A stretch of 64,000 nucleotides of DNA. Source: an uncultured Candidatus Peribacteria bacterium. GTDB taxonomy: Bacteria > Patescibacteriota > Gracilibacteria > RBG-16-42-10. Positions 1 to 64,000 of the stretch are shown one piece after another. A program made the position numbers and the translations under genes. Where the stretch lies: contig CAZERA010000001.1 of the NCBI GenBank assembly GCA_964514565.1, positions 62,001 to 126,000 on the forward strand, read 5' to 3'. The notes under the pieces were generated by a model. It saw only the letters and a program-made list of their open reading frames with translations, was not told where the DNA came from and ran no database searches. How positions within the stretch are numbered: position 1 is the first letter of the stretch; the number at the start of each line of letters is the position of its first letter.

Positions 1-1
1 A

Positions 2-1474
2 GCAGGCATCGGTACCCTTTTCATGCAATTTTTAGTAGGACGAAAATTACTGACCAAAGCTGGCAGTATGAATACAATCCTGACCTCACCGATGCTTACA
101 GGAATTATGACCTTGGCTAGTTTACTGCTACCAGGTCTTACTACAGCAGTGCTTGTACGACTGGTATACGAAAGTTTCTTGCCGATTTTACGACTTGGCT
201 ATAGCACTACTTTCTACGCGCTGCCTGCGCACAGTAGATTACAAGTAAAATCCACTATCGAAGGCTACATTGTGCCAGGAGCAATTGTGATAGCTTCACT
301 GACTGTAGTCATTTTAGAGCACATTATTCATGGACCAGACTTGTGGTTTTTACTAGGCAATTTAATTCTGCTAATTAGTATTGCTGCCATCATCGTCTTT
401 ACCCGTTTGAAGCCTCATTACACTGATTATATTATTAGCCATATTCACCAAAGCTCTGACCGGTTCAAGGCTAATCTGATTCAGATCTTGGCAGAACCTG
501 GCCATACAAAAGCAGTAGCGAGCCTGCATCGGCTCATCAAGGTTCCACGTGAAGCACTCCATGTAAAAAACCAGATTTTACTGACCTTGGGATCACTCCA
601 TAATCCTGAGTCACTACCAGTAATTTTCCAATGTCTACAACACGAAGATGCTGACTTGAGATATCACGCATTACGATCTCTACAGTCATATAGCTGGCAG
701 GATGACAAGCTAATGGACAATGGCTTTTCTCGGCACCATCTATTAGAAATTATCCGCCAAACTTTTACTCAAGAAACAGCAATCAAAAATAAAATTCTGA
801 TGGTAGAGTTACTATCTCAGATTGACCACGAACATATTATCGACTTTTTAATTGAGGCTTTGGAGCAAGCTGATGATGAAGTGAAACCATATGTTATTCG
901 CACCATTGGTCGCTTCTCTGATCCACACATTCATTACTATATCGAACCATACCTGGATAGCACCAATGCTTGGATTCAAGCCTATAGCATCTGCTCTCTC
1001 TGGCAATTTCCTAGCTATCGTTTAGAACTTCTAGTGAAAATTGTGCAGATGATGAATCGCAAAGACCCTCAGGGTATTCAAGCTAGTACCTATCTCTTAG
1101 GCGAAATCAGATCAGTACAAGAACAAAAAGTATTATTGGACAGACTTGATTCTACTGATCCAAGCGTTAGCTACGAAGCCGCTATTGCCTTACTCAAGAT
1201 CCATGACACAACTGGCATGCCTGTCATTATTCAAAGACTAATGGCATCACCTTCGGCTTACGAAATGCTTTGTGATCGACTCAACTATGATGAAGCTAAA
1301 ATTGCTTATATCAAAAAGATGCTGCAGAAAGCTGCCAGCAAACACATTAGCGAATTGATTGATAAAGTAGCACTCGGCGAACAGCAACACAGCTCTCGAC
1401 TAGAGGAGCTCTACACCTTGCTTGATGCCGATGAAGAGCTCTCCCATCTCGAGGAATTAAAAGCTACTTGGTAG
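2..1474 (+). CDS. Npt1/Npt2 (TLC)-like membrane transporter C-terminal part fused to HEAT repeats, 5'-partial
   Basis: Frame open from the window start. TM helices with [17 protein letters not shown], followed by HEAT-like repeats ([32 protein letters not shown]). Confidence 0.65.
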
Positions 1475-2051
1475 ACTTGATAATCTTATCAACCAAACCA
1501 TAATCAAGCGCCTCTTGAGCAGTCATCCAATTATCACGATCACTATCTTTGGTCACCTGTGCCAAGCTCTTGCCTGTATGTTTAGCTAAAATCTCATTTA
1601 GTTTCTTTTTGGTACGCAAGATATGATTGGCAGCGATTTCGATATCACTAGCCTGTCCTTCAGCTCCACCCAAGACTTGGTGAATCATCACTTCGCTATT
1701 TGGGAGGGCAAAACGTTTACCTTTTGAACCAGCAGCCAAAAGCACTGATCCCATTGAGGCAGCTAAGCCAATACAAACAGTAGATACAGGCGCCTTTATG
1801 TGTTGCATGGTGTCATAGATAGCGAGACCAGCAGAGACAGAACCACCAGGTGAATTGATATAGAACATAATATCCTTGGTAGAGTCTTCTTTCTCTAGAA
1901 AAAGCAACTGAGCCATAATGCTATTGGCCACTTCGTCATTGACTTGTGAACCAAGAAAAACGATGCGTTCCTTGAGCAACCGTGAATAGATATCATAACT
2001 TCTCTCCCCTTGATGTGACTTCTCAATAACGTATGGAATAACGAAAGACAT
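1464..2051 (-). CDS. clpP: ATP-dependent Clp protease proteolytic subunit
   Basis: [24 protein letters not shown] (catalytic Ser), MIHQ, DRDNWM motifs. Confidence 0.98.
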
Positions 2052-2078
2052 ATGTAATAGATGTTAAACAGATTGATT

Positions 2079-2105
2079 GTAGCAAACTGGTCCAGAGAGT
2101 GCCAA
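2079..2105. promoter_or_regulatory. CIRCE-like inverted repeat overlapping the putative clpP promoter
   Basis: GTAGCAAAC-N9-GAGTGCCAA versus consensus TTAGCACTC-N9-GAGTGCTAA (6/9 and 8/9). Minus-strand TGcTACAAT -10 at 2076-2081. Confidence 0.5.
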
Positions 2106-2153
2106 ATTGTCAAAATCAAAAAAAGCTTTCTGATCTCAGATCATCATAATCAC

Positions 2154-2182
2154 TTGTCACAATTCCAATTATTGGTTAGTCT
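2154..2182 (+). promoter_or_regulatory. sigma70-type promoter of the tRNA gene
   Basis: TTGTCA-17 bp-TAGTCT about 20 bp upstream of the tRNA. Confidence 0.5.
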
Positions 2183-2201
2183 GGGCGGGCAAACCCAATA
2201 T

Positions 2202-2294
2202 GGAGAGGTACTCAAGTGGTTGAAGAGGCGGGTTTGCTAAACCTGTAGGTCGGCGCAAGTCGGCGCGGGGGTTCGAATCCCCCCCTCTCCGCCA
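2202..2294 (+). tRNA. tRNA-Ser(GCT)
   Basis: Acceptor stem GGAGAGG/CCTCTCC, anticodon loop TTGCTAA, long variable arm, GGGGG-TTCGAAT-CCCCC T-arm, encoded CCA. Confidence 0.97.
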
Positions 2295-2309
2295 GTTCAA
2301 AATCAATAG

Positions 2310-2337
2310 GCTCTAAGCAAAAACTTAGAGCTTTTTT
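2310..2337 (+). terminator. Intrinsic terminator after tRNA-Ser
   Basis: GCTCTAAG-caaaaa-CTTAGAGC followed by a T-run. Confidence 0.8.
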
Positions 2338-2385
2338 GTATATCTTGACCAGAAGCAACTCTTATTTTTATTCTAATCTTTATTC

Positions 2386-4167
2386 TTAGGCCGCAACCGC
2401 GGCCTTGTGGTATCGGTCCCAAAGCACCTTAAACTCCTTAGACTGTTGCAATAATGATTCCAGACTACCTGAAGCAACTATTTTGCCTGCCTTGAAAAAG
2501 TAAATTTCATCAAAGAGATTAAGCAGATGCAAGCGGTGAATAGAAGCTACAACAGTTTTGGATTTAAAAGAACGGAAAACATTCTGATAAATAGCAAGTT
2601 CATTCTTGGTGTCGACTGAGCTAGTCGACTCATCCAACAGAATAATTGCTTTATCTTCACTGGCCATCAAGCCGCGAGCCAAGGCTAGACGCTGTTTCTC
2701 ACCACCACTAAGGTTGACTCCTTTTTCAAAAATACTGGATTCAAGCTGATGAGGTAGGCGCTTAACTACATCTGAGAAACACGCCATATCAGTAAACTTT
2801 TTGATGTAAGCATCAGTGTGATTAATTCCTACCGTAATATTCTCTCTAATCGTAGTAGAAAATATCTCTGGATCTTGAGGAATTAAAGCAATCTCGGTAC
2901 TAATAGACTGAAACCCTTGAGGTAGCAATTTACCGTCTAAATAGATCTCTCCCTGACTTGGTTGATACAGCTCCCGCACTATTTTGAGGAAGGTAGTTTT
3001 ACCACTACCACTGGCACCAATTACCGCAATTCGCTTTCCTCTTTTCAAAGTAAGGGAAACATTATCCAAGTGTAATTGGCCTTGGTTCGCTGTTTGATAA
3101 GAAAAGCTCAAACCTTTAATTTCCAACTGTTTCCAACTCTTGGCTAAAGAAACACCCTTCAGTTTAGGTGCATCACTAAAGTCATGCGCAATTTCTTCTG
3201 CATTCATTACTGCTGCCTTTTGTTGAACTATATCTCCGTACATATAGGCAAATCTAAAAAACAGATCAGTAATACGCACTAAATAACCATAGAGGGCATA
3301 GAGGGTACCAATCAAAACTGTTTCACCAGAAGCCAGATGACCAAACAAATATGAACCAAGAATCCAAGCTGTCATTATCGTACTGGAAAGACTAACTAGA
3401 AACCACTTCAATTCATTGATCCTACTGTTCTTCATTACCAAAGCCAATGGCTCTTTAATCTTTTTGTAAATGGAAGAGGCAACAAGCTTTTCAATTCGTA
3501 AAATAATAACCGTAGTGATGTTGCTAATTACATCAAATATTTTGGCTGAAATTTTATTTTCTGCACCATAAATTTCTTTGTACTGCCGAATGAGTACTTT
3601 ATCAAACTGCAAGATAAAAAAGATGGTGAGAGCCACCATAATAAAAACGATATAAGCAGCATGGATATCAAAATAGATCAAAGCGAAATAAGAACTAATC
3701 AATCGCACAATGGATTCGATCGACTGAAATGTCTCTCCTGAATATTTGTACAAAGCGGTAGTCCCTTTTTCTACTTTATCAATCGTATCGCCTGAATGAT
3801 GATCGGTATGCCAATCCATTGGAAAAGCCATTACCCCATCAAGCAAGTACTTTTTATAATTAGCACGCACTAGAAAAGCATTCTTATTTTCGATCACACG
3901 CGCTGGGCCAAACAAGCACCAAAAAACTACTATTAGGATCACCATCAAGGCTAGATCCCACAACAAGATTGGCATACTAGCTGTATTGATCCCGAGAGTC
4001 TGAATAGTGTTGAGCAGATGAGCAACAATCAACGGCTCAAAAAACATAATACCGTTAGCAAAAAGGAACAGGATAAAATAAAGTACCACATACCCCCGAT
4101 TGTTTTGGGCATACTTCCACAACTTGCTAGTAAGATAAATAACAGGACTATTTCTAAATTTGGACAC
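2386..4167 (-). CDS. ABC exporter, fused permease and ATPase
   Basis: N-terminal TM helices, Walker A GASGSGKT, LSGGEKQR, ILLDE, IHRL. Likely GTG start at 4167. Confidence 0.93.
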   Translation of the reverse strand: MSKFRNSPVIYLTSKLWKYAQNNRGYVVLYFILFLFANGIMFFEPLIVAHLLNTIQTLGINTASMPILLWDLALMVILIVVFWCLFGPARVIENKNAFLVRANYKKYLLDGVMAFPMDWHTDHHSGDTIDKVEKGTTALYKYSGETFQSIESIVRLISSYFALIYFDIHAAYIVFIMVALTIFFILQFDKVLIRQYKEIYGAENKISAKIFDVISNITTVIILRIEKLVASSIYKKIKEPLALVMKNSRINELKWFLVSLSSTIMTAWILGSYLFGHLASGETVLIGTLYALYGYLVRITDLFFRFAYMYGDIVQQKAAVMNAEEIAHDFSDAPKLKGVSLAKSWKQLEIKGLSFSYQTANQGQLHLDNVSLTLKRGKRIAVIGASGSGKTTFLKIVRELYQPSQGEIYLDGKLLPQGFQSISTEIALIPQDPEIFSTTIRENITVGINHTDAYIKKFTDMACFSDVVKRLPHQLESSIFEKGVNLSGGEKQRLALARGLMASEDKAIILLDESTSSVDTKNELAIYQNVFRSFKSKTVVASIHRLHLLNLFDEIYFFKAGKIVASGSLESLLQQSKEFKVLWDRYHKAAVAA

Positions 4168-4246
4168 GTTGATTACAAAAATTAATACACATCTAAAAAT
4201 ATAATACGAAGAAACAAGCAATGTATAACAAAACTGCCATGCTCGC

Positions 4247-6295
4247 TTACTCGATCATGCCGATTTGACGCTTGGCTTGGTAACGTTCCAATTCCCCTTT
4301 CAAAGCTGGAAACTGGCTCAGGCTAGCATCCTCACTTACCAAAGAAATAGCAGCCTCTCGAGTCTTATAAATCAAATCACTATCAGTCAGAGTGGCCATT
4401 TTGAAATCGGGCAGACCGCTTTGTTTTGTGCCATAAATTTCACCTGGTCCACGTAGTTGTAAATCAAGCTCAGCTAAATCGAAACCACTATGGTGTTTTT
4501 CCATAGCTTGGAGTCGTGCATAGCCTCCCTGAGCTTCATGACTAGTGAAAAGCAAACAGTAGGATTGATGCTCACCACGACCGACACGACCACGAAATTG
4601 ATGCAGCTGAGCCAATCCAAAACGTTCAGCCCCTTCAATCATCATGATAGAGGCATTGGGTACATTCACTCCTACTTCAATTACTGACGTAGAAACTAAA
4701 ATATCTAGTTCTTTATCCACGAACTGTTGCATGATTGCCTCTTTTTCTTTGGCCTTCATCTTGCCATGGAGTAGTCCCACTTTTTTAGTAGGGAAAATAA
4801 TAGTACTCAAGTTCTCATACACCTGCGTAGCTGCTTTCACGTCTAGAAACTCTGATTCTTCGATCAAAGGACAAACCACGAATACTTGGCGCCCCTTATT
4901 GATGTGATCTTCAATAAAAAGATAGGCTTGCTTCCTTTCTTTCTCAGTAATTACCTTGGTAATAATCTTTTGTCTACCAGGGGGTAACTCTTTGATCAAA
5001 GATAAGTCTTGATCACCATATAATGTCAAAGCCAAGCTTCTAGGGATAGGGGTAGCAGTCATCAGCAAAAGATGTGGTGAGCCATGGCTTTTGAGCTGAG
5101 CTCTTTGCTGTACGCCAAAGCGATGTTGCTCATCTACGATAGCAAGACCTAGGTTGGAAAAGCCCACGCGCTCTTGAATGATAGCATGGGTACCAATGAT
5201 GATATCGATAGTCTTGTTCTTCAACCCTAGCACTAGCTCACTCTTCTGTTTCTCTGTAGTAGATCCCACTAGCAATTCGGCTCGAATACCATACCTACCA
5301 AAGAGTGGTAACAGTGTCTCAGCATGTTGATGGGCCAATATTTCTGTCGGTGCCATCAAGGCACCTTGGTAACCAGACTTCACAGCCTGGAACAAAGCGA
5401 TCGCAGATACTACTGTTTTTCCAGACCCTACGTCACCCTGTAACATCCGCAGCATAGGGATATTTTTCTCCATATCTTTGAGAATCTCAAAGGTGGCAAT
5501 CTTTTGATCCTTGGTCAGGGCAAAGGCTAATTGGCTGACAAAGAGTTTGATCTCTTCAGTCAAAAGAGGCATCGCTTTGCCATGGTGCTCCCCCATTTGC
5601 CAAGCTCGTCGTTTGAGCTGGACTTGGAGCTGCATCAAAAGCATTTCTTCAAAAGCCAAACGAAAACGAGCAGATTGGAGTTCTTTTTCTCCCTGAGGAA
5701 AATGCACTTGTTCAATCGCCCAGGCTCGAGGGACCAAACTATATTTTTCTCGAATAGATTCAGGTAGGAATTCTTGAAATCCTTTGGCCAGGCTGGAATG
5801 TTGATGAATCTGCGTACGCAACCAACGAGAAGTAATACCCTCAGTTTCAGGATAGATCGGTACTAGTCTACCAGCATGAATTTGTTCATCCTTCACCACT
5901 TCCACGGTGGGATTCTGCATACTCATGCGTCCAAAAGCGAACTTGATCTTGCCAGATAGAATAACTTCCATACCAACCTTGATCTGATTAATTAGAAAAG
6001 GCTGATGAAACCAAACGACAGCCAAAGCGCCAGACTCATCACTCACCTTAGCCTCTGTTAAAACTTTTCTATTCTTGGTACGGATATTCTTAATTTGATG
6101 AACTGTCACTCGCAGGGTATTTTGCTCATTCTGAACGGCATATACTATTTGGCGAATATCAGTTTGATTGTCATACGCACGAGGGAAGTGAGTCAGCAAA
6201 TCAGCCACAGTATAAATACCAAGCTTTTGTAAGTTCTTGGCCATCACATCCCCCACCCGTGGCAATTCCGTCACCCGACTAGCTAAACCCAGCAT
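4247..6295 (-). CDS. recG: ATP-dependent DNA helicase RecG
   Basis: LQGDVGSGKT, DEQHRFG, MTATPIPRSL, QLHQFRGRVGRG, DLQLRGPGE. Confidence 0.98.
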   Translation of the reverse strand: MLGLASRVTELPRVGDVMAKNLQKLGIYTVADLLTHFPRAYDNQTDIRQIVYAVQNEQNTLRVTVHQIKNIRTKNRKVLTEAKVSDESGALAVVWFHQPFLINQIKVGMEVILSGKIKFAFGRMSMQNPTVEVVKDEQIHAGRLVPIYPETEGITSRWLRTQIHQHSSLAKGFQEFLPESIREKYSLVPRAWAIEQVHFPQGEKELQSARFRLAFEEMLLMQLQVQLKRRAWQMGEHHGKAMPLLTEEIKLFVSQLAFALTKDQKIATFEILKDMEKNIPMLRMLQGDVGSGKTVVSAIALFQAVKSGYQGALMAPTEILAHQHAETLLPLFGRYGIRAELLVGSTTEKQKSELVLGLKNKTIDIIIGTHAIIQERVGFSNLGLAIVDEQHRFGVQQRAQLKSHGSPHLLLMTATPIPRSLALTLYGDQDLSLIKELPPGRQKIITKVITEKERKQAYLFIEDHINKGRQVFVVCPLIEESEFLDVKAATQVYENLSTIIFPTKKVGLLHGKMKAKEKEAIMQQFVDKELDILVSTSVIEVGVNVPNASIMMIEGAERFGLAQLHQFRGRVGRGEHQSYCLLFTSHEAQGGYARLQAMEKHHSGFDLAELDLQLRGPGEIYGTKQSGLPDFKMATLTDSDLIYKTREAAISLVSEDASLSQFPALKGELERYQAKRQIGMIE

Positions 6296-6351
6296 ATAAT
6301 TTCATTACATTTGCATACTAACTGACAAACTCAGAAGTTAAAACCAAAGAC

Positions 6352-6382
6352 CTTTGCCCTCTGACCTCGTACCCCTGACCTA
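6352..6382. repeat. Tandem heptamer tract, CTCTGAC family, copy 1
   Basis: CTTTGCC CTCTGAC CTCGTAC CCCTGAC CTA. Confidence 0.6.
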
Positions 6383-8341
6383 TTCTCTATCAATCATCAC
6401 GTCTTTTGGTAAAAACGTAACAAGGTGTTCCATGGTCTGACTATTGAGTGGAGACTTCAGTAACACCTGGTAAGCAAACTGTCCCACTCTGCGGTAAAGC
6501 CAAGTAGGTGCTGGTCCTAGTACTTCGTACTGCAAACTGCGAGCAATCTTTTGGGCTTCCAACATCTCCATTAGTTTACCTGCTTTCTTAGCAGCTTCTG
6601 GTGCTTTCACATCATAGACGGTCAACCGAATCACATCACAAAACGGTGGATACCAAAATTCCTGGCGGTAACCCAACTCTGATTCTTTGAAGTGGGCGAA
6701 GTCATGATTAACCACATGCTTTAGGACATCGTAATCAGGATCATAGGTTTGAATAAGTACTTGCCCCTGTTCACCAGAACGACCAGCTCTACCTGCTACC
6801 TGGGTGAGAATTTGAAAAGTCTTTTCTTGGGCAGTGTATTCAGGAAAATGAAATGACAAATCCGCCAAGATGACACCCACTAAACTAACCTTTGGTAAAT
6901 GCAGTCCCTTGGCAATCATTTGGGTACCCAGGATGATGTCATATTTGTGATCAAGGACATCCTGGTAAAACGCGTAATACTTCTCAGGAGAGGTCATCGT
7001 ATCCTTATCCACCCTTATAACCCTGGCGGTAGGGAAAAGTTGCTCTAGCTCCATTAAAATACGCTGGGTGCCACTGCCGAGAGCTTTCAAGGTGACGCTA
7101 CCACAGTGACTACAAACAGTCGGCGGCATTTTGGTAAAACCACAATAATGACAAATCAGTTTCGCTTCAGGATCATAGCCACCTTTGCTCGCTTGCAAAT
7201 GAACAGTCAAACTAATATCACAATCAGGGCAAACCTCTCTTTTGCCACATTCTCGACACAAAAAACTAGTAGCAAACCCCCGGCGATTCAGAAAAAGTAG
7301 CACTTGTTTCTTCTGAGCAATCTCCTGCACGATCGCATCTTGGAGACGCTGAGATAAAGGTGAAAAGTTGCGAGCCTTCAGTTCGTTTCGCATGTCGATC
7401 AATTCCACAGTAGGTAATAGCCCATTTACCCGCTCAGGTAAATGCACCGTCTGCTGATCTTTGGCGACCACAGTAGTTAGCCTTGGTGTGGCACTACCCA
7501 GAATCAAGACACTATCTGTCTGCTTCCGTAGTTCTCTAGCCACAGCTACCGCATGATAACGTGGCGACTGTTCTTGGTGATAACTAGCCTCATGTTCCTC
7601 ATCAATAACGATTAGCCCTAGTTTAAAAGCAGGAGCAAACAAAGCACTACGCGCACCCAAGACCACATTTTTTTCACCTGTACGCACTTGTTCAAACAAC
7701 TTTTTGCGTCCAGAAAGCGTGACACCGGAATGCAGAATGGCCACTTGGTTGGGAAATCTGGCCTCAAAACGAGCACACGTCTGAGGAGTAAGTGCAATCT
7801 CAGGCACCAGGATCATCACCTGCTTACCTTGCTCCAAGACTGCTTTCGCAATCTGTAAGTAGATCTCCGTTTTACCTGAACCAGTCACGCCATGTAAAAG
7901 CCACGTATCAGGTTTACTAGCGAGGATGTCATCTACTATCTTTTGTTGTTCCGACGTGAGTTTATGTTGCTCAGTAGATAGCTCGATGCTTGGTAAAACT
8001 TTGGCTACTTTGTTGCTAGCACGAGTAATCTTCCAATGTTCCCGAGGCAAAAAAGTAAGAAATGTCTTGAGCAAAGGAGCACCATAATAGTCTGCCATCC
8101 ATTTGGCGATCGCTATTTGAGCGGGGGACAAAAGTGGTTCGCAAGCTGCTTCGATCGAGAGCACTTTATACTCCAGCTTGGTGGGCGGTGTGATTTTTTC
8201 TACCACAATGCCATAGCTAGCTTTGTTGCGAAAAGGCAGCTTTACTAAAGTGCCAGGTTGTATCTCAATACTAGCGGTATATGTTAGGGCACCGACTTTG
8301 AGACAGAAGTCTACCGGTAGTAAGACGTGGTAAAAGAACAT
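6380..8341 (-). CDS. priA: Primosomal protein N' (PriA)
   Basis: HGVTGSGKTE, LVPEIALT, DEEHE, GSATP, four CxxC, QVAGRAGR. Start moved to ATG 8341 because the longer ORF reads through a repeat. Confidence 0.97.
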   Translation of the reverse strand: MFFYHVLLPVDFCLKVGALTYTASIEIQPGTLVKLPFRNKASYGIVVEKITPPTKLEYKVLSIEAACEPLLSPAQIAIAKWMADYYGAPLLKTFLTFLPREHWKITRASNKVAKVLPSIELSTEQHKLTSEQQKIVDDILASKPDTWLLHGVTGSGKTEIYLQIAKAVLEQGKQVMILVPEIALTPQTCARFEARFPNQVAILHSGVTLSGRKKLFEQVRTGEKNVVLGARSALFAPAFKLGLIVIDEEHEASYHQEQSPRYHAVAVARELRKQTDSVLILGSATPRLTTVVAKDQQTVHLPERVNGLLPTVELIDMRNELKARNFSPLSQRLQDAIVQEIAQKKQVLLFLNRRGFATSFLCRECGKREVCPDCDISLTVHLQASKGGYDPEAKLICHYCGFTKMPPTVCSHCGSVTLKALGSGTQRILMELEQLFPTARVIRVDKDTMTSPEKYYAFYQDVLDHKYDIILGTQMIAKGLHLPKVSLVGVILADLSFHFPEYTAQEKTFQILTQVAGRAGRSGEQGQVLIQTYDPDYDVLKHVVNHDFAHFKESELGYRQEFWYPPFCDVIRLTVYDVKAPEAAKKAGKLMEMLEAQKIARSLQYEVLGPAPTWLYRRVGQFAYQVLLKSPLNSQTMEHLVTFLPKDVMIDRE

Positions 8342-8349
8342 CGGCTGAC

Positions 8350-8386
8350 GAGGTAAAAAGTAAGAGGGAAGAGGTAAGAAATGTAT
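8350..8386. repeat. Solo arm of the RARGTAA heptamer element
   Basis: GAGGTAA AAAGTAA GAGGGAA GAGGTAA GAAATGTAT. Confidence 0.8.
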
Positions 8387-8575
8387 CCGCTCAGTTGGTG
8401 AATGAAGTTTACATCTAAATGTTAGTCTACACACATACAAGAAGTTTGAAAGAGCTTCTGTGGTCAACTGAGGATCTGGTAGTGGATTAATCTTTAGTCA
8501 ATAAATTTATTTCATAACTGACTTGTTAGTATCAAAGTACCTTTTTCGCGAAGGAGGATTTTTAACTTTCACTCT

Positions 8576-10072
8576 ATGTCCAAAAAAGTCAGTGCCGCTT
8601 TTCTTTTGCTAGCTTGTCTAAGCTATGGACAGTCTTTATTTACTGCGCCAGCTGTGGCCCGGGCCGCACAGCTACGTGATGTCGTGATCAGTGAGGTCGC
8701 CTGGGCTGGATCTGGCGACAGCTCTAGTGATGAATGGATCGAACTTTATAACAACACCAGCCAAGCAATTAATCTAACCGGTTGGGTGATTGATGATCAT
8801 AATGGCGCTCAGACGTATCCGCTCCAAGGCACAATCGCTGCTCATAGTTATTTCTTATTAGAAAGTCGGGAAATAGCTACTAGCATTGTTGGGGACATGA
8901 TCAAAAGTACGTCCCTGAGTAATAGCGGGGACAGCTTAGTAGTAAAGGATGCTAGCCAAAATGTAGTTGATACCGTCAACAGTGCCAATGCCGCTTGGTT
9001 TGCTGGATCAAATACTACACATGCCACTATGGAGCGTATCAACGTGCAAAGTGACGGAGATCAAGCAACCAATTGGCATTCCGGTGCTAGCATCGCCACA
9101 GCTACCAGCAGTAGTGGAGGCACAATAGTTGGTAGTCCCAAAGCAGCAAATACAGGCAGTACCACCACACCATCAGAGAGCACCAGTATTACTAGTTCTC
9201 TATCCGCTAGTGTCATCCGAAATGACCAGGATATCAGCGTGAGTTACCAAATCCAAAACGCTGGCAATATCAGTAATTTTGGCTTTGATATTAGTTATGA
9301 TCCCACCATGCTTAGTTTCAGTTCAGCTACCGAAGGTGACTTTTTGAAAAGCAGTGGCAGCACTAGCTTTCAAAGTGGTTTACTCAACAACCATGCAGGA
9401 AATATTGTGATCGGCTCAGCGAGAACCGAGAATCCACTGACCGGTAAAAATGGTAACGGGACCTTGTTTACGCTCAACTTTCATACTACTAGCTCAGCGC
9501 ACGGATCAACTACAATAGAGATCAAACCAACCAGCTTTTTGAGCACCCCGAGTAGCCACATTCCTAATCCTCTATGGCCAAACAGCATTCTCACCATTCA
9601 AAATAGTACGGTAAATACCATTAGTAATTTGAGAGCGACACAAGGAACTGAGCGCTACAGTATTCAGCTCAACTGGGACAGTGCTAGTAATGGCCCCTTT
9701 CAAGTCTATCGCGAGGCCCCGAATGACCAGTGGCAATTACTAGGAACCACTCCCACTACTAGCTTTCTAGATCATGAGGGCGTCGTGCTGGGCGGCAATA
9801 TTGTTCCCCAAATGGAGTATCAATATCGCGTCAGCTCAGGTGACCTTTCCACTGCGCAAACGATTAGTGGTAGCGATGAGCGTGGACTAAAAGCAGACAA
9901 TAACCATACAGACAAAGTAGATGGTAATGATTTGGAACAAATAGCCAGATTATGGACTACTGAAAGTACAGATAGCGCATTCAAGGCACCCGTAGACACG
10001 AACATTGATGGACTAATTGGCGGCGAAGACTTACTTGACCTAGCAGTAGATTGGGCCAAGACCTACCAATAA
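8576..10072 (+). CDS. Secreted protein: lamin-tail domain, cohesin, FN3-like and C-terminal dockerin-like domains
   Basis: Signal peptide; VVISEV..EWIELYN (LTD); FGFDISYDPTML...GNGTLFTLNF (cohesin); paired DNNHTDKVDGNDL and DTNIDGLIGGEDL loops. Confidence 0.75.
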   Translation: MSKKVSAAFLLLACLSYGQSLFTAPAVARAAQLRDVVISEVAWAGSGDSSSDEWIELYNNTSQAINLTGWVIDDHNGAQTYPLQGTIAAHSYFLLESREIATSIVGDMIKSTSLSNSGDSLVVKDASQNVVDTVNSANAAWFAGSNTTHATMERINVQSDGDQATNWHSGASIATATSSSGGTIVGSPKAANTGSTTTPSESTSITSSLSASVIRNDQDISVSYQIQNAGNISNFGFDISYDPTMLSFSSATEGDFLKSSGSTSFQSGLLNNHAGNIVIGSARTENPLTGKNGNGTLFTLNFHTTSSAHGSTTIEIKPTSFLSTPSSHIPNPLWPNSILTIQNSTVNTISNLRATQGTERYSIQLNWDSASNGPFQVYREAPNDQWQLLGTTPTTSFLDHEGVVLGGNIVPQMEYQYRVSSGDLSTAQTISGSDERGLKADNNHTDKVDGNDLEQIARLWTTESTDSAFKAPVDTNIDGLIGGEDLLDLAVDWAKTYQ

Positions 10073-10077
10073 TCATC

Positions 10078-10113
10078 CCAGGCGGAGCAGACCAACATCT
10101 GCTCCCTGGTTTA
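10078..10113 (+). terminator. Strong intergenic stem-loop (terminator or mRNA stabiliser)
   Basis: GGAGCAGA-ccaaca-TCTGCTCC, extended by CCAG/CTGG, then T-rich. Confidence 0.6.
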
Positions 10114-10132
10114 TTTCTTAACTGATCACTGT

Positions 10133-10747
10133 ATGAAATCTTTAAGCTACTTTGTTTTGATTAGTGTTGTGCTACTCAATAGTTTTTTTGCAGCCCCAAC
10201 GTTAGCTGCTTCCGGTGAGAGCATTCACTTGAGCGTGAAAGAAGAGACTGCTACCAGCTTGAGCTTGATTCTCCAAAGTAACACAATTAATAAACCCTTA
10301 ATCGGTATTAGTACCTTGCTGCATTTACCTGAAGGAATCAGCTACCAATCATATGATCCAGGCCAATTTTTCGAACAAGCAAACAACCAAGTGACCTACC
10401 TCATCGCTCCCAAGAAAAATGCCCCGCAGACATTAGTGATCGGCATTGCTAGCTTAGGTAAAGCAGTTCAAAACAGTCAGGGCACAATAGTTACTCTGCA
10501 CTTCCGAAAACAAGCCGGGGCCTCTTCCATCAAAAACCTAGCATTAGCAGACTCAATCGCCAGCGGCAGTGACTCTCAAAAGAGAGTGGATTATAAAGAT
10601 ATTGTTTGGACTGTAGATCGATCCTTGGCAACGACGGGAAGTGAGTTACTACTGGTGATACTGATTAGTTTTTTCATTAGCTTGTCTGTGATTGTGGCTA
10701 AGAAGCTATTTCAAAAGAACATAAATTGCCTTGGACCAACGAGGTAA
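10133..10747 (+). CDS. Secreted cohesin-like protein with LATTG-TM-basic C-terminal anchor
   Basis: Signal peptide; PGQFF...LVIGIASLG...GTIVTLHF; ends LATTGSELLLVILISFFISLSVIVAKKLFQK. Confidence 0.6.
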   Translation: MKSLSYFVLISVVLLNSFFAAPTLAASGESIHLSVKEETATSLSLILQSNTINKPLIGISTLLHLPEGISYQSYDPGQFFEQANNQVTYLIAPKKNAPQTLVIGIASLGKAVQNSQGTIVTLHFRKQAGASSIKNLALADSIASGSDSQKRVDYKDIVWTVDRSLATTGSELLLVILISFFISLSVIVAKKLFQKNINCLGPTR

Positions 10748-10865
10748 GAAGTAAAAGGGAAGAGTGAAGAAGTATATAAGTCAGGAAATAATCAGAGTTC
10801 CCTCCGCAATTGCGGACAGCTAGCCCATACACTTTTTACTTCTTACGTATTACCTTTTACCTCCC
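10741..10865. repeat. Heptamer-armed inverted-repeat element with palindrome TCCGCAATTGCGGA, copy 1
   Basis: Purine arm 10741-10777, palindrome 10803-10816, pyrimidine arm 10827-10865. Confidence 0.9.
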
Positions 10866-10902
10866 AAGATGGTATAATCACTTGAATACTCAAAAAACAA
10901 AC

Positions 10903-12495
10903 ATGCCAAATACAAAAACTAAAAAGCCTAAGCACGTACCTAAAGCTAAAGCAAAGCCAAGTCTATTTTGGAATTGGATTGCTGGTCTCAGTCAAAAGAA
11001 AGTGACAAAAGTCGCTCATCCTCGCACGGTGATTGCGAGAAAAGCATTGACAAAAAGAACGATCGGCGCAAAGAGTAATCGCAAGGTAGACATTACTATC
11101 GTCGGACTTGGTTTAGTAATTGCTATCATTTTTGGTAGCAGCAATATCCAAAATTTATTTAAAGCTAGTATTCTTTCACTCAATCAAAAAAGCGCCATTG
11201 TGACATCAGCACGCGCTCGATTAGGGATCGGTTACCAATTGGGTGGCCAAGGTCCTACTAGTTTTGACTGTTCTGGTTTTACCGGTTCGGTAATGAAAGA
11301 AGCACTCAACATCACCCTCCCCAGAACATCTCGCGATCAATACACCGTAGGACGCAATATTGCTTTTGCTGACCTAGGTGTCGGTGACTTGGTATTTTTC
11401 AAAACATCAGGTGGCGAAGATATCTCGCATGTCGGTATTATCACCGCTATCTCTGGCAATGATGTCAAAATGACTCATGCCAATAGTTATACTGGCAAAG
11501 TACAAGAAGAGGACATCAAGAATAGTACATACTGGCAGAAAACTTACTTTGGCGCCCGTGAGATCACCAATGCAACAAAAGACATTGTTGCTCCAAGTAC
11601 ACCAGATGTTACTAAACCAGTCGATCCAGTCTTACAAACCAAACCAGATGAATACAACAGTTACTTCCCACCATCTGAGCTCAATGATGCTCGTATCAAA
11701 GTAGGTGCAGCCACTATCGAACAAAGTACTGATAGTACCAAAATCATTAGTGATACTGTGATTAGAACGACCCCAAGCGCTACTCCAACAGCAACTGTGT
11801 CAGCTTCACCCACCGCTTCAGCACAACCTACAGCTACTGTAGTAGCGACACCAACAACTACTCCTAGTAGCACACCTGCTGTAACTGCATCGCCAAGCGC
11901 TGCACCGACAGCTACAGTTACTGCATCAGCCTCTCCAACCGCTTCAGCACAACCAACAACTCTAGCAAAAGTAAGTACATTTGCAGATGTGGCAACCACC
12001 AACAAAGCATTCTCAGCAATCGAAAAGTTAGCGGCAGCTGGTGTGATCAGCGGGTATGCTGATGGTACATTTAGACCAAACGCACCAGTCACAAGAGCTG
12101 AATTGCTCAAAATGATTTACAAGGCATTAGATAAACCTTTAGCCACAGTAAAAACATCACCATTTAGTGATGTAAAGACTACTCATGAGCTCTTTAGCTA
12201 CATTATCAACGCCTACAATGGTGGCCTAATAAAAGGCTATAACAATAAAACATTCCGCCCAAATCAATCAGTTACTCGTGCAGAAGGTAGCAAAATGATT
12301 TTGAAAGGCTTCGGTATTACGTCAGATATCAGTCGTACGGGTTTCACAGATCTAGATGCCAAGAGTGATCTCACTCCTTATATCGCTTACTTACTGAGCC
12401 AAGAACTCTTGTCAGCCAACAACAATAAAGCACAACCAAACACAGCCCTTACCAGAGCAGATACTGCTTATGTTATTGCCAACTTACTCGACTAA
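10903..12495 (+). CDS. NlpC/P60 peptidoglycan endopeptidase with Thr/Pro/Ala linker and C-terminal SLH domains
   Basis: FDCSG, LPRTS, GDLVFF, SHVGI, THA; repeated ASPTASAQPT linker; GYADGTFRPNAPVTRAE. Confidence 0.9.
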   Translation: MPNTKTKKPKHVPKAKAKPSLFWNWIAGLSQKKVTKVAHPRTVIARKALTKRTIGAKSNRKVDITIVGLGLVIAIIFGSSNIQNLFKASILSLNQKSAIVTSARARLGIGYQLGGQGPTSFDCSGFTGSVMKEALNITLPRTSRDQYTVGRNIAFADLGVGDLVFFKTSGGEDISHVGIITAISGNDVKMTHANSYTGKVQEEDIKNSTYWQKTYFGAREITNATKDIVAPSTPDVTKPVDPVLQTKPDEYNSYFPPSELNDARIKVGAATIEQSTDSTKIISDTVIRTTPSATPTATVSASPTASAQPTATVVATPTTTPSSTPAVTASPSAAPTATVTASASPTASAQPTTLAKVSTFADVATTNKAFSAIEKLAAAGVISGYADGTFRPNAPVTRAELLKMIYKALDKPLATVKTSPFSDVKTTHELFSYIINAYNGGLIKGYNNKTFRPNQSVTRAEGSKMILKGFGITSDISRTGFTDLDAKSDLTPYIAYLLSQELLSANNNKAQPNTALTRADTAYVIANLLD

Positions 12496-13685
12496 GCTTG
12501 AATGGACACACCAATTGCTTGGAGTGCATCCATGAATTGATCAGGCAGCCAGAAAGTTGAACCAATCAGAACAATTAAAAGGAGCAAAGCATAGAGACCA
12601 ACGAGTGCTTTGTTCTTTTTAATTAGATCAACCGGTGTAGCCTGAAGCCAAAGCATCACTAAACGTTTGGTACCAAGGATAGTAAAGAGAATAAAGCCCA
12701 AAGCTAGTAAGCCTAATACTAAATAATTGGTAGCAAAGACAGCAATTATTTGTGAAAACAATAAAAAGACTGTTAAAAACAGTACAGTTGGTGGCATACA
12801 CCAAATCAGCAAAATACTAGCTAGTAGCAAACCGTGTGCCAGTGAGAAGTGGCTGGGAAATGGTTTCACATGTCGCTCAGAGTCAGGTGTTTTTCTAAAA
12901 CGCGCCACCGCCCCACCAATACTACTTAAGATTCGCCAGAAGCCTAAAGTGACCATGGTGCCATTTTCATATTCAAGTAATTCTTCCTCTCCGTCTTGAA
13001 AAAAATACTGGACTAAAGTCACCAACATCAAAGCCACCAAAAAGAACGTAGTGTGAAGCAAGACAGCTAAGCCAGATGATCCACCCGGAGCCCAAAGTAA
13101 AAGTAAGGCCAGCCCCAAGTGAAAACAAAAGAACCAAAGCGACAACCAAAAACGATGGTAATAAAAAATCACCATACCAATCAGAGCAATCACTAACAGT
13201 GCAGTACCAATAATATTAGCTGTAGCTAAGGTAAATACATGCAGATGCATAGCCATTGCCATCACGGTATAAAACCAACTGATCATAGCAATCCCTAGGT
13301 TGATTCGGGCCTTTTTTTGATTAGCAAACCAAATCACCAATACAACGAGAGAAGCTAAAGCCATAGCTGCTTGTTGCCAAAAAGCAGGCATCAGTAAAAC
13401 TGCAAAGGTAAAGAAACTAAAAAGGGTCAAATACACCTGTCCCATCAGTCGTTCAGCTGAAGTTTTTTGGGTACTGATCAAGAGCACTACTACAAAGGTA
13501 AATAGACAAATTAATTGCAGACTCTGTGCCCAAACCAAAAAGATACCAACTGGCAACCACCAGAGTAATCCTGCCTGGCAAACTAATAGTAATAAAACAA
13601 CAGGAAGCAGAGACCAATTTCTCCATCGACCAACAAGAGCAACAACAATAGACAGTACTGGCAGCAGAAGTAAGTAAAGTGACAT
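12492..13685 (-). CDS. Polytopic membrane protein, degenerate HyfF/antiporter-like subunit
   Basis: Many TM helices; CMPPTVLFLTVFLLF resembles GLPPFxxFxSEF; gene order after HyfB-like and HyfC-like genes. Confidence 0.45.
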   Translation of the reverse strand: MSLYLLLLPVLSIVVALVGRWRNWSLLPVVLLLLVCQAGLLWWLPVGIFLVWAQSLQLICLFTFVVVLLISTQKTSAERLMGQVYLTLFSFFTFAVLLMPAFWQQAAMALASLVVLVIWFANQKKARINLGIAMISWFYTVMAMAMHLHVFTLATANIIGTALLVIALIGMVIFYYHRFWLSLWFFCFHLGLALLLLWAPGGSSGLAVLLHTTFFLVALMLVTLVQYFFQDGEEELLEYENGTMVTLGFWRILSSIGGAVARFRKTPDSERHVKPFPSHFSLAHGLLLASILLIWCMPPTVLFLTVFLLFSQIIAVFATNYLVLGLLALGFILFTILGTKRLVMLWLQATPVDLIKKNKALVGLYALLLLIVLIGSTFWLPDQFMDALQAIGVSIQA

Positions 13686-13690
13686 AGTGA

Positions 13691-14476
13691 TTAAGCTAAA
13701 ACGAAATAGGAGAAGAAACCGGCTGACAATAACACCAGCAATACCTGAATAACTGTGGCAATGCGATTAGGAACTTTTTGATAGAACAGCACAGCCAAGC
13801 TTAGAACAACAATAGCAATTACAAACTTTACTACTAAAAACCCTGCAGCCAACAAAAGAGCGCTAGCACTGAAACTGATTGCTAAACTTGCTGGAAACAA
13901 AATAGCACTAGTCCAAAGCACCACTAGCCAGAGACTGGTCCAAAGGGACCACTCATTTAATTTGAATTGACCAGCAACAGAGCCAACCACTCTTCCCCAG
14001 AAGATGAGGATCAACACCAATAGAATAATAGCTGCTACTTGAGCAAGCACACTTAAATGAATTCCATTACTTAGCATCACGGTGCTATGAAAAGATTCGG
14101 TAGCAAAGGCGGCACCCAGAAGCAGAAATAAAAACCCGACATTCCCCAGTAGTACGCTTACTCTTTGAGCGTGATCAGCCGAAAGTAATTGAGCAATAAG
14201 CAAACTAAACCACATAAATATACTATCCCCCATCCAATCAAATGGTGCCCGCAAACTTATCACTGGAATAAGCAGCACCAGCATCATCAGTATTGCCCAA
14301 GCAATCAATGACACCTGATCTGATCCCCGTAACGACACCAGCAAATCTCGATATGGTTGCAGGATTTTCTTGGGATCACGCAAACCAATAGCTGAAGCAA
14401 TACCAGCCAATAAAGGGGCCAGTAACCAAGTCAGGAGCACTTGAGCAAATAGAATAAGCACAATAGTGACAGACAT
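13691..14476 (-). CDS. HyfC/NuoH-like membrane subunit, degenerate
   Basis: LLAPLLAGI...ILQPYRDLLVSLR is the family N-terminal signature. Confidence 0.65.
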   Translation of the reverse strand: MSVTIVLILFAQVLLTWLLAPLLAGIASAIGLRDPKKILQPYRDLLVSLRGSDQVSLIAWAILMMLVLLIPVISLRAPFDWMGDSIFMWFSLLIAQLLSADHAQRVSVLLGNVGFLFLLLGAAFATESFHSTVMLSNGIHLSVLAQVAAIILLVLILIFWGRVVGSVAGQFKLNEWSLWTSLWLVVLWTSAILFPASLAISFSASALLLAAGFLVVKFVIAIVVLSLAVLFYQKVPNRIATVIQVLLVLLSAGFFSYFVLA

Positions 14477-14482
14477 AAGAGA

Positions 14483-16039
14483 TTAAATAGTGGTATCAAT
14501 AGCACGTTTCTGTTTGCTGCTAGCTAGCAAACTAATTACTAACCAAAATAAAACTACCAACAACAAAGCAAAAGGCAGATGAATAGTATTAGCAAATCCA
14601 AGCATACTGATACTATAAGAAGACCAGGTACCTTCTACCAAGGTCCCACTGAGACCCAAGAAGCTAGCAGTGTATGAGCCAAGCCAATTGATGATGCCAC
14701 CAGCGGCAAACACCGCCACTAAAGCAGCAGCAGACCACAGCAATAGTCCCCAATGTGTTACTTGTTTCCAGCCAAGATTTAGTTGTTCAAATGCTGCTGA
14801 TCGATACCAGCTTGCCACAGTATAAAGCAGGCCAACTAAAATTGACGCAACCAAGATAACCAACATAGTAGTATGCCAAGTAGAATCACTTACCAGTACC
14901 ACTGACTGCCAGAGACCTTGGAAGAAAAGCCACAAGGTAGTAAAAAGTCCAGCCCCCCAAATCACCACTCGTGCTTGATTAATAATCTTGTAAGGTCTAG
15001 CCCAATAGTACAAAGCAATATTGATCACCAGGGTAAGTATTCCCCAAAACACAGCCACAGCCCAAATAGAAACGATAGCGGCGATGTTTCCTTGAATAGC
15101 CCACAAGAACAAACCAGTGAGCACCAAAACCAAAGAAAACGCCAAAGACCACAAGGTAAGCACGGTCTTTTTGATCAAGGCATACATACTAAAGAACACC
15201 AGTAACAATAAACCCAAAGCAGCAATTGCTATATCCAACCATAGCGATACTGCTGGGACAAAGAACAACTCTATTCTCAGCAACAAATAAACAATAAAGG
15301 TCAACATCAAAGCACTATACATACCTGCATAATAGTGACCAACCGCTCGAGCAACTTGTTTACCACAAAAAGCCAATGTTACTAAACTGATCACCAAAGT
15401 ACCCAAAACCAACCAGGTAACTGGGTCAGGTAAGGCACCTACACCTTGTACTAGCGCTCCGAAGTAAAGGTTTTGAGCAGATGAAGCAAGCAACATCCAC
15501 ATCACCGTCAGTAAAACTGTACCTACTTCCAATAGCACTAAATAGGTACCAGCTAATTTTTTTTGTACAGCAGGTGCTACCCGCTTACTAAGCAGAATAT
15601 AAAGAAAGCCACCTAAACCAAAACACTGTGATACAAAGATAAAAAATAATACATTGCTACTTGCAACCACTAAAGTAATCATCAGAAACACAGCGTGAGC
15701 TAAAGCATGACCAAGCCAATGTTCATCAGTGCTTTCGGTAGACCAGAAGCTAAAGAAACCAAGCCCAATGATACCGATCAAAAGCAAAAAGAAAGCAGTA
15801 AATATATCGATATGTATCGCAGTAGTAATAGTACGAATACCCTCAAACAACTGAAAATCCAAGCTAGTACCTAGATTGAACAACTGCCAACTCAAATAAA
15901 TCAGCAAGCCACTTCCAAGCAAACCCCAAAATAAAGAGGCCATGCGAGCTACATTCTTCCAACGACCAAACAAGATACTAAAGACGCTGCCGAGACCGAA
16001 TGAGGCGAGTGCAAGGTACAAACTATAAGATAGGGGCAT
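14483..16039 (-). CDS. HyfB/NuoL-like antiporter-type membrane subunit, degenerate
   Basis: IDIFTAFFLLLIGII, VVASSNVLFFIFVSQ, AGTYLVLLEVGT, SALMLTFIVYLLLR. Alternative GTG start at 16045. Confidence 0.6.
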   Translation of the reverse strand: MPLSYSLYLALASFGLGSVFSILFGRWKNVARMASLFWGLLGSGLLIYLSWQLFNLGTSLDFQLFEGIRTITTAIHIDIFTAFFLLLIGIIGLGFFSFWSTESTDEHWLGHALAHAVFLMITLVVASSNVLFFIFVSQCFGLGGFLYILLSKRVAPAVQKKLAGTYLVLLEVGTVLLTVMWMLLASSAQNLYFGALVQGVGALPDPVTWLVLGTLVISLVTLAFCGKQVARAVGHYYAGMYSALMLTFIVYLLLRIELFFVPAVSLWLDIAIAALGLLLLVFFSMYALIKKTVLTLWSLAFSLVLVLTGLFLWAIQGNIAAIVSIWAVAVFWGILTLVINIALYYWARPYKIINQARVVIWGAGLFTTLWLFFQGLWQSVVLVSDSTWHTTMLVILVASILVGLLYTVASWYRSAAFEQLNLGWKQVTHWGLLLWSAAALVAVFAAGGIINWLGSYTASFLGLSGTLVEGTWSSYSISMLGFANTIHLPFALLLVVLFWLVISLLASSKQKRAIDTTI

Positions 16040-16069
16040 ATTCACTTAGAAATTCGTTTGGATTATAGT

Positions 16070-16582
16070 CTGGGGAGATAAGAAGTAAAAGGGAAGAGGT
16101 AAGAAGTGATTGAGCAAAGTGAGGAAGAATCAGTTTTTGTTAGAGAGAGTTTTTACGATGGCTGCTAATAAACGAATAATTTCTTCTACCTCATCGATCT
16201 CATCTTCAAGTGATTCAAGATAGAAGTCGCTAGCTTGTAGCAACATCAACCAATACTTAGTCTCAGCTGCTTCTTTCAATGCAATCCGATTTTTACTCAA
16301 AAAGTCCTTATGACTAGCAGCAAACCCAGCCTCAGCAATATTAGCCCCAATACTAGTGCCACTACGAACCAACTGTTTAGAAAGCAAGAACTCTCTCTGT
16401 CCCTGTAAGCGCGAAGCAAGCTTAATAATCCGTAAAGAAAAATAAAAACTCTTCTCATAAACAATACTAGAAGCCATAAAAAAGAAGTTAAGATCACCAT
16501 CCAGTATACAAATACAAAAATGAAATCGTTACTTCCCCAAATACATTTTTTACCTCTTCCCCCTTACTTCTTACCTCCCCAG
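16070..16582. repeat. Heptamer inverted repeats enclosing the four-helix-bundle gene
   Basis: 16070-16106 CTGGGGAGATAAGAAGTAAAAGGGAAGAGGTAAGAAG is the near-perfect reverse complement of 16546-16582. Confidence 0.9.
16130..16477 (-). CDS. Four helix bundle protein (23S rRNA intervening-sequence protein / Avd-like family)
   Basis: KQLVRSGTSIGANIAEA...DFLSK..IALKEAAETKYWLMLL. Confidence 0.93.
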   Translation of the reverse strand: MASSIVYEKSFYFSLRIIKLASRLQGQREFLLSKQLVRSGTSIGANIAEAGFAASHKDFLSKNRIALKEAAETKYWLMLLQASDFYLESLEDEIDEVEEIIRLLAAIVKTLSNKN

Positions 16583-16673
16583 CAAGGGGGGGCTTGGTAT
16601 CTCAAGCCAAATTATGCTAGAATATAAGGAAGGTCCAAAAAACCCCCAAAAATAAATACCTAAACATAACAGT

Positions 16674-19600
16674 ATGTCATTCCTCTCTCGTCTCTCTAGT
16701 TTGTTTGCTCTTAAGCAAAAAACAGCCGTGAAGCTGATCGCGCTCATGAGTGTTATTGCCTTTGTCGCTAATTTGACTCCGGAGCTCTATCGAGATGTGC
16801 CTAGTCAAGCAGACGAAGGTAGCGGAGATGTGACAGCTGCGGCACCACCAACACCACCAACAAACAACTATATTCTGGTAGATACTTTAGGAAATGGGAA
16901 CCTCGCAACAGCTGCAACTTCATGTATCGTTCGTTTAGCAAATGCTGCCTATCCTACAACAACAGTAACAACTGGTTGTCATTTAGACCAGGCGATTAAA
17001 GTAGTTAATGACACTCCTGGCACCGATACATTTACAATTGCTTTTCACCCACTATCATTCAACCCTGCACCTTTTCATCTTGATCTAACAAGTCTATTAC
17101 CTAACATTGATAGAGCATCAGGAGGTCCAGTCATCTTGGATGGAGCTATGGGGGGATCGAATGTAATGACACTAAATGATAATACAGCTGGCAATAACCA
17201 CTTAAGTCACTTTTTCCGCATATCAAAGAGTGATACCCCTCAAACAGTAACAATTCAAAATTTCGCTTTCTCAAGTCTAGTCATGCCTGGCGCAGCAGCA
17301 ATTACATCAGATATTCTTTCGACAACAACTCATGTTGACCCAGCCGATATCAATAGCCTTAATATCAACCACAACTATTTTGGTACCCGTGATGGATTGA
17401 CTTTAGTAGGATCACAGGCCATTTGGCAAGCTGTGAAGGTGTATGTACCTGCTGGAATTGTGTCTAACATATCAATTACAAATAACGATATATTCAACAG
17501 TGTGGCTGGTATAGAAGTGGGTAGTAGTAGTGACTTTAACGATAAAAGCTGTATAGGTCAGGCATCAGGGTTGTATAATATTAGTGACAATATTATTGGG
17601 CTTAATAAAAACAAAGCGATTACTGATCGAAACTATTCTGGCCCCAATATTCAGGGAGCATGGAGTTTGTTCGGTGTGAAAGTATGTAATCTCAATAGAG
17701 CAGAAATTAAGAGAAATACTATTGCTAACTCTTTAGGATTACTTCCACTTCCTGATGTAGGTATTGATATTCAACAATCGGTACATTTAGTACAGGATAA
17801 TGATATCGGTGTTGTAAAAAACTCAGACGGTACATATGCAACAAATTTTGATTGGGGAATCGTCGGTTATGGAATTAGGGTAATAAAAAACGACGAAAAA
17901 TCATTTATTGTAAATAATAATATTGCTAATATATTTACTATACTAGCACCATCTGCTGTTAATCTTTATTGTACAAACATATTCCAGTCTATTTATGATC
18001 CTACTCAGGCAGATACTAACGCCTGCGGCGGCACAGGGATAAATCTTTACTGGGTAAAAAATGAATCAATTTATAATAATACTATTGGTAACGAAATCAC
18101 CCCAAACCTTGGTTATGGTATTGAGATTCTTGGTGGGATGGGACAGAACAGCAGCAGTAGCACTGTCGGTGGAGGAGCTAATATTGAGTACCAACCATCA
18201 TCATCAAATGAAATATTTAAGAACACTCTTAAATATAATCTAGCTGACGGTATACAAGTACGATCAATTTCTAATTTGGATCCAGACAACCTAGCTCCCA
18301 CCAATCAAACATGTACGACTTCTCAGACTTCATTAGATCCCTTAAATCCTACAACAGAAGTAACAACTAACAACTGCGAAAATACTTTAATTCAAAATTC
18401 ATTGGTTCGTAACGGACCATACAATGGCGCAAACTTCTGTATCGAGTCACAGTGTACTGGTAGCCCAGAAGGTGGTATCGGTATCGATTTAAAACGTCAT
18501 AATGATGCAACTGAACAAAAGTATCTTACCATTACAGCTCCTTATACTGGATCAGGTACTACTAATGACAGTGACATAACTGAAAACGATACTAACGATA
18601 CTGACCTAGGTGGTAATGATGTGCTTAATACACCAGTACTTTACGGTAGTGGCGCAGACGAAAGCAGTATGAGCACAGCTAGAACAATTAGAGGTAACTT
18701 ATCACAAAGTCAAAATGGTCGTTATTGGGTAGAAGCATTTGCAGTAAACTGTCCTGCTGAATTCAACAGCACTACTCCTACGATAGCATGGGCAAACTCT
18801 GCGACAAATTGTGATACCGACAGTCCAAGTCTAGATGATCAAACAGATCATAAAACTTTTGGTCAAGGCTTCAAATTCCTTTGTGGAGCTTACGTCAATA
18901 AGACAACAAGCCCAGCAAACTGGTCTTGTGATCCTAGTGACTTCGGCAATACATTCGCAGGTGGGTTAGTTACTTCAACAGTTTCTTCATTGACCGCGCC
19001 TATCTCTAGCACAGGAATTTCATCAACTGCTAGTGATCCACCTCCAAACACTCAACCTGATACATCAGTAGTTCTGGTGACACCAACAGCTCCATCTGTA
19101 TTAATAGGTTTCCCTGGACTTACTCCTTTGAATGCTCCAAGATTTTCATGCGAAGCCATCACTACATACATATCACGTACAAGCAGTACTAGTGGTTGTG
19201 TAGGACAATTAGACCGATTCTCTCCTACTACTACAGACGTAATTCTTGGTACTATGTTAGAACAACTCACCAATACCTCTGAGTTTAGTCGGAACGCTTT
19301 CGTGCCAGCTGCCGACTTGGGACTAACAAAAACTGTACGTACTTGTACTGGACCATTACCTGCAGATTGTGCAGGCGAAACATTTTCGTCTTCAGTAAGT
19401 ACTGAGCCAGGCGAATATGTTGAGTTCAGAATTGAAGGACTAAACAACTCTGAAGCCCCTGCTTCAAGCGTTAATATCACAGATCAATTACCTTCTGAGT
19501 TTTCTTGGACAAGTGGGACATGTAATTACTTTACTAACCTGTCAACCGCACCAACAGATCGTCCATCTACCGGGTCACTCAACTGTACTTCTGCAAACGA

Positions 19601-22406
19601 CAATCAAATAACGGTTGTACCAAGTACTCCACTCAATGGAAACCAACGAATCACTGTTTATGCTATTGCCCAAGCTGACGGAAATGCTGCATCAGGTTCT
19701 TACACTAATACAGCATTAGCCTCTGCAGCTGGTACCAGCTGTACAACAACTGATAGATGTGAAGCATCAGCTACGGTTCAACTTACTATTCCAGCAACAG
19801 CATCACTCATCAAAACTATTGAGTCACCTGACACTAATAGTAACCGTGATAACGAGACCCTTAATGGTCCAACCGCTGCCACTACAGTTAACTATCAAAT
19901 CAAAACTGAGGTAACTGGTGTAACAAAAGACAATATTACTTCACTTATTATTAGTGATAACTTTCCTAGAGCTATCAGCTCTACTCAGAATGTGGATTAT
20001 AGTAGTAACGGTTGTCAGATCACCATGCAAAGAAATCTTGGCGCAGCTAGTACAGCTGTTCCATGTGATGGACTTGGATCTATCAACTCTACCAACCTGA
20101 ACGATCTAGCTATCTGGCATGGAGCCTCTATTGCTGGCACATTCCCAGAGTTCACAGAGAATGACAGATTCACCATTACAATTACCTATCGTGGCATAGT
20201 TCCGGCCAACCCCTTGCTAAGCAGTGATGCTACAGTGACTATTATTAATACAGCAAAATTTGTAGGTACAGGCTTCGCTACTCAAAGTGACTCAACCACA
20301 CTTACTATTACGCCTCCTACAACACAAGCACCAGTTCCACCTACTCTCCACAAACAAGTACGTGCATGTACAGGTACTACAGCAGATACATGTACTGGTG
20401 CCTTCAATGAAACTGGTATCAGTGGCGTTGCCCCTGGAAGCACAGTCGAATACCGTTTAGAAGCTACTTCAAATACTGGATCAACATTTGCATTCAAAGA
20501 TCCAGCACCTACAGGTATTACATTCGTCACCTCAGCAAATAGCTGTCTAGTGTATAGCGGCCTTGCTCAGCTCAGTACTAGTGCTGCTCGTCCTACTGGA
20601 GGTAGCCCATGTACATTCGACTCTACAAGTGGTGTACAACTCATCAATACTAATAACCAAGTTATTACTGCTAACCAATACGCATATGTTTATGCTTTGG
20701 CAACAGTAGCTAGCACAGCAACTGGTACCATTACCAATACAGCTTCACTGACTGGCAATGGTTGTACTACCGCATTAGCACAATGTAGCGACCCAGCCAC
20801 TGTGACTATCGCAGTAACTACTCCTGGTCAAGTTACTATCGACAAACAGGTAAATCCTACAGCAGTGACATCTAGTACTACTGCTACCCAAGATGTGACT
20901 TATACTATCGTTCTCAGCAAACCAAATACATTTGCGATCAACAATGCTACTTGGACTGATACATTCCCTACTACACCTGTAGCGCTCAGCAACTATACTT
21001 GTACTTCAGTGACAGTATTACCTGCTGGATCACAAACAATTGCTTGTCCTACTACTTTCCCACCAGCTGGTGGCACACTCTTTAGTGGCACAATCAATGC
21101 AGCCGTTACTAGTATCACTATGACCTACACAGCACGTGTACCAGTCAATGCAGCTACTACTACTGCCCAATCAGTCACCAACTCTACCACTATCGCCGGT
21201 ACTCGTAGTACTGATGCTGTAGCGTTGAGCCAAACTGATACTGCAGTACTCACAGTCAATCCAAATACTGGTTCAAACGGTGGCAATACCAATGTCCCAG
21301 TAGTAAGCCTCAGTAAACGTGCTGACAACAACGTCACTTCTAGTGACCGTGCACTCGAGAAAATCTACAAACCAGGTGATACAGTCAACTATACTTTGTC
21401 ATTGCTCAATAGCGGTGCCGTAGCAGCTACTGGTGTCACTCTCCAAGATGTATTCCATAGCATGCTCAAGAGTATGACTATCAATGCACTCCCTACTGGT
21501 GCTACTCAATCACTGACAAGCACTATGTTCAACTTCGGTAATATCAATGTTCCTACAGGTACCACTCCTACTACAGTGACTTACCATGGCACTATTGCTG
21601 ACAAATCAAGCTTTGACCTCGATCTCTTTGATCTCAAAGAAAACAGCAATCCTGCTCGTGATGATGACTTCTATGCTTCAAAAGACTCTGATATCGAAGA
21701 TGATATCGGCAACTCAAATAACAGCCATAAACGTGCCGAAGATATCTTGGGTGCACCAGATGATCGCTTTGTCTCACTTGGCTCTGATGGTGAAATGACT
21801 ATCAACCTGGGTACCAAAGTAATCGTCAACGGTAGTGGTGATGACTTTGCTCTCCGTACTATCAACAACTCAGTCGATGATACAGATCAAAGTGGTGAAG
21901 ACTTGAAAGTGTCAGTCTCTCAAGACGGTACTACATTCAAGACTATCAACCCTCGCTCTACTGATGAGTATCGTTATGACTTGAGCAAAGCAAAAATGTC
22001 ATGGATCCGTTATATCCGTCTCACAGATGAGTCATCAAGTGTGAAAGCAAAAGCACCTGGTGTAGATATCGATGCAATCTGTTTACTCAACATCGGTGTG
22101 CAGTTACCAAACCGAGTCAATATGACCATCGGCACTCAATCTGCCTTTGCTACTGAGTATGTCACAGTCGATGTTACCAAGGTGTTTAGCAAGAAACCTA
22201 GCATCGACAACTGTTCAGAACCAGCTCCAACTCCAGTCATCCAACAAGAACTCCCACCTCCTCCACCAGCACCATTACCTCCAGCTCCAGTCTATGTTCC
22301 TGCTCCTACACCTCCAGCTCTTCCTAAAACAGGTGCAGAACCTCTAGTCTTGATCTCAGTAGTTTCTAGCTTGGCTTGGGTGTTTACTACTCGCAAGAAG
22401 AAATAG
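16674..22406 (+). CDS. Giant surface protein: beta-helix region, multiple DUF11-like Ig repeats, Pro-rich spacer, LPKTG sorting signal
   Basis: Repeats such as LTKTV..PGEYVEFRI..ITDQLP..YTNTA; ends LPKTGAEPLVLISVVSSLAWVFTTRKKK. Confidence 0.8.
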   Translation: MSFLSRLSSLFALKQKTAVKLIALMSVIAFVANLTPELYRDVPSQADEGSGDVTAAAPPTPPTNNYILVDTLGNGNLATAATSCIVRLANAAYPTTTVTTGCHLDQAIKVVNDTPGTDTFTIAFHPLSFNPAPFHLDLTSLLPNIDRASGGPVILDGAMGGSNVMTLNDNTAGNNHLSHFFRISKSDTPQTVTIQNFAFSSLVMPGAAAITSDILSTTTHVDPADINSLNINHNYFGTRDGLTLVGSQAIWQAVKVYVPAGIVSNISITNNDIFNSVAGIEVGSSSDFNDKSCIGQASGLYNISDNIIGLNKNKAITDRNYSGPNIQGAWSLFGVKVCNLNRAEIKRNTIANSLGLLPLPDVGIDIQQSVHLVQDNDIGVVKNSDGTYATNFDWGIVGYGIRVIKNDEKSFIVNNNIANIFTILAPSAVNLYCTNIFQSIYDPTQADTNACGGTGINLYWVKNESIYNNTIGNEITPNLGYGIEILGGMGQNSSSSTVGGGANIEYQPSSSNEIFKNTLKYNLADGIQVRSISNLDPDNLAPTNQTCTTSQTSLDPLNPTTEVTTNNCENTLIQNSLVRNGPYNGANFCIESQCTGSPEGGIGIDLKRHNDATEQKYLTITAPYTGSGTTNDSDITENDTNDTDLGGNDVLNTPVLYGSGADESSMSTARTIRGNLSQSQNGRYWVEAFAVNCPAEFNSTTPTIAWANSATNCDTDSPSLDDQTDHKTFGQGFKFLCGAYVNKTTSPANWSCDPSDFGNTFAGGLVTSTVSSLTAPISSTGISSTASDPPPNTQPDTSVVLVTPTAPSVLIGFPGLTPLNAPRFSCEAITTYISRTSSTSGCVGQLDRFSPTTTDVILGTMLEQLTNTSEFSRNAFVPAADLGLTKTVRTCTGPLPADCAGETFSSSVSTEPGEYVEFRIEGLNNSEAPASSVNITDQLPSEFSWTSGTCNYFTNLSTAPTDRPSTGSLNCTSANDNQITVVPSTPLNGNQRITVYAIAQADGNAASGSYTNTALASAAGTSCTTTDRCEASATVQLTIPATASLIKTIESPDTNSNRDNETLNGPTAATTVNYQIKTEVTGVTKDNITSLIISDNFPRAISSTQNVDYSSNGCQITMQRNLGAASTAVPCDGLGSINSTNLNDLAIWHGASIAGTFPEFTENDRFTITITYRGIVPANPLLSSDATVTIINTAKFVGTGFATQSDSTTLTITPPTTQAPVPPTLHKQVRACTGTTADTCTGAFNETGISGVAPGSTVEYRLEATSNTGSTFAFKDPAPTGITFVTSANSCLVYSGLAQLSTSAARPTGGSPCTFDSTSGVQLINTNNQVITANQYAYVYALATVASTATGTITNTASLTGNGCTTALAQCSDPATVTIAVTTPGQVTIDKQVNPTAVTSSTTATQDVTYTIVLSKPNTFAINNATWTDTFPTTPVALSNYTCTSVTVLPAGSQTIACPTTFPPAGGTLFSGTINAAVTSITMTYTARVPVNAATTTAQSVTNSTTIAGTRSTDAVALSQTDTAVLTVNPNTGSNGGNTNVPVVSLSKRADNNVTSSDRALEKIYKPGDTVNYTLSLLNSGAVAATGVTLQDVFHSMLKSMTINALPTGATQSLTSTMFNFGNINVPTGTTPTTVTYHGTIADKSSFDLDLFDLKENSNPARDDDFYASKDSDIEDDIGNSNNSHKRAEDILGAPDDRFVSLGSDGEMTINLGTKVIVNGSGDDFALRTINNSVDDTDQSGEDLKVSVSQDGTTFKTINPRSTDEYRYDLSKAKMSWIRYIRLTDESSSVKAKAPGVDIDAICLLNIGVQLPNRVNMTIGTQSAFATEYVTVDVTKVFSKKPSIDNCSEPAPTPVIQQELPPPPPAPLPPAPVYVPAPTPPALPKTGAEPLVLISVVSSLAWVFTTRKKK

Positions 22407-22421
22407 TTTAACGCTTCGCGT

Positions 22422-22481
22422 AGATAAGAAGTAAAAGGGAAGAGGTAAGAGTTAATCACTTATACCATTCCCTTTTCTTCA
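22422..22481. repeat. Short, degenerate heptamer-arm hairpin
   Basis: AGATAAGAAGTAAAAGGGAAGAGGTAAGAG followed by the partly complementary CTTATACCATTCCCTTTTCTTC. Confidence 0.7.
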
Positions 22482-22554
22482 TTCACATATAGTCATTAAC
22501 GTTTACATTCTCCAGTTCTGATAGTTGTTCGTTCTCCAATACCAAAAGGCATTC

Positions 22555-25500
22555 ATGAACTTTCTCAAAAAACATCACATCACCAGCTTCCTGATTATTA
22601 CCACGCTGATTAGTGGATGTTTTTTTCGACTTACACCTGAAGCGTTCGCTGATAACTATGCTATAGTTATAGATAGCACCGATCACCATGATGAAGTACC
22701 TTGTGCCAATGCTGGCATGGCCAACAATGACTGTTCTTTCCGCGATGCCTTCATGGGTAGTGCCGGTGCTATCAGTTTCAGCTTAGCCCACCAAGGTAAC
22801 AGCAATCGCAATTTTAAAATATCTATAGCTGACGACCTCAATACAATCGGATTATTCAATACTATTCCTATTCAGTTTTCTGCCGATTGTAACAACTGTA
22901 CGATTGAGCTCGATGGTCGAAAGTCTAATGGCACCAAAACAAAAATTGTACCTAGCACCACCACACCACCAGCTTCTGCTTTTTTGATTGGTGAGGATAT
23001 TGGTAACATCACTATCAAGAACTTTGATTTTCAAGGTTTCTCCGCTCCAGCTGTCTTGCTCCAAAGTATTCACAATACCCAAGTAACATTGAGTGACAAT
23101 AGCTTTGGTCAGATAGATCCTGGCACACAACCAAACAATACAGCTATTCAACTCGCCGATGCTGATCATGTAATAATAACTAACAATACTTTCGGCCGCC
23201 AAACCGATAATGGTATTGCGATTAAAGGCAGTAGCAGTGAAAACTCAATCGAATCAAACTTGTTTGGTATTGGTAGTGCTACTGATTTACTAGCTAATTT
23301 ACCAAGTATCGGTAATGATGCCATTAATATTAGTGAGGAAAGTCGCAACACAAGTATCGTAAGTAACATCATTGCCAATGCGGGGCGAAACGGAATAAGT
23401 ATCATTGGTGGTACTGGCCACGAAATCGGCCTCAACAACCGCTTCTTCAACAACAGCGGTTTAGCAGTAGCAATAGCTAGTCGTGGCAACAACCAAGAAT
23501 CAAAAGCAGTGCTCACTAGTGCTTATCGATCAGGTAGTGCAGTCAAAATCGCCGGGACAGCCGATAGCCAAAGTCAGCTGCTAGTCTACAAGGCAAATAA
23601 CGCAAGCAATCCCGCTATTACGCCGGATACGCAAGGCGGCGAAGGATTCAGAATGCTGCAAAGTTTAGTAGTTGATAGCAACAGCGATGAAGACCCGACA
23701 GTCGGTCGATTTCTCTTCACACTGACTGATCCTGACTTGATCCTAGGAGATACTTTGTCAGCAGTCAAAAGCTTGAACCATAGTTCTTCTGCATTTTCCA
23801 ACAACATAGTCATTGCTGATAAACAATCTCCATCAATTACTGCCACTAGTTCACCAGCCTCACCTCAGCCTGGTACCTTGGTAAATCTCAGCAGCACCAC
23901 CGTTGATAGTGACAGTAGTAGCAATCAATTAAATTATGTCTGGACCCAAACAGCTGGTCCTACAGTGACACTAAGCAGCCCAAATACAGCCGATACTACG
24001 TTTACTGTTCCTGCAGTTACTAGTGCTACTGCGCTTACTTTCACAGTACGAGTGACAGACGAAACAGGATTAAGTGACATCGCCACGACTACTGTAAATG
24101 CGCAACAAGCGGAGGTCATCAATCGGGCACCAATAGCAAATGCAGGGGTAGATCAAACAGTATCTAGTAGTAGTCAAACCCAACTCAATGGATCTACTTC
24201 CAGTGACCCAGACGGTGATGTACTCACCTATCGTTGGACGCAAGCTACTAGTGACAGTTATCATGTGACCTTAAATAGCACAACAAGCAGCAGGCCTCAG
24301 TTTATTAGCCCAGCTATTAGCGAGCTACAAGCAGATCTCCATTTTACTTTGCAAGTTACCGACACCCATGGAGCACAAAGCAGTGATGATGTGATCATTC
24401 ATATCACTCGTACCAAGACAGCTCCTGTAGCCATACTGAGCGTTCGCTCCGGTACTACATTTTCTGCTGGTACAGAAATAACACTTGATGGCAGCAGCAG
24501 CACTTTTGACAGCACTACCTCAGTTCGCCAATTTCGCTTTAGACATATTCCTAGTAACAGCAGTGACCTACCGCTCACTATCAACCAAACAAGTAGCTCA
24601 GCAAGTTTAGCTAGAGTTACTTTACCAAGCACCATTAGTGCTACCAGAGATTATCGATTTGAATTGATTGTAAATGATGGTACAGCAGATAGTGCAGCCG
24701 ATACCGTAGTAGTCCAATCCGTTGTCACCCAACCAACCAGTACACCAACAGCTACTCCGACAGCGACACCCACTAGTACTACTGCTCCAGCTCCTACTTG
24801 TTCTACTGACTTACCTCTAGCAGTAGCCGGATCCAATATCACTACAGCAAATACACCAGGGAAAATCATCACTTTGAATGGTAGCCTTAGCACTGATCCG
24901 CATGGCTTACCACTTACATACTACTGGCGCCAATTAGCCGGTGGCCCACGGGTAGACTTGCGTAATGATCAAAGTCCTACGCCAAACTTTACTATCCCCA
25001 CCTTTACAGATGATAGCCTTACGATCAGTTTTCAATTAACAGTCACCAATAGCTGTAACAAATCCAATACAAACACGGTCCAAGTAATCATGGGCAATGG
25101 CGATAGCGACAATGACGGTTTGGACAATGCGACTGAAGATAGACTAGGAACAAATCCCAACTTAGCCGACACCGACAATGATGGATTGGCAGATGGCTTA
25201 GAAGTAAAAATAGGCTGTACTAGTCCAACCAATCCTGACTCAGACAACGATGGTATTCGTGACGGTATTGAAGATAGCAATCACAATGGGATTACCGATG
25301 GCGGTGAAACCAATCCTTGTTTAGCAGATACTGATCACGATGGCATGCCGGATGGTTTTGAGACCACTTACCAGCTCAATCCACTCGATCCTAGAGATGC
25401 CAATGAAGACAGCGATCGGGATGGACTGACCAATCTAGAAGAATTTGTCTACAAAACTAATCCTCGTGATGCCGATACTGATCATGACGGTCTATCAGAC

Positions 25501-26217
25501 GGAGTAGAAATAAAAACAGCTCACACCGATGCCAGTAAAGACGATACAGATGGAGATGGTATTTTAGATGGCAACGAAGATACCAACCATAGTGGTTTAG
25601 TAGATCCAGGTGAAACTGATCCAAACCGTTATGATACAGATGGTGACGGATTATCAGATGGGCTAGAAATTGGTTTAAGAAAACCGCAAGGCAAAAATAC
25701 TGACTTGAAAAAGTTCCAACCAGATCTTGATGCTTTAAGCAAAACCAATCCTCTCACAGCCGACACCGATGGCGACAAGATTATCGATGGCAATGAAGAT
25801 ACCAATCACAATGGTAGCTTTGATTGTGGTGAAACCAATCCATTGGATCCAACCAACAAAGTCAATCTCTGTAAAGCAGTAGTACCAGCAACACCAGTAG
25901 CAACAAAACAGCCTAGAGTTTCCGGCATTAGCATTAGCGTCAATGGTGCGAATACTACAAAACAGCCAGTCACTACCAAACAGGGCGGTATTGTTAATCT
26001 AGTAGGACCAAAGGTTACTAGTACGCCGACTACAACAAAATCACCTTTTTCGATTACAGTCAGTAGAGGATCTGGCAAACAAACTAGAATTGAAATGCCT
26101 ACAGCAGCCAGTCTATCCAGTATTTCAGTAATTCCAAGCATTCTACTACCAACTACCGGTCCAGCGCTTTCTTCTATCTTAGTTTATGCTCCGCTCTTCG
26201 CTCCAAAAGGTAAATAA
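22555..26217 (+). CDS. Large secreted protein: beta-helix, PKD-like repeats, Ca-binding thrombospondin type 3-like repeats, LPTTG motif
   Basis: NRAPIANAGVDQ..LNGSTSSDPDGDVLTYRWTQ; nine DxDxDG-type repeats at about 25102-25850; LPTTG at 26146-26160. Confidence 0.8.
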   Translation: MNFLKKHHITSFLIITTLISGCFFRLTPEAFADNYAIVIDSTDHHDEVPCANAGMANNDCSFRDAFMGSAGAISFSLAHQGNSNRNFKISIADDLNTIGLFNTIPIQFSADCNNCTIELDGRKSNGTKTKIVPSTTTPPASAFLIGEDIGNITIKNFDFQGFSAPAVLLQSIHNTQVTLSDNSFGQIDPGTQPNNTAIQLADADHVIITNNTFGRQTDNGIAIKGSSSENSIESNLFGIGSATDLLANLPSIGNDAINISEESRNTSIVSNIIANAGRNGISIIGGTGHEIGLNNRFFNNSGLAVAIASRGNNQESKAVLTSAYRSGSAVKIAGTADSQSQLLVYKANNASNPAITPDTQGGEGFRMLQSLVVDSNSDEDPTVGRFLFTLTDPDLILGDTLSAVKSLNHSSSAFSNNIVIADKQSPSITATSSPASPQPGTLVNLSSTTVDSDSSSNQLNYVWTQTAGPTVTLSSPNTADTTFTVPAVTSATALTFTVRVTDETGLSDIATTTVNAQQAEVINRAPIANAGVDQTVSSSSQTQLNGSTSSDPDGDVLTYRWTQATSDSYHVTLNSTTSSRPQFISPAISELQADLHFTLQVTDTHGAQSSDDVIIHITRTKTAPVAILSVRSGTTFSAGTEITLDGSSSTFDSTTSVRQFRFRHIPSNSSDLPLTINQTSSSASLARVTLPSTISATRDYRFELIVNDGTADSAADTVVVQSVVTQPTSTPTATPTATPTSTTAPAPTCSTDLPLAVAGSNITTANTPGKIITLNGSLSTDPHGLPLTYYWRQLAGGPRVDLRNDQSPTPNFTIPTFTDDSLTISFQLTVTNSCNKSNTNTVQVIMGNGDSDNDGLDNATEDRLGTNPNLADTDNDGLADGLEVKIGCTSPTNPDSDNDGIRDGIEDSNHNGITDGGETNPCLADTDHDGMPDGFETTYQLNPLDPRDANEDSDRDGLTNLEEFVYKTNPRDADTDHDGLSDGVEIKTAHTDASKDDTDGDGILDGNEDTNHSGLVDPGETDPNRYDTDGDGLSDGLEIGLRKPQGKNTDLKKFQPDLDALSKTNPLTADTDGDKIIDGNEDTNHNGSFDCGETNPLDPTNKVNLCKAVVPATPVATKQPRVSGISISVNGANTTKQPVTTKQGGIVNLVGPKVTSTPTTTKSPFSITVSRGSGKQTRIEMPTAASLSSISVIPSILLPTTGPALSSILVYAPLFAPKGK

Positions 26218-27229
26218 CGGTAAAGAACACTAGAGCAAAGACACACATCACAATGATGGCAGCCAGTTTAGCGCGAGCTCCTTGGAGAATAAGAGCAGCC
26301 ATACCAAAGAGAGCAGCAATGCTATAAAGCAGCACACATATTTGCGGTACCGTTAAACCAAGATTGAGTAAACGATGATGGAGATGCTTCTTATCACCCT
26401 GAGTAGGCGACTTTTTATCGACCAAAATTCTTCTGCTTACTACCCAAACAGCATCCAGCAAAGGGATACCCAGGACCAAAAAGAAACTAGCTACTTTAGC
26501 ACTAGAAAATATCGCCAGGATCGCCAATGTAAAGCCCAAAAACGTCGAGCCACTATCACCCAAAAGAATCTTCGCGGGAAAGAAGTTGAAATAAAGAAAT
26601 ACTAAAAGTAGCACAGCAAGTAAAAAAGCTGATTGAGCAATGGTTGGCTGATTCACAAAAGACAAAAGACTTAGAGCTGCCAATGTCAGACTAGAAACCA
26701 AACTAATACCACTGGCTAGACCATCCATCCCATCTAGCCAATTCATCATATTCACAAACAGCAGTATCCAAAAAATAGTCAAAGCTTGAGCAATCCAAGG
26801 ATTATTAGCTAGGAAAAACCATGCTTCATTGGTAAAAGGATTGGTAAGAATAGAAATTTGAATACCAAAGTGAACGATAATTAAGCAAGCCACTACTTCT
26901 ACCGCCAATCTAAGCCACCAGGTCAGTTTATACTTATCATCAATAAAATTAACCCCAACAATCAATATTCCCCCGATCAAAAAGCCCCAAAGATGTTGAT
27001 CCCAAGGTAAAATCAGTAGAAGTGAAACAAAAAATAAAGCAGCCAAAATTGCTCCGCCCGCCCGAGCTCTTGGTACAGTATGCGTACTATGTTTTTCTGT
27101 GCGGTCTTTCCATCCCCACTTTGGGAAAACCACTACCGCTTTTCTCAATAAAACAAAAGCAATCAGCCCCACCAAAAGAGCATAGAGACAAAACCACAAT
27201 GGAAAAGCATTGAGCAATATATCAATCAT
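26174..27229 (-). CDS. MraY/WecA/TagO-family undecaprenyl-phosphate GlcNAc-1-P transferase
   Basis: IDD, NMMNWLDGMDGLA, FNFFPAKILLGDSG, HLHHRL. ATGA overlap with the upstream gene. Confidence 0.92.
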   Translation of the reverse strand: MIDILLNAFPLWFCLYALLVGLIAFVLLRKAVVVFPKWGWKDRTEKHSTHTVPRARAGGAILAALFFVSLLLILPWDQHLWGFLIGGILIVGVNFIDDKYKLTWWLRLAVEVVACLIIVHFGIQISILTNPFTNEAWFFLANNPWIAQALTIFWILLFVNMMNWLDGMDGLASGISLVSSLTLAALSLLSFVNQPTIAQSAFLLAVLLLVFLYFNFFPAKILLGDSGSTFLGFTLAILAIFSSAKVASFFLVLGIPLLDAVWVVSRRILVDKKSPTQGDKKHLHHRLLNLGLTVPQICVLLYSIAALFGMAALILQGARAKLAAIIVMCVFALVFFTVIYLLERRAEHKLR

Positions 27230-28629
27230 GCTGCGCCTTTTCTGTTGATCACCACCCAAATCGTACGAAGCAAAATTTGAATATCTAGTAAAAATGCCCA
27301 GTTTTGGATGTAATAGCTTTCTAGTCTCACCTCTTCGTCAAATGACAAGTCAGAAGCACCACTTACTTGAGCCATGCCCGTCATACCTGGCTTAGCTCGA
27401 AGAAGACGTAATTGTTTAGTGCTGTATTTGGCCACTTCTTCCGGTTCATGAGCACGAGGTCCAACCAAAGTCATTTGGCCTTTGAGTACATTCCAAAGCT
27501 GAGGCAGTTCATCCAAACGAAATTTTCTTAGTACTTTTCCAATTGGAGTGACCCGAGGATCATCTTTCATTTTGAAAAGAGGACCTCCTTTTCTTTCATT
27601 CTGAGCCATCAAATCTTTTTTCATCTTGTGTGCTCCCACAATCATCGAACGAAACTTGTACATGGTAAAAGTAGTCTTAAACTCTTTATTACCCACACGT
27701 TTGAGACCAACGAAGACAGGACCTGGAGCTAAAATCTTAATTAAGATCGCAATCAGCAAAAATACTGGAGAAAGAATAATCATTACTACCAAGCTGACGA
27801 CAATATCCAAAACACGCTTCAATATTCGTCCCCATCCCTTTAGTGGAGTAGCCACTACTTCAATCAATGGGTAGTCCCCGACATAGAGAGCATCCACATT
27901 CTTAGCACTACTGGCAAAAACATTAGGTACATAGCGATACAAAATCCGATGATCAGCACAGAAATCAAACAAATCCTCTTGTTTGATTTGATTGAGTCGA
28001 TCAGTAGCGACCCAAACTTCATCCAGGGCAAGATCATTACTGCGATCAGATTGAAATTGGCTAAATAGTTCAGCTAGATTCTCAAGCTCGATTTGTTCAT
28101 CAGGCAGCATTGCTTTGAGATGATAGCCAGGCAGATCATGGAGAGCATGTGCTAAGTACTGAGCTTGTTCTCCACTACCGACCACCAATACTTCCTTGAC
28201 GGCTACACCCATTTTGTAAATCAATCGACGCAACACCCGAATAATCAGACGGAAGATAAAAGCCAAAACAAAAAATAAACTAAACGCCACAATCAACAAC
28301 AAACGTGAAAAGTAAAACTGTTGTTCCAAGAAAAGAATAGCCAACACCATGCCTGACCAAAGTAGAGTGGCATAAAACAATAAGCTCAAGTCACGCAAAA
28401 AGCTTCTTCTTTTGAAAGCATAAAGACCGAGCGAAAAGAACACAATCAACTGCACCAGCAGGATTACACCAAAGAAAGGCAAATAACTACTAAGCGCTGG
28501 CACATATTCTTTACCACCAATATGACCATTGACCTTCAAAACAAAAGCACTAAAAAAAGCAAAGATTGAAGCTCCAATATCTAATCCAATCTGTAACAAG
28601 ATAAACCATTCAGATAGCTTTGCTTTCAT
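27226..28629 (-). CDS. Polyprenyl glycosylphosphotransferase (WbaP/WcaJ-like sugar transferase)
   Basis: KRVLDI, KFRSM, DPRVT, RLDELPQLWNVLKGQMTLVGPR, KPGMTGMAQV. Confidence 0.93.
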   Translation of the reverse strand: MKAKLSEWFILLQIGLDIGASIFAFFSAFVLKVNGHIGGKEYVPALSSYLPFFGVILLVQLIVFFSLGLYAFKRRSFLRDLSLLFYATLLWSGMVLAILFLEQQFYFSRLLLIVAFSLFFVLAFIFRLIIRVLRRLIYKMGVAVKEVLVVGSGEQAQYLAHALHDLPGYHLKAMLPDEQIELENLAELFSQFQSDRSNDLALDEVWVATDRLNQIKQEDLFDFCADHRILYRYVPNVFASSAKNVDALYVGDYPLIEVVATPLKGWGRILKRVLDIVVSLVVMIILSPVFLLIAILIKILAPGPVFVGLKRVGNKEFKTTFTMYKFRSMIVGAHKMKKDLMAQNERKGGPLFKMKDDPRVTPIGKVLRKFRLDELPQLWNVLKGQMTLVGPRAHEPEEVAKYSTKQLRLLRAKPGMTGMAQVSGASDLSFDEEVRLESYYIQNWAFLLDIQILLRTIWVVINRKGAA

Positions 28630-28640
28630 GAAAGAGTTTT

Positions 28641-29738
28641 TTAAACTTTACGAGGCATGATGATATTGATGTAGCTTTCATCCTTGCCACGAAGGAGACC
28701 TGGACTACTATCACTATTGATATTGAGTTGAATCTTGTCTTCAGGAATATGTTCTAGAGCAGCCAACAAAAAGTGGGCACTAAAAGTGATTTTCTTTTCT
28801 TCACCAGTCATTTCACCCAATAATACTGAGCGATCTTTACCAATCTCCTGGGTCTCACCAGACAAAATCAATTCGCCATCTTTGAGCTCAATATATAAGT
28901 TATGCGTACCACTTTGAGAAAAAAGACTAGTTCTCTTTACGGCACGGATGAAATCATCACGGAAGATTTCAATTGAAGCACTAAAGCTTGCCGGAATAAT
29001 CTTCTCATAAGGAGGAAAGTTGCCCTCGATCAAACGCGAAATGACAGTCACATCCCCCACTACAAATTTCACTTGATTCTCTCCTACCACAATTTGTACT
29101 GCTTCTTGACGCTTAGCAATAATTCTCTGTAATTCCAAAACAGTCTTACTAGGCACAATAATCTTCATCTCATCTTTGTGATCGAGAGCGAGTGGAATAG
29201 TCATTTCAGCCAATCGATAGCTGTCAGTAGCGACCAATTTGAGAACATTATCTTTGTAATACATCAGCACACCAGCTAGTACCGGACGAGTTTCGTCACT
29301 AGCGGCAGCAAAAACAGTTTTTTCTAAACCTTTGGCAATATTGTCATAAGGCAATGTAAATTGAATTTTTTCTTCTACTTGAGGAATCAGTGGGAATTCT
29401 TGCGCATCAATTCCTTTGAATGTTGTGAGATCCTTACCACTTTTTACTTGGAGTGTACTAAGATCTTGTAATTCAATTTCAATATTTTCAGTAAGTAGCA
29501 AATTACAGTAAGCACTAAATAACTTGGCTGGAACAGTGATGCTCCCTGGAGTATCAACGCTACAAGCAAAGCTAGTTACAATCGCTAATTCCAAATTAGT
29601 GGTTGCGAGCGTCACCATTCCTTCTTCAGCTTTTATTAATACATTTCCGAGTACAGGAAGGGTTGATCGGGTTGGGATAGCTCTGGTTACTAAATCCAAA
29701 GCTTGCGTAAGATTTTCTTTTGAGCAGACAAATTTCAT
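28641..29738 (-). CDS. dnaN: DNA polymerase III beta sliding clamp
   Basis: LPVLGNVLI, ATNLE, RPVLAGV, VATDSYRLA, SRLIEGNFPPY, IIMP. Confidence 0.98.
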   Translation of the reverse strand: MKFVCSKENLTQALDLVTRAIPTRSTLPVLGNVLIKAEEGMVTLATTNLELAIVTSFACSVDTPGSITVPAKLFSAYCNLLLTENIEIELQDLSTLQVKSGKDLTTFKGIDAQEFPLIPQVEEKIQFTLPYDNIAKGLEKTVFAAASDETRPVLAGVLMYYKDNVLKLVATDSYRLAEMTIPLALDHKDEMKIIVPSKTVLELQRIIAKRQEAVQIVVGENQVKFVVGDVTVISRLIEGNFPPYEKIIPASFSASIEIFRDDFIRAVKRTSLFSQSGTHNLYIELKDGELILSGETQEIGKDRSVLLGEMTGEEKKITFSAHFLLAALEHIPEDKIQLNINSDSSPGLLRGKDESYINIIMPRKV

Positions 29739-29779
29739 AAATCACTTTATTACCAAAGACAGAGTATCAAGTTTTTTCA

Positions 29780-30070
29780 CCCCTGCAAGTTTATTAGTAT
29801 TATATAATTTGTATATATACATAAGAAATAATAATAATAGGCTCTTGTGTTCATAGTTGATTTAGCTTTCTAATAATCATTCGCATTTAATTATTTCTCT
29901 TCTATAAGACTAAATCGTAATCACTGTAAACTTTTTGGCTCTGATAAATACTTAAATTTACTCAGTGTGGAAATGATGATTAATAGAGCTACTATTTCTA
30001 CGGTGGAAAACTTCCCCCTTTCCTGTGCAAACTCAAAATTTTATGGACATATCTTCCTGGTGAATAGAAA
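29780..30070. other. Putative replication origin (oriC)
   Basis: AT-rich tract, (TAA)3TAG trios at 29829-29840, short GC spacer, co-oriented degenerate DnaA boxes (TGTGGAAAT 29966, GGTGGAAAA 30002, TGTGCAAAC 30024, GGTGAATAG 30059). Upstream of dnaN, with an apparent GC-skew reversal. Confidence 0.6.
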
Positions 30071-30125
30071 ATGAAACATAAAATCTCACAAGGTCATTGC
30101 ATAAAAAGAGCAAAACTTTCAGAGG

Positions 30126-31325
30126 TTATGCACTTTCAGTGGAAGAAAAGATTTTTTTCGCTTCTAGTAGTACCCTCTCTTGGCTCACTTCATCGATTTG
30201 CTTGATTACAAGATACTTTTTGACCTGTTCATGTATACTTTCTTGCTTGTTTACTAGGCTTTTCTCGGTTTTTTTTGTTTCTTTACCCTCCTTGACCTTT
30301 CTTTCAATCCCCGCGAAATAATAGGCCTCTTGTAAATAGTCCTTGAGATCTTGCATCCCAATTTTATTTACAAACTCTTCATCGCCAGTCACGATTACTC
30401 GTACTACTTTATCCTTCAGACTCTTTCCTGGAGCCGATAATGTATCTTCGATAGTCCATGTATAAAAGTCTCGTACCGCTAAAGCGATAAATTCAACAGT
30501 TGTCTTTCTTTCAGGTGTCATTTCAATCGTCACTAAGACACAACCCTTGTCTTCTTTCTCTTCACCGAAATCAATCCGCTGCGGAGATCCGGCATACACT
30601 ACATAAGGATCAGTATGTAAGATTTGGTGTCGATGGAGATGACCACAGGCTACATAATCGAGCTTGTGACTAGCGAGCAGACTCAATGGTACGACCAGGT
30701 CTTTACCAATCATTACATTGCGCTCACTACCAAAAGTTGCCCCCATCACCGTGGCATGAACTATAGCTACATGGGGTATACCTGGTGTTAGTTGGGCTAT
30801 TTTTTCCAGAAACAACTGACTACCTTTTTCCAGCAATATTGTATCGATCTCATCAAGACTTTTCCCTTTATAAACTTCATTCTTTAATAAAAAGTTCCTA
30901 GTCAGCCAAGGCCAAGTGACAATTTCCAAAGGTCCAGATTTTGTTTCTACCACAAACTTTTCAATCTTTTTACTAACGCGTACTCGTGGTAAGTCGAGTG
31001 AACGATAAATCTCTAGAGTATGAGCTTTATGCTCGATGTTTGGCAAATCATGATTGCCCACCAATAAGATTACCTGTCTGTCTTGCTCCCCAAATGCTTT
31101 GAGAGCCTTAGCAAATGCATTCTGATAGGTAGGACTGGGGTCGCGATTTTTAAAGGCATCACCACTGAATATCACCACATCGACATCATGTGTGTTTGCT
31201 AGGTCTATCATATCAGCTAGTGCTTTTTGCCAGTCTTGAAATCGCGTAGACAGTCCAGTAGCAGGATCGATATGTCCATAGTTTTCCATGCCAAGATGGA
31301 GATCAGAAAAATGGAGAATTTTCAT
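30126..31325 (-). CDS. sbcD: SbcD/Mre11-family nuclease subunit
   Basis: MKILHFSDLHLG, SGDAF, GNHD, YVACGHLH, YAGSPQRIDFGE. Start at ATG 31325. Confidence 0.92.
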   Translation of the reverse strand: MKILHFSDLHLGMENYGHIDPATGLSTRFQDWQKALADMIDLANTHDVDVVIFSGDAFKNRDPSPTYQNAFAKALKAFGEQDRQVILLVGNHDLPNIEHKAHTLEIYRSLDLPRVRVSKKIEKFVVETKSGPLEIVTWPWLTRNFLLKNEVYKGKSLDEIDTILLEKGSQLFLEKIAQLTPGIPHVAIVHATVMGATFGSERNVMIGKDLVVPLSLLASHKLDYVACGHLHRHQILHTDPYVVYAGSPQRIDFGEEKEDKGCVLVTIEMTPERKTTVEFIALAVRDFYTWTIEDTLSAPGKSLKDKVVRVIVTGDEEFVNKIGMQDLKDYLQEAYYFAGIERKVKEGKETKKTEKSLVNKQESIHEQVKKYLVIKQIDEVSQERVLLEAKKIFSSTESA

Positions 31326-31409
31326 AATAAAAAAAGAGAAGCTTCCACCAAAAAACACTTTATAGTAAACTCCCCAAACAAAGTAGACCCAGGCCCTGAG
31401 TTTCAGTAA

Positions 31410-31440
31410 CTCTGACCTCTGCTCTCTGACCTCTGACCTA
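31410..31440. repeat. Tandem heptamer tract, CTCTGAC family, copy 2
   Basis: CTCTGAC CTCTGCT CTCTGAC CTCTGAC CTA, 2 bp before the nrdR ATG. Confidence 0.75.
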
Positions 31441-31442
31441 TC

Positions 31443-31886
31443 ATGGAGTGCCCTCGCTGTCATACACTAGAAACTGCCGTCATCGATTCGCGATTAGCAG
31501 AACACAACAAAGCGATTCGTCGTCGCCGACAATGTGATAAATGTGAATTTCGATTCTCAACGATTGAACGTGTCCGCTACGAAGGCTTTGTAGTAATCAA
31601 GAAAGATGGTACTAGGGAGCCCTATAACCGCCAAAAATTAGAAGAAGGCATCTGGAAAGCATGTATCAAACGTCCAGTCACCCAAATGCAGGTAGATGAT
31701 CTTTTGATCAAACTAGAAGAAAAGTGGTCGCTAGAAAAAGAAGTTCCATCCACCACCTTAGGCAAAGACGTTCTCAACGCCCTCAAAGAGCTAGATCAAG
31801 TAGCCTACATTAGATTTGCCTCAGTCTACCGCTCTTTCTCAGATCTAGCCTCTTTCCAGAAACTGCTAGAGGATTTATCAAGTTAA
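31443..31886 (+). CDS. nrdR: Transcriptional repressor NrdR
   Basis: CPRC..VIDSR..IRRRRQC..C..RFSTIE zinc ribbon, ATP cone, VAYIRFASVYRSF. Confidence 0.98.
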   Translation: MECPRCHTLETAVIDSRLAEHNKAIRRRRQCDKCEFRFSTIERVRYEGFVVIKKDGTREPYNRQKLEEGIWKACIKRPVTQMQVDDLLIKLEEKWSLEKEVPSTTLGKDVLNALKELDQVAYIRFASVYRSFSDLASFQKLLEDLSS

Positions 31887-31888
31887 TA

Positions 31889-31941
31889 AAAAGGTAAGAA
31901 GTGAATAAGCTTCTTACCTTTTACTTCTTCTTTTTTACCTC
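31889..31941. terminator. Heptamer-derived hairpin between convergent genes, likely bidirectional terminator
   Basis: AAAAGGTAAGAAG-tgaataag-CTTCTTACCTTTT, a perfect 13-bp stem, then further pyrimidine heptamers. Confidence 0.7.
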
Positions 31942-31950
31942 ACAAGCCCG

Positions 31951-34900
31951 CTAGGTCTTGATTCTTCGAGCATAACCTATACTAGTCGCAGCCAAAGCAA
32001 TCAAGAAGCTCCAAATCAAATATGGTCTTAATTTTTGCCATAGGGTTATTCCTGACGCATTAATCCAGTCTTTCTCTTGGATAGTATTGATGGTGCTAAT
32101 ATTTCCAGCTTGGTCAGCTACAGCTACTATATACTGATTGGTCCAGTTGCTAGGTGACAAACTAAACTTGCCTTCACTGGTGGCCTGAATAAAGTAATCA
32201 CTACTCTTTTGACCGATTGCTTTGATACCTACAAAAGCAAATGGCTCAGTCACGCCTTGAATATTGGTCCAAGAAGCCGTTATTACCTTGGGACTAGTGG
32301 GTGCAGTTCGATCTACAGTGAAAGAATATTGAGATTCTTGCTCTCCCTGACTATTCTTGACCGTAAATTGATGTTTTCCTTCTTCCAGTGTTTTATTACT
32401 AGCTACAATCCAAGCCCCGTCTTTGTCACTAGAGATGGGATAATTGGTAGGATTTTCGCTAGCGATAGTGAGGGTATATTTTTCATTACTGTCCTTCACT
32501 TTACCAAAGAAGGTTGGCTTTTCGACATTCGTAGCCAATGGTTTATTCTGGTCAAAGAAGACATTATTATTGCCGCCCTCCAACAAACCAGCCAATGTCT
32601 GCGGTTGGTTCTTTGTGGTGTAGCCTTGGGGGTCACTGAGGTCAGTGTAGGCACCTGATCCATCTTTGAGCCTAAAGCTTACAAAACCTGAATCACTGAT
32701 AGTTTTTGGTAAAAAGTAAATAAATCTACCAGCGGCATTAGGGGTGACACTTGCAAGCTTGATATCTTGGCTGCCACGTTTCCAGATTTCAATACTATCG
32801 GGAATTGATTGGAAGCTTGGCGAAATACTGCCGGTGACTATTCCAGCCTGGCTTTGGCCAGTAAAACGAGCTTCCTTTACCTGAAGTGAGAAGTATTTTT
32901 TTTGTTCTTTACCATTGTCATCAATAGTACTCAGTACAGCACCAAAATTACCCATGGTTTGAAATGGGTCACTACTGATCGTATTTTCGTTGGTATAAGT
33001 AACCACATTCTTTAGTGTAGGCAGACTATCACCAAGGTACTCAGGTAAGGTATCACCAAAATAGTACACATGTGATGCAGTTTGGCGCATGAGATGCTCT
33101 TCACCTTGGCTTTTAACATCAATACTGTCACGTGCTTTTGCAGTCTGTGGTTCAACCACCAGTTTATGATCTTTGGGGAGATAGACATCATTCACAGGAG
33201 TGTCGTCGGCTTCAATCGCTGTAGTGGTCGTATTTCCAGCTTGATCGGTAATCAACAATGAACTGCCGTCAGTGATACTCACCGCAATCACTCCCGGTTT
33301 TGCTAATGTCACTTCAGTATTGTCAGGTAATGTCACATTATATGGTGCTACGCCGCCACTAATAGTGACTAGTCTACTACTACCAGCTACACCAGAGACA
33401 CGATTGGGATAGACTTCGGGCATAGTAACCAACACGGTATTTTCAAACACCCCTATTTTGCCATCTGCATCTTTTACTTGGCTAACAATAGTATAGATAC
33501 CTGGCCGTGAATAAATATGCTTGATTGGCATTTCCTCAGCTGTCCCATTGACTCGATGGGTTTTATTAAAGGCTGGTTTTGCTTCATCGTTCTCAGTTTT
33601 TGTACCATCACCCCAATTGACTTCATAAGTCCAGGTGAAGGCATTGTCTGCTCTTCCTGACACATCTACCGCTTGACCCAATAAATACAAAGGTTCATTA
33701 ACTCCAATCACAGCTGGCACTTTTTCGCTTGCGTCTTTGCTGACCCAATTGGGTGCATTGTTCTTGGTCAACCAAGTCTCAGCTGAGATTCTAGGGTAGT
33801 CATGTGGTTGAGCAGTAATACTCACAAAACCAATTTGTTTGATGACCGTACCATCCAGCAACGTACGTAAGCTGCTGATAATATATTCACCAGGGAAGGT
33901 ATAAATATGCTGAGGCTGCTCTTTGCTAGAGCTGTCGATGTCTTTGCCCAGTGTCCACGCTTGGACGCCCCCAGGACCTTGTAGCGTGATTGGATCACCT
34001 AAATGGTTCTGGATAATATTACCCGTGATTGATGTATTGGTAGATTCGCTAATAGTCTGGTCAGCATAGGCTGTTTGGTAATTCAACTGTTCACCTAAGG
34101 CGAGTGTAGATACTAATGTACTTTGATTGACACTATTTGCTTGTAAATTATTGATAGTACCATCTGCATGCACTTGCCAGTCGGTGATAGCGGTAGTTTG
34201 TGATGTGCCTCCGTCATCTAAGACAGCACGCGCAGCAAAGAAATAACGTTTATTGGGTTCTAGTCCTGGGATAATTTTCTCAGGTGATGGTATCTTGCGT
34301 AGTTCTTCTACCGTGATTGGGACAATAGTAGCTTGGCCATTACGGACGTTAGCTTCCACAGTGTCATACAATAATTCATACCGTTGGACTGGTACCAACT
34401 GGGTAAGGTTTTGCAGTGTGACTTGAGGTTCTAATAAATACTGTAGCTGAATACTAGCACTAGTATCAGCTAGCTCTAGCTTGGCATGATCGATCAAGAC
34501 ACTTTGTTCTATCGGTTTACTACCAAATGATCCCAATGTACTAATGATCTCATCTGTTTGGCTGATTAAACTAAAGGTAGTTAAACCAGAAAACGTATTT
34601 GTTTGCCAGATAAACTGCAGTGGCTGATTAGTAAGTTTGGTAAGAGGGACTAGTTGTTGAGCAGTAGATGTCAGCGAACTACTTAAACTCAAGTTACAGT
34701 CAGATCCTGAGACATTACCACTAATTGTGGCTATCAAAGTGTCATTGTTTTTGAATGTAAGACTGTTATTTTGGCAAAATGAGGCTACTTGGAAAGCAAT
34801 GCTTCCTTGTAAGCTGTGTTCATTCTCTGTCAAAGCAGATTCAATACTAGTACCAGCACTAGAGTTAATTTTTCTTTGACTGTTGCCATCTAACCAAACA

Positions 34901-37005
34901 CCGATATTGCCAAGCGTTTGTTGTACTTGCTTTTCTACAGTAGCTAAAGGTGATTTACCGGCTTCAATAAAACGTACACCCTGCCAGGCAAAGTGGTCTT
35001 GGTGCCAAAGCACTAGTCCGTCATCGCGACTCAATGTGGCCTGCGTGCCATCGAAACTGAGTATGAGTTGGTATTTACGCCCTGGGTTGAAACTAACACC
35101 ATTGGTGGTTGTGTTGGCTTTAATACCATTTTGATCCCAACTTACTACTTGTAGATTGCCATCTGGGTTCATCAGTATGCTAATTCTGTTGTCTCTACTT
35201 TCGGCAGTATCATTGCTAGTAAAGCTGATCAGATGAGCTGTGGTTGCGGGAGTAGCAATTATTTGTTGGCTCCATACTAGACTTCCTTTTGCAATCGGTT
35301 CAGAAAGATCAATTTTTAGGTGAGCATTGGTATTCGTTCCATTATTCCAACCATCTTGGTTCTGCAGTCCCACCATATCAATTAGCGCTGGGTCAGTATC
35401 TTGCAGAGAAATCTGCTTCCAAGGTTTAAATTTTTGGAGCCCCTCAGCACTAAATGGACAAGTAGTTAGCAATGTACAATCTTCATCAAAACCAAATACC
35501 TGATCAAAATTTAAATAGTCACTCATTAGTGCTGTTTGTCTGTCTTCATTGGCAGCCTTTTTGCTTCGTTGATCATAGTTCTGACTAGCCAAAGTATTGC
35601 CATTTGAAGTAAGTACTTGGGTAATGAAACCTTTGCTATGTGTCAGGGTATAGAGGTTGGTGCTATTGATCTCTTTGCCAGTTAGCCAATCACTGCCAGC
35701 TAGAATCAATGCTTTTTCAATTCCCGCTAGCTTCTCTTTTTGGGCTATGCTGATACTGTCATTGGTATTCGCGTTAGCTTGTGCTCGATAAAAGAAATTA
35801 GCTTCACCAGAACGTCCAGTGATGCCTTGAATGCTATCGCTCGTGGCTGTTTCATAGCTTGATGTAGGTATTTGGGCTGTAGCATCGATACCAATTTGGA
35901 GAGGCAGAGATTGATCGCCATTGGTATAGAGCAACAAGGCAATTTTATGAGTGCTTGGAACCGGTACCCAGCCTCTAAAGTTACCCCCCTTTTTCTCAGT
36001 TTCTAGCACCACGCGTGAGAAGTCATCGCGGTCTACTAACTTGAGTACATCACCTGGATTTATTTGATAGTAGAGATAAAGAGCATTTATTGGTGTTGTG
36101 CTTTCTAGGGTAGGGCCTGGAACGGTTTTTGCTGCATCATCAACTACACCGTCAAAGCTAAAGTTTTGATTGACTCGTGTGCCAGCATTTTCATCTGGAA
36201 ATTGCCACCCAGCATTGGGCAACGGTTTTGTGGCCACCACTTCATTTTGTTGATCTAGAATATTCCTAAGTGTCGATTTATTAGGGAAAAATAAACTAGT
36301 CTTGATAAAACTACTACTTCCAATGTCATTGCTTAAGATTACATCATTGTCTTGAAAAATGCTGTTATAAACAAATACCTTATTTGTTTGGTTCGCTTGC
36401 ACTACTACTTTATTGTTGACGAAGTCGCTATTGGCTATTCGTACATAACTAAATGGTGACATTGCCAGGGATTGCGTCGCTTCCAGTACCACTACTCGGT
36501 TGATACTACTAGCACCATTGGCTGCTCTGATAGCTGTACCGGCTTGTTCCAATAGCAAATCTTGAATACCACTGCCATTGTCTAGCACTATGGAAGTTTT
36601 TCCAGGGAGGCCAAAAAGAGTAGTCTGTCCGTTGCTTGCTGGTTGCCAAGTGCGACTGTCGTAGCCACCCTTGAGGATCACACCTGCCGGTATTACCAAA
36701 TCATGTTCATTGTACCTACCAGTACTAATGGCAATCACACCTGTCTTTGTATCAGCTAAAGCAGATTGAATAGTGAGATAGTCACCTTGTCCTTCACTGT
36801 CTACCCTCGCAGTGACTGTCAGTCCCTCCGGTAAAGGTTGAAATGCGACAGCTACATCGTTTCCTTGTTGTTCTATATGAGTAATACTAACAGTGCCCAA
36901 GGTTTGGTTGGTTGCAGCAATAGTTGAGGCTGGAAAGGCCTGGAAAATGATGCTTGCTAAAGTAATAGATGCTAGTAGTCGCATAGGTCTATGATGAGAT
37001 TTCAT
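31951..37005 (-). CDS. Giant secreted, C-terminally membrane-anchored protein (beta-helix, LamG-like, FN3/PKD/Ig-like domains)
   Basis: Signal peptide; GDYLTIQSAL; GLEPNKRYFFAARAV; VNWGDGT/HIYSRPGIYTI; FTVDRTAP; C-terminal TM plus RRIK. Confidence 0.65.
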   Translation of the reverse strand: MKSHHRPMRLLASITLASIIFQAFPASTIAATNQTLGTVSITHIEQQGNDVAVAFQPLPEGLTVTARVDSEGQGDYLTIQSALADTKTGVIAISTGRYNEHDLVIPAGVILKGGYDSRTWQPASNGQTTLFGLPGKTSIVLDNGSGIQDLLLEQAGTAIRAANGASSINRVVVLEATQSLAMSPFSYVRIANSDFVNNKVVVQANQTNKVFVYNSIFQDNDVILSNDIGSSSFIKTSLFFPNKSTLRNILDQQNEVVATKPLPNAGWQFPDENAGTRVNQNFSFDGVVDDAAKTVPGPTLESTTPINALYLYYQINPGDVLKLVDRDDFSRVVLETEKKGGNFRGWVPVPSTHKIALLLYTNGDQSLPLQIGIDATAQIPTSSYETATSDSIQGITGRSGEANFFYRAQANANTNDSISIAQKEKLAGIEKALILAGSDWLTGKEINSTNLYTLTHSKGFITQVLTSNGNTLASQNYDQRSKKAANEDRQTALMSDYLNFDQVFGFDEDCTLLTTCPFSAEGLQKFKPWKQISLQDTDPALIDMVGLQNQDGWNNGTNTNAHLKIDLSEPIAKGSLVWSQQIIATPATTAHLISFTSNDTAESRDNRISILMNPDGNLQVVSWDQNGIKANTTTNGVSFNPGRKYQLILSFDGTQATLSRDDGLVLWHQDHFAWQGVRFIEAGKSPLATVEKQVQQTLGNIGVWLDGNSQRKINSSAGTSIESALTENEHSLQGSIAFQVASFCQNNSLTFKNNDTLIATISGNVSGSDCNLSLSSSLTSTAQQLVPLTKLTNQPLQFIWQTNTFSGLTTFSLISQTDEIISTLGSFGSKPIEQSVLIDHAKLELADTSASIQLQYLLEPQVTLQNLTQLVPVQRYELLYDTVEANVRNGQATIVPITVEELRKIPSPEKIIPGLEPNKRYFFAARAVLDDGGTSQTTAITDWQVHADGTINNLQANSVNQSTLVSTLALGEQLNYQTAYADQTISESTNTSITGNIIQNHLGDPITLQGPGGVQAWTLGKDIDSSSKEQPQHIYTFPGEYIISSLRTLLDGTVIKQIGFVSITAQPHDYPRISAETWLTKNNAPNWVSKDASEKVPAVIGVNEPLYLLGQAVDVSGRADNAFTWTYEVNWGDGTKTENDEAKPAFNKTHRVNGTAEEMPIKHIYSRPGIYTIVSQVKDADGKIGVFENTVLVTMPEVYPNRVSGVAGSSRLVTISGGVAPYNVTLPDNTEVTLAKPGVIAVSITDGSSLLITDQAGNTTTTAIEADDTPVNDVYLPKDHKLVVEPQTAKARDSIDVKSQGEEHLMRQTASHVYYFGDTLPEYLGDSLPTLKNVVTYTNENTISSDPFQTMGNFGAVLSTIDDNGKEQKKYFSLQVKEARFTGQSQAGIVTGSISPSFQSIPDSIEIWKRGSQDIKLASVTPNAAGRFIYFLPKTISDSGFVSFRLKDGSGAYTDLSDPQGYTTKNQPQTLAGLLEGGNNNVFFDQNKPLATNVEKPTFFGKVKDSNEKYTLTIASENPTNYPISSDKDGAWIVASNKTLEEGKHQFTVKNSQGEQESQYSFTVDRTAPTSPKVITASWTNIQGVTEPFAFVGIKAIGQKSSDYFIQATSEGKFSLSPSNWTNQYIVAVADQAGNISTINTIQEKDWINASGITLWQKLRPYLIWSFLIALAATSIGYARRIKT

Positions 37006-38674
37006 TGTTTTTCTTCAAGAAAATATGACCACTTTTGAGATAGACAATATCTTTATCGCCATCTTGGTCGATATCAATGGCTCGCACCATCGGTTTACCA
37101 CCCTCTAAGTTCAATCCACCAATCACTGCCTGTACACTGCTTGGAATGTCCACGACTAGGGTGACTACTTTGAGATCATCAGTGTCGGAAAAAGTTGGTG
37201 TTGGAGTAACTGGTGCGACTGTATAGTTGGTCGTGGTATGTTGATGGATAATATCTAGTGCAGCGCTACTAATATTACCTGCAGCAGGTGCTAAATAAAT
37301 ATGGTACTGGTCATTGTGCTCAATACCATAGCTGGTAGCTCCAATCAGTAAACTTCTACCTGCCAAGCTATCAATTGGGAGGAAATTAGCATTGAGGTCG
37401 GTAATGACGCTGCGGGGTTCTGTGGTTTGTTCAGTAGCGTTTGGTAAATGGGTATTGCCAAAGCTACTTTCAAGGACAGTCCCTTGCATGCTACCAGTAT
37501 ATGTAAAGCAACCTTGGCCATCTCCATTGTAAACTAGATCTTTTTTTGTTTCGTCGGTATTGCTTGTCAAAAGGAATCTATCTCCTGGCAATAAAGAAGA
37601 TTGAAAAGCATCTACCCCTTCGCCAGTATCAGGCAAAGTAATATCCACTATCAGTTGATTAGTGGTCCCCTGGCGGATTGGCAGTAGTTTATTTGGACTA
37701 GCAGTTAAGCTGATATAACTACCCGTTAAGTTCCGATCATGGATCTGGCTAGGAGGTACACTGATTGTAAAAGTGAGCACATGTGAGTCAGGATTATATG
37801 CTGTTGCTACATTGCTGTTACTCATTACTTCAGTTGTATGAGTGGTCAACCGCAGGTCAATATTGCTATCTCCACCAAATTGACCTACAGCCATAGCTGT
37901 GAGGGTCTCAATATCTTGTGGTATGAACGGTGTGCAGGCTACTGTTGCAAAGTTGTGATTACCCAGGTTGGTACTTACACTCACTTGCAGGTTTTGGCTG
38001 ATCACTTTAGTTGGCAACAAATAACTAATATATTGTCCCGCACTAAACAGCGTCCGGTAATCATCCAAGCTATTGTTTTCTTCTGGTGCTAATTGTTTCT
38101 CTAGGTAAATCGCATTGCGAGGAGTGTCATCTGTGGGGCCGGTATTACTCTTGATACTATACTGCGCGCCTTCACTGCTGATCACAGTGGATTGGGTGAG
38201 AATATTTTTACGTAATAGCTGGTCAGTAATCAGATAGTCTGAACCAACCTCCACAATCCGGGCCCGTTGCCAAGTTTTACTATCGAGCCATTGAGCTGGC
38301 AATACAGAAACTAAATCGTCTTTTTGATCACTCGTCAGGTCATAAGAAAGCATTGCCACAGGCGTTTTGGCGAGCTTCAAACCTGCGTAAGTTCTAAAAT
38401 CGTCATTTTCTTGAGTGACGATACCCCCATTGCCAGAGCCATCAAAAGCAAGGATGTCGTCTTTTTCAGTACTATCTTGTTTGATTGTCCCAATAAACTT
38501 TATGGCACTAAGTGTGCTTGGTACTTCTACCCCAGTATTTTGGTCGAAGGTAGTCATGTCTGGAAAGCTTTCTATCTCAGCTGTTGCCTGAATGGCCGTT
38601 AGCCAAAGTGCACTTGCTACACTAGCAATTAGGAGAGTAGTAATGCCGCTAATAAGTAAATTCCTAGACTTCAT
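36989..38674 (-). CDS. Secreted protein with FG-GAP/VCBS-like Ca-binding motifs
   Basis: Signal peptide; DLTSDQKDDLV, GQFGGDSNIDL, DIDQDGDKDIV. Confidence 0.55.
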   Translation of the reverse strand: MKSRNLLISGITTLLIASVASALWLTAIQATAEIESFPDMTTFDQNTGVEVPSTLSAIKFIGTIKQDSTEKDDILAFDGSGNGGIVTQENDDFRTYAGLKLAKTPVAMLSYDLTSDQKDDLVSVLPAQWLDSKTWQRARIVEVGSDYLITDQLLRKNILTQSTVISSEGAQYSIKSNTGPTDDTPRNAIYLEKQLAPEENNSLDDYRTLFSAGQYISYLLPTKVISQNLQVSVSTNLGNHNFATVACTPFIPQDIETLTAMAVGQFGGDSNIDLRLTTHTTEVMSNSNVATAYNPDSHVLTFTISVPPSQIHDRNLTGSYISLTASPNKLLPIRQGTTNQLIVDITLPDTGEGVDAFQSSLLPGDRFLLTSNTDETKKDLVYNGDGQGCFTYTGSMQGTVLESSFGNTHLPNATEQTTEPRSVITDLNANFLPIDSLAGRSLLIGATSYGIEHNDQYHIYLAPAAGNISSAALDIIHQHTTTNYTVAPVTPTPTFSDTDDLKVVTLVVDIPSSVQAVIGGLNLEGGKPMVRAIDIDQDGDKDIVYLKSGHIFLKKNNEISS

Positions 38675-38693
38675 AAAAGTGTATCAGGCTGTT

Positions 38694-40565
38694 TTAGGGT
38701 AGCAACATCAGACAAGGATCGCCTACCAAATTCACATTCTCGTTCAATCCTGTCAGTACTGCTTGTCCAAGCATGCTACCACTGGCCCAGCTGCTAAAGT
38801 ATGGTGGATCTTGTAATCCAGTAAAGTGCGTATTGGAGTCATCAAAACTATGATTCTGACTTACTGTACTACCAGAAATTACCAAACTTGCTAGGCTGGC
38901 ACCAGAGCGGAGCTCCTGCCATACTGGTAGGTTGTTGTTGTGATCTACTAGGCTGACATGTCCACTGAAGATAGTGAGGATACTTTTCGTCTCAGGACTG
39001 CGGTTGTTTAAACATGCACCAGTCAGGTCCTGACTGATTGATTGATCAATATTATTATAAACGATTTCATACGTATCAGGCAGACTAGCAAACTGGTTGA
39101 GTGCTGGTAGACGGTTCTTAGCAAAGTATAAATACTGGTCTTGGGGATTGAGAAAGTAATGCCAACCAATCAACTCTTTTACCTGTTCATCCCCGATACT
39201 ATTTGTAGTCCAGCTGCTATCTGCGCCTTCTACTAATCCTGGGTGATTGAACCCGTTGCGAGGAATAGTTAGATCTGCAGTCACACTAGCAGGGTCCACC
39301 AAAATTGTTTTAACTGTTGCTGGTTCATTGCTCACAGTACGAACAAGTGCTCCCGGTCGGATCAAGAAATATTGTCCTACTAAAGCACCATTAACGGTAA
39401 TAGTATTGGGTTGGTCTGATTTAGCCAGGAGCGATCCTCGAGGCACACTGCTGATCCAGGCCTTGAGCGTATTTACTTGGTTATGAATCTGCACTACTTC
39501 TGGATTGTCATTGGCAGGTAGCGGATTGATAGTGTTGCAGACATTGTCAGTGTTGCGAGCTGCCGGATATGTGGCAAATAAACGATGATTGATTGCTATA
39601 GTAGAAGATATCACTCCCAACTGGTTTAAGAATGCTCCCATACTATTTTCTTGTTCACTGAGCTGGGCAGTATCTTGGGTGTTTGGTAAGTCTAAAAAGT
39701 AGCTGGCAACGGTTGGGAGAATATTACTCATTGTATTGAGGGCTGGTTCTTCATACCAGGAGTCAAAATATGCTTTTACTTGGCTACTACTCAAGCTAGG
39801 AAGACTTTGCCATCTGCGAGTACTGCGTAAAGCATCTTTCCAAGTTTTTTCACTAGCCTTGATCGCGTTGGCATAACTCTGAGGATCAAAAGCTACTGTG
39901 TCGATTGGTGAATGAATTGCTGTTCCTAATGTATTCCAGAGCTGATCATCGTGGATTTGATCGTTAAAGAAAACTGCGCGATTGTATGCGCTAGCCTGAG
40001 TATAGTAGTTGTGATTAGCTTCAAAGTAACCCTGGAAACCTACGGGAGTCAGGTCTGGTAAATAGCCAACCATTATCTCTGGCTTGATATTCTCACGAAC
40101 TACTGCATCCTGACTTACGTATGTTTCAGTATTAGCATCGAAAACAAAATATTTATTTTCAAAATCACCATAAGGTAACAAGCTTACCTGACTTGTACCC
40201 TTGTTAGTTACTGCTGGCAATGGAATGTCGACTAAAAGTACACCTTTAAGATTGCTGTTATGATAGCCATTTTCTAGGGTGGCTGCCACACTGTATGTTT
40301 GCTTGTTTGGACTCTGGTTTGTATCTAAATCGAAAAGTTTCTTTTCAATAGTAATATTCCTATATTGGCGGTTCAAAATAGGCGTGACATCTTGAATATA
40401 GCGATCAAGCAAAGGTCCGATTGCGTTATTAGTGCTTTCCGTAGTCACTACCCAGAAGTGAGGATTAGTGTCCAAAGTACCTTCTAGTTGTGCCTTATTG
40501 AGGCCATAAGTAAGCACTAAAGCTCCAATCAATACCGTGATAATATACGTGTGTGATTTTTTCAT
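38694..40565 (-). CDS. Secreted protein with peptidase C25 (gingipain)-like scaffold
   Basis: LDRYIQDV, LKGVLLVDIPLP, PEIMVGYL, terminal LGQA..NLVGDPCL. Catalytic dyad not evident. Start at ATG 40565. Confidence 0.45.
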   Translation of the reverse strand: MKKSHTYIITVLIGALVLTYGLNKAQLEGTLDTNPHFWVVTTESTNNAIGPLLDRYIQDVTPILNRQYRNITIEKKLFDLDTNQSPNKQTYSVAATLENGYHNSNLKGVLLVDIPLPAVTNKGTSQVSLLPYGDFENKYFVFDANTETYVSQDAVVRENIKPEIMVGYLPDLTPVGFQGYFEANHNYYTQASAYNRAVFFNDQIHDDQLWNTLGTAIHSPIDTVAFDPQSYANAIKASEKTWKDALRSTRRWQSLPSLSSSQVKAYFDSWYEEPALNTMSNILPTVASYFLDLPNTQDTAQLSEQENSMGAFLNQLGVISSTIAINHRLFATYPAARNTDNVCNTINPLPANDNPEVVQIHNQVNTLKAWISSVPRGSLLAKSDQPNTITVNGALVGQYFLIRPGALVRTVSNEPATVKTILVDPASVTADLTIPRNGFNHPGLVEGADSSWTTNSIGDEQVKELIGWHYFLNPQDQYLYFAKNRLPALNQFASLPDTYEIVYNNIDQSISQDLTGACLNNRSPETKSILTIFSGHVSLVDHNNNLPVWQELRSGASLASLVISGSTVSQNHSFDDSNTHFTGLQDPPYFSSWASGSMLGQAVLTGLNENVNLVGDPCLMLLP

Positions 40566-40631
40566 GTAATCTGCCAATTGAATTCTTCGTTTCATAGTAG
40601 CACAAAAGAGCCTCTCTACTCAATCTCTTCC

Positions 40632-41702
40632 ATGGTTCAGCAATTTTCTATTCAAGGCTTTCGTAATATTGCTTCAGTTAGTCTCAATATTGAGCAGCCT
40701 CTCACTATTTTCTACGGTCAAAACGGGCAAGGTAAAACCAATTTACTTGAGGCAATTGCCATTGCGGCTTGTGGTTCATCATTTCGCGATCAAAAAAAAC
40801 ACCTCTGGCTCCCTTTCCAGTCCAATAGTAATCAATTTGCGGCACTTTCTTTGCAGACAACTGATTCGCTTGCTCATAAAGTAATTATTGCTACTCCTGC
40901 CCAGCAAGCAGTTCCCCAAATTAAGTTTTGGCGTAATGACGTGCCCGTGCCAATGGCCGATTTTATTGGCGAAATCCCAGTGGTAGTATTCCGACCTGAG
41001 GATATGAATTTGTTTTTATTTGACCCTAGTCTCCGCAGAGCTTTTTTAGATAGTGTTTTATTTCAAGTCTTTCCTCTGTACCGTCAGTCGTTCAGCCAAG
41101 CAAAAAAAACGTTAACCAATCGCAATGCCTTACTCAAAGCAATTCAACGATCTGAGGCCAGTGCTGGCGAGTTAGACTTCTGGGACAAACAATATCGCCA
41201 GGATTCAGATGTTTTGCAGCAATACCGTTCTTTATTGCTAGCTTATATTGATCGAGAAATCTCTCTTGTTTACGCGCAGTTTTCGCATCACACTTTGGGG
41301 TTCAAGATTCAATATGAAAAATCCATATTTTCTCCAGATCAAAACCAATTTTTGGAGCGTTCTCGTGGCTTTACTCTTTCCGGTGCTCACCGAGATGATT
41401 TCTCTGTGTATGTGGATGAACAAAAAACACCATGGACCATCACTGCTTCCAGGGGGGAAATGCGCACCTTGGTATTGGCGCTTAAATCAATTATTGTACG
41501 GTTTTTAGCTGAGAAGCTCGAACATAAGCCGTTATTATTGTTGGACGATATCTTGTCTGAGTTTGATGATGAAAGGCAAGCCTTGGTGCTTTCATGGACA
41601 GCCAATTATCAGTTGTTTCTTACCGTGGCAGGTAATATTGCGGAGATTGGCTCTGCTCAAAAGTTTAGGGTAGAAAAAGGTTCTGTAGTGGACATTGCTT
41701 AG
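40632..41702 (+). CDS. recF: DNA replication and repair protein RecF
   Basis: GFRN, GQNGQGKTNLLEAI, PSLRRAFLD, GAHRDD, ASRGE, LLLDDILSEFD. Confidence 0.96.
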   Translation: MVQQFSIQGFRNIASVSLNIEQPLTIFYGQNGQGKTNLLEAIAIAACGSSFRDQKKHLWLPFQSNSNQFAALSLQTTDSLAHKVIIATPAQQAVPQIKFWRNDVPVPMADFIGEIPVVVFRPEDMNLFLFDPSLRRAFLDSVLFQVFPLYRQSFSQAKKTLTNRNALLKAIQRSEASAGELDFWDKQYRQDSDVLQQYRSLLLAYIDREISLVYAQFSHHTLGFKIQYEKSIFSPDQNQFLERSRGFTLSGAHRDDFSVYVDEQKTPWTITASRGEMRTLVLALKSIIVRFLAEKLEHKPLLLLDDILSEFDDERQALVLSWTANYQLFLTVAGNIAEIGSAQKFRVEKGSVVDIA

Positions 41703-41813
41703 TTTGGTACTCGCCTGCCCTTGGTACCCGACACTTTACAATCATACTATTATCCCGCATGCTTCATTCTCAAGTGAGCAGTTTTGTGCTATTATGATTT
41801 GAAGTATTTTCAT

Positions 41814-42491
41814 ATGCCTGAACCTAAAGTCACTTCATTACCGCAAACAGTTTTTATTGCTGGCGCTCTCAGCCTAGTAATGGGAGCTATGGTTAGCTTG
41901 GCTAGTTATGGTCCAGCTGATTTGACCGAAGGATATCAAGCACCAAGTATTCCTTCGCGCTCAGCACTAGAAAGCAATATTCCCCATCCTCCTGCTATTC
42001 CTACCCCTGATGCGGCGACTTTACGTCAGGCAGGCAACACTCAATTGCAACAATTCAGCCCTGACTCCGCTACTGATCATGATGCGATGCGTCGATTGAT
42101 TAGTGGACTCAGTGATGAAAGTGCTCACCCAAATAGTGATACGCCCGCAGATCCGCTTGGAAACAAAATTTCTACCGGCCAAGATGCACAGTCGAGTGTT
42201 AGTAGTACAGGATCATTACCTGCCGGTTCTTTAAATGCTGAACCTCGTGCTAGCGCTATTGGTCGCTCAGCTGTCAATCGGTACGGCGAAGATGCTTTGG
42301 CTAGTTGGTATAATTACCTAGCTGCCACTATGGTCTTGCGTGCTGAGATTGTGACGAAGCAAACCCAAACATTGGCTGACAAATTTGATGAAATCAATAC
42401 TATTCACAAAAATATCAACGAGAGCTTTAAAGAACTCAACTCCTCTGCCAATGCAGTGCTGCGCTTATTACCTACTAATCCAGGACGATGA
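41814..42491 (+). CDS. Secreted hypothetical protein, PSIP/helical family member 1
   Basis: Hydrophobic N-terminus, APSIPS, C-terminal amphipathic helix ending VLRLLP. Confidence 0.75.
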   Translation: MPEPKVTSLPQTVFIAGALSLVMGAMVSLASYGPADLTEGYQAPSIPSRSALESNIPHPPAIPTPDAATLRQAGNTQLQQFSPDSATDHDAMRRLISGLSDESAHPNSDTPADPLGNKISTGQDAQSSVSSTGSLPAGSLNAEPRASAIGRSAVNRYGEDALASWYNYLAATMVLRAEIVTKQTQTLADKFDEINTIHKNINESFKELNSSANAVLRLLPTNPGR

Positions 42492-43093
42492 AGTGGTCAT
42501 TATTTAGTTTACTTGCGGGGGGGCTTATTATGGGCAATGTCCTAGTACATGCACAGGTGATGCCTAGTATCCCAAGCATTCCTAATCGTATTCCCGATGA
42601 AGTGCTAAGCACTCTCGTTCCACCAGGCCAGCTATCTAAATTACCTGTCCAAGCCCAGCAAGAAGCCGCTCGAAGGCAAGCTGAAGTAAGAACAAAGGTA
42701 CTTGAGACATTACGCAATCAAAACCCAGCTGCCCAAGGTGGAATTGCTTTGCCTACCACCACACCTTCGGCAAGTGATGCCACTCCAAGCAACGATAATA
42801 GCCCAGACCAAAGCACTTCAACACCAGCGGAAAGTGGCCAGTCACCCCTGACCATGAGTCGCACCTATCTAACTGCTAGTAATGGTTTAAACCAAGCAAA
42901 TATTGCTCAGACGCTGGCGTTGGCTACTTCAGCGGATATTCAACTCTGGAAGGGGTACTACGATGATATGTATGACCAAGTAGAAGAGACCAAAAGATCT
43001 TACGAACGGGTTAGGGATAGCTTGCGTAGCTACAAGACCCAGCTTTCTAGAATGTTGGACCAGCTGCCTACTACTATTCTTTCGTGTTTATAA
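42488..43093 (+). CDS. Secreted hypothetical protein, family member 2
   Basis: Signal VHA-Q, MPSIPSIP, helix ending MLDQLP; ATGA coupling with the upstream gene. Confidence 0.8.
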   Translation: MKWSLFSLLAGGLIMGNVLVHAQVMPSIPSIPNRIPDEVLSTLVPPGQLSKLPVQAQQEAARRQAEVRTKVLETLRNQNPAAQGGIALPTTTPSASDATPSNDNSPDQSTSTPAESGQSPLTMSRTYLTASNGLNQANIAQTLALATSADIQLWKGYYDDMYDQVEETKRSYERVRDSLRSYKTQLSRMLDQLPTTILSCL

Positions 43094-43095
43094 CA

Positions 43096-44262
43096 ATGAA
43101 ATCAACTCCGCTCTGGACATATCGAATACAGCTGATCGTACTGATTGGTTTGATGGTAACTATGCTCACACCATACGTTAGTGCCCAAGTAGATGTCCCC
43201 TCTTTGCCAGGTGATATTCACTCATCAGTACCTACTGATCAATTGCAAACAGGTGCAGCAGATCAGGCTACTCAAGCGCAAGCGGATGTAGAAAGACAGG
43301 CAAGAGAACAACAACGTGCTGTTACTCAGTCTGCCAACGATGCTTTGCGTCAACGTTTAGAACAAGTAGATGTACCTGCCAACCCAGTTAATGCCCTTCG
43401 TGGTGATAGTCCTGAAGCTGCAACAAATGTGGCTAGACTCGACGGCCTTCGTGCTGTAGATGAATCTCTAGCCTCCAGTGATATGCCTCCTGCTGACGCC
43501 TCAGCCCTGGTAAATGGTGATGCTAGTGCTTTGGTAGATAATGGCGTTACTAATCGCAACGATATCAATAGGGCTGTTACTCGAGCAAACAGAGTCTATA
43601 CCAATGCTCAAAACGAAAGCTTATATGCCACAGCCCAAGCCAATTGGGCCTCTGGTGTGAAAGGCTTGGCCAACTGTGCCAGCGGTGATGATGATGGTAA
43701 AGACTTCTGTCAGTCCCTGGATGATCTCAAGACCGTACTCAATGATATAAAAAGTGATATGGACGATATTGTAAACAAATCACATCGTCTACAAGCATAT
43801 GTTGCGGCAAAACCAGCTTTTCTCAACAGGCCCTCTTTGAGCAAGCCGGTTTGTAATGGGTTGATTGCTCCAGGGTTGAATGTGCCACTGACACCAGTAA
43901 CAATAGCTGACACAGATGAGCATTATGATCCAGCCAGTGGTCGATTGACCCTAGAAGCAGTAAAAAACGAGTTCCTAGCGGCTGGTAATATCGCTGAAAA
44001 CCGTACCGACTTGGTAAACAGTGGGACAGCTTTAGGTAATGGCATTAGTTTAGTGAGAAATAATAGCGGTCTTTATCAGCAAAACGTCGCTGGTTTACAA
44101 GGAAGCTATGATGCCCTTACCAAACGAATCTGGCAGAACTTCGACACTACTTTAAAGGCCCGCTTTACTACACTACAGAAACATACCGAAGAGATGAAAA
44201 CACTCGCTGATCAGCTGTCTCAGATCGAAAGAATGCTGGCGCAAAGACCACGTACCCCATAA
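43096..44262 (+). CDS. Secreted hypothetical protein, family member 3, with two helical modules
   Basis: Signal VSA-Q, VPSLP, helices ending YVAAKP and MLAQRP. Confidence 0.8.
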   Translation: MKSTPLWTYRIQLIVLIGLMVTMLTPYVSAQVDVPSLPGDIHSSVPTDQLQTGAADQATQAQADVERQAREQQRAVTQSANDALRQRLEQVDVPANPVNALRGDSPEAATNVARLDGLRAVDESLASSDMPPADASALVNGDASALVDNGVTNRNDINRAVTRANRVYTNAQNESLYATAQANWASGVKGLANCASGDDDGKDFCQSLDDLKTVLNDIKSDMDDIVNKSHRLQAYVAAKPAFLNRPSLSKPVCNGLIAPGLNVPLTPVTIADTDEHYDPASGRLTLEAVKNEFLAAGNIAENRTDLVNSGTALGNGISLVRNNSGLYQQNVAGLQGSYDALTKRIWQNFDTTLKARFTTLQKHTEEMKTLADQLSQIERMLAQRPRTP

Positions 44263-44265
44263 TTT

Positions 44266-44778
44266 ATGAACTGGAAAATAATTCTTACCATTAGTACTTT
44301 CTTTGTAGCTACACCAATCCTGATTGGCCAGAGCCTACCAGATATTCCTACTGTGCCTTCCACACCAGCTATTCCAGGGGGCATTCCTAGTACTAGTATA
44401 CCAACATCCCTACCAGCAGCTATTCCTAGCCTTCCCGCGATTTCCACTCCCCTTCCAGCCTCACTGCTAAGTCAATCTGGACTGGATACCAGTGTGCTAG
44501 GCCAAGATCCTAGTACGAGGGCACAAGACCTTCGTGACCAGTATAAGCAAGGTTTGATGGATGATAGTCGATTACCTACTTTGCCTGACAATACAGCTCA
44601 GGCCGGCGATTTAGCAAAGCGTTTTGCCGAGCAAACATTTCCTCAAGAATTCCAGGCTTCCAAGGGACTTCTTGCCTTACCTGAATCAGCTCCCTCTGCT
44701 TTTCCTACTGCTACACCTGCTATACCAACCTCAGCGCCTACAGCAATCCCTACCCCTCCTACTATTCCGTCTTTATAG
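44266..44778 (+). CDS. Secreted Pro-rich hypothetical protein, family member 4
   Basis: Signal peptide, repeated IP[ST] motifs. Confidence 0.75.
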   Translation: MNWKIILTISTFFVATPILIGQSLPDIPTVPSTPAIPGGIPSTSIPTSLPAAIPSLPAISTPLPASLLSQSGLDTSVLGQDPSTRAQDLRDQYKQGLMDDSRLPTLPDNTAQAGDLAKRFAEQTFPQEFQASKGLLALPESAPSAFPTATPAIPTSAPTAIPTPPTIPSL

Positions 44779-44785
44779 AAGCTAT

Positions 44786-45091
44786 ATGATCAAAAAAATA
44801 CTACTTTTAGTGATAGCATCCTTGACCCTCAGCCTAGGCTTCGCTTATGCGCAAACATCGCCTTTGCAGATTGCGCAGAATCAAGTGCAGAGCAGTACCG
44901 AGTTTTCGAACCAAGAATTAACCGCTAGAAATGCTAATCGGTATGCTGATTTACAAAATCAAGTCGGTACTACGATTGGCGTCCACAAAAGAATCGTGGA
45001 TGAGAGCAAAAGAAATATTGATCAAGTTCTGACCAAATTAGATCTTGCTACCAATATGTACAGTAGTTTCAACGATCGCTTCCTACACTAA
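44786..45091 (+). CDS. Small secreted helical protein, family member 5
   Basis: ATG 44786, MIKKILLLVIASLTLSLGFAYA-Q signal, then an amphipathic helix. Confidence 0.75.
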   Translation: MIKKILLLVIASLTLSLGFAYAQTSPLQIAQNQVQSSTEFSNQELTARNANRYADLQNQVGTTIGVHKRIVDESKRNIDQVLTKLDLATNMYSSFNDRFLH

Positions 45092-46299
45092 GCTGCTAAA
45101 AATTGGACAAACTTGCGTTTACCCACTTGCACAATAAGCGGTTTACTTGATGGCACAAAAGCATACGCTCGATCCTTGATTGCCACCTGGTCTACTTTGA
45201 CACCACCTTGTTCAATTAGTCGGTTGATTTGAGATTTAGAAGTTTCTAGTCCACTCTGGAAGATAGCTTCCACAAGTGTTATCTCAGTGGTTGGGAGGGT
45301 GTGGGTGGAAATCTCATCTGGTAGTGCTTTCTTTTGAAAAAGTTGTATGAAGTGTTGCTCAGCACGGGCAGCCTCTTCAGCACTGTGGTAAATACTGACT
45401 ATTTCTCTACCCAAACGCATTTTTGCATCTCGAGGATTACCTCCTTGTTTTACAGTGTTTCCAATTTCTGCAATTTCTTCCATGGGGACATTGGTAGCAA
45501 GCTCGAAGTATCTAGTAATGAGCTCATCTGGAATAGACATCACCTTTCCATACTGTTCTTCGGGGCTTTCTAAGAGGCCGATATAGTTATTTAGCGACTT
45601 ACTCATTTTCATTTTACCATCGAGACCTTCCAAAATAGGCATGATCATTACATTTTGAGGCTCTTCCCCGTGCGCTTTTTGAAGTACTCGGCCAGCTAAA
45701 CAGTTGAATTTCTGATCACTACCCCCTAGTTCTACATCTGCTTTGAGGATTACTGAATCGTAGCCCTGCATGAGTGGATAGAAGAACTCATGTAAATGAA
45801 TGGGTTTGTTCTCATTCATACGCTTTTCAAACATGTCTCGCTCTAGCATTTGTTGCACTGTAAAGTTTGCAGCTAGGCCAATTACCTCACTAAAGCTCAT
45901 ATGCTCGAGCCAGTCTGCGTTATAGACGATCTCTAGTTTTGATACATCCAATATTTTTCCAGCCTGATCAATATATGTTTTTAAGTTCTCATTAACTTGT
46001 TCTTGGGTAAGTTGTTGACGTGTAGCACTTTTATCTGTCGGATCGCCTATCTTGCCTGTAAAGTTACCTACAATCAGGATTGCTTGATGTCCTGCATCTT
46101 GGAACTGACGTAGCTTACGAAAGGGCACGGCATGACCAAGGTGCAAGGCACTACCAGAGGGGTCTATGCCCAATTTTACGCGCAATTTCTTACCACTAGC
46201 TAATTTCTTTTTAAATTCTTCTAATACAATTACTTCACTTGTTCCACGCTGTAAAAGTGCTTGAATTGTGCTGGGGGATGTATCTACTTGATTAGCCAT
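45088..46299 (-). CDS. tyrS: Tyrosine--tRNA ligase
   Basis: GIDPSG..HLGH, YPLMQGYD, GGSDQ, KMSKS, C-terminal S4 domain (VGKRKF). Confidence 0.98.
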   Translation of the reverse strand: MANQVDTSPSTIQALLQRGTSEVIVLEEFKKKLASGKKLRVKLGIDPSGSALHLGHAVPFRKLRQFQDAGHQAILIVGNFTGKIGDPTDKSATRQQLTQEQVNENLKTYIDQAGKILDVSKLEIVYNADWLEHMSFSEVIGLAANFTVQQMLERDMFEKRMNENKPIHLHEFFYPLMQGYDSVILKADVELGGSDQKFNCLAGRVLQKAHGEEPQNVMIMPILEGLDGKMKMSKSLNNYIGLLESPEEQYGKVMSIPDELITRYFELATNVPMEEIAEIGNTVKQGGNPRDAKMRLGREIVSIYHSAEEAARAEQHFIQLFQKKALPDEISTHTLPTTEITLVEAIFQSGLETSKSQINRLIEQGGVKVDQVAIKDRAYAFVPSSKPLIVQVGKRKFVQFLAA

Positions 46300-46359
46300 A
46301 AATAGAGGTAAAGGTTTACTAGAGCAAAAGTTCAGACTGGAATTTTTGCCATACTTAAA

Positions 46360-46398
46360 AGGCTTTCAGATTGTAAAAAAGAAAGCCTAATAAAGCAA
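46360..46398 (-). promoter_or_regulatory. Putative tyrS promoter overlapped by an inverted repeat
   Basis: Minus-strand TTGCTT-17-TACAAT; AGGCTTTC/GAAAGCCT inverted repeat, which may also terminate the upstream gene. Confidence 0.4.
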
Positions 46399-46427
46399 AT
46401 TGCAAGTAACTTATACCTAATCGCCAA

Positions 46428-47471
46428 TTATCTATTAACTATTGTGATAGTTGGTCCACTACATGTGCTAAATACTGCTGGACTCAGTACCATAGTGACT
46501 CGTGTAGGGTAGGTCCCATTGGTAAATATCGGTGTAAATCGAGCCGTATCTGGTGCGGTAAAGTCACTAATTTGTGGCTCCCTTAGCATTGACTGAAAAC
46601 GATAATATATCGCTGGACCTGCCCAGCCTGTCGGAATTGTTACTGTTTCAAGATAATATCTAATTGCGCCACCTACTCGTGTGTTGTATTCACATGTTGC
46701 ACTGCCCGGCATACAGCCGGGAATACCCTCAATGATGATGCGATTACAAGTAGGCTGAGCTGATCCACTTGGCCTATTGATTACCGGTCCAGTCATGCCA
46801 ACGTCAACGCCTATATCAGTTGGAGCGTCAGATACAACTGAGTCATTAGCATCTATTGCTCCATCGGTTGTGTCGCTTGCTCCGCTGTCTTGGGTATCAC
46901 TGGCATCAATTACATCTGATCCTACATCGACTGCGGTTTCAGTACTGGTAGCATCAACTAGAGCTCCTGTATCCACGCCGCTATCGATACCTGTATCAAC
47001 TGTGCCAAGATCAGTTGCTCCCCCGTCAAAAGCTGGGACGTCAATTACATCAGCAGTATCTGTTGTTGTGACTAGATCTGTTGGTGTTGCTGTATCAGCT
47101 ATTTGTCTGTCCTCCATTGCGTTTAGGTCAGGTGAGACATCTAAAACTAATGGTGAATCAACTAAAACGTCGGGAGTTTGAGCGTCTGTAACAGTGTCAA
47201 TAGTTGGCTGCACAGCATCCTTTGTGGCGGCATCTATTGAATTAACATCTAAACCGCTTGTGTCGCTTGGATTAACTACTGAAGCCTCTTGGTTGTTGTC
47301 GGTCCCCACATCAGCTACCTCTAATCTTGCATTAAAGTCATCTTTCACTACCACGCTGCAATTTGCAGTAAGCCCTGCTATTCCTACAATCCCAATGCGA
47401 GTAGCTCTCACTGCCTCACGCTTAAGGTTAGCTACCGTTTCCCTAATATAACGCTCTAATGTGTTGGTCAT
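46428..47471 (-). CDS. Putative lipoprotein with Asp-rich D-x-x low-complexity stalk and Cys-containing C-terminal domain
   Basis: IVGIAGLTAN-C lipobox-like segment; DAT/DVG/DTG/DSG repeats; own TTGACA-16-TATTGT promoter at 47494-47521. Confidence 0.65.
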   Translation of the reverse strand: MTNTLERYIRETVANLKREAVRATRIGIVGIAGLTANCSVVVKDDFNARLEVADVGTDNNQEASVVNPSDTSGLDVNSIDAATKDAVQPTIDTVTDAQTPDVLVDSPLVLDVSPDLNAMEDRQIADTATPTDLVTTTDTADVIDVPAFDGGATDLGTVDTGIDSGVDTGALVDATSTETAVDVGSDVIDASDTQDSGASDTTDGAIDANDSVVSDAPTDIGVDVGMTGPVINRPSGSAQPTCNRIIIEGIPGCMPGSATCEYNTRVGGAIRYYLETVTIPTGWAGPAIYYRFQSMLREPQISDFTAPDTARFTPIFTNGTYPTRVTMVLSPAVFSTCSGPTITIVNR

Positions 47472-47592
47472 AATAAAAGTAAGTTTGCGCTTTACAATAG
47501 CTTATATGGCAATTTTGTCAATGTGCCACTGATAATGGATTTCATAATCTGATCTTTATGATGAAGTAGTGGTCCACTAAATACGGGTACGT

Positions 47593-48897
47593 ATGAAAAA
47601 TACTAAATTGCTACTGTTTGTCTTTTTACTTTGTTCATACGGATCCTGGCGTGAAGTGTATTTAACTAAAGCACTGGACCAGGCCCGAACGTATGTTTCC
47701 GATAGAAGTTTTTTTACTGTTTCCATAGTAGAAATATTGCAACAGTCCCCTACTCAGATCCTTTGTGTTGCTAAGTTAGTTGATACTAATGGTTCTATAC
47801 TAGTAAAATTTCCAGGGGAAATTGTCATGCACTTGGGTGACAGATTTGAGGTAGCTGGCAAGATTGACACTGACCTAGATCCCAAATTGGCAGGTTTCTA
47901 TAGGTTAAAGGAAATTAGCGCTATCTTTTCCGTTACTGATGCTGTACTAGTAAATTCATATCCAAACTTGAGCACATATCTTTATTCCTGGAGAGCCTCT
48001 CTTACTGGAGTGATCCAAGGCACTTTGAATTACAGTAGTGGCGCTCTTTTGGCTGGTATTCTCTGGGGAGACTCCAGTCATCTTCCCAAAAGTATTAAGT
48101 CTAATTTTCTTACCACTGGCCTTAGCCATGTTATGGCTGTTTCTGGTGCTAATATGACGCTTTTGGCTCAGATGCTGTCGTATCTACTTTTCTTCTTACC
48201 AATCCGAACAAGGTACACTGTGATTATTTTGGCAATGATTTTCTTCTGTGGTTTAGTTGGTATGTCTGCTGCCGTACTCCGTGCAGGAACTATGGCTCTT
48301 ATTTCAGCAATTGCCGTGATCGTTGGCAAAAAGTATTGGGCTATCGGGGCATTTAATCTTGTTGTATTGGTCACCTTTCTTTATAACCCAGCTATTGTCT
48401 TCTATGATATTGGCTTCCAGTTGTCTTGTGCTGCTACATTGGGCTTGATTTTTCTTCAACCAATGCTCCTGAAATATTTCAAGATGATACCCTGGAAATA
48501 TGTTCGAGAGACGATTGCTACAACTTTGGCTGCTTCCATCGTGACCATACCAATCACACTGCACTATTTTGCTCGTTGGTATCCCCTTTCTATTATTGTA
48601 AATATTTTATTTCTTCCGATAATTGGACTTATTTCCATGGTGTTGTATCTAGTCACGCCGTTATTACTCTTGCCATTTGTTGGTTCAATAATGGCGACCT
48701 TAATTAATTTAGTCGTGCTGGCATTCCTTTGGTCACTAGACTACTTGTCTCTGTTCTCTTCTAGGGTGACTATTACGTGGCAAATTCCTTTAGAAATAGT
48801 GTTTATCTCCTATTCTGCTATCGCATTTGTGCTATCACTTGGCAGTGGGGGTGGAATAACTTCCAGGGTAAATAAAGATTTAGGCAAGTTGGATTAA
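47593..48897 (+). CDS. comEC: ComEC/Rec2 competence membrane protein without a metallo-beta-lactamase domain
   Basis: TGLSHVMAVSGAN, AAVLRAGTM, DIGFQLSCAAT. Confidence 0.9.
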   Translation: MKNTKLLLFVFLLCSYGSWREVYLTKALDQARTYVSDRSFFTVSIVEILQQSPTQILCVAKLVDTNGSILVKFPGEIVMHLGDRFEVAGKIDTDLDPKLAGFYRLKEISAIFSVTDAVLVNSYPNLSTYLYSWRASLTGVIQGTLNYSSGALLAGILWGDSSHLPKSIKSNFLTTGLSHVMAVSGANMTLLAQMLSYLLFFLPIRTRYTVIILAMIFFCGLVGMSAAVLRAGTMALISAIAVIVGKKYWAIGAFNLVVLVTFLYNPAIVFYDIGFQLSCAATLGLIFLQPMLLKYFKMIPWKYVRETIATTLAASIVTIPITLHYFARWYPLSIIVNILFLPIIGLISMVLYLVTPLLLLPFVGSIMATLINLVVLAFLWSLDYLSLFSSRVTITWQIPLEIVFISYSAIAFVLSLGSGGGITSRVNKDLGKLD

Positions 48898-48956
48898 TTA
48901 ATAGACCTAGACACCCTGGCAATCTTTGCTACGGTGTAAGTGATAACCTTAGTCCT

Positions 48957-49595
48957 ATGAGTCAATCACAACAATTAAACCTGCGCCAAGTAGCCCAACT
49001 ACTCAAAAGAAGCACCAAAAGTGTCAGGAATTATATTAAGGCGAATCGGTTGAGAGCTTCCAAGGTGGAGAGTGTAAATGGTCCTGAGTATAGTTTTGAC
49101 GTAGTTGACGTTGTCAGTTTTGCAAAAGAGGACTTGGGTATTGATCTTGTTATTGGTGAGATGTTGGAGCGAAGTTCAGACGAACAGGCAGCTACGGTGC
49201 CAGATCCTAGTAATTATTTAAGTGATGCTGAGCAGTCTCTACCGTTGATCCCTTATCATGAGCAGAAGTTGGACTTGTCTCAATTTACTCAGGTATTGCT
49301 CTCTTTAGAGAATGATAAGATGAAGTTGATCGAGGACTTTGGTGAATATAAGGCACGGCTTGCTTATAAGATGGGGCAACTAGAAAGTCAGGTGAAGCAA
49401 CTAGAGTCTGGTATTGATGAAAAAGATCGACTAAAGAAGAAGGTGGTTGATTTAGAGAAGAACTACAAAGTACGAGATATGGATGCTCGCCAGTTGTTAG
49501 CTATGAAAGAATTTTATGAGGGGCGCCCTTGGTGGAAGTTCTGGCAGAAATTTGACCTCAAGGATTCTGAGAAAATGATTGGAGGGCCTTATTAA
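48957..49595 (+). CDS. MerR-like helix-turn-helix protein with coiled coil and PWWKFW tail
   Basis: LRQVAQLLKRSTKSVRNYIKANRL; heptad-rich C-terminal half. Confidence 0.75.
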   Translation: MSQSQQLNLRQVAQLLKRSTKSVRNYIKANRLRASKVESVNGPEYSFDVVDVVSFAKEDLGIDLVIGEMLERSSDEQAATVPDPSNYLSDAEQSLPLIPYHEQKLDLSQFTQVLLSLENDKMKLIEDFGEYKARLAYKMGQLESQVKQLESGIDEKDRLKKKVVDLEKNYKVRDMDARQLLAMKEFYEGRPWWKFWQKFDLKDSEKMIGGPY

Positions 49596-49606
49596 GTTTA
49601 CTGTCT

Positions 49607-50578
49607 ATGAAAAAGTTATTAGTGATTCTGCTTTTATTAGTGGGATTCTTGCTCTGGGATTGGAGTCGCTTTCTTGATTCGCCTGTCAGTGTGAGTCGAT
49701 CAGTACTGGTAGTAGAAAAGGGGAGTGGATTTAATGATTTTCAGGATAAGCTGCTTGGTACGAATCAATCTTTTCTTGCTGCTATTTACTATCCGATTTA
49801 TATCAGGGTCTATAGTCCAAATTTGAAGTATGGTCCCCATACAGTCAAGGACGGTATTAAGTTTACTGATGCGATAGCTGTTTTGGCAGAGGATCCAGAT
49901 GATATCAAGGTAAGGCTACCTGAGGGTGAGAGGTTGGAGGCTTTTGCTGATGTTCTTTCCTCTGCTGGTCTTTCAAATAAGAATGAGTTAATTAATTGTT
50001 TTAAGAGTTGTGTAGTCGATGGCTATCAGGGGTTGCTTGATAGCCAATCTGGATACGAGGGGGAGTTGTTCCCTGATACGTATATATTACCGCCTAATGC
50101 TACGGCTAAGCAGATTGTTGCTGTTTTGCTTAAGAATTTTCGCAGTAAATTTGATCCACTAGCTAAGCAATATGGTGCTTTCTTGCAGCAGTATTCAGCT
50201 AGAGATGTAGTTATTATTGCCTCTTTATTGGAGAGAGAGGCGAAATCACTAGAAGACAAGCAAATTGTGGCCGGAATACTCTATGATCGATTGAAGATTG
50301 GGATGCGTTTAGATGTTGATGCCACTGTAAGTTATATAAAAGGGGATTGGCGTAGTCCGATCACTTATAGTGATCTTGCGATTGATTCTCCATATAATAC
50401 ACGGAAGAAGAGCGGTTTTCCTGCCGGGCCTATTTGTAATCCCGGTGAAGAAAGTCTAAAGGCTGCTATGAGCCCTTTGTCACAAGGGTATTTGTATTAT
50501 CTGACTGGTAGCAATGGGTCAATGTATTACGCTCGGACCCTTGAAGAGCATAATTTGAATAAGGCAAAATATTTGTAG
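49607..50578 (+). CDS. mltG: Endolytic transglycosylase MltG
   Basis: PEG, EGELFPDTY, ASLLERE, DSPYNT, GPICNPG, TLEEHN. Confidence 0.95.
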   Translation: MKKLLVILLLLVGFLLWDWSRFLDSPVSVSRSVLVVEKGSGFNDFQDKLLGTNQSFLAAIYYPIYIRVYSPNLKYGPHTVKDGIKFTDAIAVLAEDPDDIKVRLPEGERLEAFADVLSSAGLSNKNELINCFKSCVVDGYQGLLDSQSGYEGELFPDTYILPPNATAKQIVAVLLKNFRSKFDPLAKQYGAFLQQYSARDVVIIASLLEREAKSLEDKQIVAGILYDRLKIGMRLDVDATVSYIKGDWRSPITYSDLAIDSPYNTRKKSGFPAGPICNPGEESLKAAMSPLSQGYLYYLTGSNGSMYYARTLEEHNLNKAKYL

Positions 50579-50748
50579 TTCGCTATCAAGCATCTGTAGT
50601 GTCAAATCCAAATATTTAGTTGAGAATAGTTATCAACTAATCTTTAGTGTGTGTTTAAAACTTGTTCAAATGCCTAATTCTAGGGTTATTCTCTAGTGAA
50701 ATTTACTTTTTCTAGCTGGGATTTTGCAGAATAAGTGCTTTTTCTTCG

Positions 50749-50778
50749 TTGACATGGTTTAAATCACTATGTTAACTT
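50749..50778 (+). promoter_or_regulatory. Strong sigma70-type promoter upstream of the SLH cluster
   Basis: TTGACA at 50749-50754 and extended -10 TGtTAACTT at 50770-50778. Confidence 0.6.
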
Positions 50779-50783
50779 CCCCT

Positions 50784-51101
50784 GCGATACGCGTTCCCTT
50801 CACATTTGTAGTGTTTTCAGTGTCTCTTGTAACGGTTTTGTTACCGCAACGTAATAAGATCGTGACAAGGGGCTGGACCCTGGAAATGTTCCATGGCCAC
50901 GCTTATGATCCTTAACTTGCCGGGTGAGATAAAGTGAGATTTCAAGTCTCACTTAAAAAAGTTTTTTACTGGTTCTAATATCTTAGTACTCGTGTCTATC
51001 CTAAAAATAGACAAACACTGCGAATAACCTATTTTTATATAGTTATCGCGCTAGATAATTCTTTTATCTAAAAACATTTATTTCTAATTACAAGTCTTAA
51101 T
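50784..51101 (+). ncRNA. Long structured leader RNA or ncRNA candidate
   Basis: Imperfect rod of about 88 nt at 50802-50889 with G-U pairs, plus hairpins at 50932-50954, 50993-51012, 51020-51049 and 51052-51070. Confidence 0.45.
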
Positions 51102-54100
51102 ATGACAAATCTCCGTAAAATAGCGGTAGCAATTTCTGCTGCAGCTATGTTCATGGGAGTATTGCCTCAAGCATTAGCTGGTAGCATCTTCTCAGATGTT
51201 GCTGATACTAATGAATTTGCGGTTTATATTCATGATCTTCAAGCACAAGGTATTGTGAGTGGTGTCGGAACTACAGGTATGTATATGCCTCAACGTAATG
51301 TTACTCGTGGTGAAATGATGAAAATGGTCATCAACGCTATGAAAAAGTCTGGAGAAGGTAAGAGTGCTCTTGCTGATGTTCTCAGTACAGCTCCTCTTGC
51401 TGGTGCTCCTCACTTCGAAGATGTGCCAGCTGGTAGCTCATTCTACGATCAAGTAGAAATGGCTTACGCTCTTGGTATCGTCAATGGTCGCCGTGCTCCT
51501 GCTGAAGGAGTACAAGGTTCATTCGGTGTCAACGAACCTGTATTGCGCCAAGAAGGTATGAAGATGGTTGTTGGTGCTTACCGCAAGGTAGCTGCTGACA
51601 CATTCATGCAAGACTTAACTGGTGGTCCATCATTTGATGATGTGTCTGCAAGTTCAGAATTCTATGATTACATCCAAACTGCTTACAATCTCGCTATTGT
51701 AAATGGATACGGTAACAGCAAGTTCGGTCCTATGGATCCTATGCGCCGTGACCAAATGGCGAAGGTTATCTCAAACACTATGAAAGTATTCACTACTGGC
51801 AAACCATTGTCTGTAGGCGTACCTGCTCGTGTCCAAGTAGACAACTCTGATCCACAAATAAAGAACGATGGTACATCTACTGCTACTATCACTTGTACTA
51901 TTGTTGACCGTAATGGTAACCGTGTTGGTGATTGGACAACTCCAGTCAGCTTCACAACTGACGCTGGTACATTGTCTATTGTAGGTGGTAGCGAAGCTGC
52001 TGCAGCTACAAAGACTGTTAGTACTAACGATGGTCGTGGTCAAATCACTTTGATCTCTTCTACTACTGCTGGTACAGCGACTGTTACATGTCGTACTGGT
52101 ACTATGGAAGGTACTACCAAGGTAGAATTCACAGCTGATGCTCCTGGAGTCCGAAACGGCTTCGGTAGTGCTGCTATCGCTGGTGTTGGTGAAATGCATG
52201 TTCGTGCTACTGACAACCATATCGTTGCTAGTCGCCAGACTGCTCCTAGTGGTTCAATTGCTGGTCTTAGTTCAGCCTCAATCACTCCAGTGAGTGGTTT
52301 TGCAACTATTGAATCATTTGTGTACGACGATGCTGGTGATCCATCATGTGGTGACACATTGGTTTACTCTATTCGTTCAGGTAATGGTAGCCTAGAAGCT
52401 GGTCCACTACCACCTACAAGTGCTGCTACTACAGCAGTACGTTCATTGACTCTTCCAGCATCTAGCTGTCTCAATGGTCGTTATGTTGCTTACTTGAACA
52501 TTTTGAACACTCAAAATTCAGGTAACGTAGTAGTACAAGTGCTCGATCGTTCTACAAGCCCATCTCTTATGACTACAGTCAATGTTCAAATTGACTTGGT
52601 AAAACTGGATGCAAAAGTATACGATAACAGCATCTTGACTCGTAACTCAGCTCAAATTGCTGCTACAACAGGTACTGAGCAAAACATTGCTCCAGTAGTC
52701 ATCAAGACTTTGGATGAGAACAACCGTCCTTTCCAAACTGTTAAGGGCTCTGCAGTTGACCAAGTTGAATGTCGTTTAGTGAGTGGTGCTACATCTAGCG
52801 CTCTCTTGGACGGTGTTATCAACAGTGCAACAGGTGTTCGTACTCGTGCAACTACAGTTCAAGCTGACTATATCGAAGGTTCAGCTGGTCTCTACACAGT
52901 AAACGTTATTGCTGGTAGTGCTAGTGGTACTTTGACAGTTGAGTGTCGCGACGTTGATGCAATTGGACAACCTTCAGTTCGCTTCAATGTTAGTGTTCGT
53001 GCTCCTCAAGTTGAAATCTTTGTTTCTGGTGCTCGTGCTCGTGCTGGTGACCTTACAACAGTAATCGGTCGTATCCGTGATGGAAGCAAACCTGTTACTG
53101 GTGAAGAACTACGTCTCCAAATCGATGGTGGCGATGGTGTAGTCGATACTAATGATGGTGGCAGTTATACCTATGCTGATGCAGCACAGAATAGTGCTAC
53201 TATGGATATAATCTGTTACCTCAATGGTACTGTTCCTACTTCATCATCACAGATTACAGGTAATCTCTTGATGGATGGTGCAGCTTTCTTAGGTGCTGTG
53301 AGTGTTGTTCCTTTTGGAACAGTTGGTGGATGTTCTTCAATCTCTGGTGCTGTAGATTCTGGCTGGTATACAGCTAAGGTTTACATGCCATTAGATACAA
53401 CAGAACGTGATCAGACAATCAATCTCCGCGCTACTGATCTTTCTCGTGCTGAACAACCTCAAGGTCAAATTACTGTCGTGTCTACACGTGGTCTTCCAAG
53501 TGAGGCTCGTCAATTGACTGTTATGCCTATGTCACAAGAAGTAGGTATCAACCAAGACATCCCTACTATCATGTTTGTTCGTGATAGCCGTGGTTTCGGT
53601 CTCTCTTGTACTTCTTCTGGTGCTGTTAACCCAGCTAATACCAATGGTGAAACTGGTCCTGATCAATGTAGTGATGCTATGAATGGAGTTGTTCCAACTA
53701 CTACTACTCCTTCAATCGGAATCAACCGCACTCAAGGTGTTAATGGTCTAGTTGGATACTTATCTGTAAATCCTACAACTAGCGAAAACGTATACGTTTA
53801 CAGCCGCGCTGTTCCTCCTGCTGCTGTTAACGATGGTGTTGCCAATGATACAACACAGCGTTATATCGTATCTAACCTTGGTGGTGGAGCATACTTCATG
53901 GTTGCTCGTGCTAAGGATCGTGCTGACCGTGCTGAATGGAGAGTTGAGCTACATGACTCAAGTGGAGTCGAGCTCCAAGCTCCTTTGGTCCAAGTCAACA
54001 TCGTTCCAAACCGTGTAACTACTGAATTCTCATTGGGTTCAACTATTCCAGATTGGAATAACACTTTGATCGCATTCGTTCGTGATCAAAACAATGATCC

Positions 54101-54737
54101 TGTTACTACTTTGAACAATCAACGTGCTGGTGGTACATTCCCAACCAACAACTTCACTTCTTTTGCGGTTACTCGCTCTGGTTCTGATGTCGCTGATATT
54201 CAACCAAACACCAATGCTGGCTTAATCCCTGCTGGTGCAAGTACAGATCTTCTCCATGATGGTACAAACCCAATCGGAAGTGGTCTTTATCTCTTCAATG
54301 TAGATACAATCAGTTCTGCATCTGTAGGAACTGTTTCAATCAAGGTTAGCTTGAATCAAGCTACAAACCCTGAAAGTACAGCTAGCTACCGTGTTCAAGA
54401 TCCAAGTTTGTCATTTGACGCTTGGCCAAATCGTTTGGGTTCATCAAATGTAGTTCCTTTGACTATCATTGTTCGTGATGATCAAGGTACTCCTTTGACA
54501 CTTGGCACAACAACTCCTTTAGCACAAGTTGAAGTAGTTCGTGGCAGTGGTAACCTCGAGGGTGTCAATGCCGTTTCACCTGGCAGTGGCCTCCGCGTAG
54601 ATGTTGCTACCTCACTCGACGGTGTATTCGTTGCTAGCTATAAGGCATCTTCAGTTACTGAGGGTGTTGACTTAGTTGCTCGTCTCAACGCTGTTAGCTC
54701 TCGTGTTGAACAACGTCTTTCTCTCAACGTAAACTAG
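51102..54737 (+). CDS. Probable major S-layer protein: three SLH domains and invasin-like Ig domains
   Basis: Signal peptide; VTRGEMMK, VLRQEGMK, MRRDQMAK SLH motifs; NDGTSTATITCTIVD; strong CGT/GGT/GCT/ACT codon bias. Confidence 0.8.
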   Translation: MTNLRKIAVAISAAAMFMGVLPQALAGSIFSDVADTNEFAVYIHDLQAQGIVSGVGTTGMYMPQRNVTRGEMMKMVINAMKKSGEGKSALADVLSTAPLAGAPHFEDVPAGSSFYDQVEMAYALGIVNGRRAPAEGVQGSFGVNEPVLRQEGMKMVVGAYRKVAADTFMQDLTGGPSFDDVSASSEFYDYIQTAYNLAIVNGYGNSKFGPMDPMRRDQMAKVISNTMKVFTTGKPLSVGVPARVQVDNSDPQIKNDGTSTATITCTIVDRNGNRVGDWTTPVSFTTDAGTLSIVGGSEAAAATKTVSTNDGRGQITLISSTTAGTATVTCRTGTMEGTTKVEFTADAPGVRNGFGSAAIAGVGEMHVRATDNHIVASRQTAPSGSIAGLSSASITPVSGFATIESFVYDDAGDPSCGDTLVYSIRSGNGSLEAGPLPPTSAATTAVRSLTLPASSCLNGRYVAYLNILNTQNSGNVVVQVLDRSTSPSLMTTVNVQIDLVKLDAKVYDNSILTRNSAQIAATTGTEQNIAPVVIKTLDENNRPFQTVKGSAVDQVECRLVSGATSSALLDGVINSATGVRTRATTVQADYIEGSAGLYTVNVIAGSASGTLTVECRDVDAIGQPSVRFNVSVRAPQVEIFVSGARARAGDLTTVIGRIRDGSKPVTGEELRLQIDGGDGVVDTNDGGSYTYADAAQNSATMDIICYLNGTVPTSSSQITGNLLMDGAAFLGAVSVVPFGTVGGCSSISGAVDSGWYTAKVYMPLDTTERDQTINLRATDLSRAEQPQGQITVVSTRGLPSEARQLTVMPMSQEVGINQDIPTIMFVRDSRGFGLSCTSSGAVNPANTNGETGPDQCSDAMNGVVPTTTTPSIGINRTQGVNGLVGYLSVNPTTSENVYVYSRAVPPAAVNDGVANDTTQRYIVSNLGGGAYFMVARAKDRADRAEWRVELHDSSGVELQAPLVQVNIVPNRVTTEFSLGSTIPDWNNTLIAFVRDQNNDPVTTLNNQRAGGTFPTNNFTSFAVTRSGSDVADIQPNTNAGLIPAGASTDLLHDGTNPIGSGLYLFNVDTISSASVGTVSIKVSLNQATNPESTASYRVQDPSLSFDAWPNRLGSSNVVPLTIIVRDDQGTPLTLGTTTPLAQVEVVRGSGNLEGVNAVSPGSGLRVDVATSLDGVFVASYKASSVTEGVDLVARLNAVSSRVEQRLSLNVN

Positions 54738-54763
54738 TTCTTACTAGTAGACGTTCGCAATAA

Positions 54764-54805
54764 ACAATCAAGCCGCTTCCTAGCAATAGGGGCGGCTTTT
54801 TTGTT
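54764..54805 (+). terminator. Intrinsic terminator, duplicate copy A
   Basis: ACAATCAAGCCGCTTCCTA-gcaa-TAGGGGCGGCTTTTTTGTT. Confidence 0.9.
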
Positions 54806-54828
54806 ACCTGAAATTTACCTTAGCACTT

Positions 54829-54957
54829 GAAGTAAGAAGTAAAGGGGAAGAGTTAAGAAGTTTGTGAGCAGAATATGAGCGCTCAGATGTTTCAATCCGC
54901 AATTGCGGAGACATGGCTCATACATTTCTTACCTCTTCCATCTTACCTTTTACTTCC
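54829..54957. repeat. Heptamer-armed element with palindrome TCCGCAATTGCGGA, copy 2
   Basis: Purine arm 54829-54861, palindrome 54896-54909, pyrimidine arm 54920-54957. Confidence 0.9.
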
Positions 54958-55009
54958 TGCAAGCGCGGTGTACAATCAACTGGTTCCTTTAGTTTTTAAT
55001 ACAAAGTTT

Positions 55010-56200
55010 ATGAAACGACTGAGCTATTTATTTTTGATCCCACTTGTTCTTTTTTCTCAAGTACAATTAACGTTAGCAGCTGCCCAATTCTCAGATCTTG
55101 CAGGAGTTGCTGGTGATCAACTAGACGCAATTACTAGTCTATCTAGTAGTGGAGTTATCAAGGGGTATGGAGATGGTACATTTAGACCGCAAGCACTGAT
55201 TAGTGAAAAAGAGTGGGGATTATTGGTTAGTAGAGCTATTCATGATCAAGATGATACTGGCCTAACTGATCAGCCTATTACTCGATTAGGCGCTTTGTAT
55301 CTATTGAGTGCGATGTGGCACTTGGATTGGCATCAAGAAACACTTGCTGCGAACTTTAGTGATGTCTATAGCAATTCTGATATACAAGTGGTCAACTACT
55401 TTAGTCGCAAGGGGATTATTCATGGTAGATCTACTACTGAGTTTGTTCCACAGGGAATGCTGACTAGAGCTGAGGCAGCTAAAGTTCTTTCGTTGGCGCA
55501 AAGCAATGTACTAACTAATGGTCAAATTAATCAGACAAACAATATTTCTTCATCGGTTCCTTTGACATCCGCTGGGCTACAAGTAACTCAGAATGTTGTG
55601 GAAATTATAGATGTATCTCCCCTAAACCTTGGCCCTGGTCAAACAGGTACTTTATTATTCACTATTAAAAACAATGGTGATCTAGAGACCGGCCTACAGG
55701 AGGGGACTGATTATAGGGTGTCTGTACTAAGCGGTGATGTGCACGTAACTAGTGTTTCTGAATTAGGTAACGGGCTTTATCAAGCAATGTTTCAAGCTTC
55801 TACCAATGCAGCGGCAGGACCAGTTAATATTCAAATTACGGCATTTATGGGAACTACTTTCCATACTGATATAAATCAGTTTTTACAGCAAAGAGCTGAG
55901 GCCCAGGTTTCTTTGGCGCAGTTGGTGCCAAATCGTCTCTATAGTAATCAAAAAGCTCAAATTATCGTTACTCCTCAGGGGATCGGGGGATCTAGTGTTA
56001 CCGGTTTAGATATTAGTGCTGAGGTTACTCATGGTGCGGGTACTATTATTGAGCCAGTAGTTGAGTCTCCTGTCGGTAGTGGTATTTATATTGGCACCTA
56101 TCAAGCGACTGGAAGCGGTGGACAAGATGTAGAAATTACAGTGCGAGTAAACAATCTCTCTTCTCGCCCTCAGACAGTAGTTACTGGGCACATCCTTTAA
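55010..56200 (+). CDS. SLH-domain protein with two Ig-like domains
   Basis: Signal peptide from ATG 55010; KGYGDGTFRP, LTRAEAAK; ELGNGLYQA and GSGIYIGTY. Confidence 0.8.
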   Translation: MKRLSYLFLIPLVLFSQVQLTLAAAQFSDLAGVAGDQLDAITSLSSSGVIKGYGDGTFRPQALISEKEWGLLVSRAIHDQDDTGLTDQPITRLGALYLLSAMWHLDWHQETLAANFSDVYSNSDIQVVNYFSRKGIIHGRSTTEFVPQGMLTRAEAAKVLSLAQSNVLTNGQINQTNNISSSVPLTSAGLQVTQNVVEIIDVSPLNLGPGQTGTLLFTIKNNGDLETGLQEGTDYRVSVLSGDVHVTSVSELGNGLYQAMFQASTNAAAGPVNIQITAFMGTTFHTDINQFLQQRAEAQVSLAQLVPNRLYSNQKAQIIVTPQGIGGSSVTGLDISAEVTHGAGTIIEPVVESPVGSGIYIGTYQATGSGGQDVEITVRVNNLSSRPQTVVTGHIL

Positions 56201-56353
56201 AGCGCTTCTAGCAATGCTTAATTACTATTATCTCTTGCTGATGCTGTCGTTCCGAGTTTATAAAATGTTGAGAGTAGTTGTAAAGCGGTTCTTTGGCTTT
56301 TCTTTGCTATCGGTTGGGTGTTTAGCCTACAATCTTTAAGGTAATTAACTCTT

Positions 56354-58546
56354 ATGTTTATGATGAAATTGCGTCTTTATACGCGTTTTATCTCTTTGGC
56401 ACTGGTGGGATCTGTAGTTTTGGCGCCACTGGCCCAAGCTGCTTTCTCGGATGTGTCTGGAGGTGAATTCGCACAATATATCAATGACCTTAGTACTCGT
56501 GGAGTACTTGGTGGTTCAGGTGGAAATTTTTATCCTACTCTCAACCTCACTCGTGGTGAGTTGGCTAAAGTATTAGTAAGTGCTGCAAGTTTGCCAGTCG
56601 TGACTACTAGTACCAGAAGTTTTAGTGATGTGGCTGCTAGCAATTCATTCTATGGTCCTATTATGACCTTGGCTGCACGCGGTACGGTCAATGGCTATAG
56701 CGATGGAACTTTCCGTCCAAATGCTAATGTTACTCGCGGTGAATTTTCTAAAATGGTTGTAGGATCTTTTGGCTTCCAAACCAATACTCAAGGTGGTCCA
56801 CATTTTAGTATGGATGTACCTACTAGCAACACTTTCTACTCTTTCGTAGAGACTTTGTATGCTTTGAATGTTATCAATGGTTATAGTGCTTCAACATTCG
56901 GAGTAAATGATAGTGTTACTCGTGAACAAATGGCCAAGATTGTTAGCCGTGGCATTATGGCAAAAGCAGGAACACTTGAGTCTCGCCCAGGTACAAGCGG
57001 CGCCCTCAAAGAATTCCCATTGTCATTCAATTATGCTTTCCCTCGTTTGCACTTAGTGCCTGATGCTGATGCTAATCAAGTAGAAGTAACAGCACAAAGA
57101 TTTCCTCATTTAGAGGGTGGTTATATGTATGAGTTGTGGGCAAAAGATGCTACTACTTCATATAGCCTTGCTCGTTTCAATGTTGCAGGTGGTGTGTTGG
57201 TTAGTGATCGTGAACTTCCAGTTACTACCACTATTGCTTTGCCAGTGCCATATCGCACAGTAAGTAGTTTTGCAGTGACTGTTGAGCCAAAGAACGATGG
57301 TGATATCAATGCATCTCACACTATAGCTGTTCGTGGCCTTCCATCTTCAGGTAGTAGTGCTTTTGATTTAGATTTCCCAGTTGGTTATGGTAATACCAAT
57401 GCAACTGCTCGTATCTATGGTACTGGGCATGATGTATTGAGTGTCAGTTTCGATAATCTTCCTAGCTTAAGTAGTATTGGTTGGCAGTACCAAGCATGGT
57501 ATGTCAAAGATGGTAATGCTGTGAGTGCTGGTTTATTCCAAGGAAATGGTGTAGGTACTATGTTCCGCAGTGGTACTTTGCCAGTAGATTTGTTCACTGT
57601 TCAACAAGTGAAAGTCTCAGTTGAACCAATGCCAGATGATGCTACAGCACCTTCTTTGGTAGTTTGGTCAGCAAGTGTTCCTGGTGCTCCCACTCCTACT
57701 AGTACTGTTGTGGGTGCCGTTAGCAGTGATCCAACTCATGATACTGACCTCTACAAAGGTCTGACTACATCAATGACCACTTCTTCACTTCGTGCTCGTA
57801 CTGTGACTAAGACTGATACTGCTCAGAAAGTAATTATTCAGGCATATGCAGCAGCTCCAGTGGTTGCCGAGAATCAAGATCAAGCAATTGTAGTAAAAGT
57901 ATCTGATCTCAATGGTAAGCCAATCAGTGATCTCAATCTTACTTTTAGTCGTGTTGAAGGTCCAAGTGCAAACTTCAATGATCCTCAAGAGATTGGAAAT
58001 AATTCAGGTATATACATTGGTAGTTATCGCAATAGTGAAGATGTCTCAACCACTGATACAGCTATTGTTCGTATTCAATCTGATGGTCAAAATTCAAGCT
58101 CTTCATCAAGTTCAGTAGTTACTGTGCCTGCTGTTGATGTTCAGTTTACAGTTTCTTCATCAACTGTGATTGGTTCAGCACGTACTATGGAAATCGATGT
58201 TCCTCGTCTCGAGACAACATTTGACGAAAATAATACTAATTCAACTCAAAGTGACGTAATTGTATTGGCTACTGTACTTGATAGTAACCGCAAGGCTGTT
58301 GAGAGTGTATTAAGTAGTGATCTCACCCTTCAGTCACAAAGTACAAATGCTACTGGTTATACTGATAACAATATTAAATATTTCACTTTGGATGATCGTT
58401 TCTTCGGTCTAGATCGTGAAACAAGTAATATTACAGTAAGTAGAACATTCAACGTTCAACTTATTCCTGGTACTTCGGATGATTTTGCTCCGATTACCTC
58501 TGATCAGTACACCTTGCGAGCTAAGTTTATCGCAAGAACAAACTAA
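56354..58546 (+). CDS. SLH-domain protein with two anti-sigma-K (RskA) C-terminal-like domains and Ig-like domains
   Basis: Three SLH motifs; YELW..FAVTVEP and YQAW..VKVSVEP. Confidence 0.75.
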   Translation: MFMMKLRLYTRFISLALVGSVVLAPLAQAAFSDVSGGEFAQYINDLSTRGVLGGSGGNFYPTLNLTRGELAKVLVSAASLPVVTTSTRSFSDVAASNSFYGPIMTLAARGTVNGYSDGTFRPNANVTRGEFSKMVVGSFGFQTNTQGGPHFSMDVPTSNTFYSFVETLYALNVINGYSASTFGVNDSVTREQMAKIVSRGIMAKAGTLESRPGTSGALKEFPLSFNYAFPRLHLVPDADANQVEVTAQRFPHLEGGYMYELWAKDATTSYSLARFNVAGGVLVSDRELPVTTTIALPVPYRTVSSFAVTVEPKNDGDINASHTIAVRGLPSSGSSAFDLDFPVGYGNTNATARIYGTGHDVLSVSFDNLPSLSSIGWQYQAWYVKDGNAVSAGLFQGNGVGTMFRSGTLPVDLFTVQQVKVSVEPMPDDATAPSLVVWSASVPGAPTPTSTVVGAVSSDPTHDTDLYKGLTTSMTTSSLRARTVTKTDTAQKVIIQAYAAAPVVAENQDQAIVVKVSDLNGKPISDLNLTFSRVEGPSANFNDPQEIGNNSGIYIGSYRNSEDVSTTDTAIVRIQSDGQNSSSSSSSVVTVPAVDVQFTVSSSTVIGSARTMEIDVPRLETTFDENNTNSTQSDVIVLATVLDSNRKAVESVLSSDLTLQSQSTNATGYTDNNIKYFTLDDRFFGLDRETSNITVSRTFNVQLIPGTSDDFAPITSDQYTLRAKFIARTN

Positions 58547-58562
58547 GTTTATCTAAGTAGTT

Positions 58563-58606
58563 ACAATCAAGCCGCTTCTCTAGAAACAGAGGGCGGCTTT
58601 TTTGTT
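58563..58606 (+). terminator. Intrinsic terminator, duplicate copy B
   Basis: ACAATCAAGCCGCTTCTCT-agaaac-AGAGGGCGGCTTTTTTGTT. Confidence 0.9.
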
Positions 58607-58663
58607 GGCTGACTTTTAGCTCACGCGAGAGATGTCTCAACAACAATCTTTTGTTGGGCTGAT

Positions 58664-58793
58664 GAGGTAAGAAGTAAAAGGGAAAAGTGAAGAAGTATAT
58701 AAACAAAGTAAGCAAGTTCAATAGCTACAATCCGCAATTGCGGACCCCAGGCCCATACATTTCTTACCTTTTACTTCTTACTTTTTACCTCCC
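58664..58793. repeat. Heptamer-armed element with palindrome TCCGCAATTGCGGA, copy 3
   Basis: Purine arm 58664-58700, palindrome 58731-58744, pyrimidine arm 58755-58793. Confidence 0.9.
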
Positions 58794-58865
58794 AAGACTA
58801 CTTGATAAGTAACAGTCTATTCAGTAACGTCTTCCTTTGTAGTATCTCTTACCTCTTAAAAATAT

Positions 58866-59948
58866 ATGTCCAATCAAAATAAGCTTTATACTCAGATCTT
58901 GTGTACAACTTTAGTTGCAGTTCTTTTTAATGTCGGTGTCGCTCGTGCAATGGATTATCCTGATTTAGATTATGATCAGGCTTATCTTCCAGGCATCATG
59001 GGGATGACCACTTCTGGAATAGTCCAGGGATATGAGGATGGTACATTTAGACCTGATAGTTATGTTTCTAGAATCGAAGCGCTTAAAATCATCTTGAAGA
59101 GTGCAAGTATTGGGGTCGTACCAATGAGCAGTACTCAATATATCGCGCCAGCAGTTGATAGTTATGGTGTTGTGGTTCAACCAACAGTCAGTCCTTTGAT
59201 GTCTCCATCAATTGCCTTTCCTGATGTCCCATTGGACAGTTGGTATGCTCCCTATGTGAATACAGGTGAGCAAAAAGAAATCATCCATGGATACCCTGAT
59301 GGCATGTTTAGACCTCAGGCGTATGTGAGTCGTGTCGAAGCATATAAGATGCTTTTTAGATCATTTGGTGTGCTGCTTGATGCTCCAGTTGAAGGAGAGG
59401 ATTGGTTCACTCCATACGTCAAATACGCACTTGATCACAATTTAGCTAATTTTGGTGATAATCCTCGATTGGATCTCAGTAACAGTACTGCTCTCATCAC
59501 TCGTGCTGAGTTTACTGATCTCGCTTTCCGTTTACGCAATATCTCAGCCAAGATGCCTGCCTCAAAATTTAGCGAGAGTAGTTATCCCACTATTAGCATT
59601 GATTATAGCGACGCCAATGCTGATTTGTTTGGTGCAACTACAACCAATAAAAAAGTAGCATTAGCTGATCGTCATTACCTGCCTATGAGCATTGATGCCA
59701 AGACCTACGTCTATACAGCAAGAAACTATGCTGAAGCCAAAGCTATCGCACAAGCTAAATTCAAAAAGAGTATCAATTATGATGGTATCAATTTAGCTCA
59801 TGATAATTTTGCTGCCGGAGCGTACGATTTCTCTGTAGCTGTATGGAATAGTCCATTTGAAAAGACTGGCCTTACTTATGCTCAATGGTATGCCATGAAA
59901 GCAACTACAATGTTACAAGAAGGTTACCTCAAAGATAAAGTTCTATAA
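58866..59948 (+). CDS. SLH-domain protein
   Basis: Signal peptide; QGYEDGTFRP..VSRIEALK, HGYPDGMFRP..VSRVEA, ITRAEF. Confidence 0.85.
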   Translation: MSNQNKLYTQILCTTLVAVLFNVGVARAMDYPDLDYDQAYLPGIMGMTTSGIVQGYEDGTFRPDSYVSRIEALKIILKSASIGVVPMSSTQYIAPAVDSYGVVVQPTVSPLMSPSIAFPDVPLDSWYAPYVNTGEQKEIIHGYPDGMFRPQAYVSRVEAYKMLFRSFGVLLDAPVEGEDWFTPYVKYALDHNLANFGDNPRLDLSNSTALITRAEFTDLAFRLRNISAKMPASKFSESSYPTISIDYSDANADLFGATTTNKKVALADRHYLPMSIDAKTYVYTARNYAEAKAIAQAKFKKSINYDGINLAHDNFAAGAYDFSVAVWNSPFEKTGLTYAQWYAMKATTMLQEGYLKDKVL

Positions 59949-59960
59949 GCAGTCAAAAGG

Positions 59961-59997
59961 AAGAGGGTTGAAGACTAAAAAACTTCAACCCTTTTTT
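59961..59997. terminator. Terminator between convergent genes
   Basis: AGGGTTGAAG-N9-CTTCAACCCT followed by a T-run. Confidence 0.8.
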
Positions 59998-60013
59998 ATT
60001 GTGAGTTTGATTA

Positions 60014-61690
60014 CTAATTCTGTGCCGGTCTAGTAGTCTCAATGATTAGCTGCACGCTTACATTATCATTCCATCTGTTGGTGTTCATTCTCACAGCTGC
60101 ATCTATTGGAGCTCGAAAGCTGTTTTGATCGGTGTTGAAGGCAATGGCTGTAACCATTTGACCGCTTTCATTATGTTGGAATTGAACCTTCCAGTGCTTT
60201 TTCTCAGTTCCCAAAGGTTGTACCTTCAGTGGTTGTAAATTTCGGAGTAGAAATAATGGTTTAGCATTACCAATACCAAATGGTTCAAACTTATCCAAGC
60301 TACTATGTGTCTCAAGCGTGATGTCTTGAGGAAAGATTTCGGTATCTAGTAACAGTTCACGTGGTGGTAATGGTAAATAGTAACTACAAAACTCATTGAT
60401 TGCTTTGATGAAAGCATCTTTCTGGTCTAAAGCCAAAGAAAAGCCTGCTGCTTGCGCATGACCTCCAGCTCTGAGTAAATAGGGCCTCATCTCCTCTATC
60501 ACTTCCATGAGGTCTACTTGAGGAATACTACGCATAGAGCCTACAATCACGTCTTCGCGTTGTTCTAATATCGCTACCGGCCTTTGATATTTCTCCGCTA
60601 ATTTGCTTGCTGCTAGTCCAATCACACCAGGATGAAAACTATCGCTACAGGCTACCAATATGGGGCCAGCTGTATCTTGTTTTTGGACTAGATTGTCCGC
60701 GAGCAAGAAAGCACTTTCGGCTACCTTCTTGCGCTCAGTATTAAGTTCCTCTAACGCTATTACCAATGATTGCGCTTGGATTGGATCAATTGCTAATAGT
60801 AATTGAAGACTAAGGCTAGCTTCTGCCATCCTGCCTGCAGCATTCAGTCTGGGACCTAATTTAAATCCTACAGTCTCTGCTGTACAAAATGGATCATTGT
60901 GACCCGCAATTTCTAATAAACCCCTGATCCCTGGTCGGCGTTGTTTAGAGAGGACTTGGAGACCGTAATAAACAATTTGACGATTTTCACCCACCAGCGA
61001 TCCCATATCTGCAATTGTACCAAGCGTTGCTAAATCAAGCGCCCACTTACTAAAGGCAATTGCGTCGTTTTCAGTTAGTAATCTCTTGGCAAGCGCACAG
61101 GCTAATTTATAGGCGACTCCACTTCCGGTTAGCTCTCTATCAGGGTAGGTCTCAGTTTCGATCTTAGGATGCAGTATAGCGAACGCAGGCGGTATCTTTT
61201 CTGGAATAGTGTGATGATCAGTAATGATCACATCTACTCCCAATGACTGGGCCAAAGTAATTTCTTGAAAACAACTAATACCATTGTCTACAGTGATAAT
61301 GATCCCGATCTTTTCTTTTTTTGCCTCTACTACAGTTTTAGCGCTGAGCCCATAGCCATCTTTTACTCGATGGGGCAGCTTGAAATGTACTGGATAGCCA
61401 ATGTGTCTGAAGAAATCTAGCAAAACAGCAGTGCCTGAAATGCCGTCGAGGTCATAATCACCAGCTACAATGATACCTTCTTTGTTGTCGATTGCTTTTA
61501 CTATTCTATCGACTGCTTTTTCCATATCCAAAAACAAATAAGGATCATGAATGCCTTGCTCGTAACTAAAGCGAAAAAAGCTAGGATCTTTGATATTCCT
61601 AGCTTTCTGTAGTACTTCAGCCAGAGGCTCAGTGACTGAGCGTGGCTGAAGTATTCGCCAATGTACGAGGGGGAGATTCTGATCCATCAA
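60014..61690 (-). CDS. recJ: ssDNA-specific exonuclease RecJ
   Basis: GDYDLDG, ITVDNG, TDHH, GTIAD, PRLNAAGR, GGHAQAAG, EPFGIGN. Confidence 0.97.
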   Translation of the reverse strand: MMDQNLPLVHWRILQPRSVTEPLAEVLQKARNIKDPSFFRFSYEQGIHDPYLFLDMEKAVDRIVKAIDNKEGIIVAGDYDLDGISGTAVLLDFFRHIGYPVHFKLPHRVKDGYGLSAKTVVEAKKEKIGIIITVDNGISCFQEITLAQSLGVDVIITDHHTIPEKIPPAFAILHPKIETETYPDRELTGSGVAYKLACALAKRLLTENDAIAFSKWALDLATLGTIADMGSLVGENRQIVYYGLQVLSKQRRPGIRGLLEIAGHNDPFCTAETVGFKLGPRLNAAGRMAEASLSLQLLLAIDPIQAQSLVIALEELNTERKKVAESAFLLADNLVQKQDTAGPILVACSDSFHPGVIGLAASKLAEKYQRPVAILEQREDVIVGSMRSIPQVDLMEVIEEMRPYLLRAGGHAQAAGFSLALDQKDAFIKAINEFCSYYLPLPPRELLLDTEIFPQDITLETHSSLDKFEPFGIGNAKPLFLLRNLQPLKVQPLGTEKKHWKVQFQHNESGQMVTAIAFNTDQNSFRAPIDAAVRMNTNRWNDNVSVQLIIETTRPAQN

Positions 61691-61702
61691 AACTACTTAG
61701 AA

Positions 61703-64000
61703 TTATTTGCGGCCAGCGTTAGCAGATTTAGGTGCGGTTGCTTTATGCCATACCACGAGTAGTAGTGAAGCGATAAAGATTGATGAATAGGTACCGACTG
61801 CGATACCCACCACTAGAGCCAAGACAAAGTTTCTAATCGTGCTACCAGCAAAGACAAAGAGGGCAATCAAAGTGATCAGAGTAGTCAATGATGTGTTGAT
61901 TGAACGCGCTAGGGTCTCGTTTAAGCTGCGATTTACGATCTCACCAATTGATGTCTTGCCTGTAGAACGAGTCACATTTTCACGGACGCGATCAAATACT
62001 ACGATGGTGTCATGCACTGAGAAACCCATTACAGTAAGCAGAGCAGTAATGAAAAGTGTGTCTACCTCCAAGCGGAACACTGAGAATACACCGATGGTAA
62101 TGATCAAATCATGAATCAGAGCTACTACTGCAACGATACCGAAACGCCATGGATTGAGTGTCTTTGGTACTTTGCGGAAAGCATAAGTGATGAACAAAAT
62201 GATGAAGAGTGCAGCGACTGCAAGAGATTTGAAGGCATTGGTTTTGAGAGTAGCTCCAATAGTAGGCCCAATTGTTTCAAAACGTAGTTCCTGCACCTCT
62301 TGGTTGTTGTTGATAAGCTTGAATTGATCCAACAATTTCTGACGAGTTTCATTGTTGATATGCTTCATGCGCAATACAAATCCATTGTTTTCAGTAGGTT
62401 GTACTACGGTGTTGCTCAAGTCTGGATTGCTTTCTGCCTCCTGAAGACCATTGGCACTTGCTGCTGGTGTAGCAGTAGGATCAGCGATCTTTTGGGCATA
62501 GGCGATTGGTAGCAATGATGTCTGCTTGACTACAATGTGAGTCTTGTTGATTGCATCTTGTACTTGTTGAGAGGTGACTGCTTGATTGAATTTAACTTCC
62601 ATCAAAGTACCACCAGTAAAGTCGATACCGGTATGGAGACCATTGGTAAAGAGGGATACAAGCGTAATGATGATCAAGATACCAGAGAAGCCAAAGAATA
62701 ATTTGTCATTCTTAACAAATTGGATATTGCTATGAGTATCACTAAATCCACACTTCCATAGTTTGGGATTCTTGAACCAACGATAACCTAGATCAATGAA
62801 TGTACGAGTAAGATTGATAGCAGTAAACATACTGATCAAAATACCAATTGCCAAGGTAATAGCGAAACCCTTGATGATGTTGGTACCGAAAATAAATAGA
62901 ATAAGACAAGTAATTAAACTTGAGAGGTTAGAGTCGTGAATTGAAGTCCAAGCGCGGTTGAAACCAGCTTTGATTGAAGCTTCTAGGCTCTTGCCACTTA
63001 CTAGCTCTTCTTTTAGACGTTCAAAGATCAAGATGTTTGCATCCACGGCCATACCAATAGACAGGATAAATCCGGCTATACCAGCCAAGGTAAGGGTAAT
63101 GTGGAAAGTTTGGAAAACAGCAGCACTAATGATGCCGTAGAGTGTAAGACCAAGTAATGCTGCTAAACCTGGTAGGCGATAGTAAAGCAACATGAAGACG
63201 ATCAGTACTAATAAACCGACCATGCCGGCTTTGAGAGCATTGGCGAGTGCGTCTTGACCCAATGTAGCACCTACGGTGTTTTGACCGATCAAGATTACTG
63301 GGGCAGGTAAAGCACCAGTATTCAAATTGGTAGCTAGGTCATTTGCTTGAGCAGCAGTAAAGCTACCGGTAATAATCGCTTCACCACTGTCGATTACTGT
63401 TTGCACAGTTGGAGCAGAGATATTTTCATCATCCAAGAAAATACCAATTGGTTTGTTGAGATTCTTCTTTGTGAGTTCAGTAAATAATTTCTTACCTTCG
63501 TCATTGAATTGGATCTGTACAATATAGCCCACTCCGTTGGAGTTTATAGCTGCATTAGCATGACTAAATTGCTTACCAGTGAGCCCAGTACTTACCCAAC
63601 CATCAAGTGGTTTAGCTGGTTTTTTCTTGAGCAGTAATTCCTGTCGTTTTACTTTTACTGTCTCGGTCTTGTTGGTGACTTGAATGATATGATAACCAAA
63701 TTCAGTTTCGATAGGGCCGACAATAGTATCTTTTTGAGCGCCAAATGCAGCATCCTCAAAGTTTTTCGTCATTTCGCCCTTGGTGAACGTGCCCAAACTA
63801 CCACCTTTGGTGTTACTCAAAGCATCATCAGAGTTCTCAGTTACTTCTTTAGCAAAAGTATCTTTAGTGACACGGGCCTTGATATCGTCAGCTAGTTTTT
63901 TTGCTTCTTCTTTGCTGCGAGTAACGTTTGGGCTAGCACGGTTAGCGCCTGTGTAGCTAATTAAAATATGATTTGCTTCCACCCCTTCTTCTTTTTTTGT
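61703..64000 (-). CDS. secDF: Fused SecDF translocase subunit with a parvulin PPIase domain, 5'-partial
   Basis: HILI..GGSLG..FGYHII (parvulin); SAPTVQ, IGMAVDANILIFER (SecD); GIDFTGG, GFSVHDTIVVFDRVRE (SecF). Frame open to the window end. Confidence 0.93.
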   Translation of the reverse strand, partial: TKKEEGVEANHILISYTGANRASPNVTRSKEEAKKLADDIKARVTKDTFAKEVTENSDDALSNTKGGSLGTFTKGEMTKNFEDAAFGAQKDTIVGPIETEFGYHIIQVTNKTETVKVKRQELLLKKKPAKPLDGWVSTGLTGKQFSHANAAINSNGVGYIVQIQFNDEGKKLFTELTKKNLNKPIGIFLDDENISAPTVQTVIDSGEAIITGSFTAAQANDLATNLNTGALPAPVILIGQNTVGATLGQDALANALKAGMVGLLVLIVFMLLYYRLPGLAALLGLTLYGIISAAVFQTFHITLTLAGIAGFILSIGMAVDANILIFERLKEELVSGKSLEASIKAGFNRAWTSIHDSNLSSLITCLILFIFGTNIIKGFAITLAIGILISMFTAINLTRTFIDLGYRWFKNPKLWKCGFSDTHSNIQFVKNDKLFFGFSGILIIITLVSLFTNGLHTGIDFTGGTLMEVKFNQAVTSQQVQDAINKTHIVVKQTSLLPIAYAQKIADPTATPAASANGLQEAESNPDLSNTVVQPTENNGFVLRMKHINNETRQKLLDQFKLINNNQEVQELRFETIGPTIGATLKTNAFKSLAVAALFIILFITYAFRKVPKTLNPWRFGIVAVVALIHDLIITIGVFSVFRLEVDTLFITALLTVMGFSVHDTIVVFDRVRENVTRSTGKTSIGEIVNRSLNETLARSINTSLTTLITLIALFVFAGSTIRNFVLALVVGIAVGTYSSIFIASLLLVVWHKATAPKSANAGRK

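Follow-up and report, generated by a model that had tools for sequence, protein, structure and literature searches.

The three ORF-less hairpin elements that precede SLH ORFs in the window, the stretch of 64,000 nucleotides analysed here, are probably miniature members of a dispersed repeat family (family A), made up of IVS-type elements that reside in intergenic DNA and not in rRNA. The same arms bracket a PF05635 gene elsewhere in the window, and for this reason the family is read as IVS-type and its copies of 125–130 bp as gene-less derivatives. The three elements have the appearance of a dispersed repeat, selfish or regulatory, rather than that of a switch controlling genes of the cell envelope. 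The source is a CPR-like genome of 1.12 Mb, represented by a 92.7%-complete assembly, and features are given in window coordinates.

Anatomy and distribution of family A

All three elements consist of a purine heptamer arm, a variable spacer, a 14-bp palindrome, exactly 10 bp, the motif ATACA and a complementary pyrimidine arm, with each of these parts re-found where a first-pass annotation had described it (Table 1). The exact palindrome occurs three times in the window against 0.16 expected, a count reached by none of 100 shuffles. The same annotation had held that the palindrome is identical in all copies and that all copies are co-oriented. Both statements apply within the window, but only four exact palindromes exist genome-wide, other members having variant stems and loops, and by our reading the core faces a co-oriented downstream gene in 10 cases and points away in 7. 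The partial copies that it had listed are real, and correspond to the three solo arms in the table.

Table 1. Family A members and associated features, in window coordinates; terminator-like hairpins are the authors' reading.
Feature	Position	Strand	Structure	Context
Solo family A arm	8343–8384	-		Pyrimidine strand oriented toward the priA start
ORF-less hairpin element, family A	10734–10865	+	Left purine arm 10734–10775; core stem-loop 10803–10816; right pyrimidine arm 10829–10863	Followed by NlpC/P60+SLH ORF, ATG read at 10904
Gene-bearing family A relative	16075–16577	-	Purine arm 16075–16109; PF05635/TIGR02436 ORF 16130–16477 (minus strand); pyrimidine arm 16543–16577
Solo family A arm	22421–22455	-		Between two plus-strand surface-protein ORFs; pyrimidine strand toward the end of the upstream gene
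Family C heptad array	31410–31439	+		Ends 3 nt before the nrdR ATG at 31443
Solo family A arm	31907–31941	+		Between convergent nrdR and 1684-aa ORF
ORF-less hairpin element	54829–54957	+	Arms 54829–54863 and 54922–54956; core 54896–54909	Between terminator-like hairpin 54770–54805 and SLH ORF, ATG read at 55011
Promoter-like TTTACT-16-TACAAT	54949–54976		Consensus scan	Spans the end of the 54829 element
ORF-less hairpin element	58657–58793	+	Arms 58657–58698 and 58757–58791; core 58731–58744	Between terminator-like hairpin 58570–58606 and SLH ORF, ATG 58866

Across the genome, 88 family A arms have been detected, against none in a shuffled genome, and 60 loci were recovered with nhmmer; the family comprises about 22 hairpin elements and 34 solo arms, all of them intergenic. 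Within each arm, about five degenerate heptads follow one another in a set order; they read GARGTAA on one strand and TTACYTC on the other, and the number of units is fixed at about 4.3–5. The reach of the family beyond this genome was tested in 30 relatives and in 150 genomes of the class. A covariance model scored 97–143 bits in this genome and 26–47 bits elsewhere. The degenerate arm pattern, searched against genome contigs, found 122 low-complexity heptamer runs in many phyla and is uninformative on relatives. On contig C2, a 120-aa ORF lies between family A arms; it is unlike the PF05635 protein and has no match in Pfam or NCBIfam.

The core stem of 5 bp has 90.4% of cells paired (77.1% in shuffles) and 13 double-sided changes (4.1 in shuffles), one-sided changes being rare; none of 500 shuffles reaches this. 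Since the stem varies by compensatory substitutions, it fits a hairpin and not a fixed operator, and a fixed protein-binding palindrome is unlikely. An RNAalifold consensus of 23 copies retained only this stem, with three pairs, the arms being absent because heptad slippage blurs their register. Complementarity between the two arms of a single copy does not exceed that between arms drawn from separate copies (-29.9 and -31.9 kcal/mol, respectively; permutation p 0.975), so that nothing beyond consensus similarity shows selection for pairing, a result that counts against the IVS-type reading, as does the fact that solo arms cannot form a hairpin.

PF05635 genes within inverted repeats

PF05635 is the 23S rRNA IVS protein (S23p), a four-helix bundle, and the gene-bearing relative in Table 1 provides the link between this protein and the short copies. 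Its flanks have an inverted-repeat score of 31, which ranks third among 1008 ORFs, its arms together with 15–20 nt of inner sequence align with the ORF-less copies, and matches to its arm occur at 41 genomic places. Among the six PF05635 genes of the genome, the flank inverted-repeat ranks are 3, 8, 26, 26, 41 and 549 of the 1008 ORFs, which places five of them in the top 41; the remaining gene, at rank 549, is without a flanking repeat and weighs against the IVS-type reading. A purine-rich heptad array is found 30–110 nt before the PF05635 ORF in this genome and in relatives. Of 33 PF05635 matches in relatives, 26 loci were examined, with a period-7 array lying within 330 nt at 14 and on both sides at seven; arrays near these loci number 24 at period 7 against 0–5 at periods 5, 6, 8, 9 and 10. 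In a class-wide sample, a flank inverted-repeat score of at least 14 was obtained for 28 of 30 PF05635 genes and for one of 30 displaced controls. The four-helix-bundle protein, which the first-pass annotation had named as a candidate partner, has become the key lead. An RNase III gene is present in the genome. As far as the 23S gene is assembled (model positions 15–1931), it matches with only small gaps between pieces.

On the IVS-type reading, the short copies would derive from the long one through loss of the ORF, and copies may spread or be replaced by some DNA-level process. When transcribed, the stem of 35–45 bp would be cut by RNase III, by analogy with the IVSs of rRNA, while the core stem-loop may act as a recognition hairpin in the form of single-stranded DNA or RNA.

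Searches for signs of mobility gave negative results. Four transposase families, Y1, TnpB-type, rve and DDE_Tnp_1 (PF01797, PF07282, PF00665 and PF01609), were the only ones searched and none was found in the assembly; nor was a reverse transcriptase found in its 92.7%-complete sequence. No target-site duplication was detected around 23 elements, whose own flanks share words of 4.3 nt, against 4.1 +/- 0.95 nt for unrelated flanks, so that the first-pass statement on both points is borne out. No same-species empty site or presence/absence polymorphism was found in public runs, where the contigs of four examined among 18 weak matches are short, of low depth and broken at the arms, none spanning an element; one RNA contig ends at 54764, ahead of the terminator-like hairpin, and reaches no element. 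Metagenome scans for the neighbouring genes returned no relatives of a 520-aa ORF and PriA relatives only 35–45% identical. At orthologous positions, promoters included, the sister species carry heptads of different families. With no transposase of the four families, target duplication or empty site found, mobility is therefore something that we infer. An arm at ssb is common to three species, which indicates that at least some arms are stable and not recent insertions, and this also counts against the IVS-type reading.

MITEs with outward-reading ends, such as the Correia elements of Neisseria, measure 100–150 bp, have terminal inverted repeats and occur as many intergenic copies beside promoters. 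Family A is likewise short, multi-copy, intergenic and promoter-adjacent, with terminal inverted repeats; in some copies, a -35-like hexamer within the last heptad is 16–17 nt away from a -10 box. An earlier proposal of a non-autonomous MITE-like family accordingly holds in part: the dispersed inverted repeats and their longer gene-bearing relative agree with it, but target-site duplications and a cognate transposase (four families searched) are lacking, and PF05635, the product of the partner that has these ends, is not a known transposase.

Alternative readings of the heptad arrays

Another reading takes the heptad arrays as cis sites for PF05635 pentamers in which every subunit reads one heptad and every paralogue has its own dialect. 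Solo arms and hairpin elements beside -10 boxes or start codons would then constitute regulons of transcription or translation, each specific to a paralogue, instead of selfish DNA; on the evidence this appears rather unlikely. In its favour, arms have about five heptads, the Xanthomonas S23p forms a homopentameric toroid (cited in the available text of PMC4990558), and 2rld, the closest relative with a solved structure, has five chains in its one entry. It is also consistent with the observation that each of the six PF05635 genes adjoins its own kind of array, four of which recur elsewhere in the genome, at 41, 10, 3 and 2 places. Solo arms have their pyrimidine strand toward a gene start in 24 of 34 cases, and toward a tRNA gene in one more; in tandem gene contexts they number 13 sense and 2 antisense by our count. 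At the efp promoter, heptad arrays precede a conserved -10-like box in five of six species, the heptad differing from lineage to lineage. Against these points, no sense bias exists over all 135 oriented intergenic arrays, family A having 33 that face a start and 18 an end, and the other families 46 and 38, with 25 sense and 28 antisense in tandem contexts; the proposal of a leader whose sense strand is invariably the G-poor one was rejected on the same grounds. The orientation of solo arms shows no switch along contig C1 on our reading, so that a replication-oriented signal is not indicated. Enrichment of a -10 match within 25 nt is modest (18 of 54 faced starts, 6 of 25 arms facing gene ends, 79 of 406 armless upstream regions). 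For the large heptad families B, D and E the assembly contains no PF05635 partner, a difficulty shared with the IVS-type reading, and a joint change of dialect by about 80 sites and their reader between sister species is difficult to envisage. The more specific proposition, that PF05635/S23p proteins are putative pentameric readers of five-heptad arrays, with copies seeded by promoters and start codons from each paralogue's own array, is quite unlikely.

It is very unlikely that the arrays are simply heptanucleotide SSRs produced by replication slippage (LSSR/STRR-like), with neither dispersal nor function and with hairpins arising as chance inverted pairs. Heptanucleotide repeats have been described as the commonest class of long SSRs in most genomes and ascribed to polymerase slippage (Mrazek, 2007, as cited in the available text of PMC4679880), and the heptamer runs that match the arm pattern in many phyla agree with such an origin. 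Period 7 also dominates in this genome: it accounts for 173 arrays (142 intergenic), while periods 5, 8 and 10 yield 28, 12 and 8. The 142 intergenic arrays fall into at least five sequence families. Only one perfect microsatellite was seen, however. Copies of family A share the order of their different heptads, a length of about five units, their inner flanks and a core hairpin at a fixed distance of 10–14 nt, and are therefore not the product of independent slippage; the same core module moreover recurs in family D hairpins, whose arms are different. A strict lag-7 detector misses degenerate arrays, family A arms among them, and its own period-5 control, which has a shorter window, is not comparable.

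A role as structured RNA genes, bidirectional terminators or attenuators is most unlikely. The three elements fold at -32 to -51 kcal/mol, with z-scores of -3.1 to -7.3 against their own shuffles on both strands, a G+C-rich inner stem is followed by T-rich arms, and the changes in the core are compensatory. However, at gathering score no Rfam family was found on the elements, the sole match being a tRNA at 2202–2291, the RNAalifold consensus keeps a mere three pairs, none of the 22 hairpin elements lies between convergent genes, no T run comes right after the stem, and two of the window copies stand directly behind separate terminator-like hairpins. Consensus scans for promoters and terminators gave match counts not above those of shuffles; the large terminator-like hairpins went uncalled because their loops exceed the limit of the terminator tool.

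The main proposal of the first-pass annotation, in which a cassette lies always upstream of SLH genes and co-ordinates envelope functions through a palindromic operator that does not vary, is extremely improbable: the three window copies share the exact palindrome and each precedes an SLH ORF, but SLH genes make up only 3 of the 54 faced genes genome-wide, the two closest relatives of these copies are followed by truB and rmuC, the window has five SLH ORFs of which two (51102 and 56354) are without an element, and the palindrome varies by paired changes. The faced genes are of all classes, including truB, tmk, fba, efp, adk, miaB, mutL, atpB, glyA, ssb and pth, as well as ftsK, ileS, L21, L31, rmuC and more, a mixture which that annotation had itself regarded as decisive and by which the envelope regulon is refuted. 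The link to SLH genes is explained by a duplicated segment, since three of the copies with near-identical cores each follow a paralogous gene with the same terminator; the association thus comes from duplication of a gene–terminator–element unit and not from regulation.

Relation to known repeats and significance

To our knowledge, IVS elements and S23p have for decades been known only as odd rRNA insertions with no assigned function, and the heptanucleotide repeats of bacterial intergenic regions also lack an explanation. REP/BIME sequences associated with RAYT are short palindromic repeats of intergenic DNA, and it is probably as a single strand that their hairpin is recognised. Family A resembles them in being short, intergenic and palindromic, with a hairpin for which recognition in single-stranded form is likely, but the arms are much longer and built of heptads, and no Y1/RAYT gene (PF01797) was matched.

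The closest comparison is with the 23S rRNA IVSs of Leptospira, Coxiella and CPR bacteria, with which family A shares terminal inverted repeats that form a long stem and, in the gene-bearing member, a PF05635 ORF in the loop. According to the available text on the Coxiella IVS, that element has terminal inverted repeats, an S23p ORF preceded by tandem heptameric repeats, three or four heptamers in its 5' arm, and excision by RNase III (PMC4990558); a 5' arm with purine-rich tandem heptamers ahead of the ORF is thus a further likeness. Insertions in CPR rRNA encode 23S_rRNA_IVP and GIY-YIG proteins and many are short and ORF-less, as stated in the portion of the source available (PMC11270868), so that ORF-less short forms occur in both. 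Family A differs in being intergenic and not located in helix 25 or 45 of 23S rRNA, in forming one sequence family of about 80 arms per genome, solo arms included, and in arms that are ordered five-heptad arrays, to which a conserved stem-loop of 5 bp is added. RNase III excises the rRNA IVSs, whereas for family A such excision is a prediction.

A different resemblance is that to the TAACTGA arrays of Beggiatoaceae, Cyanobacteria and Bacteroidetes, which in the accessible text are intergenic heptads, often a few nt before start codons that have no Shine-Dalgarno sequence, with no pattern in downstream function and a lineage-specific distribution (PMC4679880). Family A shares with these TAACTGA/STRR arrays the intergenic heptads near starts, the lack of a downstream-function pattern and the lineage specificity. 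The TAACTGA arrays are, in the same text, perfect repeats of a single unit, variable in copy number and almost all direct (PMC4679880), whereas family A units are degenerate, ordered, about five in number, commonly arranged as inverted pairs around a hairpin, and linked to PF05635. S23p and IVS have no occurrence in the available text of PMC4679880, and in the literature searched no description of PF05635-linked heptad arrays with dispersed hairpins was found, the Coxiella paper being the only one relevant to S23p and heptameric repeats.

The present genome and its class unite the two puzzles, as PF05635 genes are bracketed by inverted repeats that are often heptad arrays, while hairpins without an ORF, and solo arms, occur with the same sequence at scattered places next to gene starts, and the dialects of sister species differ at the same promoter. 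The SLH case also illustrates that repeats duplicated along with paralogous genes can mimic regulons. If the pentameric-reader reading were true, small CPR genomes would gain a fast-evolving, paralogue-specific control of transcription, RNA processing or translation, and a function would be provided both for the IVS protein and for bacterial heptanucleotide repeats such as the STRR and TAACTGA arrays. With defined partner sequences at hand, the function of S23p becomes testable by binding and cleavage assays.

Hairpin repeats of the window and the genes they face

Three ORF-less hairpin repeats of the window belong to a dispersed family (family A), with arms of about five heptads reading GARGTAA on the purine strand and TTACYTC on the pyrimidine strand. 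Re-reading of the sequence confirmed the coordinates and layout described in the first-pass annotation, in which about five heptads form a purine arm, followed by a variable spacer, a palindrome of 14 bp, a stretch of exactly 10 bp, ATACA and the complementary pyrimidine arm. The palindrome occurs three times in the window against 0.16 copies expected, a count reached in none of 100 shuffles, and on both strands each element folds much more stably than its own shuffles (z from -3.1 to -7.3). Rfam models gave no match on the three elements; their only match over the window is a tRNA, which covers 90 nt (model positions 1-71) and in which an insertion or a long variable arm may be present. A heptad-array detector identified the three sites previously reported as partial copies as solo arms, i.e., single arms without a partner.

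In the host assembly (1.12 Mb in seven contigs, 92.7% complete, approximately 41% G+C), of which the window is C1:62001-126000, a profile built from four copies detected 60 loci, and the heptad-array detector found 88 arms, as opposed to none in a shuffled genome. The 79 stronger arms comprise 45 with a partner, which make up about 22 hairpin elements, and 34 solo arms. When ORFs were crudely called and Pfam was run on those faced by arms, the faced genes were found to include truB, tmk, fba, efp, a comM-like gene, adk, miaB, ahpC, a 5'-3' exonuclease gene, rpsF, mutL, atpB, glyA, an ECF sigma factor gene, a malic enzyme gene, ssb, polX, pth, ftsK, hsp20, an H+-pyrophosphatase gene, a xerC-like integrase gene, ileS, rplU, rpmE and rmuC. 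The elements had been said always to lie upstream of SLH genes, which is correct for the three window copies, each with an SLH-domain ORF on its 3' side, but not genome-wide, where SLH genes constitute only 3 of the 54 faced genes (one of the 54 being a doubtful 64-aa ORF). Within the window, two of the five SLH ORFs have no element. Copies with an identical or nearly identical palindrome at three places each follow a paralogous large gene and the same terminator-like hairpin, indicating that the whole segment has been duplicated, truB and rmuC being the genes downstream of two of these copies. The proposed SLH or envelope regulon is thus refuted by the very classification of downstream genes that had been put forward to test it. 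The terminator-like hairpin, with a 7-bp G+C-rich stem, a long loop and a T run, is conserved behind paralogous large surface-protein genes and is missed by the terminator consensus scanner because of its loop-length limit.

Locations of the features discussed (window, window positions; C1 to C6, contigs of the host assembly)
Feature	Location	Remarks
Hairpin elements, family A	window 10734-10865, 54829-54957, 58657-58793	ORF-less
115-aa ORF bracketed by family A arms	window 16130-16477	arms in purine-then-pyrimidine order, as in the short elements
Copies with (near-)identical palindrome	window 54829; C1:2734; C6:45018
Terminator-like hairpin	window 54770-54805, 58570-58606; C1:2650-2700; C6:45190-45240; orthologues in relatives G001 and G002	conserved
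AGGTCAG/CTCTGAC-type array	window 31410-31439	four units; ends 3 nt before nrdR start at 31443
GIY-YIG ORFs, 87-109 aa	C1:565604-565933	flank rank 2nd of 1008 ORFs
	C1:604570-604848	flank rank about 11th of 1008 ORFs
	C1:479108-479371	faced by a solo arm of family A only
DUF1801 ORF, 150 aa	C1:580530-581137	TAGTGAA-type arms on both sides; flank score 34, highest in genome
120-aa ORF between family A arms	C2:88525-89143
PF05635 genes directly after tRNA genes	C3:107840-108388; C1:18740-19307
tRNA	window 2202-2291
A-rich tracts	window 10870-10904, 54975-55011
Perfect 7-nt microsatellite	C1:478453-478687

Core stem, arms and their placement

Contrary to what had been thought, the palindrome is not invariant, with the 23 full copies showing four stem variants (TCCGC/GCGGA, TCCAC/GTGGA, TCCAT/ATGGA and TCGAC/GTCGA) and varied loop sequences. 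In these copies, 90.4% of stem cells are paired, compared to 77.1% in shuffles, and there are 13 double-sided stem changes against 4.1 in shuffles, a number reached in none of 500. One-sided changes are rare, and slid registers of the core stem are 29-56% paired. The palindrome is therefore a hairpin stem and not a fixed site. It lies 10-14 nt ahead of the core-proximal arm, also in several half elements from which the other arm is missing. Hairpin elements with TAGTGAA-type arms share the family A core module, which indicates that core and arms are modular. The two arms of a copy do not match each other better than arms of different copies do (-29.9 kcal/mol within the same copy, -31.9 kcal/mol between different copies, p 0.975); arm pairing follows from likeness to the consensus and says nothing more on selection.

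Read as the pyrimidine strand, 24 of the 34 solo arms point toward a gene start and one more toward a tRNA gene. None of the 22 hairpin elements lies between convergent genes. By inspection, two spacing classes were recognized: some arms stop about 35-40 nt upstream of the ATG and are followed, 7-16 nt further on, by an extended -10-like box; others, situated within operons (mutL, ssb, pth and others), stop 1-10 nt short of the ATG. The -10 box is modestly enriched (18/54, compared to 6/25 for arms facing gene ends), against 79/406 for upstream regions lacking an arm and 10% for random positions. The co-orientation described for all copies is lost genome-wide, the core being directed toward a co-oriented downstream gene 10 times and away from such a gene 7 times, and no sense-strand bias was detected over all heptad arrays. 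Inspection of two window leaders and of others genome-wide also revealed A-rich tracts before start codons without Shine-Dalgarno motifs, and extended -10-like boxes about 25-30 nt before the ATG suggest that these leaders are short.

Heptad arrays and their turnover

Family A is one of several array families in this genome. TRF detected 173 arrays of period 7 with at least 3.8 units, 142 of them mostly intergenic in a genome with an intergenic share of about 13%; other periods yielded 28 arrays (period 5, 7 intergenic), 12 (period 8, 1 intergenic) and 8 (period 10, 2 intergenic). Family A accounts for 58-62 arrays, followed by AATTAAC (24), AGGTCAG (at least 14), TAGTGAA (12), AATTTTA-like (12), CTTTCCA and others, and arrays are about 4.3-5 units long in all heptad families. 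The only perfect heptamer repeat seen is a microsatellite of about 11 + 8 units, split by a 100-N assembly gap. Intergenic TAACTGA heptamer arrays before start codons have been described in passages of an earlier study as being without functional pattern (PMC4679880); that paper mentions neither S23p, the intervening-sequence protein of 23S rRNA, nor the intervening sequence (IVS) itself.

Family A is essentially confined to this genome. Its pattern has 58 matches here and 0-3 in 30 relatives, and its covariance model scores 97-143 bits here and 26-47 bits in 18 of 150 other genomes of the class, where the 11 weak matches inspected turned out to be inverted repeats that have heptad arms but another sequence. 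Two congeners have abundant array families of their own (at least 34 and at least 41 matches), and one congener carries an array of its own kind behind the SLH-paralogue terminator. Heptad arrays precede a conserved -10-like box at the efp promoter in five of six species, with a different heptad per lineage, and an arm ahead of ssb is found in three species but missing from two. Arrays are therefore retained at sites while their family changes, a pattern of turnover and not of simple recent insertion. As had been noted, the elements show no target duplication, and no transposase genes of the Y1, TnpB-type, rve or DDE_Tnp_1 families were found in the genome, so that dispersal and turnover are what point to mobility of family A. 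Public reads yielded nothing informative, and metagenome scans for close relatives found none.

Relationship to PF05635 genes

Family A arms also bracket a 115-aa ORF in the window, which matches PF05635 (23S_rRNA_IVP), TIGR02436 (four helix bundle protein) and the five-chain PDB entry 2rld (E 2e-24). Some of the inner sequence of this element, along with its arms, can be aligned to the ORF-less copies. PF05635 genes number six in the genome, and by eye a purine-rich heptad-like array lies upstream of all six; an inverted pair brackets three of the genes and precedes the remaining three. The heptad differs between all six, and the arrays recur at 41, 10, 3, 2, 1 and 1 places in the genome. When ORFs were scored by the top inverted repeat shared by their two 220-nt flanks, the six genes ranked 3, 8, 26, 26, 41 and 549 of 1008 ORFs. 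Two PF05635 genes directly follow tRNA genes, and in both cases the stretch from the tRNA 3' end to the ORF contains an inverted heptad pair.

The association extends to relatives. In seven other genomes from the same taxonomic family as the host, 26 loci were examined among 33 PF05635 matches; a period-7 array occurs within 330 nt at 14, with inverted arrays on both sides at 7, and 24 arrays near these loci have period 7 against 0-5 at periods 5, 6, 8, 9 and 10. PF05635 was detected in 51 of 81 genomes of the class, with up to 17 copies each. At 30 loci from 30 of these genomes, flank scores were 12-29, compared to 8-16 for flanks displaced by 700 nt, and reached 14 at 28 loci and at one of the 30 displaced controls. 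Strict period-7 arrays remain at 15 of the 30 after removal of an N-run artefact. The heptad differs from gene to gene. PF05635 matches in three class relatives contain 2-5 in-frame TGA codons, suggesting TGA-recoding lineages in the class.

Inverted arrays also stand on either side of small GIY-YIG nuclease ORFs and of one DUF1801 ORF. Family A arms enclose a 120-aa ORF that matches neither Pfam nor NCBIfam and may be spurious or else a second cargo gene. In CPR bacteria, rRNA insertions are described as encoding LAGLIDADG, GIY-YIG and 23S_rRNA_IVP proteins, many insertions being short and ORF-less (passages of PMC11270868). Passages of PMC4990558 describe the Coxiella 23S IVS as selfish, with 28-bp terminal inverted repeats, an S23p ORF preceded by three or four tandem heptamers and excision by RNase III, and the Xanthomonas S23p as a homopentameric toroid. 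The present genome encodes an RNase III, on contig C1. PF05635 also resembles the DGR protein Avd, as stated in part of PMC10053308; a role as DGR accessory genes is ruled out here, since no reverse transcriptase was found in the genome. A literature search, supplements aside, found no paper in which PF05635 genes are connected with heptad arrays dispersed outside rRNA.

The elements first noticed are thus real, but their scope had been misjudged. In the boldest reading, which we consider improbable, PF05635 pentamers would read the five-heptad arrays. The host appears to be CPR-like, judging by the size (1.12 Mb) and gene content of its genome and by relatives in the class that have recoded TGA, and the elements are probably ORF-less miniature relatives of IVS-type PF05635 elements, residing in the intergenic DNA of such a bacterium.
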